A DNA stretch of 64,000 nt from Chiloscyllium plagiosum. Lineage: Eukaryota. Positions 1 to 64,000 of the stretch are shown here, piece after piece (position 1 is the first letter of the stretch; every line of letters begins with the position of its first letter). A program made the translations under genes and the position numbers. Where the stretch lies: positions 102,284,079 to 102,348,078 of the forward strand of contig NC_057718.1 of NCBI RefSeq assembly GCF_004010195.1, given 5' to 3'. The notes beneath the pieces are model-generated. The model had not been told where the DNA came from, ran no database searches, and saw only the letters and a program-made list of their open reading frames with translations.

Positions 1-59
1 TCTGAAAGAGTAATTGAGAGGAATCCTCAAAGGTGTAATTTCCAATCTGTATCTGTAAT

Positions 60-620
60 ATAATGTTGCCAGGAATGGAAGGTTTGAGTTATAAAGATAG
101 GCTGGGACATTTTCACTGGAGTGTAGGAGGTTGAAGGGTGACCGTTTTGAGGTTTTAAAATCATGAGGGGCATGGACAAGCAAGGGTCTTTTCCTTAAGG
201 TGGGGGAGTTCAAAACTAGAAGGCACATTTTAAGGTGAGAGGGGAAAGATTTAAAAAGGATGAGGGGCAACTTTTTACACAGAGGTGGCTCGTGTGTAGA
301 AAGAACTGCTAGAGGAAGGAGTGGATGCAGGTACAGTTACAATGTTTACAAGACATTTGGATAAATTTATGAATAGGCAAGGCTTGAATGGATGAAGCTG
401 AAAATATGTTGCTCATTGAAGGGCTCATGCCCGAAACATCGATTCTCCTGCTCCTTGGATGCTGCCTGACCTGCTGCGCTTTTCCTGCAACACATTTTCA
501 GCTCTGATCTCCAGCATCTGCAGTCCTCACTTTCTCCTTGAATGGATGAAAGCCAAACACAGACAAGTGGGACTAACTTGATTTGGGAACATGGTCAACA
601 TGGACTAGTTGGGCCATGCT
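60..620 (+). mobile_element. CR1 LINE 3' fragment (interrupted at 397-536)
   Basis: atgttgccaggaatgg...ttttacacagaggtgg...atgaatagg; similar to 61080-61530. Confidence 0.85.
397..536 (+). mobile_element. Short hammerhead-family element inserted in a CR1 tail
   Basis: Same family as 18226-18456; TSD cttgaatggatgaa at 383-396 / 537-550; short inverted 5' piece. Confidence 0.8.
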
Positions 621-829
621 GAAAGACTGTGTGCTAGAACATCATAACAGCAGACTGTAGAACATTCTACACTTTACTCTTTTGCTTTTAAGAATAAGCC
701 ATTGGTGAATTTTTTTCAGAAAGCTAATCTCTGCACAGCAGTCTGCTCTCTCCCCCTTCTTTTCCTGAGGAATGTATTTGTTTGTTTGTGTGTCTGAGGG
801 AATACCTAGAGGGCTAAACATTGATGCAT

Positions 830-1580
830 TTTGGGAGGTCAAGTACAGGTGGAAATTATACTGTGAATGTCAGAACCCTTAGGAGTATTGATACTCAGAG
901 GGATCTGGGCGTGCAGGTCCACAGATCACTGAAGGTGACAGTGCTGTAGATAATGTAGTAAAAAAGGCCTATGGCATGCTTACCTTCATTGGAGGGGACA
1001 CTGAATATAAGGATAGACAGGTTATGCTGCAGCTTTATAGAACTTTATGTTAGGCCACATATAACTTGGGTCATCGCACTACCAGAAGGATGTGGTTGCT
1101 GTGGAGATGGTACAGAAAAGGATGACCAGGATGGTGCGTGGTATGGGGGATTTTAGCGATGAAGAAACATTGGATAGACTGAGTTTGTTTTCACTGGAAC
1201 GCAGGAGATTGAGGGGTGACCTGATAGAAGTTAATCAAATTGTGAATGCCATGGAGAGAGTGGGAAGTGTGAAGCTTTTTCCCAGGGTGGAGGGGTCAAT
1301 TACTAGGGGACACCAGTTCAAGGTGTGGGGCAAGTTTAAAAGAGATGTGCGAGGCAAGGTTTTCACGCAAAGGGTGGTGAGTGCCTGGAACTCGCTGCCA
1401 GAGGTAGTGGTGAAAGCAGATACAATAGCAGCATTCAAGAAACACTTGGACACATACATGAATAGGAAGGGAATAGAGGGATACGGATCCTGTAAGTAAA
1501 GGCAGTTTTAGTGTGGAAGGGTAAAATGTATCAGTGCAGGCTTGGAGGGCCGAAGGGCCTGTTCCTGTGCTGTATTGTTC
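830..1580 (+). mobile_element. CR1 LINE 3' fragment
   Basis: ORF 1092-1499: LFSLERRRLRGDLIEV...FTQRVVSAWNSLP (CR1 ORF2 C-terminus). Confidence 0.92.
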
Positions 1581-2766
1581 TTTGTCTTGTTCTTTGTTAC
1601 TTGACTGTATGTTAACCAATTATTGCATCTTTATTCAATAAGCTTAGCATTAACAATAAATAAACAATTTATTAAAAACATGCTTGATAGGTCTTTTTAT
1701 TGTTAAATCCTGATATAGATATTTAATTAGCCGGTTGGTAGCTGGAAGAATAAATTTTATGTTGTGCTGTGATCCATGGATTGGCAGGACTAAAACAACA
1801 GTGCATGCCTCTAGCTTCATTCATTATAAACCCAAAGCTAAACCTGCCACGTTAAATACTGAAATTAGTCGTGGGCCATTACCACTCTGTCCTCATTCAC
1901 AGCATTCCAAATCTGCTTTGAAATTGCAAGTTTCACTAAAATCCAAGCATTATATATTTAATTTTTGGGACTGAAATAGGAATTACATTTTATTCCAATT
2001 GATTCCAGGTAGCTCTTGCCATACAAGAAACAAAGGCAGTCTCTTGGTAAATCTCAAGCTGGTGTTATTTGAAATTGTCATCCTCTAAATATTTGTTAAA
2101 TTATGCCATTGGGATTCTGTGATTGCAGGTAATCAGAGACAATGGAATGAATGGTTCTAGCTGACCTAGCACATGAATCACGAAAGGTTAGTATGCAGAT
2201 ACAGTCAGCAATTAGGATAACTAATAGAGGGTTATTATTCATTGTAAAGGTGACTGAATGCACAAAGGGTTGATCTTTCAGGTAAACAGGGAATTGACAA
2301 AATCATATCTGGAATACAGTACACTCCAGATTGGTTTCCTTATTTAAGGATGGCTGTAAATGTATTGGAAGTAACTCAGGGAACATTCACTGGGCAATTA
2401 CCTGGGGTGGGGTGGTGGTCGGATGAGGAAAGCTTGGACAAGCTGGGCTTGGGGTTAAAAGAGTAAAGGATGAGTTGATTGAGACTCAAAAGATCCCGAG
2501 GGGTCTTGGCAGGAGGCTTGTGCAGAGAATGTCTGCTCCTGTGGGAGAACCTCCAATTAGGGGACACTGTTATTATGTCCAGATTTTTTGAAGGAATTTC
2601 CACCACATGGCCCAACGAGTTTCCTTGCTGCATTTTACCAAACTCAGCTCATTAATAACCTGCCTTAGCCCCTGGTGTGCCTCACCTCCTCTTCCAGACC
2701 TATCCTAACACAGGCCAGTCCAAGAATTCGCAACTCAGCTGGCATTCCAGAATTCCCTGACATTAA

Positions 2767-3100
2767 GGGCGGCACGTTGGCTCAGTGATTAGCACTGCTG
2801 CCTCACAGCGCCTGGTACCTGGGTTCGATTCCAGCCTCAGGCGAGTGTCTGTAAGGAGTTTGCACATTCTCCCCATATCTGCATGCATTTCCTCCGGTTT
2901 CCTTCCACAGTCCAAAGATATGCAGGCTAGGTGAATTGGCCATGCTAAGTTACCCGTAACATGCAGGGATGTGTAGGTTAGGTGCATTAGTCATGGGAAA
3001 ATGTAGACGAATAGTGTAAGAGAATGCATCTGGGTGCGATATCCTTGGGAGGGTTGGTGTGGACTTGGGCCAAATGGCCTGTCCCCACATGGTAGGAATT
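2767..3100 (+). mobile_element. tRNA-derived SINE (HE1/V-SINE-like)
   Basis: A box tggctcagtgatt, B box ggttcgattcc, V-domain ggagtttgcacattctcccc...ccacagtccaaaga, CR1-like tail. Confidence 0.88.
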
Positions 3101-3618
3101 CTATCTCTTGCATTCACACCATCTTTGGACACACCCTGTCAGTCCCAAGCTGCCCTGCACAGTTCCTGGCATTTGCCCTGGGCATGGCAGAAAGGGGGAG
3201 GCCAGACTTTGAGGGCATGATCCAGGATGTCTTGCTGGACAGGGTTTTACAGAACCAGGGCTTTCTCTTCTCCCAGGACCAGCAGTGGAAACCATTACCT
3301 GAGGCAATCCCCAGATTGGTCCGAGGTTGCCAACCAGATCAGTGCAGCCTCTGAAACAGTGCCCAGTAAAGTAGGAAGTAGGTCAATGAGCGTCTCCACT
3401 CTGCCAGGGTAAATGCCACCATCTTCTCTCTGATACCTCACCCTCACTCTTTCTGCGACTGCACCCACCTCCGCCACGCACTTTCACTCTATTACCTGCC
3501 ATGCCTTCCCACCTCGCTGTCACCCATCCCGACCCCTGACACTACTAACCCTGTGTGCTGCCTGCTCACTCACTTGGGATACTTCCTCAACCTGCACCAA
3601 CAGTAACAGCTATGTCAG

Positions 3619-4230
3619 TGTTATGGACTAGGCCAGACCACTCAAAACATTCTTAAGCAGGTACCCCAGACATAACTTTGCTATTTGTTTCAGTACATAT
3701 ACAGTGAAAATTACCCAGAGTAAGATAGCTAAGTTGACTACCAGGTTTTAAAACAGATAAAAATTTATTCACAGAATTACACAATGAAACATAAAGAACA
3801 AAGAACCCCTACAAAACTCAGTCTATCCAAACTAGACTTAATATACACAACAATCCCAATAAGCAACGCCCCTTAAAACACAGATGAAAAAAGAAACAGA
3901 TGCTTACAGGTTGAAGTTAGAAGGGCAGAGAGAGAGTCTGTTCACACAATCCACTGCTGAGCTCCTAACTAGGTCTGGACTGAAATACTCAGCGAGAGAG
4001 CTGACCACTCCCCTTCCATTATACAGGTCACTTCTAAAACATGACCATTTTGACCTGAAGTCTCATCTGTTTACATATAAACAAAAAGGCCTCTCAATAC
4101 CCTTTAATCTCTGCACCGAACTAGTCTAATCGGGGACTGGCCTGTTTACGACCCCTCTGAAAAAAATCAAGGACGCTGAATCCTTGAGAAAGGCAACAGC
4201 TTTTAGAAAAAAGGGATCAGCTTTGTGATA
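3619..4230 (-). repeat. 3' LTR of the Gypsy element
   Basis: tgttatggactaggccagacc...agctttgtgata; adjacent polypurine tract on the minus strand (AAAGGGGGGGGGTGG, ~4235-4249). Confidence 0.9.
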
Positions 4231-7200
4231 CACACCACCCCCCCCTTTAAAAAATTAACCATCAATACCAAAAGATGGCTTTGTTTTTTAAAACTCTTCA
4301 AAAACAAATTGGTTAGTACTCTAATACACACATATACACAACACTGACTATCCACATGCAAACATGTACAACCACATGCGAATTCAGGCCATGGCACACC
4401 CGCTACTGAACGCCTCTGTATCTCATTCGAGTCTTGATAATGCATTGGCAATCACGCTTTCGTGACCTGCTACATGTACAATTGTCAAATGAAAGGTTGC
4501 AACAACAAGTTCCATCTGAACAGTCTGGCATTTCCATCCTTAAATCTTTCCACAAGTGTCAATGGGTTGTGATCAGTATATAGGATTGTCCCAGATGGTA
4601 ATATAAACACTGAAATATTGTAATGCAACACCAAGCTTCAAGTCTCTTTCTCCACCGTCGAATATTTCTGTTGATGAACGTTCAACTTCCTATTCCCTTG
4701 TTATCCTCCTGCAGGAGCACTGCACCGACACCCACATCACTGGCAACAATAGCCACCTTGAAAGGCTTCGTGTAATCAGGTGTGGCTAATACTGGGGCAG
4801 TGGTTAACACAGTGTTTAGGCTGTCAATTGCCTTTTGACAGTCTGCTGTTCACTGAAACTTCTTGTCCTTTTTTAACAATTCGGTGTGTGCAGCAGCCAC
4901 ACTGCTAAAGTTCGGCCCAGGAACCGGAGTAATGCTTCCTTCGTCGACGGTGTGGGAACTTCCCCAATTACTCTCATTTTCTCATCCCGTGGGGTCATTT
5001 GTCCATGTTCAATAACATGGTCCAGGAAGGTGACTTGGGCTTTGGCAAATTCACTTTTAGCCGGGTTTATCACCAAGCCTGCCTTCCAAAGTTGATTGAA
5101 CAAGTCCGATAAATGCTGTAAATGTTCCTTTTCTGAAATGTGGCTGGAGCGCTTTTCATATCAAATGCTTTTCATACTTTGATTTGATATAGTCCATTTG
5201 GTGTTATGAAAGTCAAAATCGCCTTTGCTCTCTCTGACAGAGGTACTTGTCTGTAGCCTCTGAGCAAGTCCAACTTAGAAATGTAAGTTGCTTGTCCCAG
5301 TTTTTTTGACACAGTCCTCCAACCATGGATTTGGTTTTGCACCAGTCTTTGTAATGGTGTTGACTTTGCAATAGTCCACATATAACCGTTTGGTACCATC
5401 TGGCTTTGGCACCATGACTATGGATGATCTCCAATCACTGTAACTCACTTCAATTATGCCATCTTGGAGTATGCGCTCTTTCTCCTTCTGAAACTGTGCC
5501 AACGTTTGATGGTTATGTCTATAAGGATGTTGCTTAATCGGAACAGCATCAACTATATCTACATCATGCACAATTAGGTTAGTATTTTCCAGTTTATTTC
5601 TGCATCTCCCTCCATGTGATAGTAATCATTCTTTCAGATCATTTCGATTTTCTTGTGAAAGGTAACTCAATAATTTATCCCAATTTTTGACAACTTCCTC
5701 ATTGTCCAATTTGATTTGAGGAATGTCCAATTCAGAATCCTCTGAGCTTGGTTCTTCCTTCTGTGCTGTAAGCATTAACACCTTCTCCTCTTGCTTTCCT
5801 TTCCTATCAAAATACCTTTTGAGCATATTCACATGACACACTCAGATTTCTCCCTGTCTGGAGTTCGTATTATGTAGTTCACCTCAATTTCCTCTTGATT
5901 TGATACCATCCACTAAACCTTGTTTTAAAGGCTCACCTGTTACTGGAAGTAACCTTATCCCCAATTGCAAAATTGTGAATTTTTGAACTCTTATCCACGT
6001 CCTGCTTCATTGTGTGCTGTGATACTTTTAAATGCTGTCTAGCCAACTCTCCATCTTTATTTAATCATTCTCTAAAAGTTGACACATAATCCAAATGGGT
6101 AGTCCCTGAATTCTGACTTATCAATTTCTCCTTCATCCACTTTAACAGCCCTCTCACTTCACACCCAAATATTAATTCAAATGGACGCAATCTGGTTGAT
6201 TCATTTGGTGCACCTCTGATTGCAAAAAGCACAGACAGAACTCCCTTATCCCAATCATCTGAATAATCCTGACCATAAGCCCTCAACATGGTCTTTAGTG
6301 TTTGATGCCATCTCTCCAGTGCTCCCTGCAATTCTGGATGGTACTCAGTAGATTTGAATTGCTTTATTCCCAAGTTATCCTTGAATAGTTTGGATGTGAA
6401 GTTTGATCCTTGATCTGACTGTATCTCTATTGCTAGCCTGTATCTAGTAAAAAAAAAAGTAATTCTTATACAACCCTTTTTGCACTGATGTTGCATAATG
6501 GGATTGCATCTGGAAATCTAGTTGACACATCTATTATTGCTAATAAATACTTATTCCCACTTTTTGTTTGAGGTAGGGGACCTCCACAATCAATCAAGAC
6601 TCTTGTGCAAGGTTCCTCAAATGCTGGAATCGGTATTAAAGATGCAGGTTTATTACTGCCTGTGGTTTTCTGATTAGCTGCATTATATGACACATCTGGC
6701 AAAATTCAACTACATCCTTGTGTAATCCAGGCCAGTAAAAATGTCTTTGTATTTTAGCCTGTGTTTTCCTCACTCCTAAATGACCTCCAAGTGGTAGCTC
6801 ATGCACCACTCACAGCACCTCCTCTCTATACCTTAATGGCAAAACAATTTGATGAATCTCTGCCCCTTTCTCATCTGCTTGACTATGTGATGGTCTCCAC
6901 TTCTTCATTGAGATATCATTTGTTAAGAAATGAAACACAGGGATGCAATCACTCTCCTCTTCTGTATATGCCTTTCGATATAACTGTTTTAAGTTCTCAT
7001 CTTTCTGCTATAACTCAATAAGCATAGCAAAGCTAAAGATACTTGCATGTTTACCTGATCTGTCCGACTTACCCAATCAAAAAAAGTCTCAGATAAAGCT
7101 ATGTCAGCTTCTTTAACTGTGCCTCTTGATCTCTCCTGATTCAACTTGCGCTTCTGTGACCTTATGATCACACAATCTGGAGAAATCCCTGGATCAGCAT

Positions 7201-8497
7201 CCTTCATTTCTTCAGTTGCCTGAGTCTCAACTGGCTTTTCAACTAGAGTAGGCAGCACGCCTACCAGTGAATCAGCTATATCATTTGCAAGGTCAAATTG
7301 TATTACTGGAGCTGAGAGTTTGTCTAGCACTCCTACCACAAATTCTCCACTGTTCTGTGGACTCTCTAGCCTCACTTTACATAATTGTTTTTTGTCTCAC
7401 CATGAATTCCTGTTACCAGTAACTTTTCTGGTAATAGTCCCTCAGGAGTGCATATCTCCTCATCCTTCAGCATCTCAGACTGAGAGGATCCTGCATCCCT
7501 TAATATTGTAACCTCTCTACCTGCTACTCCTGGCCTATGTGAATAAATTTTACTCTTGCATGTATATTTTTTAAGCAGATCATCTGATCATCTTGTAAAC
7601 TCTGAGACAATTATGTAACTTCTCTTGTGATTGTTGTTACTAGTTCAACAAAACTTCCAGGCTTATCTGGTTTTTCCTACATCTGGCTTTTTCCTAGCCC
7701 ACCAACAGTGTGATTTCATGTGGCCTACTTTATTACAATGAAAACACCAGAGATTTCTAACTTCTTTGTCCCGCTCAAGGGTTTCTTTTTTACCCTGTGG
7801 TAATTATCCTTATGATCTTCACTGAGAAGTACCTTTCCCTTTATACGTGAGGATTTCTCTTTGCCCCAGTTTCTATCCCTCATGGACTGAAATTGATTCT
7901 GGAAGCCAAAACACGTTTTATGGATCAGCTCATAATCATCAGCCACTTCAGCTGCTAACCTTGCCATTTTAACTCTGTGCTCTTCCACATGAGTTCACAC
8001 TACTTCCTCACTAAGGTTACCTTCAACCTTTATTTCCAGTCTTTTAAGCTAATTTTCCTTTTTAAGTGTCAGTTTCTGAAGTTCAAAAGCTCTTTTTCCT
8101 TCTCATCTGTTGCCCTCTCTTCTGCTTTCAATTGTAATGCCAACATTCATTCCTGCTGCCCTTTCCTTATCTCTCACCTTTAACTCAAGCTGCTTCATTT
8201 GCAATTGAATCCTTGCCATCTCTATAGATTCTGATGGTTTCTCCAGCAGGTTTAAATGCTGACCTACAGCTGTAATTACCTTTCCTTTCCTCACAGAAGC
8301 AGGCAGGTCCAATTCCAGCTTCTCTGCTAATTCCTGCAGCTTGGTCTTATTCACATTTTGCAAAACTTCCAAAGTCACTGCATTCACTTCCAGAAAACTT
8401 GTGGTGACTGAAAGATACATTACTATCCCAAGCTTTGTCTACTCAACCAACCAACACCCAAAATAAAGATGCTAGCACCTACCACATGCTGTTTAAA

Positions 8498-8516
8498 ATC
8501 CGACAAAGAGCCCCCA
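8498..8516 (-). promoter_or_regulatory. Primer-binding site, tRNA-Pro-like (degenerate)
   Basis: Minus strand reads TGGGGGCTC... 3 nt after the LTR; this matches the start of the tRNA-Pro PBS TGGGGGCTCGTCCGGGAT. Confidence 0.7.
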
Positions 8517-8519
8517 ATC

Positions 8520-9119
8520 TATTATGGACTAGGCCAGACCATAACTATGCAATTTGTTTTGGTAAGTGTACAGTGAAAATTACCTGGAGTAAGTTAGCAA
8601 GGTTGACAATCAGATTTTAAAACAGACAAAAAAATTAATCACAAAATTACACAATGAAGCACAAAGAACAGAAATAAAGAACCCCTACAGAACTCAGTCT
8701 ATCCAAACTAGACTTAATTATGCTGTTCCAAACATACACAACAGTCCCAATAAGCAAAACCCTTTAAAACAAACAGTTAAAAAATGGAACCAATGCTTAT
8801 AGGTTGAATTTAGAAGGGCAGAAAGAGAGAGAGCCTGTTCACATAGTCCACTGCTGAGCTCCCAACTAGTTCTGGACTGAAATGCTCAGCTAGAGAGCTG
8901 ACCACTCCCCTTCCATTATACAGGTCACTTCTAAAACTTTGGCCTGAAATCTCATCTGTTTACATACAAACAAAAAGGCCTCTCAATACCCTTTAATTTC
9001 TGTACCAAACTAGTCTAATCGGAGGTCAGCCCATTTATGACCCCTTTGAAAAAAATCAAGGACACAGTATCCTTGAGAAAAGGAACAGCTTTTAGAAAAA
9101 AGGGAGCAGCTTTGTGACA
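8520..9119 (-). repeat. 5' LTR of the Gypsy element
   Basis: tattatggactaggccagacc...agctttgtgaca; direct repeat of 3619-4230; adjacent to the PBS. Confidence 0.9.
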
Positions 9120-10959
9120 CAAGCCACTTTCAGCCTTCTTAATATCCATCTCTCTCATTCCAGAAGGAAAACAGCCCATAATAGTCAAGACTAGTGATGT
9201 GCTGCTCTGTGTACAGTGCCTTATCCTGACTCTGACTACCCTGAGCAGCTGATTGACCGTGTCTAAGCCTGAACTGGTAGTGGACTGGTTAGCCTTGACT
9301 AACTGTGCTGGGATTCCTTGACTGAAGGCTATATCCTCTTGACCTAAAGGCCACTGACAATGACAAGCTCCCTGCCCTTGCATCAGAGCTGAATGGCAAG
9401 GTAAGACAGTAGTATGGTCCTGGTATCTCTGGCTGAGAGGGCAATACTCGAAAAGGCAATGCAATGCAAGGCAGGAAAACCATGCGCATCCAGGACAGTT
9501 CAGATTGAGTGAGCACAACGATAGCAAGTGAAAATCTCGGAGTTCCAGCCTAGTGCAGTCCCTGAGCACACAGTGTCCTTGCTGCAGCATTACAATGAGT
9601 TACAGGGGCAGCCCAAGGTGCAGCATTGAAGGGCAGAAGCGTCCTGTAATTGGATCAGAGATGTGCTATGAGGGTTCAGACAGACTGGTACATGTCAGAT
9701 GCCAGTGTGGACACAGGGTGCATTTGGCCAGTGGACATGGAGATGTGAGATGTTGGTGCCCGGTGTCCAACCTGAAGATTCTTCAGAGCAAGCAGCAAGC
9801 TGAATCCACCCATGCTTGGCTTCTGGCTTCCACGTCGTGTTTTCTCCAGCCAGTTTGGTCAGATAGGGAGCTGAAAGTTAATGAGGCGAGTCAGGCAGTT
9901 ATCAGGGTGTTTATCAAGTAACTATCCCCTTTAATTGGCAGTTTGTCACTGCCTAAGAAGAATCTCATCAAGCCACTTGTCAACATCATGGAAGGTGGAG
10001 TGAGCTATGTTCAATGTGAAGATGAGTGTAGCCAAATTCTCATCTGATTCTGCCTCAAATCTCACCACAGACTACGTTGCTCAGACACCTACAAGATTCT
10101 ATCCCAAGTCTTTGAATATTTCTAAGCTACAGGTGGATAGGTCTTTAATAAGTGATGGGCTAAATGTTATTGGGGCTGGGGGGGGGGGGGGCGGGGGAGG
10201 ACAGGCAGAAATGTGAAGTATTCAGATCCACCATGATCTTATTGAATGGTGGAGCCAGCTCCTCATTTGTATTGTTAACACGTCTTTCCTGTGACTTTCT
10301 GAAACTGCTGCACTGTCAGCCCAAGGACAGAATTGGAAGAGTGATGGCTAACAGAAAGCTGGACTTTTGAAAACAATTCTACCACTAACAATGCAGTCTC
10401 CTTTTTTATGTGAGACACATAAATCAAATTGGCTTTGATTTAATGAGTTTTTCAATTATAATGAAGGGATGATGTATGAAGAATTAAATTAGGGCTCATG
10501 ATGTTGTTTAATGCGTCATTAACTGTGTAGGATTACTACAGTTTAAAGCAACAGGTACAATTATAAGTTGATATATGAACTACAAACTATCAAATCATGG
10601 AGTGATTCACCCATCATGCCTGTGCTGGGTCCTTGAAAGCTATCTGTTTAATCCTACTTCTGCTCTTTCCCCATAACCCTGCAAACTTTTCTGTTCTTTT
10701 CAAGAACCCATCTAATTCTCTTTTGGAAAATACCATTGAACCAACTTGCACTTTCAACTAACTTCTCATAAAAAAATATTTCCCCATCTCCCTTTTGTGC
10801 CTTTTGCCAATATTGTAAATTCCCTTTGGTGCAATTATTTCAAAATCACATTCTGGTACTTGTTGTCTATGTAAGATGTGAACCAAAATCTGGACCCAGT
10901 GCAATCAGCACAATAGAATAATGTGTATAGATCACTTTGGAGGAATGGTACTGATGTTT

Positions 10960-11262
10960 ATGGATAGAATCCCTTCGTGTGAAAATAGACCATTTGGCCC
11001 ATAAAATCCACATCGATCCTCCAAAGACCCTCCCATCCAGATCGCCTGCCCAATCCCACTCCACTCTCTCCTAACCCACCTGCCTGCACATCCCTAAATA
11101 TTATAGGCACGTTAGTATGGCTAATCCACCTAAGCTGCACATCTTTGGACTGTGGGAAGAAACGAGCACCTGGAGGAAACCCACACAGATACAAGGAGAA
11201 CGTGGAAACTCTATACTGGCAATCATCTGAGGCTGCAATTGAACCCAGGTGCCTGGCACTGT
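10960..11262 (-). mobile_element. tRNA-derived SINE (HE1/V-SINE-like), diverged
   Basis: Reverse complement of the same SINE core (ctgcacatctttggactgtggga...attgaacccagg). Confidence 0.8.
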
Positions 11263-12716
11263 CAGATATAAATATTCGTCTGAGTGCTGGCACCTTAGAT
11301 GATAGAGTATGAAAGTCTGGCTTTGAGAGCTAATCAGTCATGTATCACATAATTTGTATAAATATTGTGTAATAGGACAGACCATTTTTAATTTAACAGT
11401 GCTGATCTTAAAGTCTACAAAGCTTTAAAGGTTCATGCCCTATGCCAAAAATATTTGCAAAATGCTTAAAAAGGTATTAAGATGTAATATGAAAGCAATT
11501 CAAGACAAATTACAGAGCATCAAATTGCTAGTTAGACCTCTGTTAACTATCTTTTTTCTATAATACCAGTTGTGATATTCTCACCATTGGGTAATATCTG
11601 CAAATCATTGAAGTGGTGGATTTGAACGTTCAAAACACATTTGGATAAGTACATCAATAGGAAAGGTTTAGAGGGATATGAGCCAGGAGCAGGCAGGTGG
11701 GACTTGTTTAGTTTGGGATTATGTTCGGAGTGGCTGGTTAGACCGAAGGATCTGGTTCCATGCTGTATGATTCTATCTACATGATTGATAGTGAAATCCT
11801 TTTGTTCCCGATCCGCATGGAGAGCTGGAGCTTTCTTCATTCTACCAATATTGACTTCAGGGTAATTTATTTGAGGTCTCTAGAACAATGGAAGAACTCA
11901 ACTTTATCCAGTGCAGGCATAACATTTCAGCCCTTAAATACAATACTGGAGAGACATAGACATCTCTGACTGAACCAGCATTTATTACCCATTCCTCGGT
12001 GCCTTTGGAGAAGGTGGTGGTGAGCTGCCTTCTTTACCATTGCAGTCCTGGAGTGCAGTGACAACCACAATCTTGTTAGGGAAAGTAGTAACAGGATTTT
12101 AACCCAGTGACAGTGAAAGAACAGCAACATATTTCCAAGTTAGGATGGTGAGTGGCTTGGAGGGGCGCAGGTTGTGATGTTCCCATGTACCTGCTGCCCT
12201 TGTCCTTGCAGATGGTAGGAATCACAGGTGTAAAAAGGAGGAAACGTTTACATTCAGATGAAGCAGAGCAAGAAATTAGAAAGGCAAAGAGTAGGTTAAC
12301 TTTGCTACAAAGGGCTTGAAGCAATCATACAAGCTATTAGTGAGGCCACACCCAGAGTTGCATGTTGTTTTGGTCTCCTTAATAAAATGCATTCTTGCCT
12401 TGGAGAGGGAATGTACTAGTTCCTGGGATGAGAGGATGATCTCACAAGATAAATTTGAGTTAATGATGTCTATATTTTCTGTAGAGGTAATCCAAATGAA
12501 ACAAAATATTTAAAGGAGTTTGAAAGGGGAGACGCTGAAAGAAACATTTTCCTCCTGGCTGAGGAATCTACAATACAGGGTCACGGTCTCAAGTCAACTG
12601 TTTAGGAAGAGACCTTTCTTTGTTCAAATGGTTGTGAAGACATGGAATTCTCTAGCCCAGAGAGTTGTGAATGCCCAGTCAGACAGTATATGCAAAGCAT
12701 CAACAGTGTTAATGGG

Positions 12717-15011
12717 GGATCCAAGATGGCGGCGACTTAGCAAGTCTGAGTCTATAGTACTCCTCCCAAGACTTGGGCAAAGTGGGCCACCCACCTCTAC
12801 CACACTTACCAAATCATTTAAAATAGTTTTTACTTAATGTAATTAGTTGCTCAGTACTAAATTTAAACAGTCTACTCTCCTGTAAAAATGACTAGGGGGA
12901 AAGGAGCCCGCAGTTCTCAGCAGGGAGGAGCCCCTCCCCCACTCTCCCCAGCTGCAGCAGAGGCGTCCGCAGCCACCCTGGGGGACTTACCTACAGTGGC
13001 GAGCCTTGTGGAAATAATCTCCAAACTTGATGCGAAGATCGATGCTTTCATTGAAGAGTCCCGGAGCCGATGGGACTCACTCTTGGCCGCGCAACAAAAG
13101 CACGACTGAGACATCGAGGAAATCGAGCACTGAGTCAGAGGGGCGGAGTTAAAGGCCGCAACCTGCGAGGCCATTGCAGAATCGCCATGGATCGGGTCCG
13201 GACTCTTGAACAACAGGTCTGGACCTTAGAGAATCACACTGACGACCTCGAGAATCGAGGTCGTCAAAAAAAAATTTGTTTGCTGGGCCTTCCTGAACGG
13301 GAAGAAGAAGGCCAGCTTAGTGTTCCTCGAGCAGTGGCTTCCACAGCTGTTAAATCTGGAGGCTGGATCAGGCCAGGTAAGGGTGGAATGGGCCTACCGG
13401 GTTGTAGTGCATGGGCCCAGCTCGAACCACCGCCCCCGCCCGGTCCTGTTCCGGCTGCAGAGCTACAAGGAGGCAGATGCTCTTGAAAGCTTCCAGAAAT
13501 CTTGGGAAAGATCCCTAAGCCATGATTTATAAAGGATCCAAGATTATGTTATTCCAGGACTTTTCCCCAGCTTTGGTCTGAAAGAGGAAGGCGTTTGACG
13601 AAGCAAAGAAGTGCTTAAGGGACTTAAATATTCAGTACTCCTTGCGCTATCCAGCTACTCTACGCTTCAGCCATGAAGGGTCCGTGTATAACTTCGGATC
13701 GCTGGAGAAGGCCAAGGAATTTTTGGACTCTCTTAGATAAATTGAAAGAGTTAATTGATGTTGTTTTGCCCTCCCTCCCACCCGGGTTTAGCCCCCTTTT
13801 TTTCCTTTCATTACCTTACTGTTTAATATTATCTCCGGGGGTGGGGAGAGGGGTTTACTTATTTATTCTTTACTTAGCAATTTTCTCCCCCTTTTTTAAC
13901 TAGGCCAGGGGGTCTAGTTAATGTAGGTAGGGGGGGGGGGGGGGGGGGAAGGTGGTTACCTTATCCTATTTTTTCATACTGCTTGATATTTTCTTTATCC
14001 TATCATGGGGTGCCTGGGTCAAGGGTGGGGCACTGGTTGGGAGAGGTTATGACGGGCTTTTGGAAAGGAAGTGATGCCCCCTGGGAACAAGGAGGAAGAT
14101 CTCCGTTTAAATATATTTTTTTATTTAGAAATAGTTTTTTATTATATTGATCTGAGTGTATTAAAGACCCTTTATTTTTGTGAATTTTATATGCTCGGGA
14201 TGTTTTGGATAGGGTTTCTTCTCTCGAGGTTAATCAGTCGATTAAATGGTGCACCTGGAATGTCACGGGGAGTAATTCACCAATCAAAAGGAGGAGAATA
14301 TTATCAAACCTCAAAAAGAAAGGGTTGATATAGCTCTCCTTTAGGAGACACATTTATTGGACAAAGAACACCTGAAATTATGACAGGAAAGAGATTATTT
14401 TCCATTCTCTCTTTCTGTGCAAGGAAATACATTTTAGTAAACTGGGTGGCTGAGGGCCCTCATGGACTTTCGAATTGGCACAGAATTCTTTTGGAATATA
14501 CTCCCCCTGACTTCCTTACAAATATGGTGCAACAAAAAAAACAAATGATTCCACAAAATATGGCAGCCCTTCTTGAATTACACAAATATAGGTATTTTGG
14601 TTATCCTAACAAGGGCCTTTATTTAATTGAGAGGGTGAACCTGGCTGGTCCGGGGCTCCTTGGGAGAGGAATCCCACACGAATACGGGTTTTGTTATGAT
14701 CTGATGTTAACACATTCCGAGCATGTATCTGACTACTCAATTTCTGTGTTATCCATCGTTTATTTTTTTCTCTTGAATAATGTAAGAGATTTAATCATAC
14801 ACTCTGGTTAGTTGTAGGTTAGATGAGTAGTTAGTTGAGTTTTGTTTTGTTTTCCTCTTGGTGTTTCTTTTTTTTCTGTTTGATAGATTTTGGCTATTAT
14901 TTATTTAAGATTTAATTGTATATCAATGATTATACTTGGGTTTTTTTAAGTTTTCTTTTGTAAAAGTGTAAAAACATGTTAAATTTTCAATAAAAATATC
15001 TATTAAAAAAA
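12717..15011 (+). mobile_element. L1-clade LINE with disrupted ORF1 and almost wholly deleted ORF2
   Basis: 5' end gggggatccaagatggcggc. ORF1 motifs DDLENRGRQKKICLLGLPE, RPRPVLFRL, FQDFS, LRYPA. ORF2 N-terminus (TWNVTG...IALL-ETHL) is fused to the ORF2 C-terminus. AATAAA and A-tail; TSD tgttaatggg at 12707-12716 / 15013-15022. Confidence 0.9.
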
Positions 15012-17238
15012 CTGTTAATGGGTAGATGGGGAAACGGAGAGAAAGGCAGTGTAAGAAGTAGAAGATTCAGCTACCAGCAGAGTCTGTGGCCTTGTAAATG
15101 GAGAGAAGAGTGAAGAGATAGTAAAGCGAGGGGGATTGGGGAGCAGGGCGGTGTTGGAGAGGACTGGTGGTGGGCTTAACCGTAGCATCAGCACACCTCA
15201 GGTGAGGGGAGAGAGACTTTGAAAAGCAGTATCTTTCATGATAACCTCATGGGATTGAGCCCACACTTTTGATATCAGCCTGCACCACCAACCAACCCCC
15301 ATGTCAGACATGTATGTGTATGTAGCAGAGGTTTTTTTTAAAAAAAGGGGATAAGTGAGAGAAGTTGTACAATAACAAGGTAAGTGCGAGGGTGCGTAGA
15401 ATTCCAGAGGCTATGGCTGCCTTGAAGCTCACAATGCCAAAATTTAGCTTGTGACTCCATATGGCGTTGTCACCCCTCACTTTGGAAAGCCCTGATCCAA
15501 ATCATTAAACTGGCTTCAACTGTGAGAGGTGAGCTCCAAACCAAACTGGAAACCCAGAACAATTTACACATTTTGAGTTGATTTTCTTCCTGTTTGATCG
15601 TCTGTCAACACAAATATCATAGCGCCAATAACTGAACAGTTGAAATTATGTCAGATGACAATCAAAAAGCAAATATTGTTAAGTGCCTCCAGAACAAACT
15701 GTCCTGGGAGGAACTTGTTCTGCACTGTCAACCAATTTTTTTTTTTGCTTTTTCATTTAGGAACCATTAATAGATGTTAAGAGGTGAACTTGTAGATAAT
15801 CGTTCAAATTCTGCAATCTGACTGCTTTCAGTAGTTTGGAAGCACAGCACTATCAGTTTCAAGCTGAAATATTACCCAGTTTTTCACTGAAGTCCTCCAG
15901 TGTAAATATTGCAATAATCTAGACTTGAAAATACTAAAACAAAAACATGCCATTAAATCTAGCCTAAGTAATGTTCAACAGAACAAAAGTTCAGCTTTAG
16001 TGGGGACATGAAACTGTAGTGTGGGAGTTCAATTTTATTGTCATTACTGGGGCGGTACAGCAATTAACTCCTATTGAGTTACACTTCCTGTCCAGTCTGC
16101 AGGATGTTATTAACAACTGGAGTTACATTTTGATGACAATGAAATGGCATTGAGAAAATATGTTGAAATATTTTGTCCCTGACCATGGCCTGAAAAATCA
16201 ACGAATGCATGATCTGGTCATAAAGGTTGACTTTTCAGGAGCACAACAGGCAGTGGGAAATCAGAAAATGTTGTTTGCATCTATAAAGACACCACATTAT
16301 TGCTGAGTATGATTTACCGGTAGACTTTGTGGACTGATAAACCTCCCTGAAACAGAGCCAGAGGTCCATTCAAACATCACAAACCACTGACATAAGATGA
16401 AACAATTTTAGAACTGATGAACTCCTGTACTGGTGGTCACTGTTTCAAAATGAGAGGTCACCCACTTAAGGCAGAGAGGGAGAAATTCTCTCACAGAGGA
16501 TATTGCCTCTTTGGAACTCTCCTACACAAAAGCCATTGGAAGCTGACATCTTGAATATTTTGAGGCAGATGTAGCTAGATTTTGATAAGGGGGAGAAAGG
16601 TTATCAAAGTAAGTGGGAAGGTGGAGTAATCAATTCCGTTTTGGTCTTGCTGCATGATAGAATAGGGCTCAAAGAGCTGAATGATCTTATTTTGCTTCAA
16701 AATTTGTATATTGTCCATTTGCAGTTCCAGTGAGCTTGGTATTTCTCAGTTTGGCTACAATTAAATCCACAGGCAACTATTAAAAGGCTAAAAGAATTAT
16801 AATTCTTTTTTGAGGTGCATTTTTTACATTGGAGTTCCTTTATTAGCTTTGACGCTGTGTTTGGTTTTTCACTTCTTTCAGAAGAACGAACTTTCTTTTC
16901 CCCCAGCAGCTCAGTAGAAACGAGAGTTCGGTTCAGAAGGGACAACAGTTTTCTCTGAACAGGGGAACCAGTCATTCTAGCTTCCAAACTAGGAGAGTTT
17001 GTATAAAATTCTTCAATTAGTTAGAACAGAGAAAGTTTTGGCCATCGGAATTGTGAAAAGTTCATGGCAATAGAATTGGAAAGGAATTAAACAGTTGAGT
17101 AAAAACATTAAATAGTTGACACACAAGCATATTTCTCTGAAATTAAGCATCTTGAAAAGGATAATGTTGGGAAATAGCTTGAAACTTTGTTTTGCAGTTC
17201 ACGTTAAGATCTTTCTATCACATTGATATAGCATTTAA

Positions 17239-17660
17239 TGTTAAAAATCACAACACCAGGTTACTGTCCTACAGGCTTACTTGGAAGCACAAGCTTTCGC
17301 AGCGCTGCTCCTTCATCATGTAGCTGTGGAGCAGGATCATAAGACACAGAATTTATAGCAAAAGATTACAGCATCATGCAACTGAAATTATGTATTGAAC
17401 AAATCTAGCTTGCTGTTAATAATGGGTTGCAGGTTTCAGTTCATTAATATGTAAATCTCAGAACTTCTTTTAAGTCACATTCCTGAGATAACTTATTTTA
17501 TTAAAAAAAGTGACATCTCAGCTCAGACAATGAGTGCATTAAAGGTGTGAGGTTAGAGTCTGGCTATATCTTAATCTTGAGTCAGACTAGTTCTATTTGC
17601 ATAGTGGAATTTATAAAATATTACATGGATTGACTGCCTGCAGACTGTGCGCTTTTTGAG
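17239..17660 (-). mobile_element. Penelope pseudo-LTR-type fragment, same family as 33195-33460
   Basis: Reverse-complement similarity to 33200-33460, including ATGATGAAGGAGCAGCGCTGCGAAAGCTT on the minus strand. Confidence 0.8.
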
Positions 17661-18225
17661 TATTCTGGGGTACGACTTGTTCAGTATTACGATCTTAGAA
17701 TAATGAAACAGCCCAACGAAATTCCTACATGTAACAAGATAGGTGAATGTATCAACTAATCAGTCTCTATCCTAATGGACACTTCAATCATTTATGCATC
17801 TAAAAATTATTAAACTTATCATTTCAACCATTACGCCAAACTGATTTGGCCTTCAGCCTCTTAATTATGTAGTTCATGAATACCAAATATAAATGCATTA
17901 GCATCTGAAAAATAGATAAGTACATTTATTTGAATTCTTCTGTTATATCCATTAGAAAAGAAACATTTATTTTCTGTAGGCCACAAATATAGATCTAAAG
18001 ATTCATTTAATGCTTCAGATTCATTACACTATTCATAACCAATCTTCTCTTGTATGTCTTCCATTTAACTCTAATGCCTTTGATTCTATCTGCCAATTTT
18101 TATATGTCACCAGAATTGCCCTTTAAATCCAGTCATTAGATGTAGATTAGACACGATCTTAAGAGAACGGCAAAACAGGCTCAAGAGGCTTATATGATCT
18201 ACTCTTGCTCCTATTCCTTATGATC

Positions 18226-18456
18226 CAAGTCCAGATTAGAATGTGCTGGAAAAGCACAGCAGGTCAGGCAGCATCTGAGGAGCAGGAAAATCGATGTTTT
18301 GGGCAAAAGCCCTTCATCAGGAATCCATTCCTGATGAAGGGCTTTTGCCCGAAACGTCGATTTTCCTGCTCCTCAGATGCTGCCTGACCTGCTGTGCTTT
18401 TCCAGCACCACTCTAATCTAGACTCTGGTTTCCAGCATCTGCAGTCCCCACTTTTG
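18226..18456. mobile_element. Palindromic short retroelement (Penelope-derived) carrying hammerhead motifs on both strands
   Basis: Near-perfect inverted repeat centred on ggaat-cc-attcc; TSD ccttatgatc at 18216-18225 / 18457-18466. Confidence 0.88.
18327..18362 (+). ncRNA. Minimal type-I hammerhead ribozyme motif (intact core)
   Basis: attc CTGATGA A GGGC-TTTT-GCCC GAAA CG TC gatt. All core nucleotides are present, with a palindromic ACGT at helix III; predicted cleavage after 18358. Confidence 0.7.
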
Positions 18457-18715
18457 CCTTATGATCTAACACCATATTCATGTGTGCTCTTAGTCAAATA
18501 TCATTTTGAATGTTAATAGAGCAAAACACTAAAACAGATGCAATTTTGAATCACAGAAAATTTATACGTAGGTACTGCAGGTGAATAAGGTGGCTAGTGA
18601 AATCTTGATGTTTATTACAAGAGGAATTAAATCAGTGTTTCTAAAGCTCTACTGGGTATTAGTAAGACTATACTTGGAGGATTGTGCCCTGTTTTAATCT
18701 CTTTATTTAAGACAA

Positions 18716-19056
18716 GGGGTGCACGGTGGCTCAGTGGTTGGCCCTGCTGCCTTACAGTGCCAGAGACCCTGGTTCGATTCCAGCCTCAGACGACTGTGTG
18801 GAGTTTGCACACTCTCCCGGTGTCTGTATGGGTTTCCTCCGAGTGCTCCGCTTTCCTCCCACAGTCCAAAGATGTGCAGGTTAGGTAAATTGGCCATGTT
18901 AAATTGCCCAGAGTCTACAGGGATGTGCACTTTAGGTGCATTAGTCAGGGGTAAATGGAGAGGAATGGGTCTGGGTGGGTTACTCTTTGGAGGGTCAGTG
19001 TGGACTTGTTGGGGCAAAGGGCCTGTTTTCCACACTGTATGGACTTTGTGATTCTA
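18716..19056 (+). mobile_element. tRNA-derived SINE (HE1/V-SINE-like)
   Basis: gcacggtggctcagtggtt...ggttcgattccagcctc...gggcctgttttccacactgta. Confidence 0.88.
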
Positions 19057-19074
19057 TAAATGGTAGGTTACTAG

Positions 19075-19515
19075 ATGCTCAGAGGAAAAAGGAATCTTGA
19101 GTTGTTTGCCCACAGATCCCTGAAGGCTGTACAAAAAAAATTGATAGGGTGGTTAAGGCGGCACATGGGACACTCCATCATTCATGACAGGGATAACAAG
19201 AGCAGGCAGGTCATGTTGGGGCTGTACAAAACTTTGGTTAGGCTGCAGCTGAGGTACTGTGAGCAGCTCTGGTCTCCACGCTATAGGATATGATTGCACT
19301 GGAGTGGGTGCAAAGGAGATTCACCTGGATGTTGCCTGGAATGAAGCATTTTAACGATGTAGACAAGCTAGATAAGATCAGATTGCTTTCTTCAGAGCAA
19401 AGAAGGCTGAGGAGGCACTTGTTTGAGAGGTATAAAATTACAAGGGGCATGGATAAGGTGGATAGAAAGCAGTTGCTCCCTTTTTGAAGGGTCAATCACG
19501 AGGGGACATAATTTT
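19075..19515 (+). mobile_element. CR1 LINE fragment
   Basis: LYKTLVRLQLRYCEQLWSP; LEWVQRRFTWMLPG. Confidence 0.85.
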
Positions 19516-20217
19516 AATTCCTTTTCTCCAAAAAAAACACAATACAAATTTTATTTCAATGAACGTGCTGAATATTTTTCAGATTTCAAAATTTGAAGTT
19601 TCGAAATAGAAAATGCTGCAAGCCGAGAATAATATTCTGTGAGCACAATTCTTCCTAAGGCAAGGTGAGATATTTGGGAAGAAGCTCTTGGCAAAAATAT
19701 TCATTCCAAATTTACATTTCTGGGAAAGACCAAGACTTTTAATTAAAATCTTTAATGGAAGCATTAAAAGACACATTAATAGCTAAATGCAATAACTCTG
19801 TTGTGGAATGTGCCATTTAAACTAAAACATTTTAAGTCTAATTCTAAAAGTTAGTGCAAGATGAGAAATTCAGAAGTTATTTTGAATGATTGTATCTCTG
19901 ATGGTTGTAGTGGTTACTGTGTCTCAGTAATCACAAGTTTGTCGATATTTTAGTAGGTGCCAATGAGCCACCACATCCTCACATAACAAATTTAAAATAT
20001 GTAGTGAGCCAACACAGCAACTCAAACTAGCAAGACAATTTGTACATGGCTGAAAATGATGTTTTGTTGAAGTTTTTTTTTGCCCTGCATTATTCAGGAT
20101 AATTAGCAAGAATACCAATTCAACAGGAAGAACACCACATACTGTATAGGAGGAGAATACAGACTGGTTGGTAAGTGGACTCTGATTGGTTGACATGTTA
20201 ATGATGTCTGACACTGC

Positions 20218-20260
20218 TTGCAAATTGCCCTGATGAATGCAAATTGAAACATTTTGGCAA
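20218..20260 (+). ncRNA. Hammerhead-like motif with possible pseudoknot, another family
   Basis: ttgca aa ttgcc CTGATGA ATGCAAATT GAAA CATT TT ggcaa. 5-bp stem I (ttgcc/ggcaa); loop II TGCAA is complementary to upstream TTGCA; stems II and III are decayed. Confidence 0.5.
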
Positions 20261-20512
20261 AATGTCTTTCTTTAGCAATAATCATTTTCATATTACCAAA
20301 AGAATTAAGTGCATACTGTATTGACAAATCTGTACACCAATTATTTTCCAAGCCAGCTTCATTTAAACAAAATCCCACATGATAAAAATAATTATTTCAA
20401 ATATATATCCAACCTACAAGGTAAAAAGATGTTATGATTTTAACCTATTTTTGGTTTATCTAGAAGCAGTGCACATTACAGAGAAATTCAACTGCAATCA
20501 ACGATACTGCCT

Positions 20513-20830
20513 TTAGATTAGATTAGATTACATTACAGTGTGGAAACAGGCCCTTCGGCCCAACAAGTCCACACTGCCCCGCCGAAGCGCAACCCACCCA
20601 TACCTCTACATTTACCCCTTACCTAACACTACGGGCAATTTAGCATGGCCAATTCACCTGACCTGCACATCTTTGGACTGTGGGAGGAAACCGGAGCACC
20701 CGGAGGAAACCCACGCAGACACGGGGAGAACGTGCAAACTCCACACAGTCAGTCGCCTGAGGCGGGAATTGAACCCGGGTCTCTGGCGCCGTGAGGCAGC
20801 AGTGCTAACCACTGTGCCACCGTGCCGCCC
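20513..20830 (-). mobile_element. Young tRNA-derived SINE (HE1/V-SINE-like)
   Basis: Full length, CpGs retained, (TCTAA)n tail; nearly identical to 30251-30568. Confidence 0.93.
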
Positions 20831-21155
20831 ACTTTAAATAATGGTCATGAGCACGTCACACCAAGATAAGATTTCACTTTTGACTTTCTCGCCATACCAC
20901 TGTTGACAACTAAAGAGCCTTGCCACGTAGAAAGAAATTGCCAGATTTACTGGGGAATTGGACAGGAAGGGACTCTGAAAGTGGTATTTTACTGGGATAT
21001 TCACCAGATACATAAAGAAAGTTGAATTTGGAAACATTTTTAAATTAATACATTTCTATCCATTGCAATGCAAAACTCAGCATTTATAGCGACTTTCCAG
21101 ATCCAAGTCCATTCAACACGAACAATGGCGTCACCTTTCCATCAGTTTTAAAACC

Positions 21156-21246
21156 TGATGAATGGCTTTTGCCCAAAACGTCAACTCTCCTGCACCTCGG
21201 ATGCTGCCTGACCTGCTGTGCTTTTCCAACATCACTCTAATTTTGA
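21156..21246 (+). mobile_element. Short hammerhead-family element
   Basis: cctgatgaatggcttttgcccaaaacgtc...; TSD catcagttttaaaacc at 21140-21155 / 21247-21262. Confidence 0.8.
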
Positions 21247-21466
21247 CATCAGTTTTAAAACCCTATTAATCTATAGGACCATCATCAGCATCAGCCTTCT
21301 CTTCAGTAGCAGCACTGTTACAAATGCACATTCAGCTGGTGACCAACAGGAATTCTGTTATTGGGGGAAATGGAAGGAGGAGTGCTAAAAGCCCCTTGTA
21401 TTGAGTGCACACTGCAGAGAACCCACAGAGGTTAGTTTCAGAGTCACCTTGGTGGTTAGGTAGTCA

Positions 21467-21582
21467 AGGAGAAAGTGAGGACTGGAGATCAGAGTTGAGA
21501 GTGTGTAGTGCAGGAAAAGCACAGTAGGTCAGGCAGCATCTGAGGAGCAAGAGGATCAGGCATAAGCTCTTCATCAGGAATG
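21467..21582 (-). mobile_element. Short hammerhead-family element
   Basis: Minus strand starts cattcctgatgaagagcttatgcc; TSD aggtagtca at 21458-21466 / 21583-21591. Confidence 0.78.
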
Positions 21583-21825
21583 AGGTAGTCAGACCTACAC
21601 CAACCATAGAGGAAGGATGGCTGCCAAGATCAGAAGTTGAAATTAGCATTAAACACCTCAATGCATTAGTGCACCGCTCCAATCTGAAACAGTTCAGCCA
21701 GATAAGGCTAGACATCCCTTTCAGATTCCAGGAATTCCATTGAGACCACAGCAATTTGTAGGCATTTCTGTGATCAAATTAGAACTTTGAAGTCAGTCAC
21801 ATAGATTTTTTTTCTTTAAATTTGT

Positions 21826-21831
21826 TTTATT
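21826..21831 (-). terminator. Candidate polyadenylation signal (AATAAA) for APLF; 3' UTR about 0.73 kb
   Basis: First AATAAA I found on the minus strand downstream of the APLF stop, after a repeat-poor stretch. Confidence 0.45.
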
Positions 21832-22551
21832 GCTTTACATCTGAACTCAAACAGACTGGTTGCTGGAAAAATGCACACCTAAGGAGGCATTAGGCATTCA
21901 AAAACAATGTGCACTCTGGCCAAAAAATGTATATTCTTCACTGCCTCTCTAGTACAAACCAGAGGTGTTTTGCAAATTTTACTAAGCAGTTGAACTTAAT
22001 TCCAGTGGGCATGCTTGAATCAGTTGACAAATGTGGACACTAACTCCACAGTAAAACTCCAAAACTGCTTGAGGTTTGGCTCTTTCTTTACCTGTCATTG
22101 AGGTCCTCTTTAAATGAAAGACAAAATTAGACTTTGCACTTCAGTTGCCAAAACCTGAGGACTCTTGTGCTAGCACATGTAGCTTGCTAGGACAGCTAAA
22201 AAGTCCAAAAATAATCCCCTTGTTTTCACTAGTACAATGGTAGCAATAAACTGAAATATCACTCCTTAATGCTTATCTAGCAACAAGCAAAATTCTGAAA
22301 GCTTTATGTCCTTCCCCTAACTATCCATCAAAGCAGACACTGAAAAGGCTCAAATTCCATTTCCAGAACTCAGTGAACTAATAATTTTAAAGTGACAGAT
22401 GATTCAAACCTATATATGAATTAGTAACAAGAGTGCAATCATGTGATTCTGAACATAAGTTAATTCAAGCCAATAAACGTCAGTGCTAGTGCAATCAGAA
22501 AGAAAACAGATTCTCTCAGTGCTCCAAGTTGAAAGGTACAAAAAACAAGTT

Positions 22552-22751
22552 TCATTTTTTATTTCTTACAAATCTATTAGCTTCTTTTGTTAGTGTTTCA
22601 ATATCTTCATCACTATCTGAATTTGGCTCCCAATCAGAATCCTCATCAGTTGGTTCCAGATCCTCCTCTTCATCGTCAATAAAGCTATCATTCAGGTCAT
22701 ACTGGTTAGGTTCACCATCATCATCACTCTCACCATTCAGACCTCTTTTAT
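22552..22751 (-). CDS. APLF: APLF last coding exon: acidic NAP1-like histone-chaperone domain and stop
   Basis: ttcttctgccag|ATAAAAGAGGT...; TGA at 22554-22552. ORF 22552-22782 contains NQYDLNDSFIDDEEEDLEPTDEDSDWEP. Confidence 0.96.
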
Positions 22752-25700
22752 CTGGCAGAAGAAAAACATTTGAGATTAGCAATTATTGGCACATATTAGT
22801 TCCACAACAGAGCATTCACTACATATCAAGAGTTATTACCATTGCAGTAGAGGGGAATGATGAGCTCCTATTTGACAACATTAATCCAACTTGGTCTTAA
22901 GCTTGCTTCTGTTTGCAGAGTGGAATTGTAATATTTCTTAGATAATTCTGCTCATAGCTTCAAATCTTGAAGTGTTTGTTGGATTCAGATGTATGCCTGT
23001 TTTCTATTTCTCAATATGAATTGTCAATGCTGTGTATGGAGATATGATATTAGAATAATTGAGGATTTAGATAAGACAAGTTGCTTGGCAACTGATCCTT
23101 TTTGAGTTGCATGCATATATGTTACTTTCTTAGTGGACATTAAAAAATATTTACAAAATGGGGAAACATAAATGAACCGTTCAGCCCTTTGAGCCCGTTT
23201 TGTCATTCAGTTAGGTTTTAACCACTCTGAACGTCAACTCCCTTTACCCACTATTTGATCAGAATCTTTTGATGCCCTTACGTTAAACAAAATACTGTAG
23301 ACTTTGGTCTTGAAAACAGGCAGGTATATTAATACAAAAGCAAAAGAAAAACTACAGATGTTGGAAGTCTGATGCCATGGTAAGTTTAGGAGGTCAAATT
23401 ATTGAACTTAATGTTTATGCAGAATTAAAAGATATATTCATCAATACACAGGATGTCTGAGACAACTATTAAAAACTTAAGCACATTATGGAGCTATTAG
23501 AAAAATCATGAATAAGGGCATTTGACAGATACAAGATTTTTCTCTTTGTATATAACCTCTGCCATTATTTCACCAAACTGAGTATTAAGTAAACACAAAA
23601 TTCACATTGAATGTTGTGCAGTCTACCAAACAAAGAATGTCATTTTATCCAATGTTGGTTTCGCTTTCACTTTTAACTCTATTTAATGTTTTGAGGTCCT
23701 ACTTCCACATCAAATTCCCGAAGAAGGGCTCATGCCCGAAACGTCGATTCTCCTGCTCCTTGGACGCTGCCTGACCTGCTGCACTTTTCCAGCAACACAT
23801 TTTCAGCTTCCACATCAAATGTCAAGCTAAGAATGTGGGTATACGTTAATTGGGCTCTTTAATAACAATAAGATCACCGCATACAATCAAACATACTGTT
23901 CTGTTCCATTGCCTATCTAAGCCAAGAACACCAATTTTCTGTAACAAAAACTGAACACAAATGTGAACTGATTGGAACATTGTAAGCTCTCAGCATAACA
24001 TCTCTAGACTTGTCCATTATTATTCGAATAAGATACCTTAACTATTGGCTTTTCTAATCCCTTTGTCTGAACACTGATAGTATTGGCATTTCTATTGATT
24101 AATGTCGTATGACGATTTAAATCAAAAAAGTTTCCACAGCCTTTTAGGGTGAAAAATCTCCACATTTCTAGTATCCCTTTTTTGTGATAAAGGGCTCAAA
24201 TTTCATTTGTTATTGGCTACAATTTTCAAGACTGCACACTTTTGTTCTGAATTTCCTTAGGCGAATAAAATAGCTTCTCTTCATTAAGTCTAAATCTTGA
24301 CTCCTTTTATTATTGTCATCATCTTTCAACTATGGACCAACTATTTTATGCAACCTATCCTCATAATTTAACTCTTTGAAGCAATGTCGTAATTCTAATA
24401 CTGTGTCTAAAGCTGAACGTAGTTCTTCATAAGCCAGTTTTTAAAATGTATGCCATTATGAGATGTGGATATTGCTGACAAGGCCAGCATTTATTGCCTG
24501 ACCGTAACAACACCTTTAACTGAGACCCTTGATAGGCCATTTCAGAGGCCTATTGAGTACAACCACATTGCAGTGGATCTGGAATCAGATATCCACACTA
24601 CACTGAGGACCCACAAATGAGGCAAATGACAAATTTTGATTGCACTGGTTGAAGAATGACAATCTAAGTGTGATTTTACAAAAAAACTCTTACCTTTTTG
24701 AGACCCTTTCCTCTTTGGTCTTCTGAATTCACTTTCTAAAATTATAATGTTATCAAATAAGAAAACCCAAATAACATGATTATAAATGACAAATTACAGC
24801 AATCTGAATTCTTGCACAAAATTCAACCAGTCTGAAGTAGATAACTATTTTTGCAGGTGATAAGGTGATGTCACTAGTTAACGCAGAAATCACATTCATT
24901 TATAACTGACTACAACAGTTTTTTTTTTTACAAACACATGCAAGAACTGGTACCACAATGGGTTATGCTTACTATTAATTCATCTTTAGAGCCTTGGTTT
25001 GAGCTTTCCACTGAAGAAAAACACTTCTCTCTGCTATAGGAGCAAATTATTGCAGATGCTGTAATTGGTACTGAAAACAAAGTGCTGGAGATCACAGCGG
25101 GTCAGGCAGTGTCCATGGAGAGAACACAAGCTGGAGGGGGCAGCAATGTGGGGTAAGAAGGGGAGAAATGTGGAGTGGAACTGGTTGTTCTTTCCAGTCT
25201 GACAGTTAGACACACCATTTGTTCTGCAATTCCCACATTCCGATCACTTAATCTGCCCGATCAGTACCCTCTCTCCCCGAGCACTCCACAGCTTTGCCTC
25301 CCTGCCCCCCCACCCCACAACTTGCACATAAACACTGACCCCTCCACACATCAGTTCTGATGAAGTGTCATCTAGACTCGAAACATTAGCTTGCTCTCTC
25401 TCCACAGACGCTGCTTGGCACGCTGTGATCTCCAGCATTTTTCGTTTTCATTAATCTTTGCTGGCCTTGAGCATCTACACAGGAACCACGATTATCCAGC
25501 ATTTGATTAACCGAACTTTGGATGATCCGAACAAGATCGCAAGGTCCCAATGCATGGCTAACTATGTTATCCGGTATTCGATTAACCGAGCGAAATACTC
25601 CCGCCTGTGTCCTTTCAATAATCGAGGTTCCTCTGATATGAAATGGGTTTCAGCAGTCTTGAGACAACAACTTTAACCCCGGGCACAAATTACAGCACTG

Positions 25701-28700
25701 GCCCTAAAGTGGCAGCAATCTGCCATCTCCCTCACCGAAGGTGTAAAAGTGAACAGTGCGTAAAGGGGATAGTGAGAAATGGGGAAAAAAGAAGTGATTG
25801 ACGTGGTACAGACTGCTATTCTGAACCCGAGGTTAAGTCACTTTGTGGAAGAAATACCCTACATACGGCTGTGATAAGCTGGGCCTGACTGTTGAATCCT
25901 GACCTGGAGTGCTTGAAAGAAAAGAAAAAGGCTTCCACTTCTCCAGAGAGATATTCCATTCACTGCTCAGCATCAAATTAATCTTTATAACATCTTAATC
26001 ATAAATATTTACGCGTCTCTTAGATGCACATCGGTCTATACTGTAGCGCTGGTAACTTTACTTACCATTCTCTTAGAACAAAGTACACACTTACTTATAA
26101 ACTGCAAGTGAAACTATGATTTATATCTATTTTGCTCGACCATTCTATGCAATAAATGAATCAAAGAAAGGTACTTCTATCTATCTTGACTTAAAATGGA
26201 AGCTAGAACTGAATTAAAGTATAATGGGAACGAATGTGACAATGCAGATGATGATGCAATTCTGATATCAGACAGAGGCAAGCTTCTGGGATCCAAAGAC
26301 AAAAGGAACAGAACTATATTTTAGATGTGTAATCAGTATTCTCTGTTTCAGTATTTAAATAAAGAGTTCACTGGAACTCCTAAGATTCAACATCTTAAGT
26401 CACACTCAGATAAGGCGGAGGCAGAGGTGCCACAGAATCAGAGTGAGAACAGTTTGGCTAAGTACAGTATTCTCAAGAGTGCAATACAGAACTGATCACA
26501 CAGAGCCCATTGTAGGCAGAATCCACCAGGGCAGAATTAAATACAGTGCAAGCCATGGAATCCACAGATCACTATGAAAGTGCTGTAATGTATCAGACAT
26601 CCATGAATTAATAACAGTTCACAGAGAAATGGAATTGTGGACTTTTATGATAGCATAGAAAACTTTGTTATAACTGGCACCTTATGAATTGGCACTGTTG
26701 ATAAACCAGCAAAAATTACATACCTAAAATACTGGAAGTTTACTGTATTATCGCAACCTCCGCAATGTAGAGTGGTCAGTTGAAGGCAAGAGTGAGAAGG
26801 CACTGTGGGTAAGCTTTATTTAAGGTAAGCTTGTATTATTTAAGTGCTTTATGGTGTAAGCATATTCTATTATTTAGTCTGCGTTTTTATGTTGACTATG
26901 CAGTCCTCTTGAGCAAGTAGAATATTTGTCAACTGGCACATTCCTGGTCTAAGAGGTGCTGGTTAAGAAATCATTTGCTATAACATTATTTACATTTCAA
27001 ATTCAGGTCAAGTTGACCTAGATTTGTCTTTACACTAAAAAAAAGTGATTGCTTTTCATGGCACTAAGTCATTTACTACTTTCTGAAATTGCTGTATCAT
27101 AAAGGAGTACCCATAAGACATAGGAGTGGAAGTAAAGCCATTCAGCCCATGAAGTCCACTCTGCCATTCAATCATGGCTGATGGGCATTTCAATGCCACT
27201 TACCCGCATTCTAATATAGTTCTGTTCCTTGCAAGATCAAGAATTTATCAATCTCTGCCTTGAAGACATTTAACGTCCCAGCCTCCACTGCACTCCGTGG
27301 CAATGAATTCCACAGGCTTGCCACTCTCTGGCTGAAGAAATAAATCCTCATTTCCATTCTAAATTGACCCCCTCTAATTCTAAGGCTGTGCCCACGGGTC
27401 CTAGTCTCCCCGCCTAATGGAAACAAATTCCGAACGTCTACCCTTTCTAAGCCACGCATTATTTTGTAAGTTTCTGTTAGATCTCCCCTCAACCTTCTAA
27501 ACTCTAATAAATACAATCCCAGGATCCTCAGCCATTCATTGTATGTTAGTCCCACCATTCCAGGGATCATCCATGTGAATCTCTGTTGGACACACACCAG
27601 TGCCAGTATGTTCTTCGAGGTGTGGGGCCCAAAATTGGACACAGTATTCTAAATGGAGCCTAACTAGAGCTTTATAAAGTGTCAGAAGCACATCGCTGCT
27701 TTTATATTCCAACCCTCTTGAGGTAAATGACATTACATTTGCTTTCTTAACCACGGACTCAACCTGCAAGTCAACCTTTAGAGAATCCTGGGCTAAGACT
27801 CCCAGATCCCCTTTGTATTTTGGCTTTATGAAGTTTCTTGCCCAAAGTTTTGTTTTATGTCATCAGTGAATCATAAGGGCTCCTTCCATGGAAATTTTCA
27901 TGGAAGAACTGACAAGTTCAAACAAAGATTGCACATCAATTATCAGAAGGTACAATTAAACCTAATGTTAAACCTGGAGTTGGAAAACGTGAAATAAAAG
28001 TCATCCTTGTTATTTTGTTAACTAGTTAATATAATCTACTCATTATTTCCAGCATCTTGATGTTTGAAATGTCCAACTCAAAGTAAAGAAAAACTTTAAA
28101 AACATTTAAAATACTTTGAAAAATTACCATTTATGTTTGTGTGAAAAATGATAGGGATTTGGATGAAAGCAGAATCAAATTTATTATAAACTTCTGCAGT
28201 TAGAGAAAATTTATGACAAAACCAAGATATCAATTAAATTTTATGGATACTGAAATCAATACCTGGAGGTTGCGTGTGCTTGTACTCCTTCTTGTGTTGG
28301 GGATTCTTCCTGTAAAGAAGTGAAACACGTTAATTTATTAATTAAACACAATATATGCCCTAAACTACTAACATGCTTCATTCTATTAGCCTTTACAAAT
28401 GGTAGTAGGATTATTTAAACAGGACAGTGGAGTGATCAAAAATATTCACTGGCTACACTTTTCCAGTTTTGCCTTAAAACATTCACCATGTTTGACAATT
28501 TTATTTCCAATTCTATTCTGAAGGCATTTTATTTCTGTTGGGTGAAAGTCCCATAGGTTCCAATCTCACCCAAACTGCCTACATCGAGGGATTTAATATT
28601 CAGCTCTCCATTCACATGGAGATCAACAAAGATACTATTTTTGCAGATGCCACCTAGAGGAAAGCTAGGTTACAAAATATTGAAAAAACAATGAGCATAA

Positions 28701-31700
28701 TGGGGCACACATCACCTCTTACAAAAGTGAGGTACTTTAGGGAACTCAAGTTCAGAGTCACAGCCACCTAGTCCAGTTTGATTCTCTAGGTGAATTGTGG
28801 AAGAATTTGAGAGAGACTGTTTTCCAAAATTGCCTAATATTTTCATCCTTTGTTTCATCGCTCCTTGGAGATTACAAGGTTTATGGGTAGCATGTGAACT
28901 GTATTTACCAAGATGTGGAACCTATTGCAGCTGTGTGGGACAGGCTGGACAGAACATAGAGTCTTGACCTATAATTATAATTGACATCATATTTTTATGT
29001 AATTCATCTCTGAAAAGTAATGTTTCTCTGTGACAGTTTCACAATTCCTTGCAGCTATGCTGTGTGATACCAGAATACATTGATAAAGTGTGTAGAACTG
29101 GCTAAGGTGTCAGTTTTGAAGCTGAAGTCAATCAGCACGAATGAAACTAATTACAGCACCTCAATAACACTTTCTAGGAATTTGTTTTAATTTTACTTTG
29201 TATGTTATGGTAGATAGGTGCCTTTGAAGGTGGTCAAGTGTATTCATTATGTTCTGTAAACATTACGGAGCAAATAACCATGCAGGTATAAAATAATTGT
29301 CTTCAAACAGCCATTTCTACAGAAAGAACACAGTCTTTTCACAGCAATAACTGTTAACTTCATCACTGGGCTAGGAGAAAGGGACATGGCCACTGTTAAA
29401 ATAAAACCCATCCATCAAATCACTTAAGTGCATGGCACCCGCAAAGTGGTGTTAAGTATTAACTGCACTTAAAAGTGAATTGCACAACTCAAGGATGGGT
29501 GGGAGTGCACAGAACATTTTCACCTGTATCTTAACAAGATAGGATTCAGAGTAGCAAAAAGATGACTGGGTTGCCCTTATTCTGAAAAGTTTATAAATCT
29601 AAGTTAAATCAACAATTAATAAAACATAACTTCAATAGGATTGAATTTTCCACATGACTTGTCAGTTTCATGGTATTAAGGGATTCTGAGGTTTTCAACC
29701 GATAAGCGATCTAAGGAAATTTATCTATTAAAATCAAAATAGCTTTAAATTGAAGCGAATATACAACAATTTTTCTCTCCCCGCAAAATAACTCTTGTAG
29801 CATAAATTACTAACCTATAGCAAGCAGTACCAAAAGGACACTCTGGTTTGTCATCATCTTCCTCCTCACCTGCTAACTCCTCGTAATCAGGATCGCCAGG
29901 ATGACTCAACTCTTGAAAATGCAATGGATTTTTCCTGAGGAAAAGGTGAGTTTATACATCATGTAAGAATAAAAGTGTTACAATTATGTAGTTATTAAGT
30001 CATTATAACTGAAACTGCATCTTCAAAATGAAGATAAATGAAGGGGGTCACTGATCTGTTCTACAGGTGGCTGACAGCAAGCATGAGCTGCTCCATTGCT
30101 AGAATTTAAAGGGAGGCGGAGATTGTTTTAATTGGAAGATGCAGCAACATATTTAAGCTTGGAGATGGTCTCTTCAGTTTATAGTGAGCAGACTGGTTTT
30201 CCTAAAGTCTTAGAAAAAAAAGTAAATAGTTGTGTTGTGAATTATTCTTTTAGAATTAGAATTAGATTACTTACAATGTGGAAACAGGCCCTTCGGCCCA
30301 ACAAGTCCACACCGACCCGCCGAAGCGCAACCCACCCATACCCCTACATTTACCCCTTATCTAACACTACAGGCAATTTAGCATGGCCAATTCACCTGGC
30401 CTGCACATTTTTGGACTGTGGGAGGAAACCGTAGCACCCGGAGGAAACCCACGCAGACACGGGGAGAACGTGCAAACTCCACACAGTCAGTCGCCTGAGG
30501 CGGGAATTGAACCCGGGTCTCTGGCGCTGTGAGGCAGCAGTGCTAACCACTGTGCCACCGTGCCGCCCACTGGTGGACTTCACCAGTTTTCTCATTTCCC
30601 CTCCCCTACCTTACCCCAGTTGCAAACTTTTTACTTCTAAGGTGAAATAGAAGTTCAGGTCAAAACAGTCCATTGCTACTTGAAATGAGGTAAATGAGTT
30701 TCTCATTGTTATGGAGAAGAAAACAAAGGCAGCCTGTAACCTGTTGTCAAAAATAGCTATGTGACAAATAAAGGCCTGTATGGTCAGCAGAAAGAAATGG
30801 CTACTGGCTATGTGGAACACCATAGCCAGATGCAGGAGAACGGCAGAGTCTAGTCTATGGGGTGCATCCTGCAACAGTTAGAGATTCCAGGTGGTTTGCT
30901 CTGGCATGTCCAGAGAAACATATCATCAGAATTGGCCTGACTGCCGGGGTGATTTAAGAAACTCTCTGAAAACAAAGGACAGCACTTCGAGATAGTCACC
31001 TAAAGTTACTACACAATGAAGTGTGATTACGGAAACCCATTGGAAACTGTAGCAACTGTGGACTGTTTCCCAAGATGATTATAATTCTTTGGACAATGTG
31101 ATATCTGATGAATATACAGGGGAACAGCTGTAGTTAAAGAATTAGTCACTTATAAATTAAAAAAGTGTTTAATCAATAGCAGTTCTTCAATAATTTGTTA
31201 CAGTAAAAACTTTACAACTTGGAATCTTGTCAGGTCATTCTTTCAGGTAACAAAACAGAAATACAATTTTTAAACACTGTCAGTCTCCAAGGAGACGGCA
31301 GCTTTATAATGTGAAAATGTCAAAATACTTATTATGTTACACAATAATAAAAGCCATAGATATAGCTAGAATCAGCAATATTTACACTAATGTGAATGCT
31401 TCTAAATGTGACAGAGAGAGAGGTCTTTGGCTCAATGACCATCGTAATTAACTCTAAGCCAGCTCAGTGTTTAAGTCTCACTCTGGGACTTGGTCACATT
31501 CTGTTGCAAAGTTGTATGCCTCTCCTGCTCAGCCAAGATTGTGAGTTGGTTGCAGCCCAACTGCATTAAAAGGCTCCACCCACAGGACCTTGATACAGGA
31601 TATACTCCACAGCAAGTGTCTTCCACAAGACTGCAAGCAAAGGAGAGAGAAATGTGCTGCTTTTGCAAAACATGGAAAATCAATTTGCTAAATATTTTAG

Positions 31701-34700
31701 GTTGATAGTTCCATGTTGTGATTTGAATTGGATAGCAAGAGCATGCACAGTTCTAACTATGGTAAATCCTTGGTCAATGCAGCATATTTAGGAGTGGCAT
31801 TAGCAGGGAAAACATTACCAAATTGCATAAAGATGTGGTGAACTCATAATCCCAACTAGAATGCATCTATAACTGAGTCACTATTCAATCAGAATACATC
31901 ACACAGCCATTAAAACACAAATCAGTAAAAAAAAATTTCATTAACTGGTTTTATGTTTGAGGTTTGTTCGCTATGTGAAGTAGGTTAGAACAGTCAAATA
32001 AAACAGCAACGATGTCAACAAATTCATTAAAACCAGAGACAGTCCAGCAAGCTTTGTCTACAGCATGTAGGTTTTCCCATCTAGAATTCTCCAAACTCTT
32101 CTAATCAGACATTAGAAATTTTCCCGATTAAATGGAGCACAAAATAACTTTAATTTTAAAATCAAGTTACACTCCATAAATGGGAATCTATATTTCTGTC
32201 TTTTTAACTGTAGCTTAGGGGCTTCAAAAGTTTGTTTGCAGTAAATTCAAACTGATATACAGACACAGAACAAAACTCTTAACTGTCCTGCATATTGGCG
32301 TTTCAGCAAGAATTCCAAACTCTCAGGAAATCGAAGAATAACTATATTTGCACAGCGAGAAACCGTAATGATCTCCTCAGAAGACAGACACAGGCTGCAA
32401 CAGACAAGGTACTGCTGTCCTGTACTTCCCGGGAGCCAAATGACTATGCCATGTTCTTCGCAGTCTGCAACACATCATCAATGAGGATGAATACCTTGCC
32501 AAGACCTTCCCCATGCCACCATTTCTCACCTTTAAACAACCACCAAACCTTAAACAGATCATGATTCGTTGCAAACTGCCCAGCCTTCAGGACAATGCCA
32601 CCGTACAAACCCTGCCACAGCAGCCACTGCAAATGTTAAGAGTATCGACACGGGTGACACCATTACGCATGGGAACACCTCCCACCATGTACGCGGCGAG
32701 TACTCATGTGACTCTCACATGATGCAGGCAAGGACGGCCCGAGACATGGTATATTGGTGAGACCAAGCAGAGACTACGACTATGGATGAATGGACACTGC
32801 ATATCAATCACCAGGCAGGAGTGTTCCCTCCCAGTTGGGGAACACTTCAGCGGTCCGGGACATTCGGCCTTGGACCTTCGGGTGACCATTCTCCAAGGCA
32901 GACTTCGGGACAATGCAAAGACTGATAGCCAAGTTTGGCACCCATGAGTTCATGTCACATCACAGGTGACCCCATTGCACGATGCACTCTCTCACATACA
33001 CACTCTCTCTTTCTCATATGCACACACATGCACCTCCCACACTCACATCAACACTTGCACCCTCTCACACATATCCGATCACACGCACGCGCACACACAC
33101 ACACACACACACTTAACCAAGCTCACACACAACTATCACGTGCACTCACACCATCTGTTGCTGCGACATACACACACATATAAGCTCATGGGGTGAATTT
33201 GTTTGTAATTGAAAAGAAGTTCTGGGGTTTACATATCAAAGAACAGAAACCAGCATATCCCATTATAAAAGATGAAAGATTTAATCTAAGATTGTTTACT
33301 GTATCACATCTCCCTGATACTGGACTCCTTTGGCTATAAATTCTGTGAGCATGATCTTAACATCCACAACCACCTGATGAAGAAGCAGCGCTCCGAATGC
33401 TAGTGCTTCCAAATAAACCTGTTGGACGATAACCTGATGTTGCGAGATTTTTAACTTTATATTTGCGAAGTAAACAGTCAACTCTTCAGAAACCCCAAAG
33501 AACTGAAGCCATAGACATTGTGCTTTTCTTGCAATTTTCTCTCAGTTTTCATATAACCTAATTATTTCTTTGCCTCATTATTTTTCTCTAACTCTCATCA
33601 TTTTTGCTCAGTTTCTTTTTAAGAAAATTACCATCTAAGTTAGTCATCACAATTTCAAAGTTGGATTGAATATTATGGATCAGTCTTTCCTTCATAATGC
33701 ATGTACTACTTAATGGCAAAACTTTCTTAACCCTTTCTAAACCATGCCTAGAACTGATTTTCTGTGCCATTTAGTATAGTCTTTAAGATACTTTTCCCAA
33801 CCAGAGCACAATCCATAATCTGCTTTCTACTATTCAGAATTATCCTGATTTATTACATTTTGTTCTTCTTACATTTAAGGGAAAAAAATTCTAGAACATG
33901 AATTTTATTTTAAAATTGAAGTGTTATTGATTAAACAACAACTGTTAGAACCAATGCTTTGAGAGATACTGCTCTCTTGTGGAGAAGTCAATATAAGATG
34001 CATTCCTGATAAGTTTAACTACAGAACTCCGTTGTCAGTCAGACATATGCAAATCTGAACCTTGAGACCAGGAAGGTTCACTTCCACATTAAATGTTGGG
34101 CCATAATATAAATCAACACTGAGCTGCAAAACATTTGCTTAGCTAGATATCTTAGACATCAAGGTAAAATCTACATGATGGACTGGAGCAGTAGCCATTA
34201 TGGAATAAAATGCACATCTTTCCCTGGCAGTCCGACAGAACGATAAGGAAACTTTCTAGGGAGTCTTTACAGAAGGAGGAGGCCATCACACTGCAGCAAC
34301 ACACTGTTCTGGCTGACCAGAAACTCTCGCATTTATTTCATTTGACATAAGTGTACAGGCCATTCTGCTATAACATGACAGTTGTGTTCCTCTACAACCT
34401 TGCACTACAGAAAATCACATTGTGAAAAACTGCTATGGAAAATCACATTGTAGAAGATCACTAATAGAAAATCACTAAACCCATTCAGTAGAAAGCTCGC
34501 ATTATCCAAACAACGTCCCCAATTATTCAATTGCGTTATAGCCAATTCGTGCTGATCAAACGTGCCTTATAGCAGAGCGACCTGTATTAAAAGAATTTTC
34601 AGGGTGATGACCAACCTGACTGGCCACATCATATCTTCCATGGCCATTAAGTCTTAGAGCGTGACCTGAACCTGGGGTCTCTGCCTCAGAGGCAGAGACA

Positions 34701-37700
34701 CTACCACTGCACCATAAGGCTTATTACTACAACAACATACATCTACAGAATTCAAACAGCCAAGACAGCTCAACATTTACAGCATGAAGCTTTAAAGTTA
34801 AATAGTTGTTTCAAAATGTAAACAAAACAAAAAAAAATCCCATTCCTGGGCCAATGATTTGGAATTATATAAAGTCTTTATTCCCTTTAAATTCATTCTA
34901 GGAATGTGAGAACTAATGACATTTATTGTCAACCCATGTCTCTTCAACAGGCAATTCAGAGTACAACACTTTCCACCTCACCCCTTTACTGGTTGCCCTA
35001 TTGGTTTCCCTCACTCTTTACCATATTTATCTGCACTTTTTCTGCCAACGTTGGAAGTTTTGGTTGTACCAGATTGCACTCATCTCTGTGTCATCCACCC
35101 CCAACATTATCACACCTGTACATCTTCATTCCAAGTTCATATCTGCTCTAAACATCGACATAGCCTGAAGGTAAACTCTCAGTTGATGACCATATATATT
35201 TGCACCCTGCTCTGCCAACATTGACTGCTCCAACTTATTCCACCCAGACTACATGGAAATATGGAAGACTGGTCGCTTCCTTCACTTACACTTGGTCCCA
35301 ACTCTTGATGGAAGCTTTGTCTCCATTCCTGTTTTCCTCAACACCACTCCACAAGATCAAAAATCCATCTGTCTTCTTAGCCTTGAATATACACAGTGAC
35401 CTAACCTCCACAGTCCTCTGGCACAAAGAATTCCATAAATTTACTACCCTTAGTGAAGAAATTTCTCCTCAACTCAGTCTTAAATGTGAGATTCCTTATT
35501 CTAGGATGATGTTCTCTCACCCTCAAGAGGTAACAGCCTTTCTGCATCTACTCTGTCAAGTCCTCTAAAGAATCTTAAAAGTTTCAAGAAGGTCACCTCT
35601 CATTCCTCTGTTCTAACAAGCACATACCCAACCTATCAACCAGTCCTAAGAGAGTCCCTCTACACTTGGTATCAGCCTGGTACTTGCATTCCAAACATTA
35701 CCCATTCTCAAGGTTGCCCACTGCTTCACTGAGATCCCTCAATCTGATTTTTCAACCATCATTTCTAACTCCAAAGAGCCTTGATGTACATATCTTGAGC
35801 CACTGCAGTTAATTAACATGTGTTCTGAAAGATATAATCCAGCAATTGCCTGAGATTCTTGTGCTAACATTACTGGCTCAGAGATCTGGCATCCGCTTGC
35901 TCTGGTTTCACTTAGATTTATATTCCTGGAGGCATTCATTCCCAATCTTCTTCACTTTCTCTTGAATTGTGCAACTTGTGTCTATCATATTACAAACTGT
36001 GCTCCCAATTCTAAGTTACCAGCATAGTGAAGCCAAAAGGATTTTTAAAAAAATAAATGTTGTGTGTAAATTCTCTTCTTCAATTGCAAATTTTGCTGAC
36101 AACTCCTATTTGAATTCCTGCTTTCACATCTTCAGCAGTTGCTACTGAATTTTCTAAAGTTTTTTTTAATCATTGAAAAGTTTGCTTGGTAACTTCCTTT
36201 AAATCTTCAAATGTAATCTGTTTCACTCCTCAAGCAAAACACAAGGATTAGTACTTGAAAGATGCAACAGATACAGCCATACACACATTTCTAAAATGTG
36301 ATTATATTTATCTGTTAATATACAGATTGTTGATACCTGTAACAATTACTTCCATACATGCAGGGGGCTCTCCGAGGCTTGCTCTGCTCTACAGTTTGAA
36401 GAGTCTTTATGCCTTCTGCTGCTCCTGCTTCATCAGGAGCTGGCCTGCTGCTTTTATCCCTTATGTGAGGGGTCTCCAATGTCTGTGCACTCTTCTGCTC
36501 ACTTTGTCTGCTCATCAATTCCACTTCTTCCTCCTCCTCCTTCTCTTTAACATTCATTTCCCAGTCACTTAGCTCATGGGACCGCTGAGAATCAAGACCG
36601 TGTCGGTTTTTGGCTTCCCCACTATCACCGACCATCAATTTGTAATTACACCTGGAAGGTCCGTCGAGATTGTTCTTCTTTTCCTCTTTGCTTTTCGCAT
36701 TAGCAGAACTTGCACCTGGAATATTCACCTCAGTATTGTTCTAGGAGACACAGAATTGTAGCCATCTGTCACAGAAGATATTTACTTATTTTTGCGCAGA
36801 ATTATACAAAATTGCATAAAGAAAAATTATATGAAAGCACAATACAATGGATGCTGGAAATCTGAAATAAAAAGCTTAAATACTCAATTGGTCAGGCAGC
36901 AGCGAAGAGAGAAAGAGTCAATGTCTCAGAAATGGTCAAATTAGAGATCATAATTTCAAGCGACTACAAAGACAAAAACAGGAAAAGCCAAATAGAGGGA
37001 TGATAAAAATGAACTTCAGACCAGATTTAAAACAGAAAAAACTCTCCACCTAACATGTCAACTTTTCATTGTATTTCTCGCATTTATCTTCTTCATCATA
37101 GTTCACTGCTTTCAAGTTGGTGACATGACAACCATATGTACATATTAATGCTGACTTGTTTGATGATAGAGGGTACACACTCAAAGCATCAAAATCATTT
37201 TCTCTTCAGAGATGCTGACAAGCCTGTTATACATTTCCAACATATTGAGCTTTTACTTCAGCTCTGCAGATATTCCTTCTTCAAAGTACGAAAATAGATA
37301 TTTTAAAAACCCAATTTCAAAATACACAATTATTAATTTTTTGCCATTAAAAAAAAAGTATTCTCGATAAAATTTCATCATAAGGAGCTGATTTTTTTCC
37401 ATCAAGTTGCAAACTCAGAACGAAATGATGAACACTTCAAGAATATTACAGAAAATCCTTGATTAAGTAGGAAATTGAATACAGTCCTGAAATTAGGATT
37501 GGTAAAATTGGTAGGATTGTCCAGTTAAACCAAGATCCTGAGAATAGACTTTAAACTGGTCCCAGCTTGTTAAGGCAAACATGCTGCTCATTCATTACTT
37601 TAATACTAATGTTAAGCATGCAGAGCATAAATTATGAATCCCATACCTTGCTTTGGTCTTCATCTTTATTTGGTTGTGTTTTCCTTCTCCTACCTTTTTT

Positions 37701-37828
37701 CTCCTGTGGTTGATCTGTTGCTTCATTCTCTTGGACATTCTCACCAGACTTGTGTCTTTTTCTTCCTGGTTGTGTTACCTGAGTTTTTGTCTGCCCTGCA
37801 TCACCTCTTCCCTGCCCCATTGCATTTC
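22552..37828 (-). CDS. APLF: APLF (aprataxin and PNK-like factor), 3' part, six coding exons joined; 5' exons (FHA, Ku-binding motif) not seen in window
   Basis: Exons of 182, 404, 120, 47, 42 and 200 nt, all with AG acceptors, GT donors and compatible phases (1,0,2,2,1,1). The product has tandem PBZ motifs (CMYGSNCYRKNPLHFQELSH; CPFGTACYRKNPQHKKEYKH) and the APLF acidic tail (YDLNDSFIDDEEEDLEPTDEDSDWEP...EANRFVRNKK*). Confidence 0.95.
23716..23806 (+). mobile_element. Short hammerhead-family element in APLF intron
   Basis: tcccgaagaagggctcatgcccgaaacgtcgattc...; TSD cttccacatcaaat at 23702-23715 / 23807-23820. Confidence 0.82.
24694..24735 (-). CDS. APLF: APLF micro-exon (42 nt, phase 1-1, basic)
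   Basis: ataattttag|AAAGTGAATTC...CAAAAAG|gtaaga. Encodes (E)SEFRRPKRKGSQK; frame-preserving with a strong donor. Confidence 0.75.
25045..25450. mobile_element. Penelope-derived short element, inverted pair
   Basis: 25045-25131 is the reverse complement of the tail at 25388-25450; contains the motif at 25353-25391. Confidence 0.7.
25353..25391 (+). ncRNA. Minimal hammerhead ribozyme motif, second family
   Basis: agtt CTGATGA A GTGTC-ATCTA-GACTC GAAA CA TT agct. Core intact; one mismatch in stem II; stem I is agtt/agct. Confidence 0.55.
25478..25635. mobile_element. Tc1/mariner (pogo/Tigger-like) MITE
   Basis: Imperfect TIRs ta|cacaggaaccacgattat and ataatcgaggttcctctg; internal ttcgatta.ccga repeats. 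Confidence 0.7.
27110..27830 (-). mobile_element. CR1 LINE 3' fragment
   Basis: LYKALVRLHLEYCVQFWAP; RRLRGDLTETYKIM...LWNSLP. Confidence 0.9.
28263..28309 (-). CDS. APLF: APLF exon (47 nt): end of PBZ2
   Basis: cttctttacag|GAAGAATCCC...CCTCCAG|gtattg. Encodes KNPQHKKEYKHTQPP. Confidence 0.93.
29815..29934 (-). CDS. APLF: APLF exon (120 nt): end of PBZ1 and start of PBZ2
   Basis: ccttttcctcag|GAAAAATCC...TGCTATAG|gttagt. Encodes KNPLHFQELSHPGDPDYEELAGEEEDDDKPECPFGTACY; absent from the ORF track. Confidence 0.95.
30251..30568 (-). mobile_element. Young tRNA-derived SINE (HE1/V-SINE-like)
   Basis: Nearly identical to 20513-20830. Confidence 0.93.
32355..33460 (+). mobile_element. Penelope-like element 3' remnant (GIY-YIG endonuclease plus pseudo-LTR)
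   Basis: Frameshifted FKQPPNLKQI...RGEYSCDS...WYIGETKQRLRLWMNGH...LPVGEHFSGPGH, then a CA-rich tract and a terminal repeat with a decayed hammerhead motif (33374-33402). Confidence 0.88.
34356..34584. mobile_element. Tc1/mariner (pogo/Tigger-like) MITE
   Basis: TA|caggccattctgctataa ... ttatagcagagcgacctg|TA; internal gaaaatcacattgt repeats. Confidence 0.75.
36337..36740 (-). CDS. APLF: APLF internal exon (404 nt) ending in first half of PBZ1
   Basis: tgtgtctcctag|AACAATACT...TGTTACAG|gtatca. Encodes NNTEVNIPG...RRAPCMYGSNCY(R); overlaps ORF 36315-36728. Confidence 0.92.
37647..37828 (-). CDS. APLF: APLF internal exon (182 nt, basic/disordered linker)
   Basis: ttttactttag|GAAATGCA...CAAAGCAAG|gtatgg. 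Reads GNAMGQGRGD...KKGRRRKTQPNKDEDQSK; its phase 0 end matches the next exon. Confidence 0.85.
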
Positions 37829-37894
37829 CTAAAGTAAAATGAAGGCATAAAACCATGGATATGACAAAGTAGCCCAAAAATAACTGGAAATGCA

Positions 37895-38312
37895 AAGAAA
37901 GAACAAAGAACAATGAAAATTTACAGCCCAGGAACAGGCCCTTCGGCCCTCCAAGCCTGAGCCAATCCAAATGTACTGTTTAAACCTGTCGGTCAATTCC
38001 TAAGCATCTGTATCCCTCTACTCCCCACCTACTCATGCATTTGTCCAGACGCATCTAAATGAATCTACCGTGCCTGCCTCTACTACCTCTGCTGGCAACG
38101 CGTTCCAAACGCCCACTACCCTCATGTGAAGTACTTACCGTGTGTAGCCCCCTTTAACTTTCCACCTCTCATCTTGAAAGCGTGACCTCTCGTTATTGAA
38201 TCCTTCACCCTGGGAAAAAGCTTGTCTCTATCCACCCTGTCCATACCCTTCAGGATTTTGTAAACCTCAATCAGGTCCGCCCTCAATCTCCTTTTTTCTA
38301 ATGAAAATAAAC
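37895..38312 (-). mobile_element. CR1 LINE 3' fragment just upstream of an APLF exon
   Basis: LFSLEKRRLRADLIEVYKILKG; tail gggccgaagggcctgttcctg. Confidence 0.9.
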
Positions 38313-39399
38313 TAAGATGAACAGGGAAAGATACTTTCCAAAGATAACAGTTCCCAATAGATTCTGTCACTATCTCCACAACAGATGCACAAGTGGATGG
38401 TATATCGCTAATATAATAAAAAGCATTACATCAAATCTGGAAGGGAATGGCTTGTAAAGAAGCCATCATGATCATGCTGTGTATTGGTATCTGACAGAAT
38501 TAACATATTAATGACTGTTATATGATTGCATAGCAACCTTATGAAAAATACAACAGCTTTTGTTAACAATCTCAATGATTAGAAACATTGTTAAATGTCG
38601 AAACATCTTGCTGCACCATTATGTCACCGGATCATTTCGGAACTGAAACTTTGATTACTTTCAACAACTCACATTTGTTTTTTTTGACATACAGAAACAT
38701 GACAGCACCCAATAGGGAGAAGCAGGAGGGTTACTGGGGAAGAGGAGTTGTTTATTCAATCCTTAGCAGAGATTTACTTTTTATAACGTGGTATTTTCCT
38801 GCAGCAAATAAAGATGTCCCCCCAAAGAACTCAACATTCCTCATTGTTTCTCTTAGAACTCAGAAATAAATTTATCTTATTGGAGATATGCACCTCCCTC
38901 CCTTCAACTGCATAACTGGACAAACCAACAATAACGCCAAGGCAACAACTTAAGATATATTTTCTCCTTTCTCCATGTTCCATTTATTTATTTGAAATAA
39001 ACTGTCCAGAATTCATCGCATCAGACAAAGTTAGTTCATGTGCTTTGTGATTTTTAACACATTGTGTAATGCTGAGAATTCACCTTCAATGATACTTTGT
39101 TTAAACTAATGCTGGGCGTTCTATTTGGATTTGCAGCATGAATTATAAAATATTATTTCAGAGATTCAGCTTGGAGCTATGTGATAACTTACTTGTGAAA
39201 CTTGTTTATTTGCATGTCAATTCTTACATTTGACAAGTAACTTTTTAAAATTCAATCTATTTTATTTGATAAAAGCATCAAGATAAATAGCTTGAGGATG
39301 GTTGTCAAGATCTTTCAGAGTGTAATTTTTAATTAACAAAAGACAGCCATATGTTTAAATTGCAATTTTCACAAAACGCCTACACTGAAAAAGGAACAC

Positions 39400-40810
39400 A
39401 CTGAATTGCTGAAGGCACTGGAGACTGCAAAGGCTATAGGCCCTGGCAACATTCTGGCAATATTTGTGCCCCAGAACTAACCCAGCCTATCGCCAAGTTG
39501 CTCCAATACAGCTACAATACTGGCATCCACCTGACAATGTGGAAAATTGTCATGTATGTCCTGTGCACAAAAGGCAGGACAAATCCAACCAGGTCAATTA
39601 CCACCCCATCAGTCAATTCTCGATCATCAGTAACAGATGAGATCATCAATAGTTCTGTCAAGTGACGCTTATGAAGAAATAACCTGTACACTGACTAAGT
39701 TTGGGTTCCACCAGGATCATGAAGCTTCTGGCCTCATTAAACCTTGGTACAAACATGGACAAAACAGCTAAACTCCAAGAGTGAGATGACAGTGACTACC
39801 CCGGACATCAACACAGCATTTGGTTGAGAATAGCATCAAGGAGCCCTAGAAGGTAATCAGGGGTAGATCTTTTGGGGATTGGAGGAATACCTACCAAAAA
39901 AGATGTAGTTGGTGGAGGTCATCAACACAGTCACTGGACATCACTGTAGGACATTCAAAGGATCGTACCCTAGACTCAAAAATCTCAGTGGCTTCATTAA
40001 TGATCCTTACTCCATCCTAGCTCTGATGTGGGGATATTTGCTGATGACTACACAATATTCAGCACCATTCACGATACCTCAGCTACTGAAGCAGTCCAAA
40101 TCAATGTGGGCTAAGACCTGAACAACATTCACACTTAGACCGACAGGCAGAAGTAACATTCACAGAAGTACCAGACTATGACCATCACACCATGATATTC
40201 AACAATATTACTATCAAAGAGTTCCCCTCACCATCAATATCATGCAAATTGCTATTGGCCAAAACTGGTCACTGAACTGGACCAGCCATATAAAAACTGC
40301 AGCTATAAGAGCAGGTCAGAGTTTAGGAAGCTAATAGAGAGTAATTCACTTGTCAGTCAAAGCTTGCCCATCATCCAAAGGCACGAGTGATAGAATGCTC
40401 AACAACTGCCTGTATGAGTTCAGCCTCAAAAACACCCAAGAAGCTTGACACTATTCAGGACAGAGTGGCAGTAAAGTGCGTCTATTACCTTCAACATGCA
40501 CTTCCTTCATCACCAACAAGTGAAGGCAGTATGCACCATCTACAAGACATACTGCAGCATCACCCAGATTCTTTCGACAGTACCTTCCAAACCTACAACC
40601 TCCGCTACTTAGAAGGACAAAGGCTTAGGAACATCACCACTTGCAACTTCCCCTCTAAGTCACACACAATCCCTGACTTGGAAATTTATTGCATTTCCTT
40701 CACCCTTTGAGGTAAAACCCTAACACCACAAGGACTGCAGTGGCTCAAGGACGTGGCTCACATCGCAGCAATAAATGTTGGCTTAGCCAACACCACCCAA
40801 GTCTCATGAA
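39400..40810 (+). mobile_element. Decayed CR1/L2-group LINE, RT and 3' end
   Basis: Remnants of ...KRQDKSNQVNYHPISQFS..., ...GIFADD..., KKLDTIQD; tail shared with 11975-12225 (-) and 57270-57460 (+). Confidence 0.7.
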
Positions 40811-40845
40811 CAGAGGAAAAAAAAATGCTGCCAATGGATACATGT

Positions 40846-41450
40846 AGGCTGGGATTTTATCAGAGTGATGCAGGTTTCATCTAAGTTGGCGAACTCTCAG
40901 TTCTGTCAGGGTGGCTTGATGTAATCAAAATCCACTGTTGGGTCTTCGCTATGATTGAGGTTCCCAGATGTTTCATCCATCAAACAGAAGCAAGCAGCCT
41001 ATCTCATTGCCAGTACAGCAGGCCTGTCACTGTTGATGGCACCAATGTGGCACACCCCTCCCCCGCAGGCCAAATGTAAATAAAGGTGGGATGGGTGCAG
41101 GTACCTGGGAGCTGGAAGCAAAACCTGGGGATAGCTTTCAGCCCCCACCTGATGCAGGGTTCCTCAGGATGCCTGACCATGCTGAACTCCCACCTGAGAA
41201 AGCTGCTGGGGAGACCAAGGGTTCTCTGAGCCATTCCTAAATGAAGAGCTGCCATGTAATCCTTGAGCATCTGTTCAGAAATAATTGGCTCATCAGTGAT
41301 TCATCTGACATCCTGTCTCTGGTGGCTGGAATCCAAAATCACCCCCTTCTACTTTGCTGTAGCAGGAGACTGATGTAGGGTCTCTCCCAAGACGAGCTGG
41401 CCACAGTAGCCAAATGTTCTGCCACAACAGACAGTGTTAAAATCCAGCCT
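40846..41450. mobile_element. Non-autonomous DNA transposon (Harbinger-like TIRs)
   Basis: taggctgggatttta (40845-40859) versus taaaatccagccta (41438-41451). Confidence 0.6.
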
Positions 41451-41531
41451 ATTGTTTCACCATTATTTTTGCCAAAAATTAAAGGTCGATAATTCAAGGA
41501 ATTTAATGAAACAGATGGAAAAAACAAGTTT

Positions 41532-41534
<3 letters not shown>

Positions 41535-41588
<54 letters not shown>
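41535..41588. repeat. (AG)n microsatellite
   Basis: Perfect dinucleotide run. Confidence 0.98.
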
Positions 41589-41592
<4 letters not shown>

Positions 41593-42104
41593 TACAATGA
41601 CAAGTTCTCTCATTTAACTATAACAAAAAAAGAAATTTAAAAATCCTAAGTAATGGAAAAGCCATTAAGTAATATCGAGTGTAGTGTTTTGATCGCAGTA
41701 AAGTCTGTTGGAAAATAAAATATTCAGTCCAAGTGGAATAGTATTACAGGCTATTATGCACAATTTTAATCTGGCAAAAGCTAGCTATTATTTGGTTTTC
41801 AGTTAAAATGAAAACCTAAAAATGGCTATAATAACTAATATCATTTGGAAACTGTTGGATATGCTTGACTGCAGCCTCACAATTGGCTAACCTTTCCGAA
41901 GAGAAAAGGACTTATATTCAATAAAAAATTAGTTCTTTAGAGAAGAGATAGGGAATTCATAAGGCTTTTCTGAAAAGTATGTGTTTAAGAGTTTAAATAT
42001 AAGAACACTACATTTTGTTTAAATAAATTGAATGAATTGCATATAGTCCCTCTTCACACTAATTACCTCGTTATAGTATTGCCATTTACACACCAAGAGA
42101 TGTA

Positions 42105-42410
42105 TGGGATGGTGGCAATGTTACAGGATTAGTAATCTAAAGGGCCAAGGTAAATGCCTTGGCAACATGTTCAAATTCCACCATAAAAGGTGATGAAATT
42201 TAAATTCAATTAAGAAATTTGGAGTTGAAGGAAAATGAAAGTAAGAGCAACTATGAAAAACAACCACAGATTGTTGTAAAAACTCATTTCGTCCATGAAT
42301 CTCCTTTAGGGAAGTTTAAAAAGGTGTTATGCCTAGTCTGGCCTACATCTGACTCCAGATCTACAGCAACGTGGTCAACTCTTTAAATGCCTTCTGAAAT
42401 AACATTAAAG
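42105..42410 (+). mobile_element. Older SINE (DeuSINE/SacSINE1-like)
   Basis: Shares ttcaaat.ccacca...gaattcaat...tggcct.catgtgactcca.acccacagcaa with 48465-48805. Family name is from recall. Confidence 0.55.
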
Positions 42411-44559
42411 CAAAGTGTGTAACTTTACACCAGAATGTGATATGTCACAATGTCATGTAACTATCTCAAAGGTACTGGTCTGTAGTCTCAGTTATAATGC
42501 ATCTTCAAAACATCTCTCAAAAATATATATCTTTGACCATTCTTTTCATCGCTTCAACCCCTCACTTCATAATCTCAGTCCTGTTTTCCTCACTTCTTCT
42601 TTTTCCTCTTTCTTTGAAGTATTTCAGGACATTTATTCATTTAAACATACCTTCCAACCACAGGATTTGACAGGAGTTAGTTACATTGTCGAGTGTAGTG
42701 TCTGAGCAAACTTAAGCAACCTCCTTGTCTTGAGGCTGTTTTAAGTTGCTCCAAAGTCACTGTTGTGATTTTGGTAGTTGGTTCACTGTGGTTCAACATT
42801 CAATTCCAACAGATAATGCACACGGCACAATTTGGTTTCCATGATACGCAATTTTACTTAAAATGTCCTGAAGACAGTTACAAGGCTAGAGATGATGACT
42901 TGTCCTAATGATAGGATCCAGCTGCAGGGTCTGTTTTGGATTTTTCACTGGTATGTTTCTTACATACTTCATACAATTGATTACTTCTCAACATATATTT
43001 TAACGAGATCAGCACTGCAGCATGTTATCAATTTGCTGTTGAAGTAAAGAAAGCAACATAAAAGTACATAAAGCTCTGAAAACAAAATATCTCAACCTTC
43101 AGCTGCTGATCACCCCTATCTGCTGTTATTCTTTATGTATTCAAAACCACTAGAAAATCCCAGCAAATGAAATGCTATGCTAAAGGATTTACATCAAAAT
43201 GTTTATTCTATTCATCTTACATATGTTTTTAAAAAAAACAAAAACCCTTCCCTAAACAATAACCTATCCAGGAAAATTTTAGAAATCTGAGTCGGGCTAA
43301 TTTGCTGACAGAGTATGCTTCTTGTTCCGTCAAGTGAATTATTTGTGTTTTTGTCTTCCATGCAGAGATATTTGCACTAGCAGCAAGCTGCTTCAGTTAA
43401 ACCACAATTTCAGGTATTTTCATCTACAAAGGACAGATGTAAACAAGTAGTTGGTTGTGACTATTATAAATGGCCATATTACTATAATATGAAACTATTT
43501 TTACACTGTATCATTTACTTTACTAATGACATTTATTTTCAAATTGTATAATATCAGAATACATGATTTCCAAAGAAATCTGACTTCATTCATTGAAGGT
43601 CAAAACCAGAAATAATATCTTCTTTCTAATACAAAGTCACCAAAAATAGTTTCCACGCTCCACATTATATTCTTCTCAAGATCCTTACTGGACAGATCAG
43701 GTTGCAAACCTGAGGATTGTACAATTCAGTTTTGCACTAGAGGATAAACTTAACTAGAAAGCCACTGAAAGGTAAGTAATTCAATGCTATACCATTAACC
43801 TGAAAGAAAGCTAAATTTGCTTATTAGCCCAAGAACGATGGCAAACACAATTTCAAACAAAGCATTCTTTTTAAAAATCCACAGATGCAGAATGAAGCCT
43901 TCTTCTTCCTGGCTGTAAGAACTGTGTGAAAACAAACTGAGAATGCTTAACCTAATTTCTGATGGCTAAGGATTCACAGAATAAGTCTGTACCCTAACCA
44001 GCAGCAAACCAATAAACGTGCTTCATATAAAAATACTCGGTGTGTAAACTAATCAGATCACATTGGTGCAATGGGATACTCATCTCAGATTGGGGTTAAA
44101 ATAATAAGAATAGCGTAAAGAATGTTTGTAAGGCTGTATTTGTGCTAGGTGGAGCACTGTCCACATGCATGCAACATCAAAGCGTGGCTTTTAAATACAT
44201 GTCCTGCTGCAGAGCGCTATGCAATCTGAATAAATGTAAATGAGGTCACCAGGACAAAAGAATTGCAAGCATATCTGGGAGGAGCCCTTGGCAATTGTTT
44301 TCAAAGTGCTGAGTGAGTTTAGAATTTTGAATAAATAATTTCTGCTGTGTTTTAATATAACCTACGTACATCAATGTCATTTACCTAGCTCTGACTTTCA
44401 GTCAAGGGTGCTCTTTCTGTTCACTGAGAAAATATTAAATTCTACGATAGGGCATACAATAGCAGAGAATTTAGAAATACATTACATAATCTAATCAAGA
44501 TGACTCAACAGTGTATGATGAAGGGAATATTATACCTGACAAATATTAGATTCTTTAAG

Positions 44560-45625
44560 ATGCGACAAGCAGGAAAATTGGGAATTGGAAGTTGCAATAT
44601 ATTTGCATTATCAATAGGCGTACAGTAAAGTACCACAAATAAGGCCACATCATAAGGTGGGGTAATATATTAGTATAGATATAGAATTGGCTAACTAATA
44701 AAAGACTTGGGATAAAGGGATGCATTTTCAGGGTGGCGATCTTAACCACTGGAGTGTTGGAGCCTCAATTGCATAATAATAACAGATGAAGGGAATGAAT
44801 GTACTAAACCCAAGCTTTGAGATGACATCGAAGTAGGTAAGGCAGCAATTATTGAGGGTGACGAAATGAGTCTGCAAAGGGATATTGACAGATTAAGTGA
44901 GTGGGCAAAAATTCGACATGGAATTTAAGATGGAAAAATGAATTTTGGCAAGAGGAATAGAGAAGCAGAACATTAAAGTGGAGAAAAACTACAGAAAGCA
45001 GCACTGAGATGTGGGCTCCTCATGGACATTAGCTTTTTATGATTTGTGCAAGTTCAGCCAGTAATAGGGAAGGCCAATGGACAACTGGAAATGGAGCATA
45101 AAAGTAGGGAAGTCTTACTGAAATCATACAAGGTACTAGTTAAATCAAAGCTGGAATACTGAGAACAGTTATGTCCAATGAAAATTACACTGGCATTCAA
45201 GGCAGTTGCGAGAAAGAGAATTAGGTTGATTCTAGGTACAGAGGGATTTTCTTATAGTAGGAGAGATTCAGTAGTTTGTACTCATTGGAGTTTAAAGGTC
45301 TGAGGTGCAATCTTATTGAAATATGTAAGACTTTTAGCGGACTTGATTGTATAGATGTGGAAAGTACATTCAGACCCTTCATCTGTACATTCACTCTTGT
45401 TGGAGAGTATAGAACCAGAAGGTGTAATTCCAGAGTAAGCAATTACCCATCTAAGACAAAGATGGGAATGAACTTCTTTCAGAGGATATTGAATCTGTGG
45501 AATTCATTACCAGAGGGAATTGTAGAGACTGGGTATGATGACATTAAAGTTTTAGACAGATTTTTCACCTGTAAGGGAGTGAAATGTTACGGAGAAAAAA
45601 AAGCAGGAAAACAGAGTTGACGTTA
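44560..45625 (+). mobile_element. Decayed CR1 LINE fragment
   Basis: YSLEFKGLRCNLIEI...RILNLWNSLPE. Confidence 0.8.
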
Positions 45626-46617
45626 TCAGAATGCTGGAGATCTAAATCAAAAGTAGAAACAGAAATCGCTGGAGAAATTCAGCAGGACAGGCAGCATTAG
45701 ACATGGGCACATTGAATAGTGAAGCAGACTTGATGGGTGAAATGACCCATTTCTGGTTCTATATCTTAAGACCCACCAGCTTCCTGTTTTTAATTGTGGA
45801 AATAAGTCTGACTGATTTTACAATCTTTCAGCTTTTGTTTAACACCCTATTATTTGGCGCACTGGTGGTTTGCAACTTTGAGATGGCATCAAGAGCTTTT
45901 ACATTAAATACCTGTCAAGACATTCTTCCTATTAAAGCAAAGTACTGTGGAAACCAGAAACATGCTCTTCCTGTTTGAGCCTGTTGCAATTGCACTGTGG
46001 GTGCATCAATACATGCGCCAATGGATCATTGCCATTAAAAATACGCACTGTGCCCTATCATCTACTTTGGGAACACAGCTTGTGCAGCTTAGCATTTTAT
46101 ATGATGGTTGGAATAAATGACTAAACTGAGAAAGTTGTTGCACACGTCAGCCCACATCTCTCATCTAAAATACACTAACCTACCCAAAATCCACATTAGC
46201 TATACCGAAAAGCTTTACTCACTGCAATACTCATCAGATGAGATTTGATGTGGCTTCTTTAGAAAAATTCCTTAACCTTCTATTACAGAAATCTACATCG
46301 AAGTTTGTTAATTTTTTGAAGACAATGACACAAAAATCCAGCACATAGAAACTTCACAAATTTTAAAAGGAATTTACATCAGGAACATAGTTTTCTAAAG
46401 TATTTGGAGAACAAAACCCAAAGTAGACAATTGTAAAAAGCTATTTTAGTGAACGCTCATATGGTAACTATAAAAAGTGAATTTGATATACTGCTAAGTT
46501 TCTTGCATTACTTAAGTGACACTGAAAATCAGGATGATACTTCAACTAAAAAAAATGCATTATTTAAACTGAAGTGATCAATAAGCCAGTGAACCATAAC
46601 AGATAAGAAATATAAAC

Positions 46618-46790
46618 AAATTGCTGGCGAACCTCAGCAGGTCTGGCAAGGGGTTCTGAAGAAGGTCCACTGTACTCAAAGTGTTAAAGCTGCTGTCTCC
46701 CCACAGATGCTGCCAGTCCTGCTGACTTTCTCCAGCAATTTCTGTTTCTGCTTTTGATTTAGATCTCCAGCACTTTCAGTTCTTCATTTC
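46618..46790 (+). mobile_element. Decayed Penelope-derived short element with inverted 5' piece
   Basis: aaattgctggcgaacctcagcaggtctggca is complementary to tgccagtcctgctgactttctccagcaattt; ctgaagaagg... core remnant. Confidence 0.65.
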
Positions 46791-47906
46791 ATTTTCATGA
46801 TAGAAAGGTCCTGTAGCAAGCATACAGTAGAGTCAGCACTGCATAAGAGGTCAAACAATTTTACTATTGTTGCAACAGATATGCTTCTGTGCTTAATTTA
46901 AATTCAAAATTAAAATACAAATATAAACTATTGTAATTAATGTGCAATTCAATTGCTACCATCATTGAGCCAGAGTACCCATTGAAAAATGACTCAAAAC
47001 TATATTGAGAAGAATCAAATGGCAATTTTCAGCATTTTTAGAACTAATGTTCAAACCCAGCAACCTGTTTAAACAATACTGCCAGCAATACTTGAATTTA
47101 TACAAGCCAAATATGTTTACTGAAAGGCTCCAAATTTGTCATTTTAATTGCTTTAAAGATTAACAATCTTCCAATTTTACCAAAACAAAAGCAAACTCTT
47201 ATGCTGCACTTCAATTTCTGAAAGACTACCCATAAACGTCAAGCCACGTACATTCATAATGATGTGTGACTGCAGACAAGAGTTATTTAAGAACTGATGC
47301 CAAAACTAACCCATATTGCAAGAATAAATGGAGAATGATTCAATTATTGTAAAGCGCAATGGAAAAATAAAGCTTCCGCCCTTTTAAATCATTTAATGAA
47401 ATAGAACATGCCATTTATACAACAGACAGAAGCAAAGATGAATATTGCCTGGCTGGAGGTCATTGGTCTCAAGTTATATAAACTCTGACCCTCCTGGAAA
47501 AGTGCCCCAACACTGGAGTGATAATATTGAGTTTCATTATGATTCTCTGCATGATGGATCACCCTGGCTATATCAAACATTTCATACATTACAATAGGCC
47601 ACTGAGGTGACAAGGCAGAAAAGTGGATTTGCCTGCCACACATGCCACAAAACCATCCGGAAAAGAGAGGACATGTGAGGAAACCTTTTCCCCGAGATTA
47701 GCTGGTGAATTCTTTGCTATGAGTTCGAGAAAGTTAGATGACTGAAACTAACGTCAGTCAAAGATTTACTTACTCAAACTCAGCATTTTTGAAATTTGAA
47801 ACCTTTTAAATGATACAATGCCATCTTGATTTCTTGCTGTGATTATTACCAGTGCCTTCCCACCTTGGAATGTGTGTCTGACAACAAGAAATATGATAAA
47901 CTAGTA

Positions 47907-48078
47907 ATAAAAACAAACAACTGCGGATGCTAGAAATCTGAAACAAAAAGAAACTGCTGAAAACTCAGCAGGTAATAGACTCAGACTCAGAGTCATAAAG
48001 CATGGAAAGAGTCTAGCAGCATCTGTGGAAACAGAAACGAGAGTTAATGTTTCAAATGTGATATGACTCTTCTTCAGA
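47907..48078 (-). mobile_element. Decayed Penelope-derived short element
   Basis: Minus strand CTGAAGAAGAGTCATATCACATTTGAAACATTAACTC; flanked by near-duplicate gataaactagt / gataaaccagt. Confidence 0.65.
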
Positions 48079-48464
48079 TAAACCAGTGTTCATTATCTGC
48101 CATTATCAATTTCCCTCTCTACATTTGTTTACTTGCAAATAGCAAGCAGAAAACTCTGGTACTTTTAGAACTCCATGAGGAAATCCCATGATGACGCAGT
48201 ATTCTGTTGAAATCACTCTCCCTTCCCATTATTTGACACCTATCCCAGTTTTTGCTTCACCCACTGCCTGATTCTGGAACTGTTAGATCTCGTTAGACTC
48301 TTCCTATACAATGTTCGTGTTTGTCTTAAGTAGCCAAGAGACTTCCAAACAGCATCTTCAACAGTGCAAATGATACAAAATGACATAAGCATATCTATGA
48401 CGGAATGACATTCGGATCCACTAGGCATGCTCAGCACATATAATGCTGGACAGTTACCAAGGTG

Positions 48465-48810
48465 AGACAGTGGTGCAGTAGACATGTCACTGAACTATTT
48501 ATACACAGGCCCAGACTATTTGCGCTGGGGACCATGGTAGCCAGTGGAATTTGAATTCAATAAATAAACCTGTAAAATAAAGCTGAACTCAATACTGGTG
48601 ACCTTGAAAATTATCTTCTACTGTAAAAGCCCTTGTGGTTCATCAATGTACTTTATGGAACAAACCCTCACCTACTCTGGCCTCCATGTGACTCCACACC
48701 CACAGCAATCTGGATGAGTAGCCTATCAAACCACTCAGTTCAAGCATAATTAGGAATGGATAACAAATGTTGACCTTGACAGAAGTATGCAGAGCCAATG
48801 AAAGAAATAA
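48465..48810 (+). mobile_element. Older SINE (DeuSINE/SacSINE1-like)
   Basis: Similar to 42105-42410; its tail resembles the 3' end of the LINE at 39400-40810. Confidence 0.55.
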
Positions 48811-48971
48811 AAAAGCTATTACCTTTAACATATTTATACGTTTCTTTGCTAATATTAAAACTTTTGAAGTGAGTCTTTTGAAGCTCATTCCTAAATCCAT
48901 TTCTCCAGCTCGCTCAATATCATCATTGCCTTTATTATTAGACTCCGTGTCTGACATTCAATCCGGTTAAA

Positions 48972-49313
48972 GTTAAAAATCTCACAGCACCAGGTTACAG
49001 TCCAAAAGGTTTATTTGAAAGTACAAACTTTTGGGGTGCTGCTCCTTCATTAGGTAGCTAATGGGGCAGGTATACAGGACACAAAGCTTATAAGTAAAAG
49101 ATCAAAGTGTCATACAGCTGATGCAATGTATTGGACAAACCTAGATTTGACCAATACATCACACCAGTTGTGTGAGACTTTGAGCTTTTACTTATTAATT
49201 CTTTGTCCTATGCACCTGCCCCACTAGCTACTTCGTGAAGGAAACTCGTTCGGAAAACTGGTACTTCCAAATAAACCTATTGGACCATAACCTGGTGTTG
49301 TGAGATTTTTAAC
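48972..49313. repeat. Long inverted repeat of two Penelope pseudo-LTR-type copies
   Basis: gttaaaaatctcacagcaccaggtta... versus ...taacctggtgttgtgagatttttaac; arms ~170 nt; centre caaacctagatttg at ~49136-49149. Confidence 0.85.
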
Positions 49314-50874
49314 TTTCTCCACCCCAGTCCAACACTGGCACCTCCACACCCTTAGATAAAAACCAGGGTACACTGAAGTAACTAGGAGAAAGATTTGTTG
49401 GTGTACACAAACTTACATCAATTCTTCTGGGGCAATGAAAGCAGCACCTCAGAAACAAAGTACTCCCTCGCAGTCTTTTACTTTGCCACAATCTCCAAAC
49501 TGTCACATTTCATTCTATTTCCTTTTCCAACTATTCTTGGGTAGATCTTGTTGAAACATTCAAAAGCCTGAAAGGACTTAATTAGGGTGGGCACTGAAAT
49601 GATGCTCCCTTCCCACGGGATTCTAGAACTAGGAGACACAGTTTAAAAACATTTGGTCCTTGATTAAATGTATTAATGTTTTGACTTGAAAGCCATAAAC
49701 ATTCTCAAATATCAAAAAGTATTTGTGGTAATTTTCTTTACAGCTTTCCCAATGTGCCAGCAATTTGCTGGAAAACTCAGTCTAAGCATACACAGCATGA
49801 ATTTGACATTGGCACGATATGTCCTCATCAAATCAGAGCCTTCTTAGTTAAAGCACACAAATAAAACAGGAATTTCAGCCAGGATTTTCAAGTTTTTTTC
49901 CCCAAATTTTGCTTTAGAAAGGCATATACTCGTATTTTGGATCTTTATTTTCTGGATTTGAGAAGATTCAGAGGCAATCTTGTTGAAATATATAAAATTC
50001 TTGGATGGTTTAACATATGCAATGAAAGGGCTTCCTTGGCCAGAGCACCCAGAGTCACTGACTCAGGATAAGGAGATGGTCATTTCAGACTGTCATGAGA
50101 AGTTTCTTTGCTCAGAAGGTTATGAATCTTTTGAATTATCTATCTCACAAAGTTATGGATGCTGAGTTGATCAGGATATTGAAGGCCAATTATGAGAATC
50201 AGGCAGCAACACCATCCACTTCTTCTCAGCAGCTTGCTTGAATTGCTTTTATATTCCTCCTAGTCAATGAATGTTAACACAAGACAACAGATTCTGTACC
50301 ACTCAATGTCCCTGCGCAAGTATGTTGAACATCGTAGAACAGAAACAATGGAAAAAGTAGCAGCCAGAATTTGCATCATCACATCTGGCGGACTTCCAGC
50401 TCAGATCGATCTGCTCAGCATCAATCTTTGCGATGTATGCAGCATATTGATATGCTGAACCTGTAAATCTGAATAGGTACTCCTTAAAACAAAAAGTATC
50501 CTCATGTGATAACCAACCTTAGGATTTGTAAAAATTAAACATGCCTGAAAAAAGTGTGACTTAAAATTAATAAATGATAGTGCATCCAACCTGCTTCACC
50601 CCCAATGGATGAAGGAATAAGCCCTGAACTCGTGATTTTGAAAAAAGACACAATGGCAGGCGCTTTATTTTGTTTCAAAGCATAATTTGAATGTAATATT
50701 AAAATTGCCATTCTGGACAGCTAAAAGAGGAATTATACTGAGGTTTCTACAAACAGGTCACATGCCTACACTGTCTTTTTGTGCTCCAGTAACTCTGATT
50801 AAGGAAGGACCTACAGAAGAATTTAAATCGCTCTCCACGTGAGACAGAGAGAGAGAGATCCCTTAAAGACCATA

Positions 50875-52482
50875 GAGTTGCCTTTGTGTTGAACTTCAGG
50901 AGATGGGAGAGATATTAAATTAATGTTTTGCATCAGCTTTTACTACAGAGAAAAAAATTGAGGCTGGAGAACTCAGGGACATAAATATTTATACTTTGAA
51001 AACAGTTCACATTACAGAAGAGGAAGTCCTAGAGGTCTTAGAAAACACAAAAGGTGGATAAATCTCCAGGACCTAATCAAGTGTATCCCAGGACGTTGTG
51101 AAAAGTTAAGGAGGAAATTGCGGGGCTCCTAGCAGAAAATTCATATTCATATCATCTATAACCAGAAGACTGGAGGGTGGCTAAAGTTGTGCCTTTATTT
51201 AAGAAAGGATGTAATGAGAATCCTGGGAACTACAGACCTGAGAGTCAGTAGTGAGTCAGTTGTTGTTGTTGATTCTGAAGATGGGATTTCTATGCATTTA
51301 GAGGGGCAAGGAATGATTAGGGATAGTCAGCATAGTTTTGTGCAAGGGATATTGTGTCTCACAAACTTGATTGAGTTTTTTCAGGAAGTAACCAAAACGA
51401 TTGAGGGCAGAACAGTAGATGTTGTTTACTTGGACTTTAGTAAAGCCTTTGATAAGATTTTGCATGGTAAACTAATTAGCAAAGTTAGATTGCATGGGAT
51501 TCAGGGTGAGCTTGCAAATGGATACAAAATTCGCTTTATGGTAGCAGAGGGTGGTGGTGGAAGGTTTTTTTTTGGACTGGAGGCCTGTGATGAGACATGT
51601 TCCACAGGGATTGGTACTGAGTCCACTATTGTCTGTCATTTATGTAAATGATTTGAATGAGAATATAGGAGGCATGGCTTGTTAGTTTACGGGTGACAGC
51701 AAAATTGGTGGGATAGTGGACAGTGCAGGCAGTTATCAAAAATTACAAAGAGATCATGATCAATGGAATGAGATGTCAGAGGAAGTGGTGGAGGCTGGTA
51801 CCCAAGGGGCAACTTTTTCACACAGAGGGTGGTACGTGTAAGGAATGAGCTGCCAGAGGAAGTGGTGGAGGCTGGTACAATTGCAACATTTAAAAGGCAT
51901 ATGGATGGGTATACAAATAGGAAGGGTTTGGAGGGATATGGGCCGGGATACCTGGTCAGCATGAACGGGTTGGACCAAAGGGTCTGTTTCCGTGCTGTAC
52001 ATCTTTATGACTCTAATTGGATCAAGGGGCTAAGAAGTGGGCGATAGAAGTTAACTTGGATAAATACAAGGGGTTGCATTTTGGCAAAACAAACAAGGGC
52101 AGGACTTTTACAATTAAAGGTAGACCCCTGGATGGTGTTGCAGAACAGAAATACCTAAGGGTTCAAGTTCAAATTCTTTGATTTGCAGCAGCAGTCTGAA
52201 AGCTAATGCTTCCAAATAAACCTGTTGAAGTATAACCTTTGAATCACGGTAGGCAGAGTGATTAAGAAGGCATTTTGCACACATAGCTTTCATTGCTCAG
52301 ACCTTTTGAGTATAGGAGTTGGGGTGTCATGTTGAGGTTGTACAGGACATTGGTGAGGCCTCTTCTGGAGAACTATGTGCAGTTCTGGTTGCCCTGTTTA
52401 TAGAAAGGAGATTATTAAACTGGAGACAGTACAGAAAAGATTTACCAAGGTGTCGCCAAGAATGGAGCGTCTGAGGCTGGAT
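50875..52482 (+). mobile_element. CR1 LINE RT fragment with a nested CR1 tail at ~51765-52012
   Basis: SQHSFVQGILCLTNLIEFF...VDVVYLDFSKAFDKILHGKL. Confidence 0.88.
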
Positions 52483-52484
52483 AG

Positions 52485-53935
52485 AGTCAGAGATGTACAG
52501 CACGGAAACAGACCCTTCGGTCCAACCCATCCATGCTGACTAGATATCCTAAATTAATCTAGTCCCACCTGCCAGCACCCGGCCCATATCCCTCAAAACC
52601 CTTCCTATTCATATACCCATCCAAATGCCTCTTCAATGTGCCAATTGTACCAGCCTCCATCACTTCCTCTGGCAGCTCATTCCATACACGTATCACCCTC
52701 TGTGTGAAAAAGTTGCCCCTTGGGTCTCTTTTATATCATTTCCCTCTCACCTTAAACCTATGCCCTCTAGTTCTGGACTCCCCAAACCCAGGGAAAAGAC
52801 TTTGTCTATTTATCCTATCCATTCCCCTCATAATTTTGTAAACCTCTATAAGGTCACCCCTCAGCCTCCAACGCTCCAGGGAAAACAGCCCCAGTCTGTT
52901 CAGCCTCTCCCTATACCTCAAATCCCCCAACCCTGGCAACATCCTTGTAAATCTTTTCTGAACCCTTTCAAGTTTCACAACANNNNNNNNNNNNNNNNNN
53001 NNNNNNNNNNNNNNNNNNNNNNNNNNNNNNNNNNNNNNNNNNNNNNNNNNNNNNNNNNNNNNNNNNNNNNNNNNNNNNNNNNNNNNNNNNNNNNNNNNNN
53101 NNTACACCTGATCAGGTCCTGGGGATTTATCCACTTTTATGCATTTCAAGACATCCAGCACTTCCTCCTCTCTAATTTGGACAGTTTGCAAGGTGTTACT
53201 ATCTATTTCCCTACAGTCTATATCTTCCATATCCTTTCCACAGTAAATACTGATGCAAAATACTCGTTTAGTATCTCCCCCATTTTCTGTGGCTCCACAA
53301 AAAGGCCACCTTGCTGATCTTTGAGGGGCCCTATTTTCTCCTAGTTACCCTTTTGTCCTTAATGTATCTGTAAAGACCCTTTGGATTCTCCTTACTTCTA
53401 TTTGCCAAAGCTATCTCATGTCCCCTTTTTGCCCTCCTGATCTCCCTCTTAAGTATATTCCTACTGCCTTTATACTCTTCTAAGGATTCACTCGATCTAT
53501 CCTGTCTACACCTTACACACGCTTCCTTCTTTTTCTTAACCAAACCCTCAATTTCTTTAGTCATCCAGCGTTCCCTATATCTACCAGCCTTTCCTTTCAC
53601 CCTGACAGGAATATACTTTCTCTGGATTTTAGTTATCTCATCTCATTTCTGAAGGCTTCCCATTTTTCAGCCGTACCTTTACCTGCGAACATCTACCCCC
53701 AATCAGTTTTTGAAAGTTCTTGCCTAATACCATCAAAATTTGCCTTTCTCCAATTTAGAACATCAACTTTTAGATCTGGTCTATCCTTTAAATTTTAAAT
53801 CTAATAGAATTATGGTCGCTGGCCCCAAAGTGCTCTCCCACTGACACCTCAGTCACCTGCCCTGCCTTATTTCCCAACAGTAAGTGTAAAACTTGACCTT
53901 CTCGAGTAGGTACATCCACAGACTGAATCAGAAAA
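52485..53935 (-). mobile_element. Young CR1 LINE spanning the assembly gap
   Basis: 3' end VVKLERVQKRFTRMLPG (52736-52982); upstream ORF2 KENPKGLYRYIKDK and DKSPGPD (53103-53600). Confidence 0.9.
52983..53102. other. Assembly gap (120 N)
   Basis: Run of N. Confidence 1.
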
Positions 53936-54300
53936 CTGGGACTTTTTTCACTGATGCGGAGGTTGAGGGGTGACCTTATACAGATTCATAAAATCATGAG
54001 GGATGCAGATAAGGTGAATAGCAGAGGTCTTTTCCCTAAGGTGGGTAGATTTCAAAACTAGGAGGCAAATTTTAAGATGAGAGCATAAAAATTTAAAAAG
54101 GACATGGGGGCAACTTTTTTTTTCCAGAGAATAGTTAGCGTGTGGAATGCACTGCCGGAAGTAGTGGCAGATGTAGGTACAGTTACATTAAAAAGACATT
54201 TGGATTAGTACATGAATAGGAAGGGTTTGAAGGGATATGGGTCAAACGCAGGCAGGTTTGGGAACTTGGTTGGCATGGACTAGTTTAATCAAAGATTTTG
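53936..54300 (+). mobile_element. CR1 LINE 3' fragment
   Basis: ggaggttgaggggtgaccttata...gtggaatgcactgcc...atgaataggaaggg. Confidence 0.85.
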
Positions 54301-55987
54301 TTTCTTTGACAAAGCTTCTTTCCATCAAAATTCTTGCACTGATTGCCCACTGGCAACCAAACCTACCCTTCCTCATTATGTCACTTTAACGCTCTCCTTC
54401 TTAGCTCAATCAGACAACAGAATGATAACTCTCACTCCTGACTTTCAATCTTGGCTCTGCCTCTCCATGTTTACTCAGCTGGTTCTGCATCAGCCAGAAT
54501 TAATTTTAAGATGATGTAAGATGCGTTAATAACTAGAAAATTCAAGTTTATAAGGAAAAAGCTCATAAGATGTTATATTCTATCCATTCTCCTGTCTGTC
54601 TCAGAAATCTGGACAATGAATAAAGATTGCTAGAAGAAATAAGAGGCCCTATAAAATAATAAGACATCTGCTAAAAAAAACTCCCACATACTGACCAGAA
54701 GATAAGTGAAGAGGTACTTGAATTTCTAAGCACACAAAGAACTCTTAAAAAGTGGCATCCAGAAATGAAAATGTCAGTATATCAACAATGTTATCATAGA
54801 CGTTAAACTACAGAGACCTCCTAAAGGGCAAAGTGGAGGGTGGCAGATAGTGGTATAATCGACATCACTGTGGTCACAGGTGAGCTTCAGTGAATGAGAG
54901 AGGTTGGCACAAGACAGATGAATGTGACATACCATGACAACAGATCGCCGAACAGAAGTGGCTACAACAGCAATATCTAACACGCTGGCTCCCTTCAATT
55001 TAAAATCTGCCACAATTCAAATTTGTTAGAATGAAGGTCTGCCATTCAAATATCACAGATTTGGTGGAGCAAGAAGACAGCTTACAAGGAATAGGGAAGA
55101 GACCTCAAATGTGTGTTCTTCCTCCAGTTTGTAGTTTACTTTTCAAATGCAATAAAGACAATGATAAACAAAATACAGTCATGTTTCCAGATTGAGGCAG
55201 AGCTTTGGATTGTTTTTCTTCTAATGCAACAGGGTCAGAGACAGCCGACAGAAACATTCTGCACCAGTTCCTGCATGTGATATTTGAATACATCTCACTC
55301 TTCAGACTTCACGCGAGATATCTATGCTGATTTATCCTGCAGAGGACATACAGAAAGAGAGGGAGTTTCAACTGGTCAGTTATCAGAGTGCCGAAGTATG
55401 AAAAATTCCCGGTAGCAGCCTCTCCACCTCACCACAGGTTTAATAGCCAAGATAGCAACTCATTCTCCAAACTCCAGACTTCACTCTAAACTTCTGTAGA
55501 TGCTGCTATCTGGTCAGTCAAGCAAAGCAGTCACCATCCACATACAAAGGTTACTACTACTGCTAATGCTGCAAATATTAGGTTCTCATCTGGCTTGTAA
55601 GAATACAGAATGTTACATTGCGATCTTATGGTGCACTTCAAACATTTCTCAAAGATTTCACAATGAGCATAAGTAAAATATGTTCCTTAAAATATTTATC
55701 CATGAAGGGTTGCATTCTCTGAGCAGAAAGTGTAGCTTGTGGTTCAGCAAAACCCAAGTTATCTCATCCTGTTTAACCACAAAATAGTTAGCGATATTCA
55801 ACAGTCACCAATGCAAACATCTGTTTAAGCAGTTTTCACATTAGACTGAAACATCCACATCATGAGAGATCTAACATATTGTAATTGTCATCGAAGTGCC
55901 AGTTCATGGGTGTGCATTGTCTTTCCGATCACAGCAACAGTGGGTGGCTTGGTTGTTGGAGCTCAGATTAAACCAATCTTTGATGTT

Positions 55988-56580
55988 TGTTATGGACTGG
56001 GCCAGATCCCCTCAAAACATTTCAAGAAGGTAGCCCAGACCCTAACTTTGTTACTTGTTTTAAGCAAGTGAACAGTGGATATTCCAGGAGAGAATCAGCT
56101 GGTCAAACTACTTAGTTTTAGACAAAACAGAATTTATTTACAAGATTACTGAACGAAACACAAAGAACAGAAAATAGAATACAGAATAACCTATCCTATC
56201 TGAAAACCAACAAGCTTCCAAAATACTTGCAACAGAGTGAGAAAGACAGAGAGGAGAGCAGAGACAGGGAAGAGAGGAAGAGAGGAGGTGACAGTAAGAG
56301 AGAGAGAGAAGCAGATTTTCTACACACACACACACACACACGCGCGCGCGAAAACCAAACCAGAGAAGAACTGAGCTGGGAGAATTGGCTCCCCACTTTT
56401 CATTATACAAGTTTTTTTTAAACTTGAAAGCTTTCTGCCTGCAGCAGTATCTGTTAACTATTATCAAACTGACCCTAAAACCCATCCTAACTCAGACTTT
56501 TCAGAACCTGTGTTTTTATGACCACCTGAAGAAAAAAACCAAGGACAGCATAACCTTATTAAAGACACAGCTTCATCACA
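55988..56580. mobile_element. Solo LTR related to the Gypsy LTRs at 3619 and 8520
   Basis: TG...CA ends; starts tgttatggactgggccaga like the other LTRs; perfect 4-bp TSD TGTT (55984-55987 / 56581-56584); internal GA/CA microsatellite. Confidence 0.85.
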
Positions 56581-58074
56581 TGTTGTCTAGAGGCTTCCAT
56601 CACTTTCAGCTGCTTTATCTTTATCAGTTAATTCTTTTCGTATTGATTAAACACGGCAACACTTCTGCATGGATAACATGCCTGAAGAGCTCCATCGCCT
56701 TCTCTTGACAATTTCGGAGTTCACTTGTTCTTTTTGCCTTATTCACTACCTTGTTAGTTCACTTCTCCATCCAAGTTACCCTCATAATCCTTTAGCACCA
56801 TATTTTAAGGCTGTCCCACACATTGGTAATCTACTGAAATTCAAACCAGAATCACCCAGTATCCAAGACATTTATTCATCAAGTCCCTAACTATCAACAT
56901 TCTAGGTGACACTACTGAACAAGATCAACTTGGCAAGAGGAGGTTTACACACGAGCAGCATTTAATTGCCTAATTCTTTGGAGCCTCTACACAACCTACA
57001 TAGCTCATGTTAAGACTATGATACAACACTCAACAAGATGCAACTTCAACAACAATTAAGGGGTTCAATGCCATTCAGGACATGGGAGGTTGCTTTGATT
57101 GACACTTATGCTATTAAACTCAATTTGCTTTCTAGCTTTGGCATGCTGTGCTTGCTGTATGCACAACCTGCAGAAACTAACAAGCCTCACTTTAACACCA
57201 GCTCTCAATCCTACATGGGCAAAGAACTATATGGTCACAGAAACATCATTACCTATTAACCTCAAAGGCACACACCTGCCAGACTTGGATGTATATTATT
57301 CCTTCACTATTGTAAGGAAAAATGCTGAAATTCTCTCCTCTAATACCACAGTACAAAAATGAAAGACCATGCTAGCTTAAAAGCTAACACTTGCCGCCAC
57401 CTTCTTGAGGCAATGAGCTGTTGACAAATATGCAACCTTTGCAGCATAATTTATATCGAGAATAAGGCAAAACTATTCCACGAGTTTGCATTTTCATCAA
57501 GTGATTGGCTGCTTTCCACTGGATTAAAATCAAAAGATGCCTTCATTGATAAGTAATAACAAAGGCAACTGCAAATGGAAAAATACACCACGGAGCAGAT
57601 AAAGACCTCATAAATTTAGAATTTATACCATTTCTGTCTGAGAGCAGCAAGGAAGTAATAATAACAGAACCTTCTAAACAAGTGGGCAAAGAAAGGCTTT
57701 CGCAAATAGTTAGTCTTCAAAGGCAGTGAGTTGTGAGAGCCTTCACTAGCACAAGAGATGTTGGAGGACAGTTGTAAACCATCCTGCTACAGTGAAGTAA
57801 GATAACCTACTGATGAGAAAAGCATGGTGTGTTCTTTATGTTTGATGCCTATTTGAAAATAAATTGTGCAGACAGAATTGAGTAAGTTAGTTCAATGATA
57901 ACAGTTATTTTATTATGATGGTATGACAGTGAAAGGAAGCATCTGGCCCCAATTAAATACATCCTGGATTCATATTAGCAAGATTGAATCACAGAATGGC
58001 ACAGGACAAAAAGCAGTTACTCAGCCAACTGAATCTGCATTATATTAATTAAACATGAATTAAAAGACAGCTGA

Positions 58075-60580
58075 CATTTGGACTTGGGTGAAGGAACTGA
58101 AAGCATTGTTGCAAAGTTGGCAGATGACCCAAAGATAGGTGGCGGGATAGGTAATGCTGAGGAAGCGGAGAGATTGCAGAACATGAACAAGTTAGGAGAG
58201 TTGGCCAAAAAAGTGGCAGATGGAAACAATGTGGGCAAGTGAGAGCTTCCGCGCTTCGGTTAAAGAATAGAGGTGTACACTATTTTCTAAAAGGGAAAGG
58301 CTTCAGAAACCTGAACATAACTTAAAAACTAGGAGCAGGAGTAGGCCATCCAGCCCCTCAAGTCTGCTTTGTCACTCAATAAGATCATGACTGATCTTTT
58401 CATGGCCTCAATTCCACTCCTTTACTGTTCCAAAAATTCTCTCTATTAGCATTAAAAAGATTTACTGAGGAAGCCTCAACCACTTCACTGGGCAGAGAAT
58501 TCCACAGATTCACAACCCTCTGGGCAAAAAAGTTCCTTCTCAATTCAGTGGTGAATCTGATCCCCCTAATTTTGATGCTATGCCCTCGTGTCCTAGTTTC
58601 ACCCACCAGTGGAAACATCCTCTCTACTCCTAACTTATCTATTCCCTTCATAATTTTATATGTTTCTATAAGATTCATCCCCCCCCCCCATTCTTCTAAA
58701 TCCCAAAGACTATAATTCCAATCTACTCAGTCTCTCCTCATAAACCAACCCCCTCAACTCCAGAATCAACCTAATGAACCTCCTCTGCACCCCCTCTAGT
58801 GCCAGTATATCCTCTCAAATAAGGAGACCAAAACTGTACACAGTACTCCAGGTGTGGCCTCACCAGCACCCTATACAGCTGTAACATAACCTCTCTACTT
58901 TTAAACTCAATCCCTTTAGCAATGAAGGTCAAAATTCCATTTGCCTTCCTAATTACCTGTTGCATCTGTAGACACCCAGGTCCCACTGTACAGTATTCAA
59001 GTAATAGTCCTTTTTATTGTTATTCCGACTGAAATGGATGACTTCACATTAATTAACATTGTACTCCATCTGCCAGACCTTTGCCCACTCACAAACTATG
59101 TCCTTTTGCAAAGTTTCACAGTCCACTGCACACTTTGCTCAACCACTCATCTTAGTGTCATCCGCAAACTTTCACAAACCACACATGGTCCACAACTCCA
59201 AATCATCTATGTAAATTGTGAATAATTGTGGTCCCAACACTAATCCCTGAGGCACACCACTGGTCACTGATTGCCAATCAGAACAGCACTCATTTATTCC
59301 CACTTTTTGCTTCCTGTTGGTTAATGAATCCTCTAACCATGCTAATGGATTGCCAGTAACGCCTTGCATCTTTAACTTATAAAGCAGCCTTTTGTGTGGA
59401 ACCTTGTCAAGTGTATTTTGGAAATCTAGATGATACACCACATCTACTGGGTGCCACGGTACATTACATTTGCACTGTCTTCAGACAATTCCAAAACATT
59501 AGTTCAGCATTATTTGCCCTTCATGAATCCATGCTGCGTCTGCCCAACAGAACAATTTCCATCCAGATGCCTTGCTATTTCTTCCTTGATAATAGACTCA
59601 AGCATTTTCCCCAGTACAGAGGTTAAGCTAACTGGTTTATAATTCCCCATATTTTGTCTACCTCTTTTTTAAACAGTGGCATCACATTTGCTATTTTTCA
59701 GCTTGCTGGAACAGCCCCAGAGTCCAGAGAATTTTGGAAAATTACCACAATTGCAATTTCTCCTGCCATCTCTTTCAGCACCTTGGCATGCATTCCATTA
59801 GGGCCAGAAGACTTGTCTATCCCTAGCTCCATTAGCTTGTCCAAAACTACCTCTTTTGTGATAATGATTGGTTCCAGGTCTTCATCTACCATCATCTCTT
59901 TGTCAAGGGCATGTTATTCATGTCCTCCACTGTAAAGACAGACACATGATACCTATTCAATGCCGCAGCCATTTCCTCATAGCCCATTACTATATCTCCC
60001 TTCTCATCCTGAAGCACAGAAGAGACTTGGGAGTCCTAGTTCAGACTGTCTTAGGTTAACATGTAGGTTCAGTTGGCACTTAGAAAGGCAAATGCAACAT
60101 TCGCATTCATTTCAAGAGGACTAGAATATCACAGCAGAGATGCATTGCTGAGGCTGTACAAGACTCTGGCCAGACCACATTTGGAATATTGAGAGTAGTT
60201 TTGGGCCCTGTAAGGAAATGCTGGCATTGGAGGAGGTCCAGAGGAGATTTACAAGAATGATCCTGATACTGAATGGCTAGTCATACAAGGAGTGGTTGAA
60301 GACTCTGGAGTTAATGGAGTTTAGAAGGAATGGGGGGTAGGGAATCTCATTGAAACTTACAGAATACGGAGGGGCCTGGATAGAGTGGGCATGGAGAAGA
60401 TGTTTCCACAGTAGGAGATACTAGGATGTGAGAACACAGCTTCAGAGTGAGGAGGAATTTCTTCAGCCAGACAACGGTTAATCTGTGGAACTCATTGCCA
60501 CTGTAGGTTGTGGAGGCCACATCACTGTGTGTATTTAAGAAAACAGGTTCTTGATTAGTGAGGGGATCAAGGATTACAGG
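58075..60580 (+). mobile_element. Host CR1 LINE fragment (58075-58315 plus 60008-60580)
   Basis: The two pieces are collinear CR1 ORF2 sequence (aagttggcagatgac...ctgaa|gcacagaagagacttgggagtcc...). Confidence 0.8.
58316..60007 (-). mobile_element. CR1 LINE (RT and 3' end) nested in an opposite-strand CR1
   Basis: [54 protein letters not shown]; flanked by cctgaa at 58310-58315 / 60008-60013. Confidence 0.9.
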
Positions 60581-60581
60581 C

Positions 60582-61530
60582 TGTTTTTCATCATTGATAT
60601 AAATGAATTGGATGTGAGCCAATACTTAGTAAGTTTGCAGATGACACCAAAATTGGAGGTGTAGTGGACAGCAAAGAAGGTTACCTCAGATTACAATGGG
60701 ATCTTGATCAGGGCTGAGGAGTGGCAGATGGAGATTAATTTAGATAAATGTGAGGTGCAGCATTTTAGGAAAGCAAATCTTAGTAGGACTTATACACTTA
60801 ATGGTAAGGTCCTAGGGATTGTTGCTGAACAAAGAGACCTTGGAGTACAGGGTCATAGTTCCTTGAAAGTAGAGTCGGAGGTAGATAGGATTGTGAAGGC
60901 GATGTTTGGTATGCTTTCCTCTCTTGGTCAGAGTATTGAATACGGGAGTTGGGAGGTCATGTGGCGGCTGTACAGGACATTGGTTAGGCCATTGTTGGAA
61001 TATTGCGTGCAATTCTGGTCTCCTTCCTATTGGAAAGATGTTGTGAAACTTGAAAGGGTTCAGAAAAGGTTTACAAGGATGTTGCCAGGGTTGGAGGATT
61101 TGAGCTATAGGGAGGGGCTGAACCTGCTGGGGCTGTTTTCCCTGGAGCGTCAGAGGCTGAGGGGTGACCTTATAGAGGTTTATAAAATCAAGAGGGGAAT
61201 GGATAGGATAAATAGACAAAGTCTTTCCTTGGGGTCGGGGAGTCCAGAACTAGAGGGCATAGGTTTAGGGTGAGAGGGGGAAGATATAAGAGTGACCTAA
61301 GGGGCAACTTTTTCGTGCAGAGGTGGGTACGTGTATGGAATGAGCTGCAAGGGGAAGTGGTAGAGGCTGGTACAATTGCAACATTTAAAAGGCATCTGAA
61401 TGGGTACATGAATAGGAAGGGTTTGGAGGGATATGGACCGGGTGCTGGCAGGTGGGATTAGATTGGTTTGGGATATCTGGTCGACATGGACGGGTTGGAT
61501 CGAAGGGTCTGTTTCCATGCTGTACATCTC
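60582..61530 (+). mobile_element. Young CR1 LINE 3' fragment
   Basis: ORFs 60704-61273 and 61270-61461 are the CR1 ORF2 C-terminus with one frameshift. Confidence 0.93.
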
Positions 61531-61549
61531 TTTGAAGCTAAAATACAAC

Positions 61550-62412
61550 TGATCCATTTGCAATTGATGCAAATTCTTAAAACTCCACTTCCCACCTTCC
61601 ACTTCAGGACATCTAAAGTTCTGCTGCCTAAGTCCCATTTACCTATGCTTACTGATTTCCATCGGTTCGGAGTTAAACAATTATTTGCTTTTTAAAAAAT
61701 TGTGATTCACATTTTCAAAACTTTCCATCAGTTCATCCCTTTTAAACGTCTTCGCCATCTAAACCTCTTCCTATCTCTGTAACTTACATCTCCCTGTTTC
61801 TGTATCCTCCTCGAGCCGTGAGACCCCTCCCTATCCCTGTAACCTCCTCCTGCACTTCAACCCCTCCCCATCGCTAACATCTCCAGCGCCATTTATATTC
61901 AGTTACCTTCTCCAACCCCAGACCTCTCTCATCTCTATAACCTCCTCCAACCCATACACTTCTCACTATATCTGTCATCTCCTCCAGTCCATAAAACTCT
62001 CCCATCTCTATCCCCTCCCTCTCTCCTAAACTTCCCCCAACTCCTAGACCTCTCCTTATCACTATAACTTCCCCACTGCCCTTTCAAACCTCCCCACCAC
62101 TGTCAACTCCTCCAGCCTCACAACCCACCACAATACTGGTACTCCTCTACCTCCGGCCATTTGATCATCCTGATTTTAATCCCTTCACTGCTGGCAGCCA
62201 TGCCTTCAGCTACACAAGCCCTTAGTTCTTCAATTTCTTCAGTAAATGTCACCTTGCCTCAGTTTCTCCTCCTTAAACCTTACCTCTTTGACTAAGTTTT
62301 CTTCATTGGTTCTATTATCTCCTGATGTGGTTCGGTTTGCTCTAAAGCACTTCTGTGAAGCATCTTGGGGTGCTTGACTACATCAAAGGCAGGGTATGAG
62401 CACAAGTTGTTT
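61550..62412 (+). mobile_element. L2-like LINE 3' end with internal C/T-rich minisatellite
   Basis: ttttcaaa...tgccttcagct...ccttaaaccttacctctttgac...tgtgaagcatcttggg...caagttgtt tail; ~32-nt unit repeated at 61760-62125. Confidence 0.65.
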
Positions 62413-62834
62413 TTCTAGAGCTGCCTCCTTAAGTTGAAGTTCAAGATGACAACACAGAGACAGCATTAACTCCAGAAAGCAACTAATGATAACAATATAA
62501 GGAGTTTTAGAGCCACTCACATCACTAAACAAAACTTGGGATTACACCCTATGACAAGCCAGTGATCCCAGAGTTTATTTTGTATCAAAGAGTAATTACC
62601 ACTTCCTCCACTCAACATCAGTGTGGTTTAGTGAGACAGATAGGTGAAGGTAGCACTGCCAGAAAATGCGAGGCTGTACCTAAATCAATATACCAAACAC
62701 CAATTGCAAACCTCCAAAGTCCTTGAATCTGTATAGCACTCATTACAAATCAGGATGTCTGAAAATGTTTCAGTCAGGTCCTCTCCTGCTCTTCTAAGAG
62801 TGTCACAGATATCCTGGAACTTAAATCATAACGT

Positions 62835-64000
62835 TAGTCTGCAGCTGCAGTGAGGGATTGGTAAGGTAAATGGAATGTTACCTTTTATTGCCAGGGGAAT
62901 GGAATATAAAAGTAAGGATGTTCTGTGACAGCTGCATTTTGCACAGGTGAAACCTTAGCAGGGGTACCGTGTGCAGTTTTGGTCTCCTTATTTAAGAAAG
63001 GATGCAATTGTATTATAGGCAGTTCAGAAAATGAGACGGCTATTTATGAGGAAATATCAGACAGGCTGTGCTCCATCTACTGGAATTTAGAAGATAAAAA
63101 GTGCTGACTTTTCAGGCTAGAAGGTGGCGTGTAGTGGTTAGTATTGAGACGCTTGCCTTTTCTGACATACATAAATGATGTAGATCTTGATGTATAGTGG
63201 ACAATTGTGAAATTTGTAGATGACCCAAAACTTGGAAAAACTGTATTCAGTGGGGAGGACAGTGTAGAACATCAACAGAACATTGACGTGTTGGTGGGGT
63301 GGGCAGATGGGTAGCAGGACAAGTGAGAGGTGATGCACTTGGATACAAAGATCATGGAGAGTCAGTATAAAATAAAGGATACAATTTGAAAAAGTGTGCA
63401 GGAGTAGAGAGACTTGGATGTGCCTCACTATGTGAAATACATGAATGCATTGCTGGGGGGTTGCAAAAGGTTATCAGAATGGTGACATGGATGGGACACT
63501 TGAGAAATGAGGAAAATGTGTAGAAGTTGGGCATGTTTTTCCAGAGAGAGAGGCAAATAGGAGATTTGATGACAGTTTTCAAGAACCTGAGTGGATAGGG
63601 AGAAACTATTCCCGCTCATAAAAGGATTTACATCTAGAAAGCACAGTTTTAAAGTGTTTTGCAAAAAGAAGCAAATGTGAGGTGAGAAAAATCTTTTTCA
63701 TGCAGCGAATAGTAAGGATACAGAATGCACTGCTTGTGATGGAAGTAGGTTCTACTGAGGCATTGAAGAGGGCAATGGATGATTATTTAAAGAGAAACAA
63801 TGGGTAGAGCTAGCAGGGAGAAAGGCAGGAGGGTAGCATTAAAGTTAAAGCTCTTAGAGCCAGTGCAGACATAATGGGCTGAATGGTCTCCTCCTGCACT
63901 ATAACAACTGAGAGATTCTGTGAGGCATACAAGATCCCAAGAGGAGTTGAAAGGTTGGATGCTGAGAGGATTTCTCTCCTGTGGAAGAGACTAGAATTAG
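62835..64000 (+). mobile_element. Cluster of decayed CR1 fragments
   Basis: aaggtaaatggaatgtta...ttttggtctccttattt; aaatttgtagatgac...; aatctttttcatgcagcga...; gggctgaatggtctcctcctg. Confidence 0.75.

Follow-up and report, generated by a model that had tools for sequence, protein, structure and literature searches.

Penelope-like elements and their hammerhead ribozymes

Minimal hammerhead ribozymes (min-HHR) were described in 2014 in the pLTRs of metazoan Penelope-like elements, or PLEs (Cervera and de la Pena, PMC4209133). The motifs of the present window (the whole stretch of Chiloscyllium plagiosum DNA that was analysed, 64 kb) are like them as far as the accessible part of that article goes: both have a type I core, an extra base between A9 and 10.1, a G10.1-C11.1 pair, a palindromic 15.2/16.2, a short helix I and several families per genome, and both are mostly single motifs from truncated PLEs, with dual motifs on opposite strands. 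The differences are that helix I of the shark family A does not exceed 2 bp plus one, that stem II of family D is a single base pair accompanied by a possible pseudoknot, and that 15 motifs per 64 kb, counted in one window, is far above the 4,000-9,000 per genome of the coelacanth and Xenopus. Sharks are not named in the portions of its text and supplement available to us.

Insertions of endonuclease-bearing PLEs are described as carrying a tail of 30-40 bp and as including adjacent inverted, 5'-truncated copies (Craig et al. 2021, Arkhipova et al. 2013, Schostak et al. 2008; bioRxiv 2021.04.23.441226, PMC3846280, PMC2377424). On the evidence of the available parts of these sources, the shark inserts share with them the optional 30-40 bp tail at one end and the head-to-head inversion of arms; they too have short target duplications, are strongly truncated at the 5' side and appear to carry a promoter in the pLTR. 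On the contrary, the shark insertion units shrink to 91-228 bases, their duplications reach 16 bp, and the front edge of the hammerhead is where the A units begin.

Two other systems are close. Poseidon PAc of Anolis (Frangieh et al. 2024, PMC11167929, as far as seen) resembles the shark elements in an internal start of reverse transcription, with two sites about 110-120 bases past stem II, and in the use of uncut RNA as template: in PAc no RNA-seq ends lie at the cut site, and on the shark side the likeness is read from the DNA. It differs in that the protein family linked to the shark family B has, in P0005, an extra cysteine linker like that of Neptune-type elements. Animal non-LTR retrozymes (PMC7229834; bioRxiv 10.64898/2026.07.22.740005), in the parts consulted, are also short non-coding units with a type I hammerhead and kinship to PLE pLTRs, but the shark units lack their tandem arrangement and the shark ribozyme is minimal rather than canonical.

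Hammerhead motifs in the window

The preliminary description of this DNA had placed hammerhead-type motifs at 14 sites and counted more than ten copies per 64 kb. A motif is found at or near each of the 14 sites and the density holds, since 15 copies span the core region: six of family A, four of B, three of C and two of D (the core-letter table has 16 rows, of which the one at 52176, a 3' fragment, is excluded). Position C3 is exact at 18331, 21155, 23718, 33374, 25357, 48077, 20230 and 20097, while six others had to be moved, to 413 (397 is the edge of the insert), 21577(-) instead of 21467, 17319(-), 49053(-), 49232 and 46656. A further core, 18320(-), was absent from that list. The motifs quoted for the families were idealised: that of family A occurs exactly in 2 of the 5 listed copies, and that of family B in none of 4.

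The window copies present CUGANGA, GAAA and UH in type I order. A strict descriptor with exact core gives 2 matches, compared to 0 in 40 dinucleotide shuffles, and 6 matches when one mismatch is allowed (mean of the 40 shuffles 0.15, maximum 1). All 12 core letters are intact in 4/15 copies and 11 of 12 in five more. G12, which sits after C11.1 in a CpG, is A in 5/15 copies. The sole copy that combines a full core, stem II and a palindromic helix III is 18331(+), which pairs with its own mirror copy in a long hairpin and is locked there. Two further candidates, 41167(-) and 44515, were dropped, as they fail the strict descriptor and match nothing else in the window.

A search of the window against Rfam returned 9 matches at E up to 5, none of them to a hammerhead family. 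The best of these matches, MIR6024, is under its gathering score and lies on the palindrome at 18276-18375. A covariance model built from A, C and two outside loci, L001 and L002 (9 training sequences), recovers these 9 sequences and, at E 1e-6, also A413; neither B nor D nor a new family came out below E 0.08. The four sequence contexts had been considered unrelated. Families A and C nevertheless match one another by nhmmer (E 6e-6 and 7e-7), so that there are three groups rather than four.

Families A and C

The family A copies are the following.

397..536, plus strand: insert, C3 413, first core box damaged, long tail
18229..18456, both strands: head-to-head insert, cores 18331(+) and 18320(-)
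21156..21246, plus strand: insert starting at the core (C3 21155), G12 is A, short tail, perfect 16-bp target duplication
21467..21580, minus strand: insert with C3 at 21577 and a long tail; the second core box is deleted, and the 11-bp target duplication has one mismatch
23716..23806, plus strand: insert, C3 23718, U4 is C, short tail, perfect 14-bp target duplication

All five inserts are thus flanked by target duplications of 11-16 bp. That of the first has 14 bp (383-396/537-550), and its bases 397-412 are a 16-base inverted copy of the short 3' end. The palindrome at 18229 has a short tail on its left, a long tail on its right and a 13-bp duplication with one mismatch; its arms have in common exactly 4 bases ahead of C3, the core at 18331(+) has 12/12 letters with a predicted cut after 18358, and that at 18320(-) has A for G12. 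The 3' ends of family A are of two kinds, 61-64 or 96-98 bases past N17, and the roughly 34 bases between them are the "tail". The 5' ends, on the other hand, all lie within about 6 bases of C3 (6/6 copies). Over all families, candidates for target duplications (at least 10 matches) were obtained in 8 of 19 zones searched, compared to 7 of 300 random zones.

The copies related to family C are more heterogeneous.

25222..25460, plus strand: pLTR fragment, C3 25357, core 12/12, stem II mismatch, helix I 4 bp (the edge at 25222 is approximate, repeat depth beginning in that bin or earlier)
25045..25132, minus strand: tail that lacks the hammerhead; the copy at 25357 is its inverted partner
46603..46790, plus strand: copy with C3 46656, core 10/12, an inverted piece of its own tail ahead
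47906..48076, minus strand: insert starting at the core (C3 48077), core 12/12 with a weak stem II; helix I is absent, and the 11-bp target duplication has one mismatch
45615..45701, minus strand: tail fragment without core (nhmmer E 5.5e-13)
37168..37272, plus strand: old C-type fragment, core unrecognisable (nhmmer E 0.00026)
36849..36935, minus strand: old A/C-type tail fragment without core (nhmmer E 0.011)

Inverted arms are thus seen at 397, 18229, 46603, 48968 (family B, below) and 25045. This arrangement bears on the retrozyme reading, in which tandem hammerhead repeats self-cleave to circular RNAs and spread in that form. Retrozymes have been reported in one chondrichthyan genome and linked there to PLE pLTRs (bioRxiv 2026.07.22.740005, in the part available). 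However, the 64-kb window contains no tandem array of any family, and its pairs are inverted, which argues that these elements are not retrozymes; moreover, the inserts run through the cut site instead of being permuted there, and the hammerheads are minimal, not canonical with loop-loop contacts. We regard this origin, which the preliminary description had evoked, as very improbable.

A role for the host is equally improbable. Many copies lie inside or just past a minus-strand gene that resembles APLF (PBZ match to 2kuo, E 1e-4) and the insert 21156-21246 is also present under two other species labels, so one may ask whether the host has kept working ribozymes that act on the APLF pre-mRNA. 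However, the intact copy at 18331 and those at 23718, 25357, 33374, 46656 and 49232 are antisense to the gene, the only sense copy with a full core, 48077(-), has no helix I, and the very insert that is common to the other species labels has the change of G12 to A.

Family B and its Penelope remnant

Four features belong to family B.

32352..33457, plus strand: 5'-truncated PLE of about 1.1 kb with a hammerhead, C3 33374, A15.1 is T
17239..17479, minus strand: pLTR fragment, C3 17319 (an A), core 11/12, TATA-like box at -38
48968..49348, both strands: head-to-head unit, centre 49142/49143, cores 49053(-) with 10/12 and 49232(+) with 8/12 letters
52185..52238, plus strand: 3' fragment starting within stem II

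The first shows the order of the parts: a broken coding remnant of RT thumb and GIY-YIG at about 32349-32966, then a CA-rich spacer, then the pLTR with a TATA-like box at 33335-33340. A 9-bp direct repeat is present at both edges, which is weak evidence by itself. The remnant is upstream of the hammerhead, on the same strand, and has 50-58% identity to the shark RT/GIY-YIG proteins P0001-P0005. P0005 carries an RT (Pfam RVT_1, E 5e-9), and the C-terminal part of P0001 groups with GIY-YIG clusters (0.96-0.97; the family being assigned to 31-34% of their members); Pfam and NCBIfam make no GIY-YIG call on the window remnant or on P0001, and a PDB search with P0005 gave nothing significant. The Neptune-type linker CX2-5CxxC between RT and GIY-YIG is present in P0001, P0002 and P0005, and frameshifted in the window remnant. 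The physical attachment of family B to a GIY-YIG remnant, which had been claimed for the family, is therefore confirmed for B33374, one of the four B copies.

Outside the window, two loci, L001 and L002, contain PLE RT coding sequence, and in 2/2 an A-like hammerhead follows it on the same strand. Both come from one metagenome scan and are non-shark as far as blastn to the window shows; L002 matches P0005 at E 1e-65, the RT match of L001 has E 2e-5, and helix I has 4-7 bp. A location in the pLTR, on the sense strand of an RT/GIY-YIG element, is thus found for B33374 and for the A-like motifs of L001 and L002. Searches of viral and genome contig collections returned no match to the family A pattern and no locus for P0005.

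We consider it likely that the inserts are end-pieces of several PLE families, each with a minimal type I hammerhead motif, and they appear to have decayed as passengers. The first proposal, that the motifs are minimal type I hammerhead motifs of PLEs, is upheld. Against the assignment to PLE ends, tblastn over the window detects no PLE coding remnant beside the copies of A, C and D, and no target duplication was found for the B palindrome (whose right edge is uncertain), the 25-kb C unit or C46656.

Family D

Two sites had been grouped as a pseudoknot-type family.

20150..20311, plus strand: insert, C3 20230, core 12/12, 12-bp target duplication with one mismatch
20036..20110, minus strand: doubtful copy, C3 20097, core 9/12 in a hand-set register, edges uncertain

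The copy at 20230 has the core, a helix I of 5 bp, a stem II of 1 bp and a possible 5-bp pseudoknot with loop II; the insert begins 80 bases upstream and has no TATA or initiator match, which counts against the PLE-end reading. The pseudoknot description suits this copy alone, and the kinship of the two is not supported, since they align no better than shuffles (score 43; mean of 300 shuffles 30.4, maximum 48). D is weakly supported as a family.

Where the copies begin

The A stubs mostly start 0-4 bases ahead of the core, at an initiator-like site: an initiator-like A is present at -4 in A18331, A21577, C25357, L001 and L002 (background 2.7% before a C). A TATA-like box is found at -35 in L002 and at -30 in C25357, but not in L001, which counts against the assignment to PLE ends. 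In family B, 4/4 copies have a TATA-like box at -38/-39 and an initiator-like A at -8/-9, a spacing of 30-31 bases. The B copies here do not begin at this predicted RNA start, a further point against that assignment; measured from C3, their starts are at -89, about -160 and -1022. For B, a tail on one end is suggested, with unbounded limits. The A starts and the B box together suggest that the stubs likely run to the RNA start.

It may also be that the 5' edge reflects stalling of the RT on the ribozyme structure or on a bound protein, a variant of the PLE-end reading that changes one step. The edges do scatter from +1 to -6, and a stem II hairpin is predicted in the monomer. But a helix I of 2-4 bp and a stem II of 4 bp are weak barriers, and stalling leaves aside the TATA-initiator spacing of 30-31 bases in the four B copies and L002, so that we hold it to be unlikely.

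More distinctly unlikely is the idea that A (and C) are SINE-like mini-families, whose stub of 90-130 bases would be transcribed and recopied in trans by a PLE protein. The uniform starts of the six A copies would fit, as would the recurrence of two A subtypes within the window, the 77,090 contig records that one DNA run places over a stretch containing three pieces of A and two of C, and the finding that rotifer pLTR sequences alone can direct insertion in trans (PMC3846280, as far as the source was available). On the contrary, stubs starting at -4 lack the upstream TATA position of B and L002. Reads from about 2/100 of one poly(A) single-cell RNA run cover 23732-23880 in both orientations (depth 392 vs 209), whereas the host exon is covered on one side (18.7 vs 0.35), as expected of passengers in host transcripts. 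Read ends pile up nowhere in this run, a result given no weight here because a library of this type is ill suited to showing 5' ends or cut sites. In reads from other loci the long tail of A is a common loose end (248 RNA reads, agreement 0.68). Upstream loose ends agree at only 0.35-0.40 beyond about 10 bases, but a minority of A copies extend upstream with common sequence (RNA loose ends, agreement 0.54), which weighs against mini-families and also against the PLE-end reading. The separate non-autonomous families of the preliminary description are not favoured, since the B copies are variably 5'-truncated PLE ends and the A copies bear PLE insertion marks.

Ribozyme structure and decay

The extra base between A9 and 10.1 and the G10.1-C11.1 pair that closes stem II are present in A, B and C copies, and not in D; the 10.1-11.1 pair is G-C in 7/9 sequences and G-U in 1/9. 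Helix III has no loop. The palindromic 15.2/16.2 is found in A18331, A21155, A23718, B33374, B17319, L001 and L002, and is lost in 3/3 C copies and others. In family B, three pairs of helix I are kept in 4/4 copies with changed letters.

The pairing of the stems had been taken as a sign of selection on RNA structure. In an alignment of 9 sequences, from which the B rows were omitted owing to misalignment, 77.8% of helix I and II positions are paired, compared to 12.5-45.8% in slid controls; 24-26 of 500 shuffles reach as high, so the covariation is borderline. The core is no better kept than the tail (letters off the majority in 7/61 and 24/311 cells, respectively, for 6 copies only). These results do not support selection on the copies themselves, which appear, from their sequences, to have decayed as passengers after landing. 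Monomer folds gain no stability over shuffled sequences (8 sequences, z between -1.6 and +1.4), and for A18331 the hammerhead dimer is computed at -10.5 kcal/mol, compared to -26.1 kcal/mol for the best dimer. It is unlikely that the window copies are active ribozymes.

Proposed mechanism and significance

To account for these inserts, which are present in high copy number, we propose that the RT/GIY-YIG protein of an autonomous PLE would nick the chromosome and prime reverse transcription internally on the element's RNA. Either of two priming sites would serve; in A they lie 61-64 and 96-98 bases beyond the predicted cut. The template would be uncut RNA, because the inserts extend across the cut site. 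Most A copies would stop 0-4 bases ahead of the core, where the RNA itself most likely begins, and read-through RNAs would give the further-reaching copies of B; often the 5' side would receive a second arm in inverted orientation. For cutting, two copies on the same strand would have to pair via the 4-base palindrome of helix III, and the solo and head-to-head copies seen here are predicted not to cut.

A bolder version, which we put forward tentatively and with less than even confidence, is that the hammerhead forms the front of a capped Pol II transcript, the first four bases of the initiator being the 5' strand of helix I. The stubs would then be run-off copies that reach from the internal start of the RT up to the cap, inserted alone at very high copy number as the Penelope counterpart of strong-stop DNA, and a protein-assisted cut some 30 bases downstream of the cap would take the cap off the element's own RNA and so act as a feedback switch. 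If this is true, the insert ends would record across the genome, like fossils, where PLEs prime and stop and how the second arm is formed.

The pairing of hammerheads with PLEs is already known; what could be of interest is its scale and anatomy. Fifteen motifs in 64 kb points to sharks as being among the richest genomes for hammerhead motifs, and stubs with target duplications, fixed 3' ends and clustered 5' ends make up a natural data set on priming, stopping and inverted ends in PLEs, which also bears on what the PLE ribozyme is for.

Hammerhead motifs and their grouping

A hammerhead-type motif is present at or near all 14 places cited in the preliminary description, and its figure of more than ten copies per 64 kb holds: profile searches with 13 seeds, together with alignments, give 15 core-spanning copies in the window (six of family A, four of B, three of C and two of D), besides five tail or 3' fragments. 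A strict descriptor (core, G10.1-C11.1 and a stem II of 4–5 bp) has two exact matches in the window versus none in 40 shuffles, and six versus 0.15 when one mismatch is allowed. A candidate at 41167 (-) was dropped, as it came from a looser first scan only. No Rfam hammerhead model matches the motifs of the window. The four sequence contexts had been considered unrelated; families A and C actually match one another (E 6e-6 in a profile search), which leaves three groups: A/C, B and D. The alignment of the two D copies is no better than that of shuffles.

Relation to Penelope-like elements

One of the four family B copies is indeed joined to a GIY-YIG Penelope remnant, as first described: the region 32349–32966, whose coding sequence for RT-thumb and GIY-YIG is broken, forms with a CA-rich spacer and hammerhead B33374 (named after its family and its first core position, C3) a single 1.1-kb unit on one strand. 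The remnant is 50–58% identical to five shark proteins, P0001–P0005, the closest being bamboo shark and epaulette shark entries; the window consists of vertebrate non-coding DNA with a GC content of about 40%. P0005 carries an RT and a cysteine linker, a feature given for Neptune-type elements by Craig et al. (bioRxiv 2021.04.23.441226). The C-terminal part of P0001 falls among GIY-YIG clusters; Pfam calls no GIY-YIG domain in P0001 or in the window remnant. The window contains no second coding remnant of a Penelope-like element (PLE).

The link between family A and PLEs is indirect. All five A inserts examined are flanked by target duplications of 11–16 bp (candidates of 10 or more matches occur in 8 of 19 zones searched versus 7 of 300 random zones). 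The A inserts stop either 61–64 or 96–98 bases past the predicted cut site, the palindromic insert having one short and one long arm, and reads from other loci often show the extra 34 bases of the long tail as a loose end. These bases correspond to the optional 30–40 bp tail that marks the two RT start sites of PLEs (PMC11167929). The inverted 5' arms at 397, 18229, 25045, 46603 and 48968 are another PLE mark (Craig et al., bioRxiv 2021.04.23.441226; PMC3846280). A relaxed A pattern searched against metagenome contigs matched two loci, L001 and L002, both with PLE-type RT sequence upstream of the hammerhead on the same strand; these hammerheads have 12/12 core letters and a helix I of 4–7 bp. 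The RT frames stop after the thumb:

L002, 1670–3538 (-), PLE-type RT frame
L001, 4145–4729 (-), PLE-type RT frame

No GIY-YIG match to P0005 lies ahead of the hammerhead in either locus, and these elements could be endonuclease-less or broken.

Origin of the short inserts

Most probably, the repeats are end-pieces of PLEs: target-primed reverse transcription would have begun at internal sites, and the resulting inserts would then have decayed neutrally. That they are self-propagating mini-families seems quite unlikely to us, and the retrozyme reading is very improbable, as the window has no tandem arrays, even if retrozymes are reported from one chondrichthyan (bioRxiv 2026.07.22.740005).

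Regarding the 5' edge of the PLE end-pieces, the window inserts pass through the predicted cut site, and we therefore infer that they were copied from uncut RNA, which was the main template in the study of Frangieh et al. (PMC11167929). The A inserts and C48077 start close to C3, at positions from +1 to about -6; the upstream loose ends agree only 0.35–0.40 past about ten bases, and the arms of the A palindrome have exactly four bases ahead of C3 in common. Scored against the Pol II TATA and initiator consensus motifs, all four B copies show both, a TATA-like box at -38/-39 followed by an initiator-like A at -8/-9. In A18331, A21577, C25357, L001 and L002, an initiator-like A occurs at -4 (background 2.7%), with a TATA at -35 in L002; these matches are not independent, because the copies are related. 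PLE promoters sit in the terminal repeat, the pLTR (PMC3846280 and PMC2377424). These sequence features suggest that the element RNA would begin just ahead of the hammerhead, the stubs (short A and C inserts starting near the core) being run-off copies, a step that we consider reasonably likely. Counter to it, the window B copies start further upstream (-89, about -160 and -1022), D20230 starts at -80 with neither motif, and L001 has no TATA match. Alternatively, still with PLE end-pieces, the stub edge would be a structural stop, which we find unlikely.

State and structure of the copies

All 12 core letters are kept in four of the 15 copies (18331, 25357, 48077 and 20230) and 11 in five others; G12 reads A in five, at a CpG. 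Only 18331 unites an intact core with a fully paired 4-bp stem II and the 4-base helix III palindrome; its helix I has 2 bp plus one, and its insert is predicted to fold with the mirror copy 18320(-) into a single hairpin (-183.6 kcal/mol, z -24).

Selection on RNA structure in these copies, argued for initially, is not supported. Paired positions reach 77.8% over nine sequences (seven from the window, two from outside; the misaligned B sequences were left out), a value that 26 of 500 shuffles reach and that is far above slid controls; this would fit a structure present in the source elements but falls short of proof. In place, the six A copies depart from the majority at 7/61 core cells (four from one damaged copy), 2/47 in stem II and 24/311 in the tail, so that this small sample gives no sign that the cores are protected. 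Ribozymes kept by the host are highly implausible.

Constrained dimers of four window copies are computed to lie 16–28 kcal/mol above their own best folds. Published minimal hammerheads did not cleave as monomers and cleaved only weakly as dimers (Cervera and de la Pena 2014, PMC4209133), one required the element protein for cleavage (Frangieh et al., PMC11167929), and one of nine Xenopus dimers cut (bioRxiv 2026.07.22.740005).

Abundance, age and transcripts

Over 21050–25500, a single DNA run with the same species label contributes 77,090 contig records with a likeness of 85%, and the summed contig depth, which is no copy number, is 6.5 million over A versus about 15–20 on unique flanks. This implies that family A is very large. 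At the insert 21156–21246, sequence of organism B (record 1) bridges one junction and sequence of organism C (record 10) the other, with flanks that differ by about 3%; the insert is therefore older than their split. At 23807, the start of an organism C contig coincides exactly with the right target duplication of insert A23718, into which same-species and organism B contigs run 21 bases; this insert may be absent from organism C.

RNA reads on A occur in both orientations (392 and 209) and 97 in 100 continue into other sequence, while depth on the host exon comes almost wholly from one strand (18.7 versus 0.35), as expected of passengers in host transcripts. The host gene and adjacent A inserts are:

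22553–36737 (-), APLF-like gene; PBZ zinc finger exon at about 36315–36737 (match to 2kuo, E 1e-4)
about 22553–22750 (-), its acidic last exon, read by eye, with one-sided RNA depth
21156–21246 (+) and 21467–21580 (-), independent A inserts, tail to tail, 220 bases apart

RNA depth of the gene extends down to about 21800, close to an AATAAA; the two inserts lie just past this likely 3' end and could pair within read-through RNA.

Other repeats in the window

20533–20832 and 30271–30570 (-), unrelated 300-base SINE-like family, presumably akin to shark HE1 SINE, two copies 97% identical
2765–3105, 10963–11265 and 18714–19039, further places of this SINE-like family
63–393, 1065–1499, 27211–27804, 51636–54271 and 58480–63000, numerous 3' pieces of a LINE-like element that we take to be CR1-type, several inverted, one with an N run of 120 bases at about 53000
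6065–7396 (-), decayed integrase-like frame, weak rve match
3619–4238 and 8530–9127, direct repeats of about 600 bases flanking that frame

From its sequence, the region 3619–9127 is likely an old LTR retrotransposon. Raised contig depth at 24328–24625 (up to about 4,000) and 23136–23433 (up to about 160) marks further repeats, with no other copy seen in the window.

Relation to known families

In the literature searched on Penelope elements, hammerheads and sharks, we found no publication on these families. The motif class, its families, and solo and opposite-strand copies are already described by Cervera and de la Pena 2014 (PMC4209133). The hammerhead repeats of the window are real, and they belong to an already known class.

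Follow-up and report, generated by a model that had tools for sequence, protein, structure and literature searches.

Endonuclease-bearing (EN+) Penelope-like elements (PLEs) typically show an inverted pLTR, a tail of 30-40 bp on one side and a target-site duplication (TSD) (PMC3846280, PMC8557442). How PLEs build their tandem and inverted ends has been called undefined (PMC8557442), and self-priming on an antisense template has been proposed for their palindromes (PMC3846280). In vitro, the PLE protein of the anole cleaves both strands and extends them, begins synthesis at two internal sites flanking the tail and uses uncut RNA, and a dimer of the protein is predicted (PMC11167929). A start site within the pLTR has also been described for Drosophila Penelope (PMC8557442, PMC2377424). 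Opposite-strand pairs of hammerheads, 100-700 bp apart, occur in Schistosoma (PMC4209133), and in non-LTR retrozymes two or more units, each containing a full hammerhead, follow one another in tandem on the same strand (10.64898/2026.07.22.740005).

The locus studied here lies in a 64,000-nucleotide stretch of Chiloscyllium plagiosum DNA, called the window below. It represents a dead-end integration in which the pLTR, the ribozyme-bearing end of a PLE, is present as two arms lying head to head inside a 13-bp TSD. An inverted-repeat search of the 64-kb window ranked this hairpin at the top of six inverted pairs of at least 25 nt. Its core consists of 82 nt at 18243-18324 and 18327-18408 that are 98% complementary around a spacer of 2 nt, and beyond a 1-nt gap the arms are lengthened by 18228-18243 and 18409-18424, giving a full arm of about 96 nt. 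Aligned with each other, the arms are identical in 96 of 102 columns. The features of the insertion, in window coordinates, are as follows.

18216-18228, plus strand: left TSD copy, 13 bp, its last base common to the short-arm end; runs X1 and X5 read T at 18226, which removes its one mismatch with the right copy
18229-18324, minus strand: short, tail-less inverted pLTR arm, PLE family positions +1 to about +97, with a single-base deletion
18293-18320, minus strand: decayed minimal hammerhead core, with G12>A at 18300 and GUC>AUC at 18295, both CpG transitions
18325-18326, no strand: head-to-head junction CC, templated or added
18327-18458, plus strand: long pLTR arm, PLE family positions +1 to +132
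18331-18358, plus strand: intact minimal type-I hammerhead core, read from the sequence, with features as in PMC4209133
18424-18458, plus strand: tail of about 35 nt, on the right arm only, from the arm alignment; similar to the tails in PMC3846280, PMC8557442 and PMC11167929
18457-18469, plus strand: right TSD copy, its first 2 bases overlapping the tail end

The initial annotation had described near-reverse-complementary arms around a 2-nt spacer, and these were recovered at 18229-18324 and 18327-18423. The arms are real, but the element is asymmetric: the right arm continues for about 35 nt that had gone undescribed (18424-18458). A single TSD does bracket the unit, but its true length is 13 bp (18216-18228 and 18457-18469) rather than 10 bp. 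The two copies agree at 12 of 13 positions in the reference assembly, 10 of them in an exact run, and are perfect in two other individuals of the same species (runs X1 and X5, with T at 18226). Because there is one TSD and the layout is identical across the family, the proposal that both arms came from one insertion event is supported. The unit amounts to about 130 + 96 nt without an ORF between the arms, which begin at +1 and at +1 or -1, a few bases from the family 5' limit (about -3). The junction CC may be templated, as CC precedes ATTCC in a same-type copy (L051), or it may have been added.

A broken, near-complete element in which a pLTR tail is followed by pieces of an RT-bearing ORF was found at locus L204 (G000:C2:97545000-97553000, minus strand); it represents a sister subfamily of the window arms and not their exact source. 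The RT carries the motifs LPKIHK, GRPI and YIDD and matches RVT_1 with E=0.0005, below the Pfam cut-off; its Atlas neighbours are eukaryotic RVT_1/DUF8422 clusters (score 0.95), and a PDB sequence search with the RT piece gave no match. A long Thr/Pro-rich stretch lies ahead of the RT. The linker reads CHRRNCKIC, that is, CX4CxxC, and an IIY..YIG endonuclease motif is present toward the C terminus. A GIY-YIG domain with CCHH-type cysteines is recognizable in L204 by motif only (IIYCIRFSQCGLLYIGET..REH, with F at one cysteine position), and the endonuclease C-terminal E..LI..L was found in L062. A Pfam search of the endonuclease pieces returned no hit, GIY-YIG included, and both the RT and the endonuclease stay below Pfam cut-offs. 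Elsewhere in the family, the upstream side of copies continues into a reading frame whose end reads E..LI..LGTLQP.G.N, and on the downstream side the tail is followed by an ORF (174 exact matches). A CX2-5CxxC zinc-finger linker before the endonuclease defines Neptune/Nematis, a criterion that does not tell Neptune from Nematis; judged from these motifs, the parent is an endonuclease-bearing PLE of Neptune/Nematis type by the definitions in the available text of PMC8557442. The layout agrees with that of EN+ PLEs, having an inverted pLTR, a 30-40-bp tail at one end only and a TSD of variable length. The single TSD, the one tail and the linkage of the pLTR to an RT-bearing ORF in L204 support the view, already taken in the annotation, that this is a Penelope-style inverted repeat.

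The family is large, with at least 66,156 matches in the genome as counted by exact matches of an arm 32-mer. The window itself contains four further single, decayed arms (417-539, 21154-21247, 21482-21582 and 23714-23798), and those at 21154-21247 and 21482-21582 face tail to tail. A pattern search found 290 loci that share the centre of the window hairpin with 0-6 spacer bases, the ATTCC (+1) centre being imposed by the pattern; 50 of the 290 plus the window were inspected, and TSD statistics were not drawn from these 50, for which the finder gave some chance short matches. The annotation had proposed counting copies with the same symmetry centre. A special shared centre is not supported, as junctions vary widely across the family, and ATTCC (+1) was rejected as a fixed centre or initiator, because the search pattern itself dictated it and pairs collected without that bias accumulate at -3/-2. 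Selection for junctions within 90 nt and for arms retaining position 32 gave 921 young head-to-head pairs (620 A-type, 298 B-type and 3 mixed), and 1,240 of 6,116 A-type matches, about 20%, lie in short pairs. In a layout-blind sample, 15 of 30 copies had a partner in inverted orientation upstream of them, and a single tail was read in each case. The two subfamilies differ in age, with divergences of 0.6% (A) and 1.7% (B) after 24 of 90 pairs were left out of the estimate. One pair, L067, is of kilobase scale, with a 15-bp TSD, several uncommon variants shared by its arms and an assembly gap at its centre.

Junction anatomy was read in 90 young pairs, namely the first listed 48 of the 620 A-type and 42 of the 298 B-type pairs. 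In 81 of the 90, the end of the long arm falls at 128-135; 81 pairs have one tail and none has two. The second, short arm ends at 85-100 in 66 of 81. A TSD was found in 72 of the 90 pairs and not in the other 18, and its length peaks at 14-15 bp. Nesting was counted in 72 clean pairs, of which 31 have a tail-less arm extending further 5' than its tailed partner, 21 show the reverse and 20 are about equal; the count omits 18 of the 90 pairs for having no tail by ungapped walking, a long junction insert or a short arm beyond 110. In L060, the two arms do not overlap at all. The 5' limit lies at about -3, and only 3 of 144 arms pass -5. Seven arms begin at -3 next to an untemplated base, and every one of them has an extra G there (5 tailed and 2 tail-less), compared with 14 of 45 elsewhere. 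Junction microhomology averages 1.08 nt versus 0.60 nt in simulation (p=0.0007). The partners of B arms are B-like in 22 of 24 pairs and mixed in 2 of 24, and one mixed-subfamily pair, L081, lies inside one 16-bp TSD.

The base preceding the ribozyme cut site is retained in 6,116 A-type matches, and about 130 A-type arms are estimated to begin at the cut site (7 of 30 sampled, from 561 candidates; 4 of those 7 true starts are ambiguous through microhomology). The apparent 19-fold excess of cut-site starts (561 versus 30) consists mostly of a variant with a 17-nt tandem duplication (21 of 30 sampled). This duplication is present in about 7% of the arms of the youngest subfamily, usually in both arms (L246-L273, L022, L084, L091 and L140), and starts exactly at the predicted ribozyme cut site. 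Both arms carry it in 7 of 10 carrier loci, and the other 3 are mixed. It may reflect template switching off cut RNA in a source element, or slippage between two GAT words.

The best explanation is that the pLTR stub was made, as we think likely, by reverse transcription primed from both nicks of a staggered cut. The element protein would nick both strands about 13-16 bp apart; one 3'-OH would prime at a distal site (about 130, yielding the tail) and the other at a proximal site (about 95), and both cDNAs would run toward the 5' end of a capped sense RNA left uncut by the ribozyme. This template would start about 8 nt upstream of the hammerhead core. The cDNA ends would then be joined head to head, with microhomology of 0-4 nt or a small number of extra bases at the join and with both arms usually derived from the same RNA or locus. 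The evidence includes the single TSD and tail, 3' ends that favour two positions about 35 nt from each other, the non-nested arms, the G-marked 5' limit, the junction microhomology and the in vitro behaviour of the anole PLE protein (PMC11167929); in the seven arms concerned, the extra G at -3 resembles a copied cap. Because the arms are usually not nested, double tails are absent and the G occurs at one site, two-nick priming on capped, uncut RNA is favoured over self-priming. Two points speak against it. The arms are nearly always of the same subfamily (918 matched versus 3 mixed pairs), and non-nested arms could also be obtained from a perfect palindrome trimmed at its tip during integration. 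Same-subfamily arms do not separate the models, however, as a fold-back predicts them too, and the count of A/B mixed pairs is weakened by the age difference between A and B (0.6% versus 1.7%). The window locus, being symmetric and nested, cannot discriminate by itself. Considered at the scale of the genome, we lean somewhat towards reading the short stubs as a record of symmetric twin priming by PLEs, in which a dimeric RT-endonuclease would start one cDNA per nick at the tail-bounding sites on capped, uncut RNA and the cDNA ends would prime each other.

The self-primed fold-back suggested in the annotation is possible and, in our judgement, rather unlikely. One cDNA (or antisense RNA) would fold back and be copied into the second arm, and its tip would be trimmed unevenly. 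This is the published hypothesis (PMC3846280, in its available text), and it accounts for the matching subfamilies of the arms in 918 of 921 pairs, for the slight excess of variants shared by paired over shuffled arms (1 versus 0.2; 3 versus 0.5) and for the symmetry of the window locus about its 2-nt spacer. However, in 31 of 72 pairs it is the arm lacking the tail that extends further. The older subfamily shows no greater asymmetry (median 7 versus 4 nt, p=0.64), so that any trimming would have to occur at insertion. Furthermore, spacerless or double-G junctions (e.g., L133) leave no loop, the short-arm 3' end clusters at a second fixed site, and the two arms of L081 belong to different subfamilies within a single 16-bp TSD. 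Young arms that are usually not nested, a cap-like G on both arm types and the few single-TSD pairs that join two subfamilies all fit a fold-back poorly, and priming from both nicks remains the preferred reading.

The plus-strand core (18331-18358) reads CTGATGA-A-GGGC-TTTT-GCCC-GAAA-C-GTC. It has an extra A between 9 and 10.1, a 4-bp stem II, a palindromic ACGU replacing helix III and a helix I of just 2-4 bp, and the cut is predicted after 18358. All features of a minimal type-I (PLE) hammerhead (CUGAnGA, GAAA, helix II, a UH site, palindromic 15.2-16.2 and an extra base at 9/10.1) are present on the plus strand, whereas the minus strand departs from them by G12>A and GUC>AUC. Read on the plus strand, the changes at 18300 and 18295 (GTC>ATC) are both C>T at CpG. 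The sequence therefore bears out the intact core and the CpG decay of its counterpart as first annotated. Within the window, 4 sites match the core pattern, versus 0.01 expected by chance. An Rfam scan of the window gave no match to a hammerhead family and only sub-threshold miRNA and tmRNA hits. A miRNA precursor (Rfam MIR6024) was rejected, as its 54.7 bits fall short of the gathering threshold of 72 and the hairpin shape alone drives the match. In fold predictions, the pairing probability of stem II drops from 0.999 in the arm alone to 0.000 in the full hairpin, on either strand, so that the sequestration of the ribozyme in a read-through RNA, as the annotation had it, holds as a prediction.

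That the hairpin is retained as a host RNA element, whether as a dsRNA of about 95 bp that is edited or diced or as an off-switch for the ribozyme, appears improbable. In favour of such a role, the fold of either strand is predicted at about -188 kcal/mol and contains perfectly paired stretches of 24, 4 and 52 bp, and the insertion is apparently older than the split from a related species. However, the genome contains many hundreds of like products, and the arms show ordinary CpG decay and an indel. The 61 ORFs of at least 95 aa in the window comprise just RT remnants and sub-cut-off noise, with no host coding exon among them (short exons would escape this search). Minimal PLE hammerheads are thought to depend on dimers, and monomers showed no cleavage in the available account (PMC4209133), so there would be little for the hairpin to switch off. 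As the two cores are on opposite strands, no transcript carries a hammerhead pair. The stub codes for nothing, and its lone intact hammerhead, which needs a same-strand partner and is locked in the modelled stem, is probably inert. A non-LTR retrozyme was also considered and rejected, because the cores lie on opposite strands, one of them broken, and the tandem same-strand arrangement is absent.

Two separate insertions, the second targeted into the head of the first, or an assembly artefact are very unlikely sources of the hairpin. Nicking inside the element's own pLTR is allowed by PMC11167929 (available text), but a single TSD surrounds both arms without an internal duplication, and the one-tail asymmetry is strict throughout the family. 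As for an artefact, long palindromes of the family do hit assembly gaps (6 of 30 copies in the layout-blind sample), and no contig in the records of other runs compared spans the whole hairpin or its centre. However, the arms differ in 6 of 102 columns, unlike a read chimera, and the left and right outer junctions are each crossed by contigs of the independent runs X1 and X5, from two studies of the same species. The annotation had suggested looking for an empty site in a relative. No contig in the related-species runs joins the two flanks, and the relative appears to carry the insertion: in two runs a contig begins within the tail and continues into the right flank, the flanks differing by about 3%, and a left-flank contig ceases aligning at 18225, with about 30 letters unshown. 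With the flanks nowhere joined in the manner of an empty site, the insertion, judged from these alignments, probably predates the split. Least likely of all is that a palindromic mini-element, similar to a MITE or a retrozyme, moves independently and spreads as a unit, because, despite the centre pattern common to 290 loci, spacers, arm ends and subfamilies vary between loci, centres form a continuum and the tandem same-strand hammerhead pair that retrozymes need is absent.

Other repeats were observed in the window. At 48969-49350 lies a second, older head-to-head hairpin of a different hammerhead-bearing family, with arms of about 175 nt that are 79-87% complementary without a spacer; one of its arms again carries some 33 nt that the other lacks, and no TSD was found around it. 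At 25079-25441, a third related repeat of pLTR-like character forms an inverted pair, now decayed, with 54-nt arms at 81%, and no TSD was found there either. The sequence at 18715-19040 is a high-copy repeat by read depth, in which ARAGORN found no tRNA gene; we take it to resemble a tRNA-derived SINE. RVT_1 remnants at 4876-5160, 51133-51648 and 59175-59480 are probably LINE pieces.

The window locus is an ordinary remnant of a known kind of PLE, one of many hundreds, and probably does nothing. Its value is modest and mechanistic, in that such stubs are countable junctions favouring one model of PLE integration. If twin priming is true, it would take the place of the hypothesis of antisense self-priming, account in a single step for both the one-sided tail and the inverted pLTR, and put the start of element transcription 8 nt upstream of the hammerhead core. 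Intronic read-through of many such hairpins, if it occurs, would also create a large endogenous pool of dsRNA.

In L1 twin priming, two target nicks each prime a cDNA and the cDNAs are joined at microhomology, which leaves one TSD and one inverted segment. The PLE stubs would share with L1 the two primed cDNAs, the microhomology join, the single TSD and the inversion. The L1 segments cover adjacent parts of the RNA, whereas the PLE arms usually overlap, both approaching the RNA 5' end. A twin-priming account for PLEs was not found in the literature searched, most subscription journals and Repbase/Dfam entries lying outside its coverage.

Compared with the non-LTR retrozymes (10.64898/2026.07.22.740005), the window unit is likewise non-coding, with a type-I hammerhead derived from a PLE pLTR. 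With the minimal type-I hammerheads of metazoan PLEs (PMC4209133) it shares the extra base at 9/10.1, G10.1-C11.1, the palindromic 15.2-16.2 and the short helix I; it differs in a helix II of 4 bp, a helix I of 2-4 bp and one copy inactivated at CpG sites. The EN+ PLE insertion unit (PMC3846280, PMC8557442) has the same head-to-head pLTRs, one tail, one TSD, a pLTR hammerhead and gaps at long copies, but the window stub is extremely truncated, at about 130 + 96 nt with no ORF between the arms. Unlike the self-priming in PMC3846280, the junction counts reported here favour two primings. A further parallel is PAc, a Poseidon element of the green anole (PMC11167929), in which two internal RT start sites also bound the tail, both strands are cut and extended, uncut RNA is the main template and the hammerhead lies at the pLTR/ORF boundary. 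PAc/Poseidon lacks the CX4CxxC linker, whereas the parent described here has one and is of Neptune/Nematis type (PMC8557442). The available text of PMC11167929 does not tie two-strand extension to head-to-head insertions, the arrangement in which the stubs described here are found.
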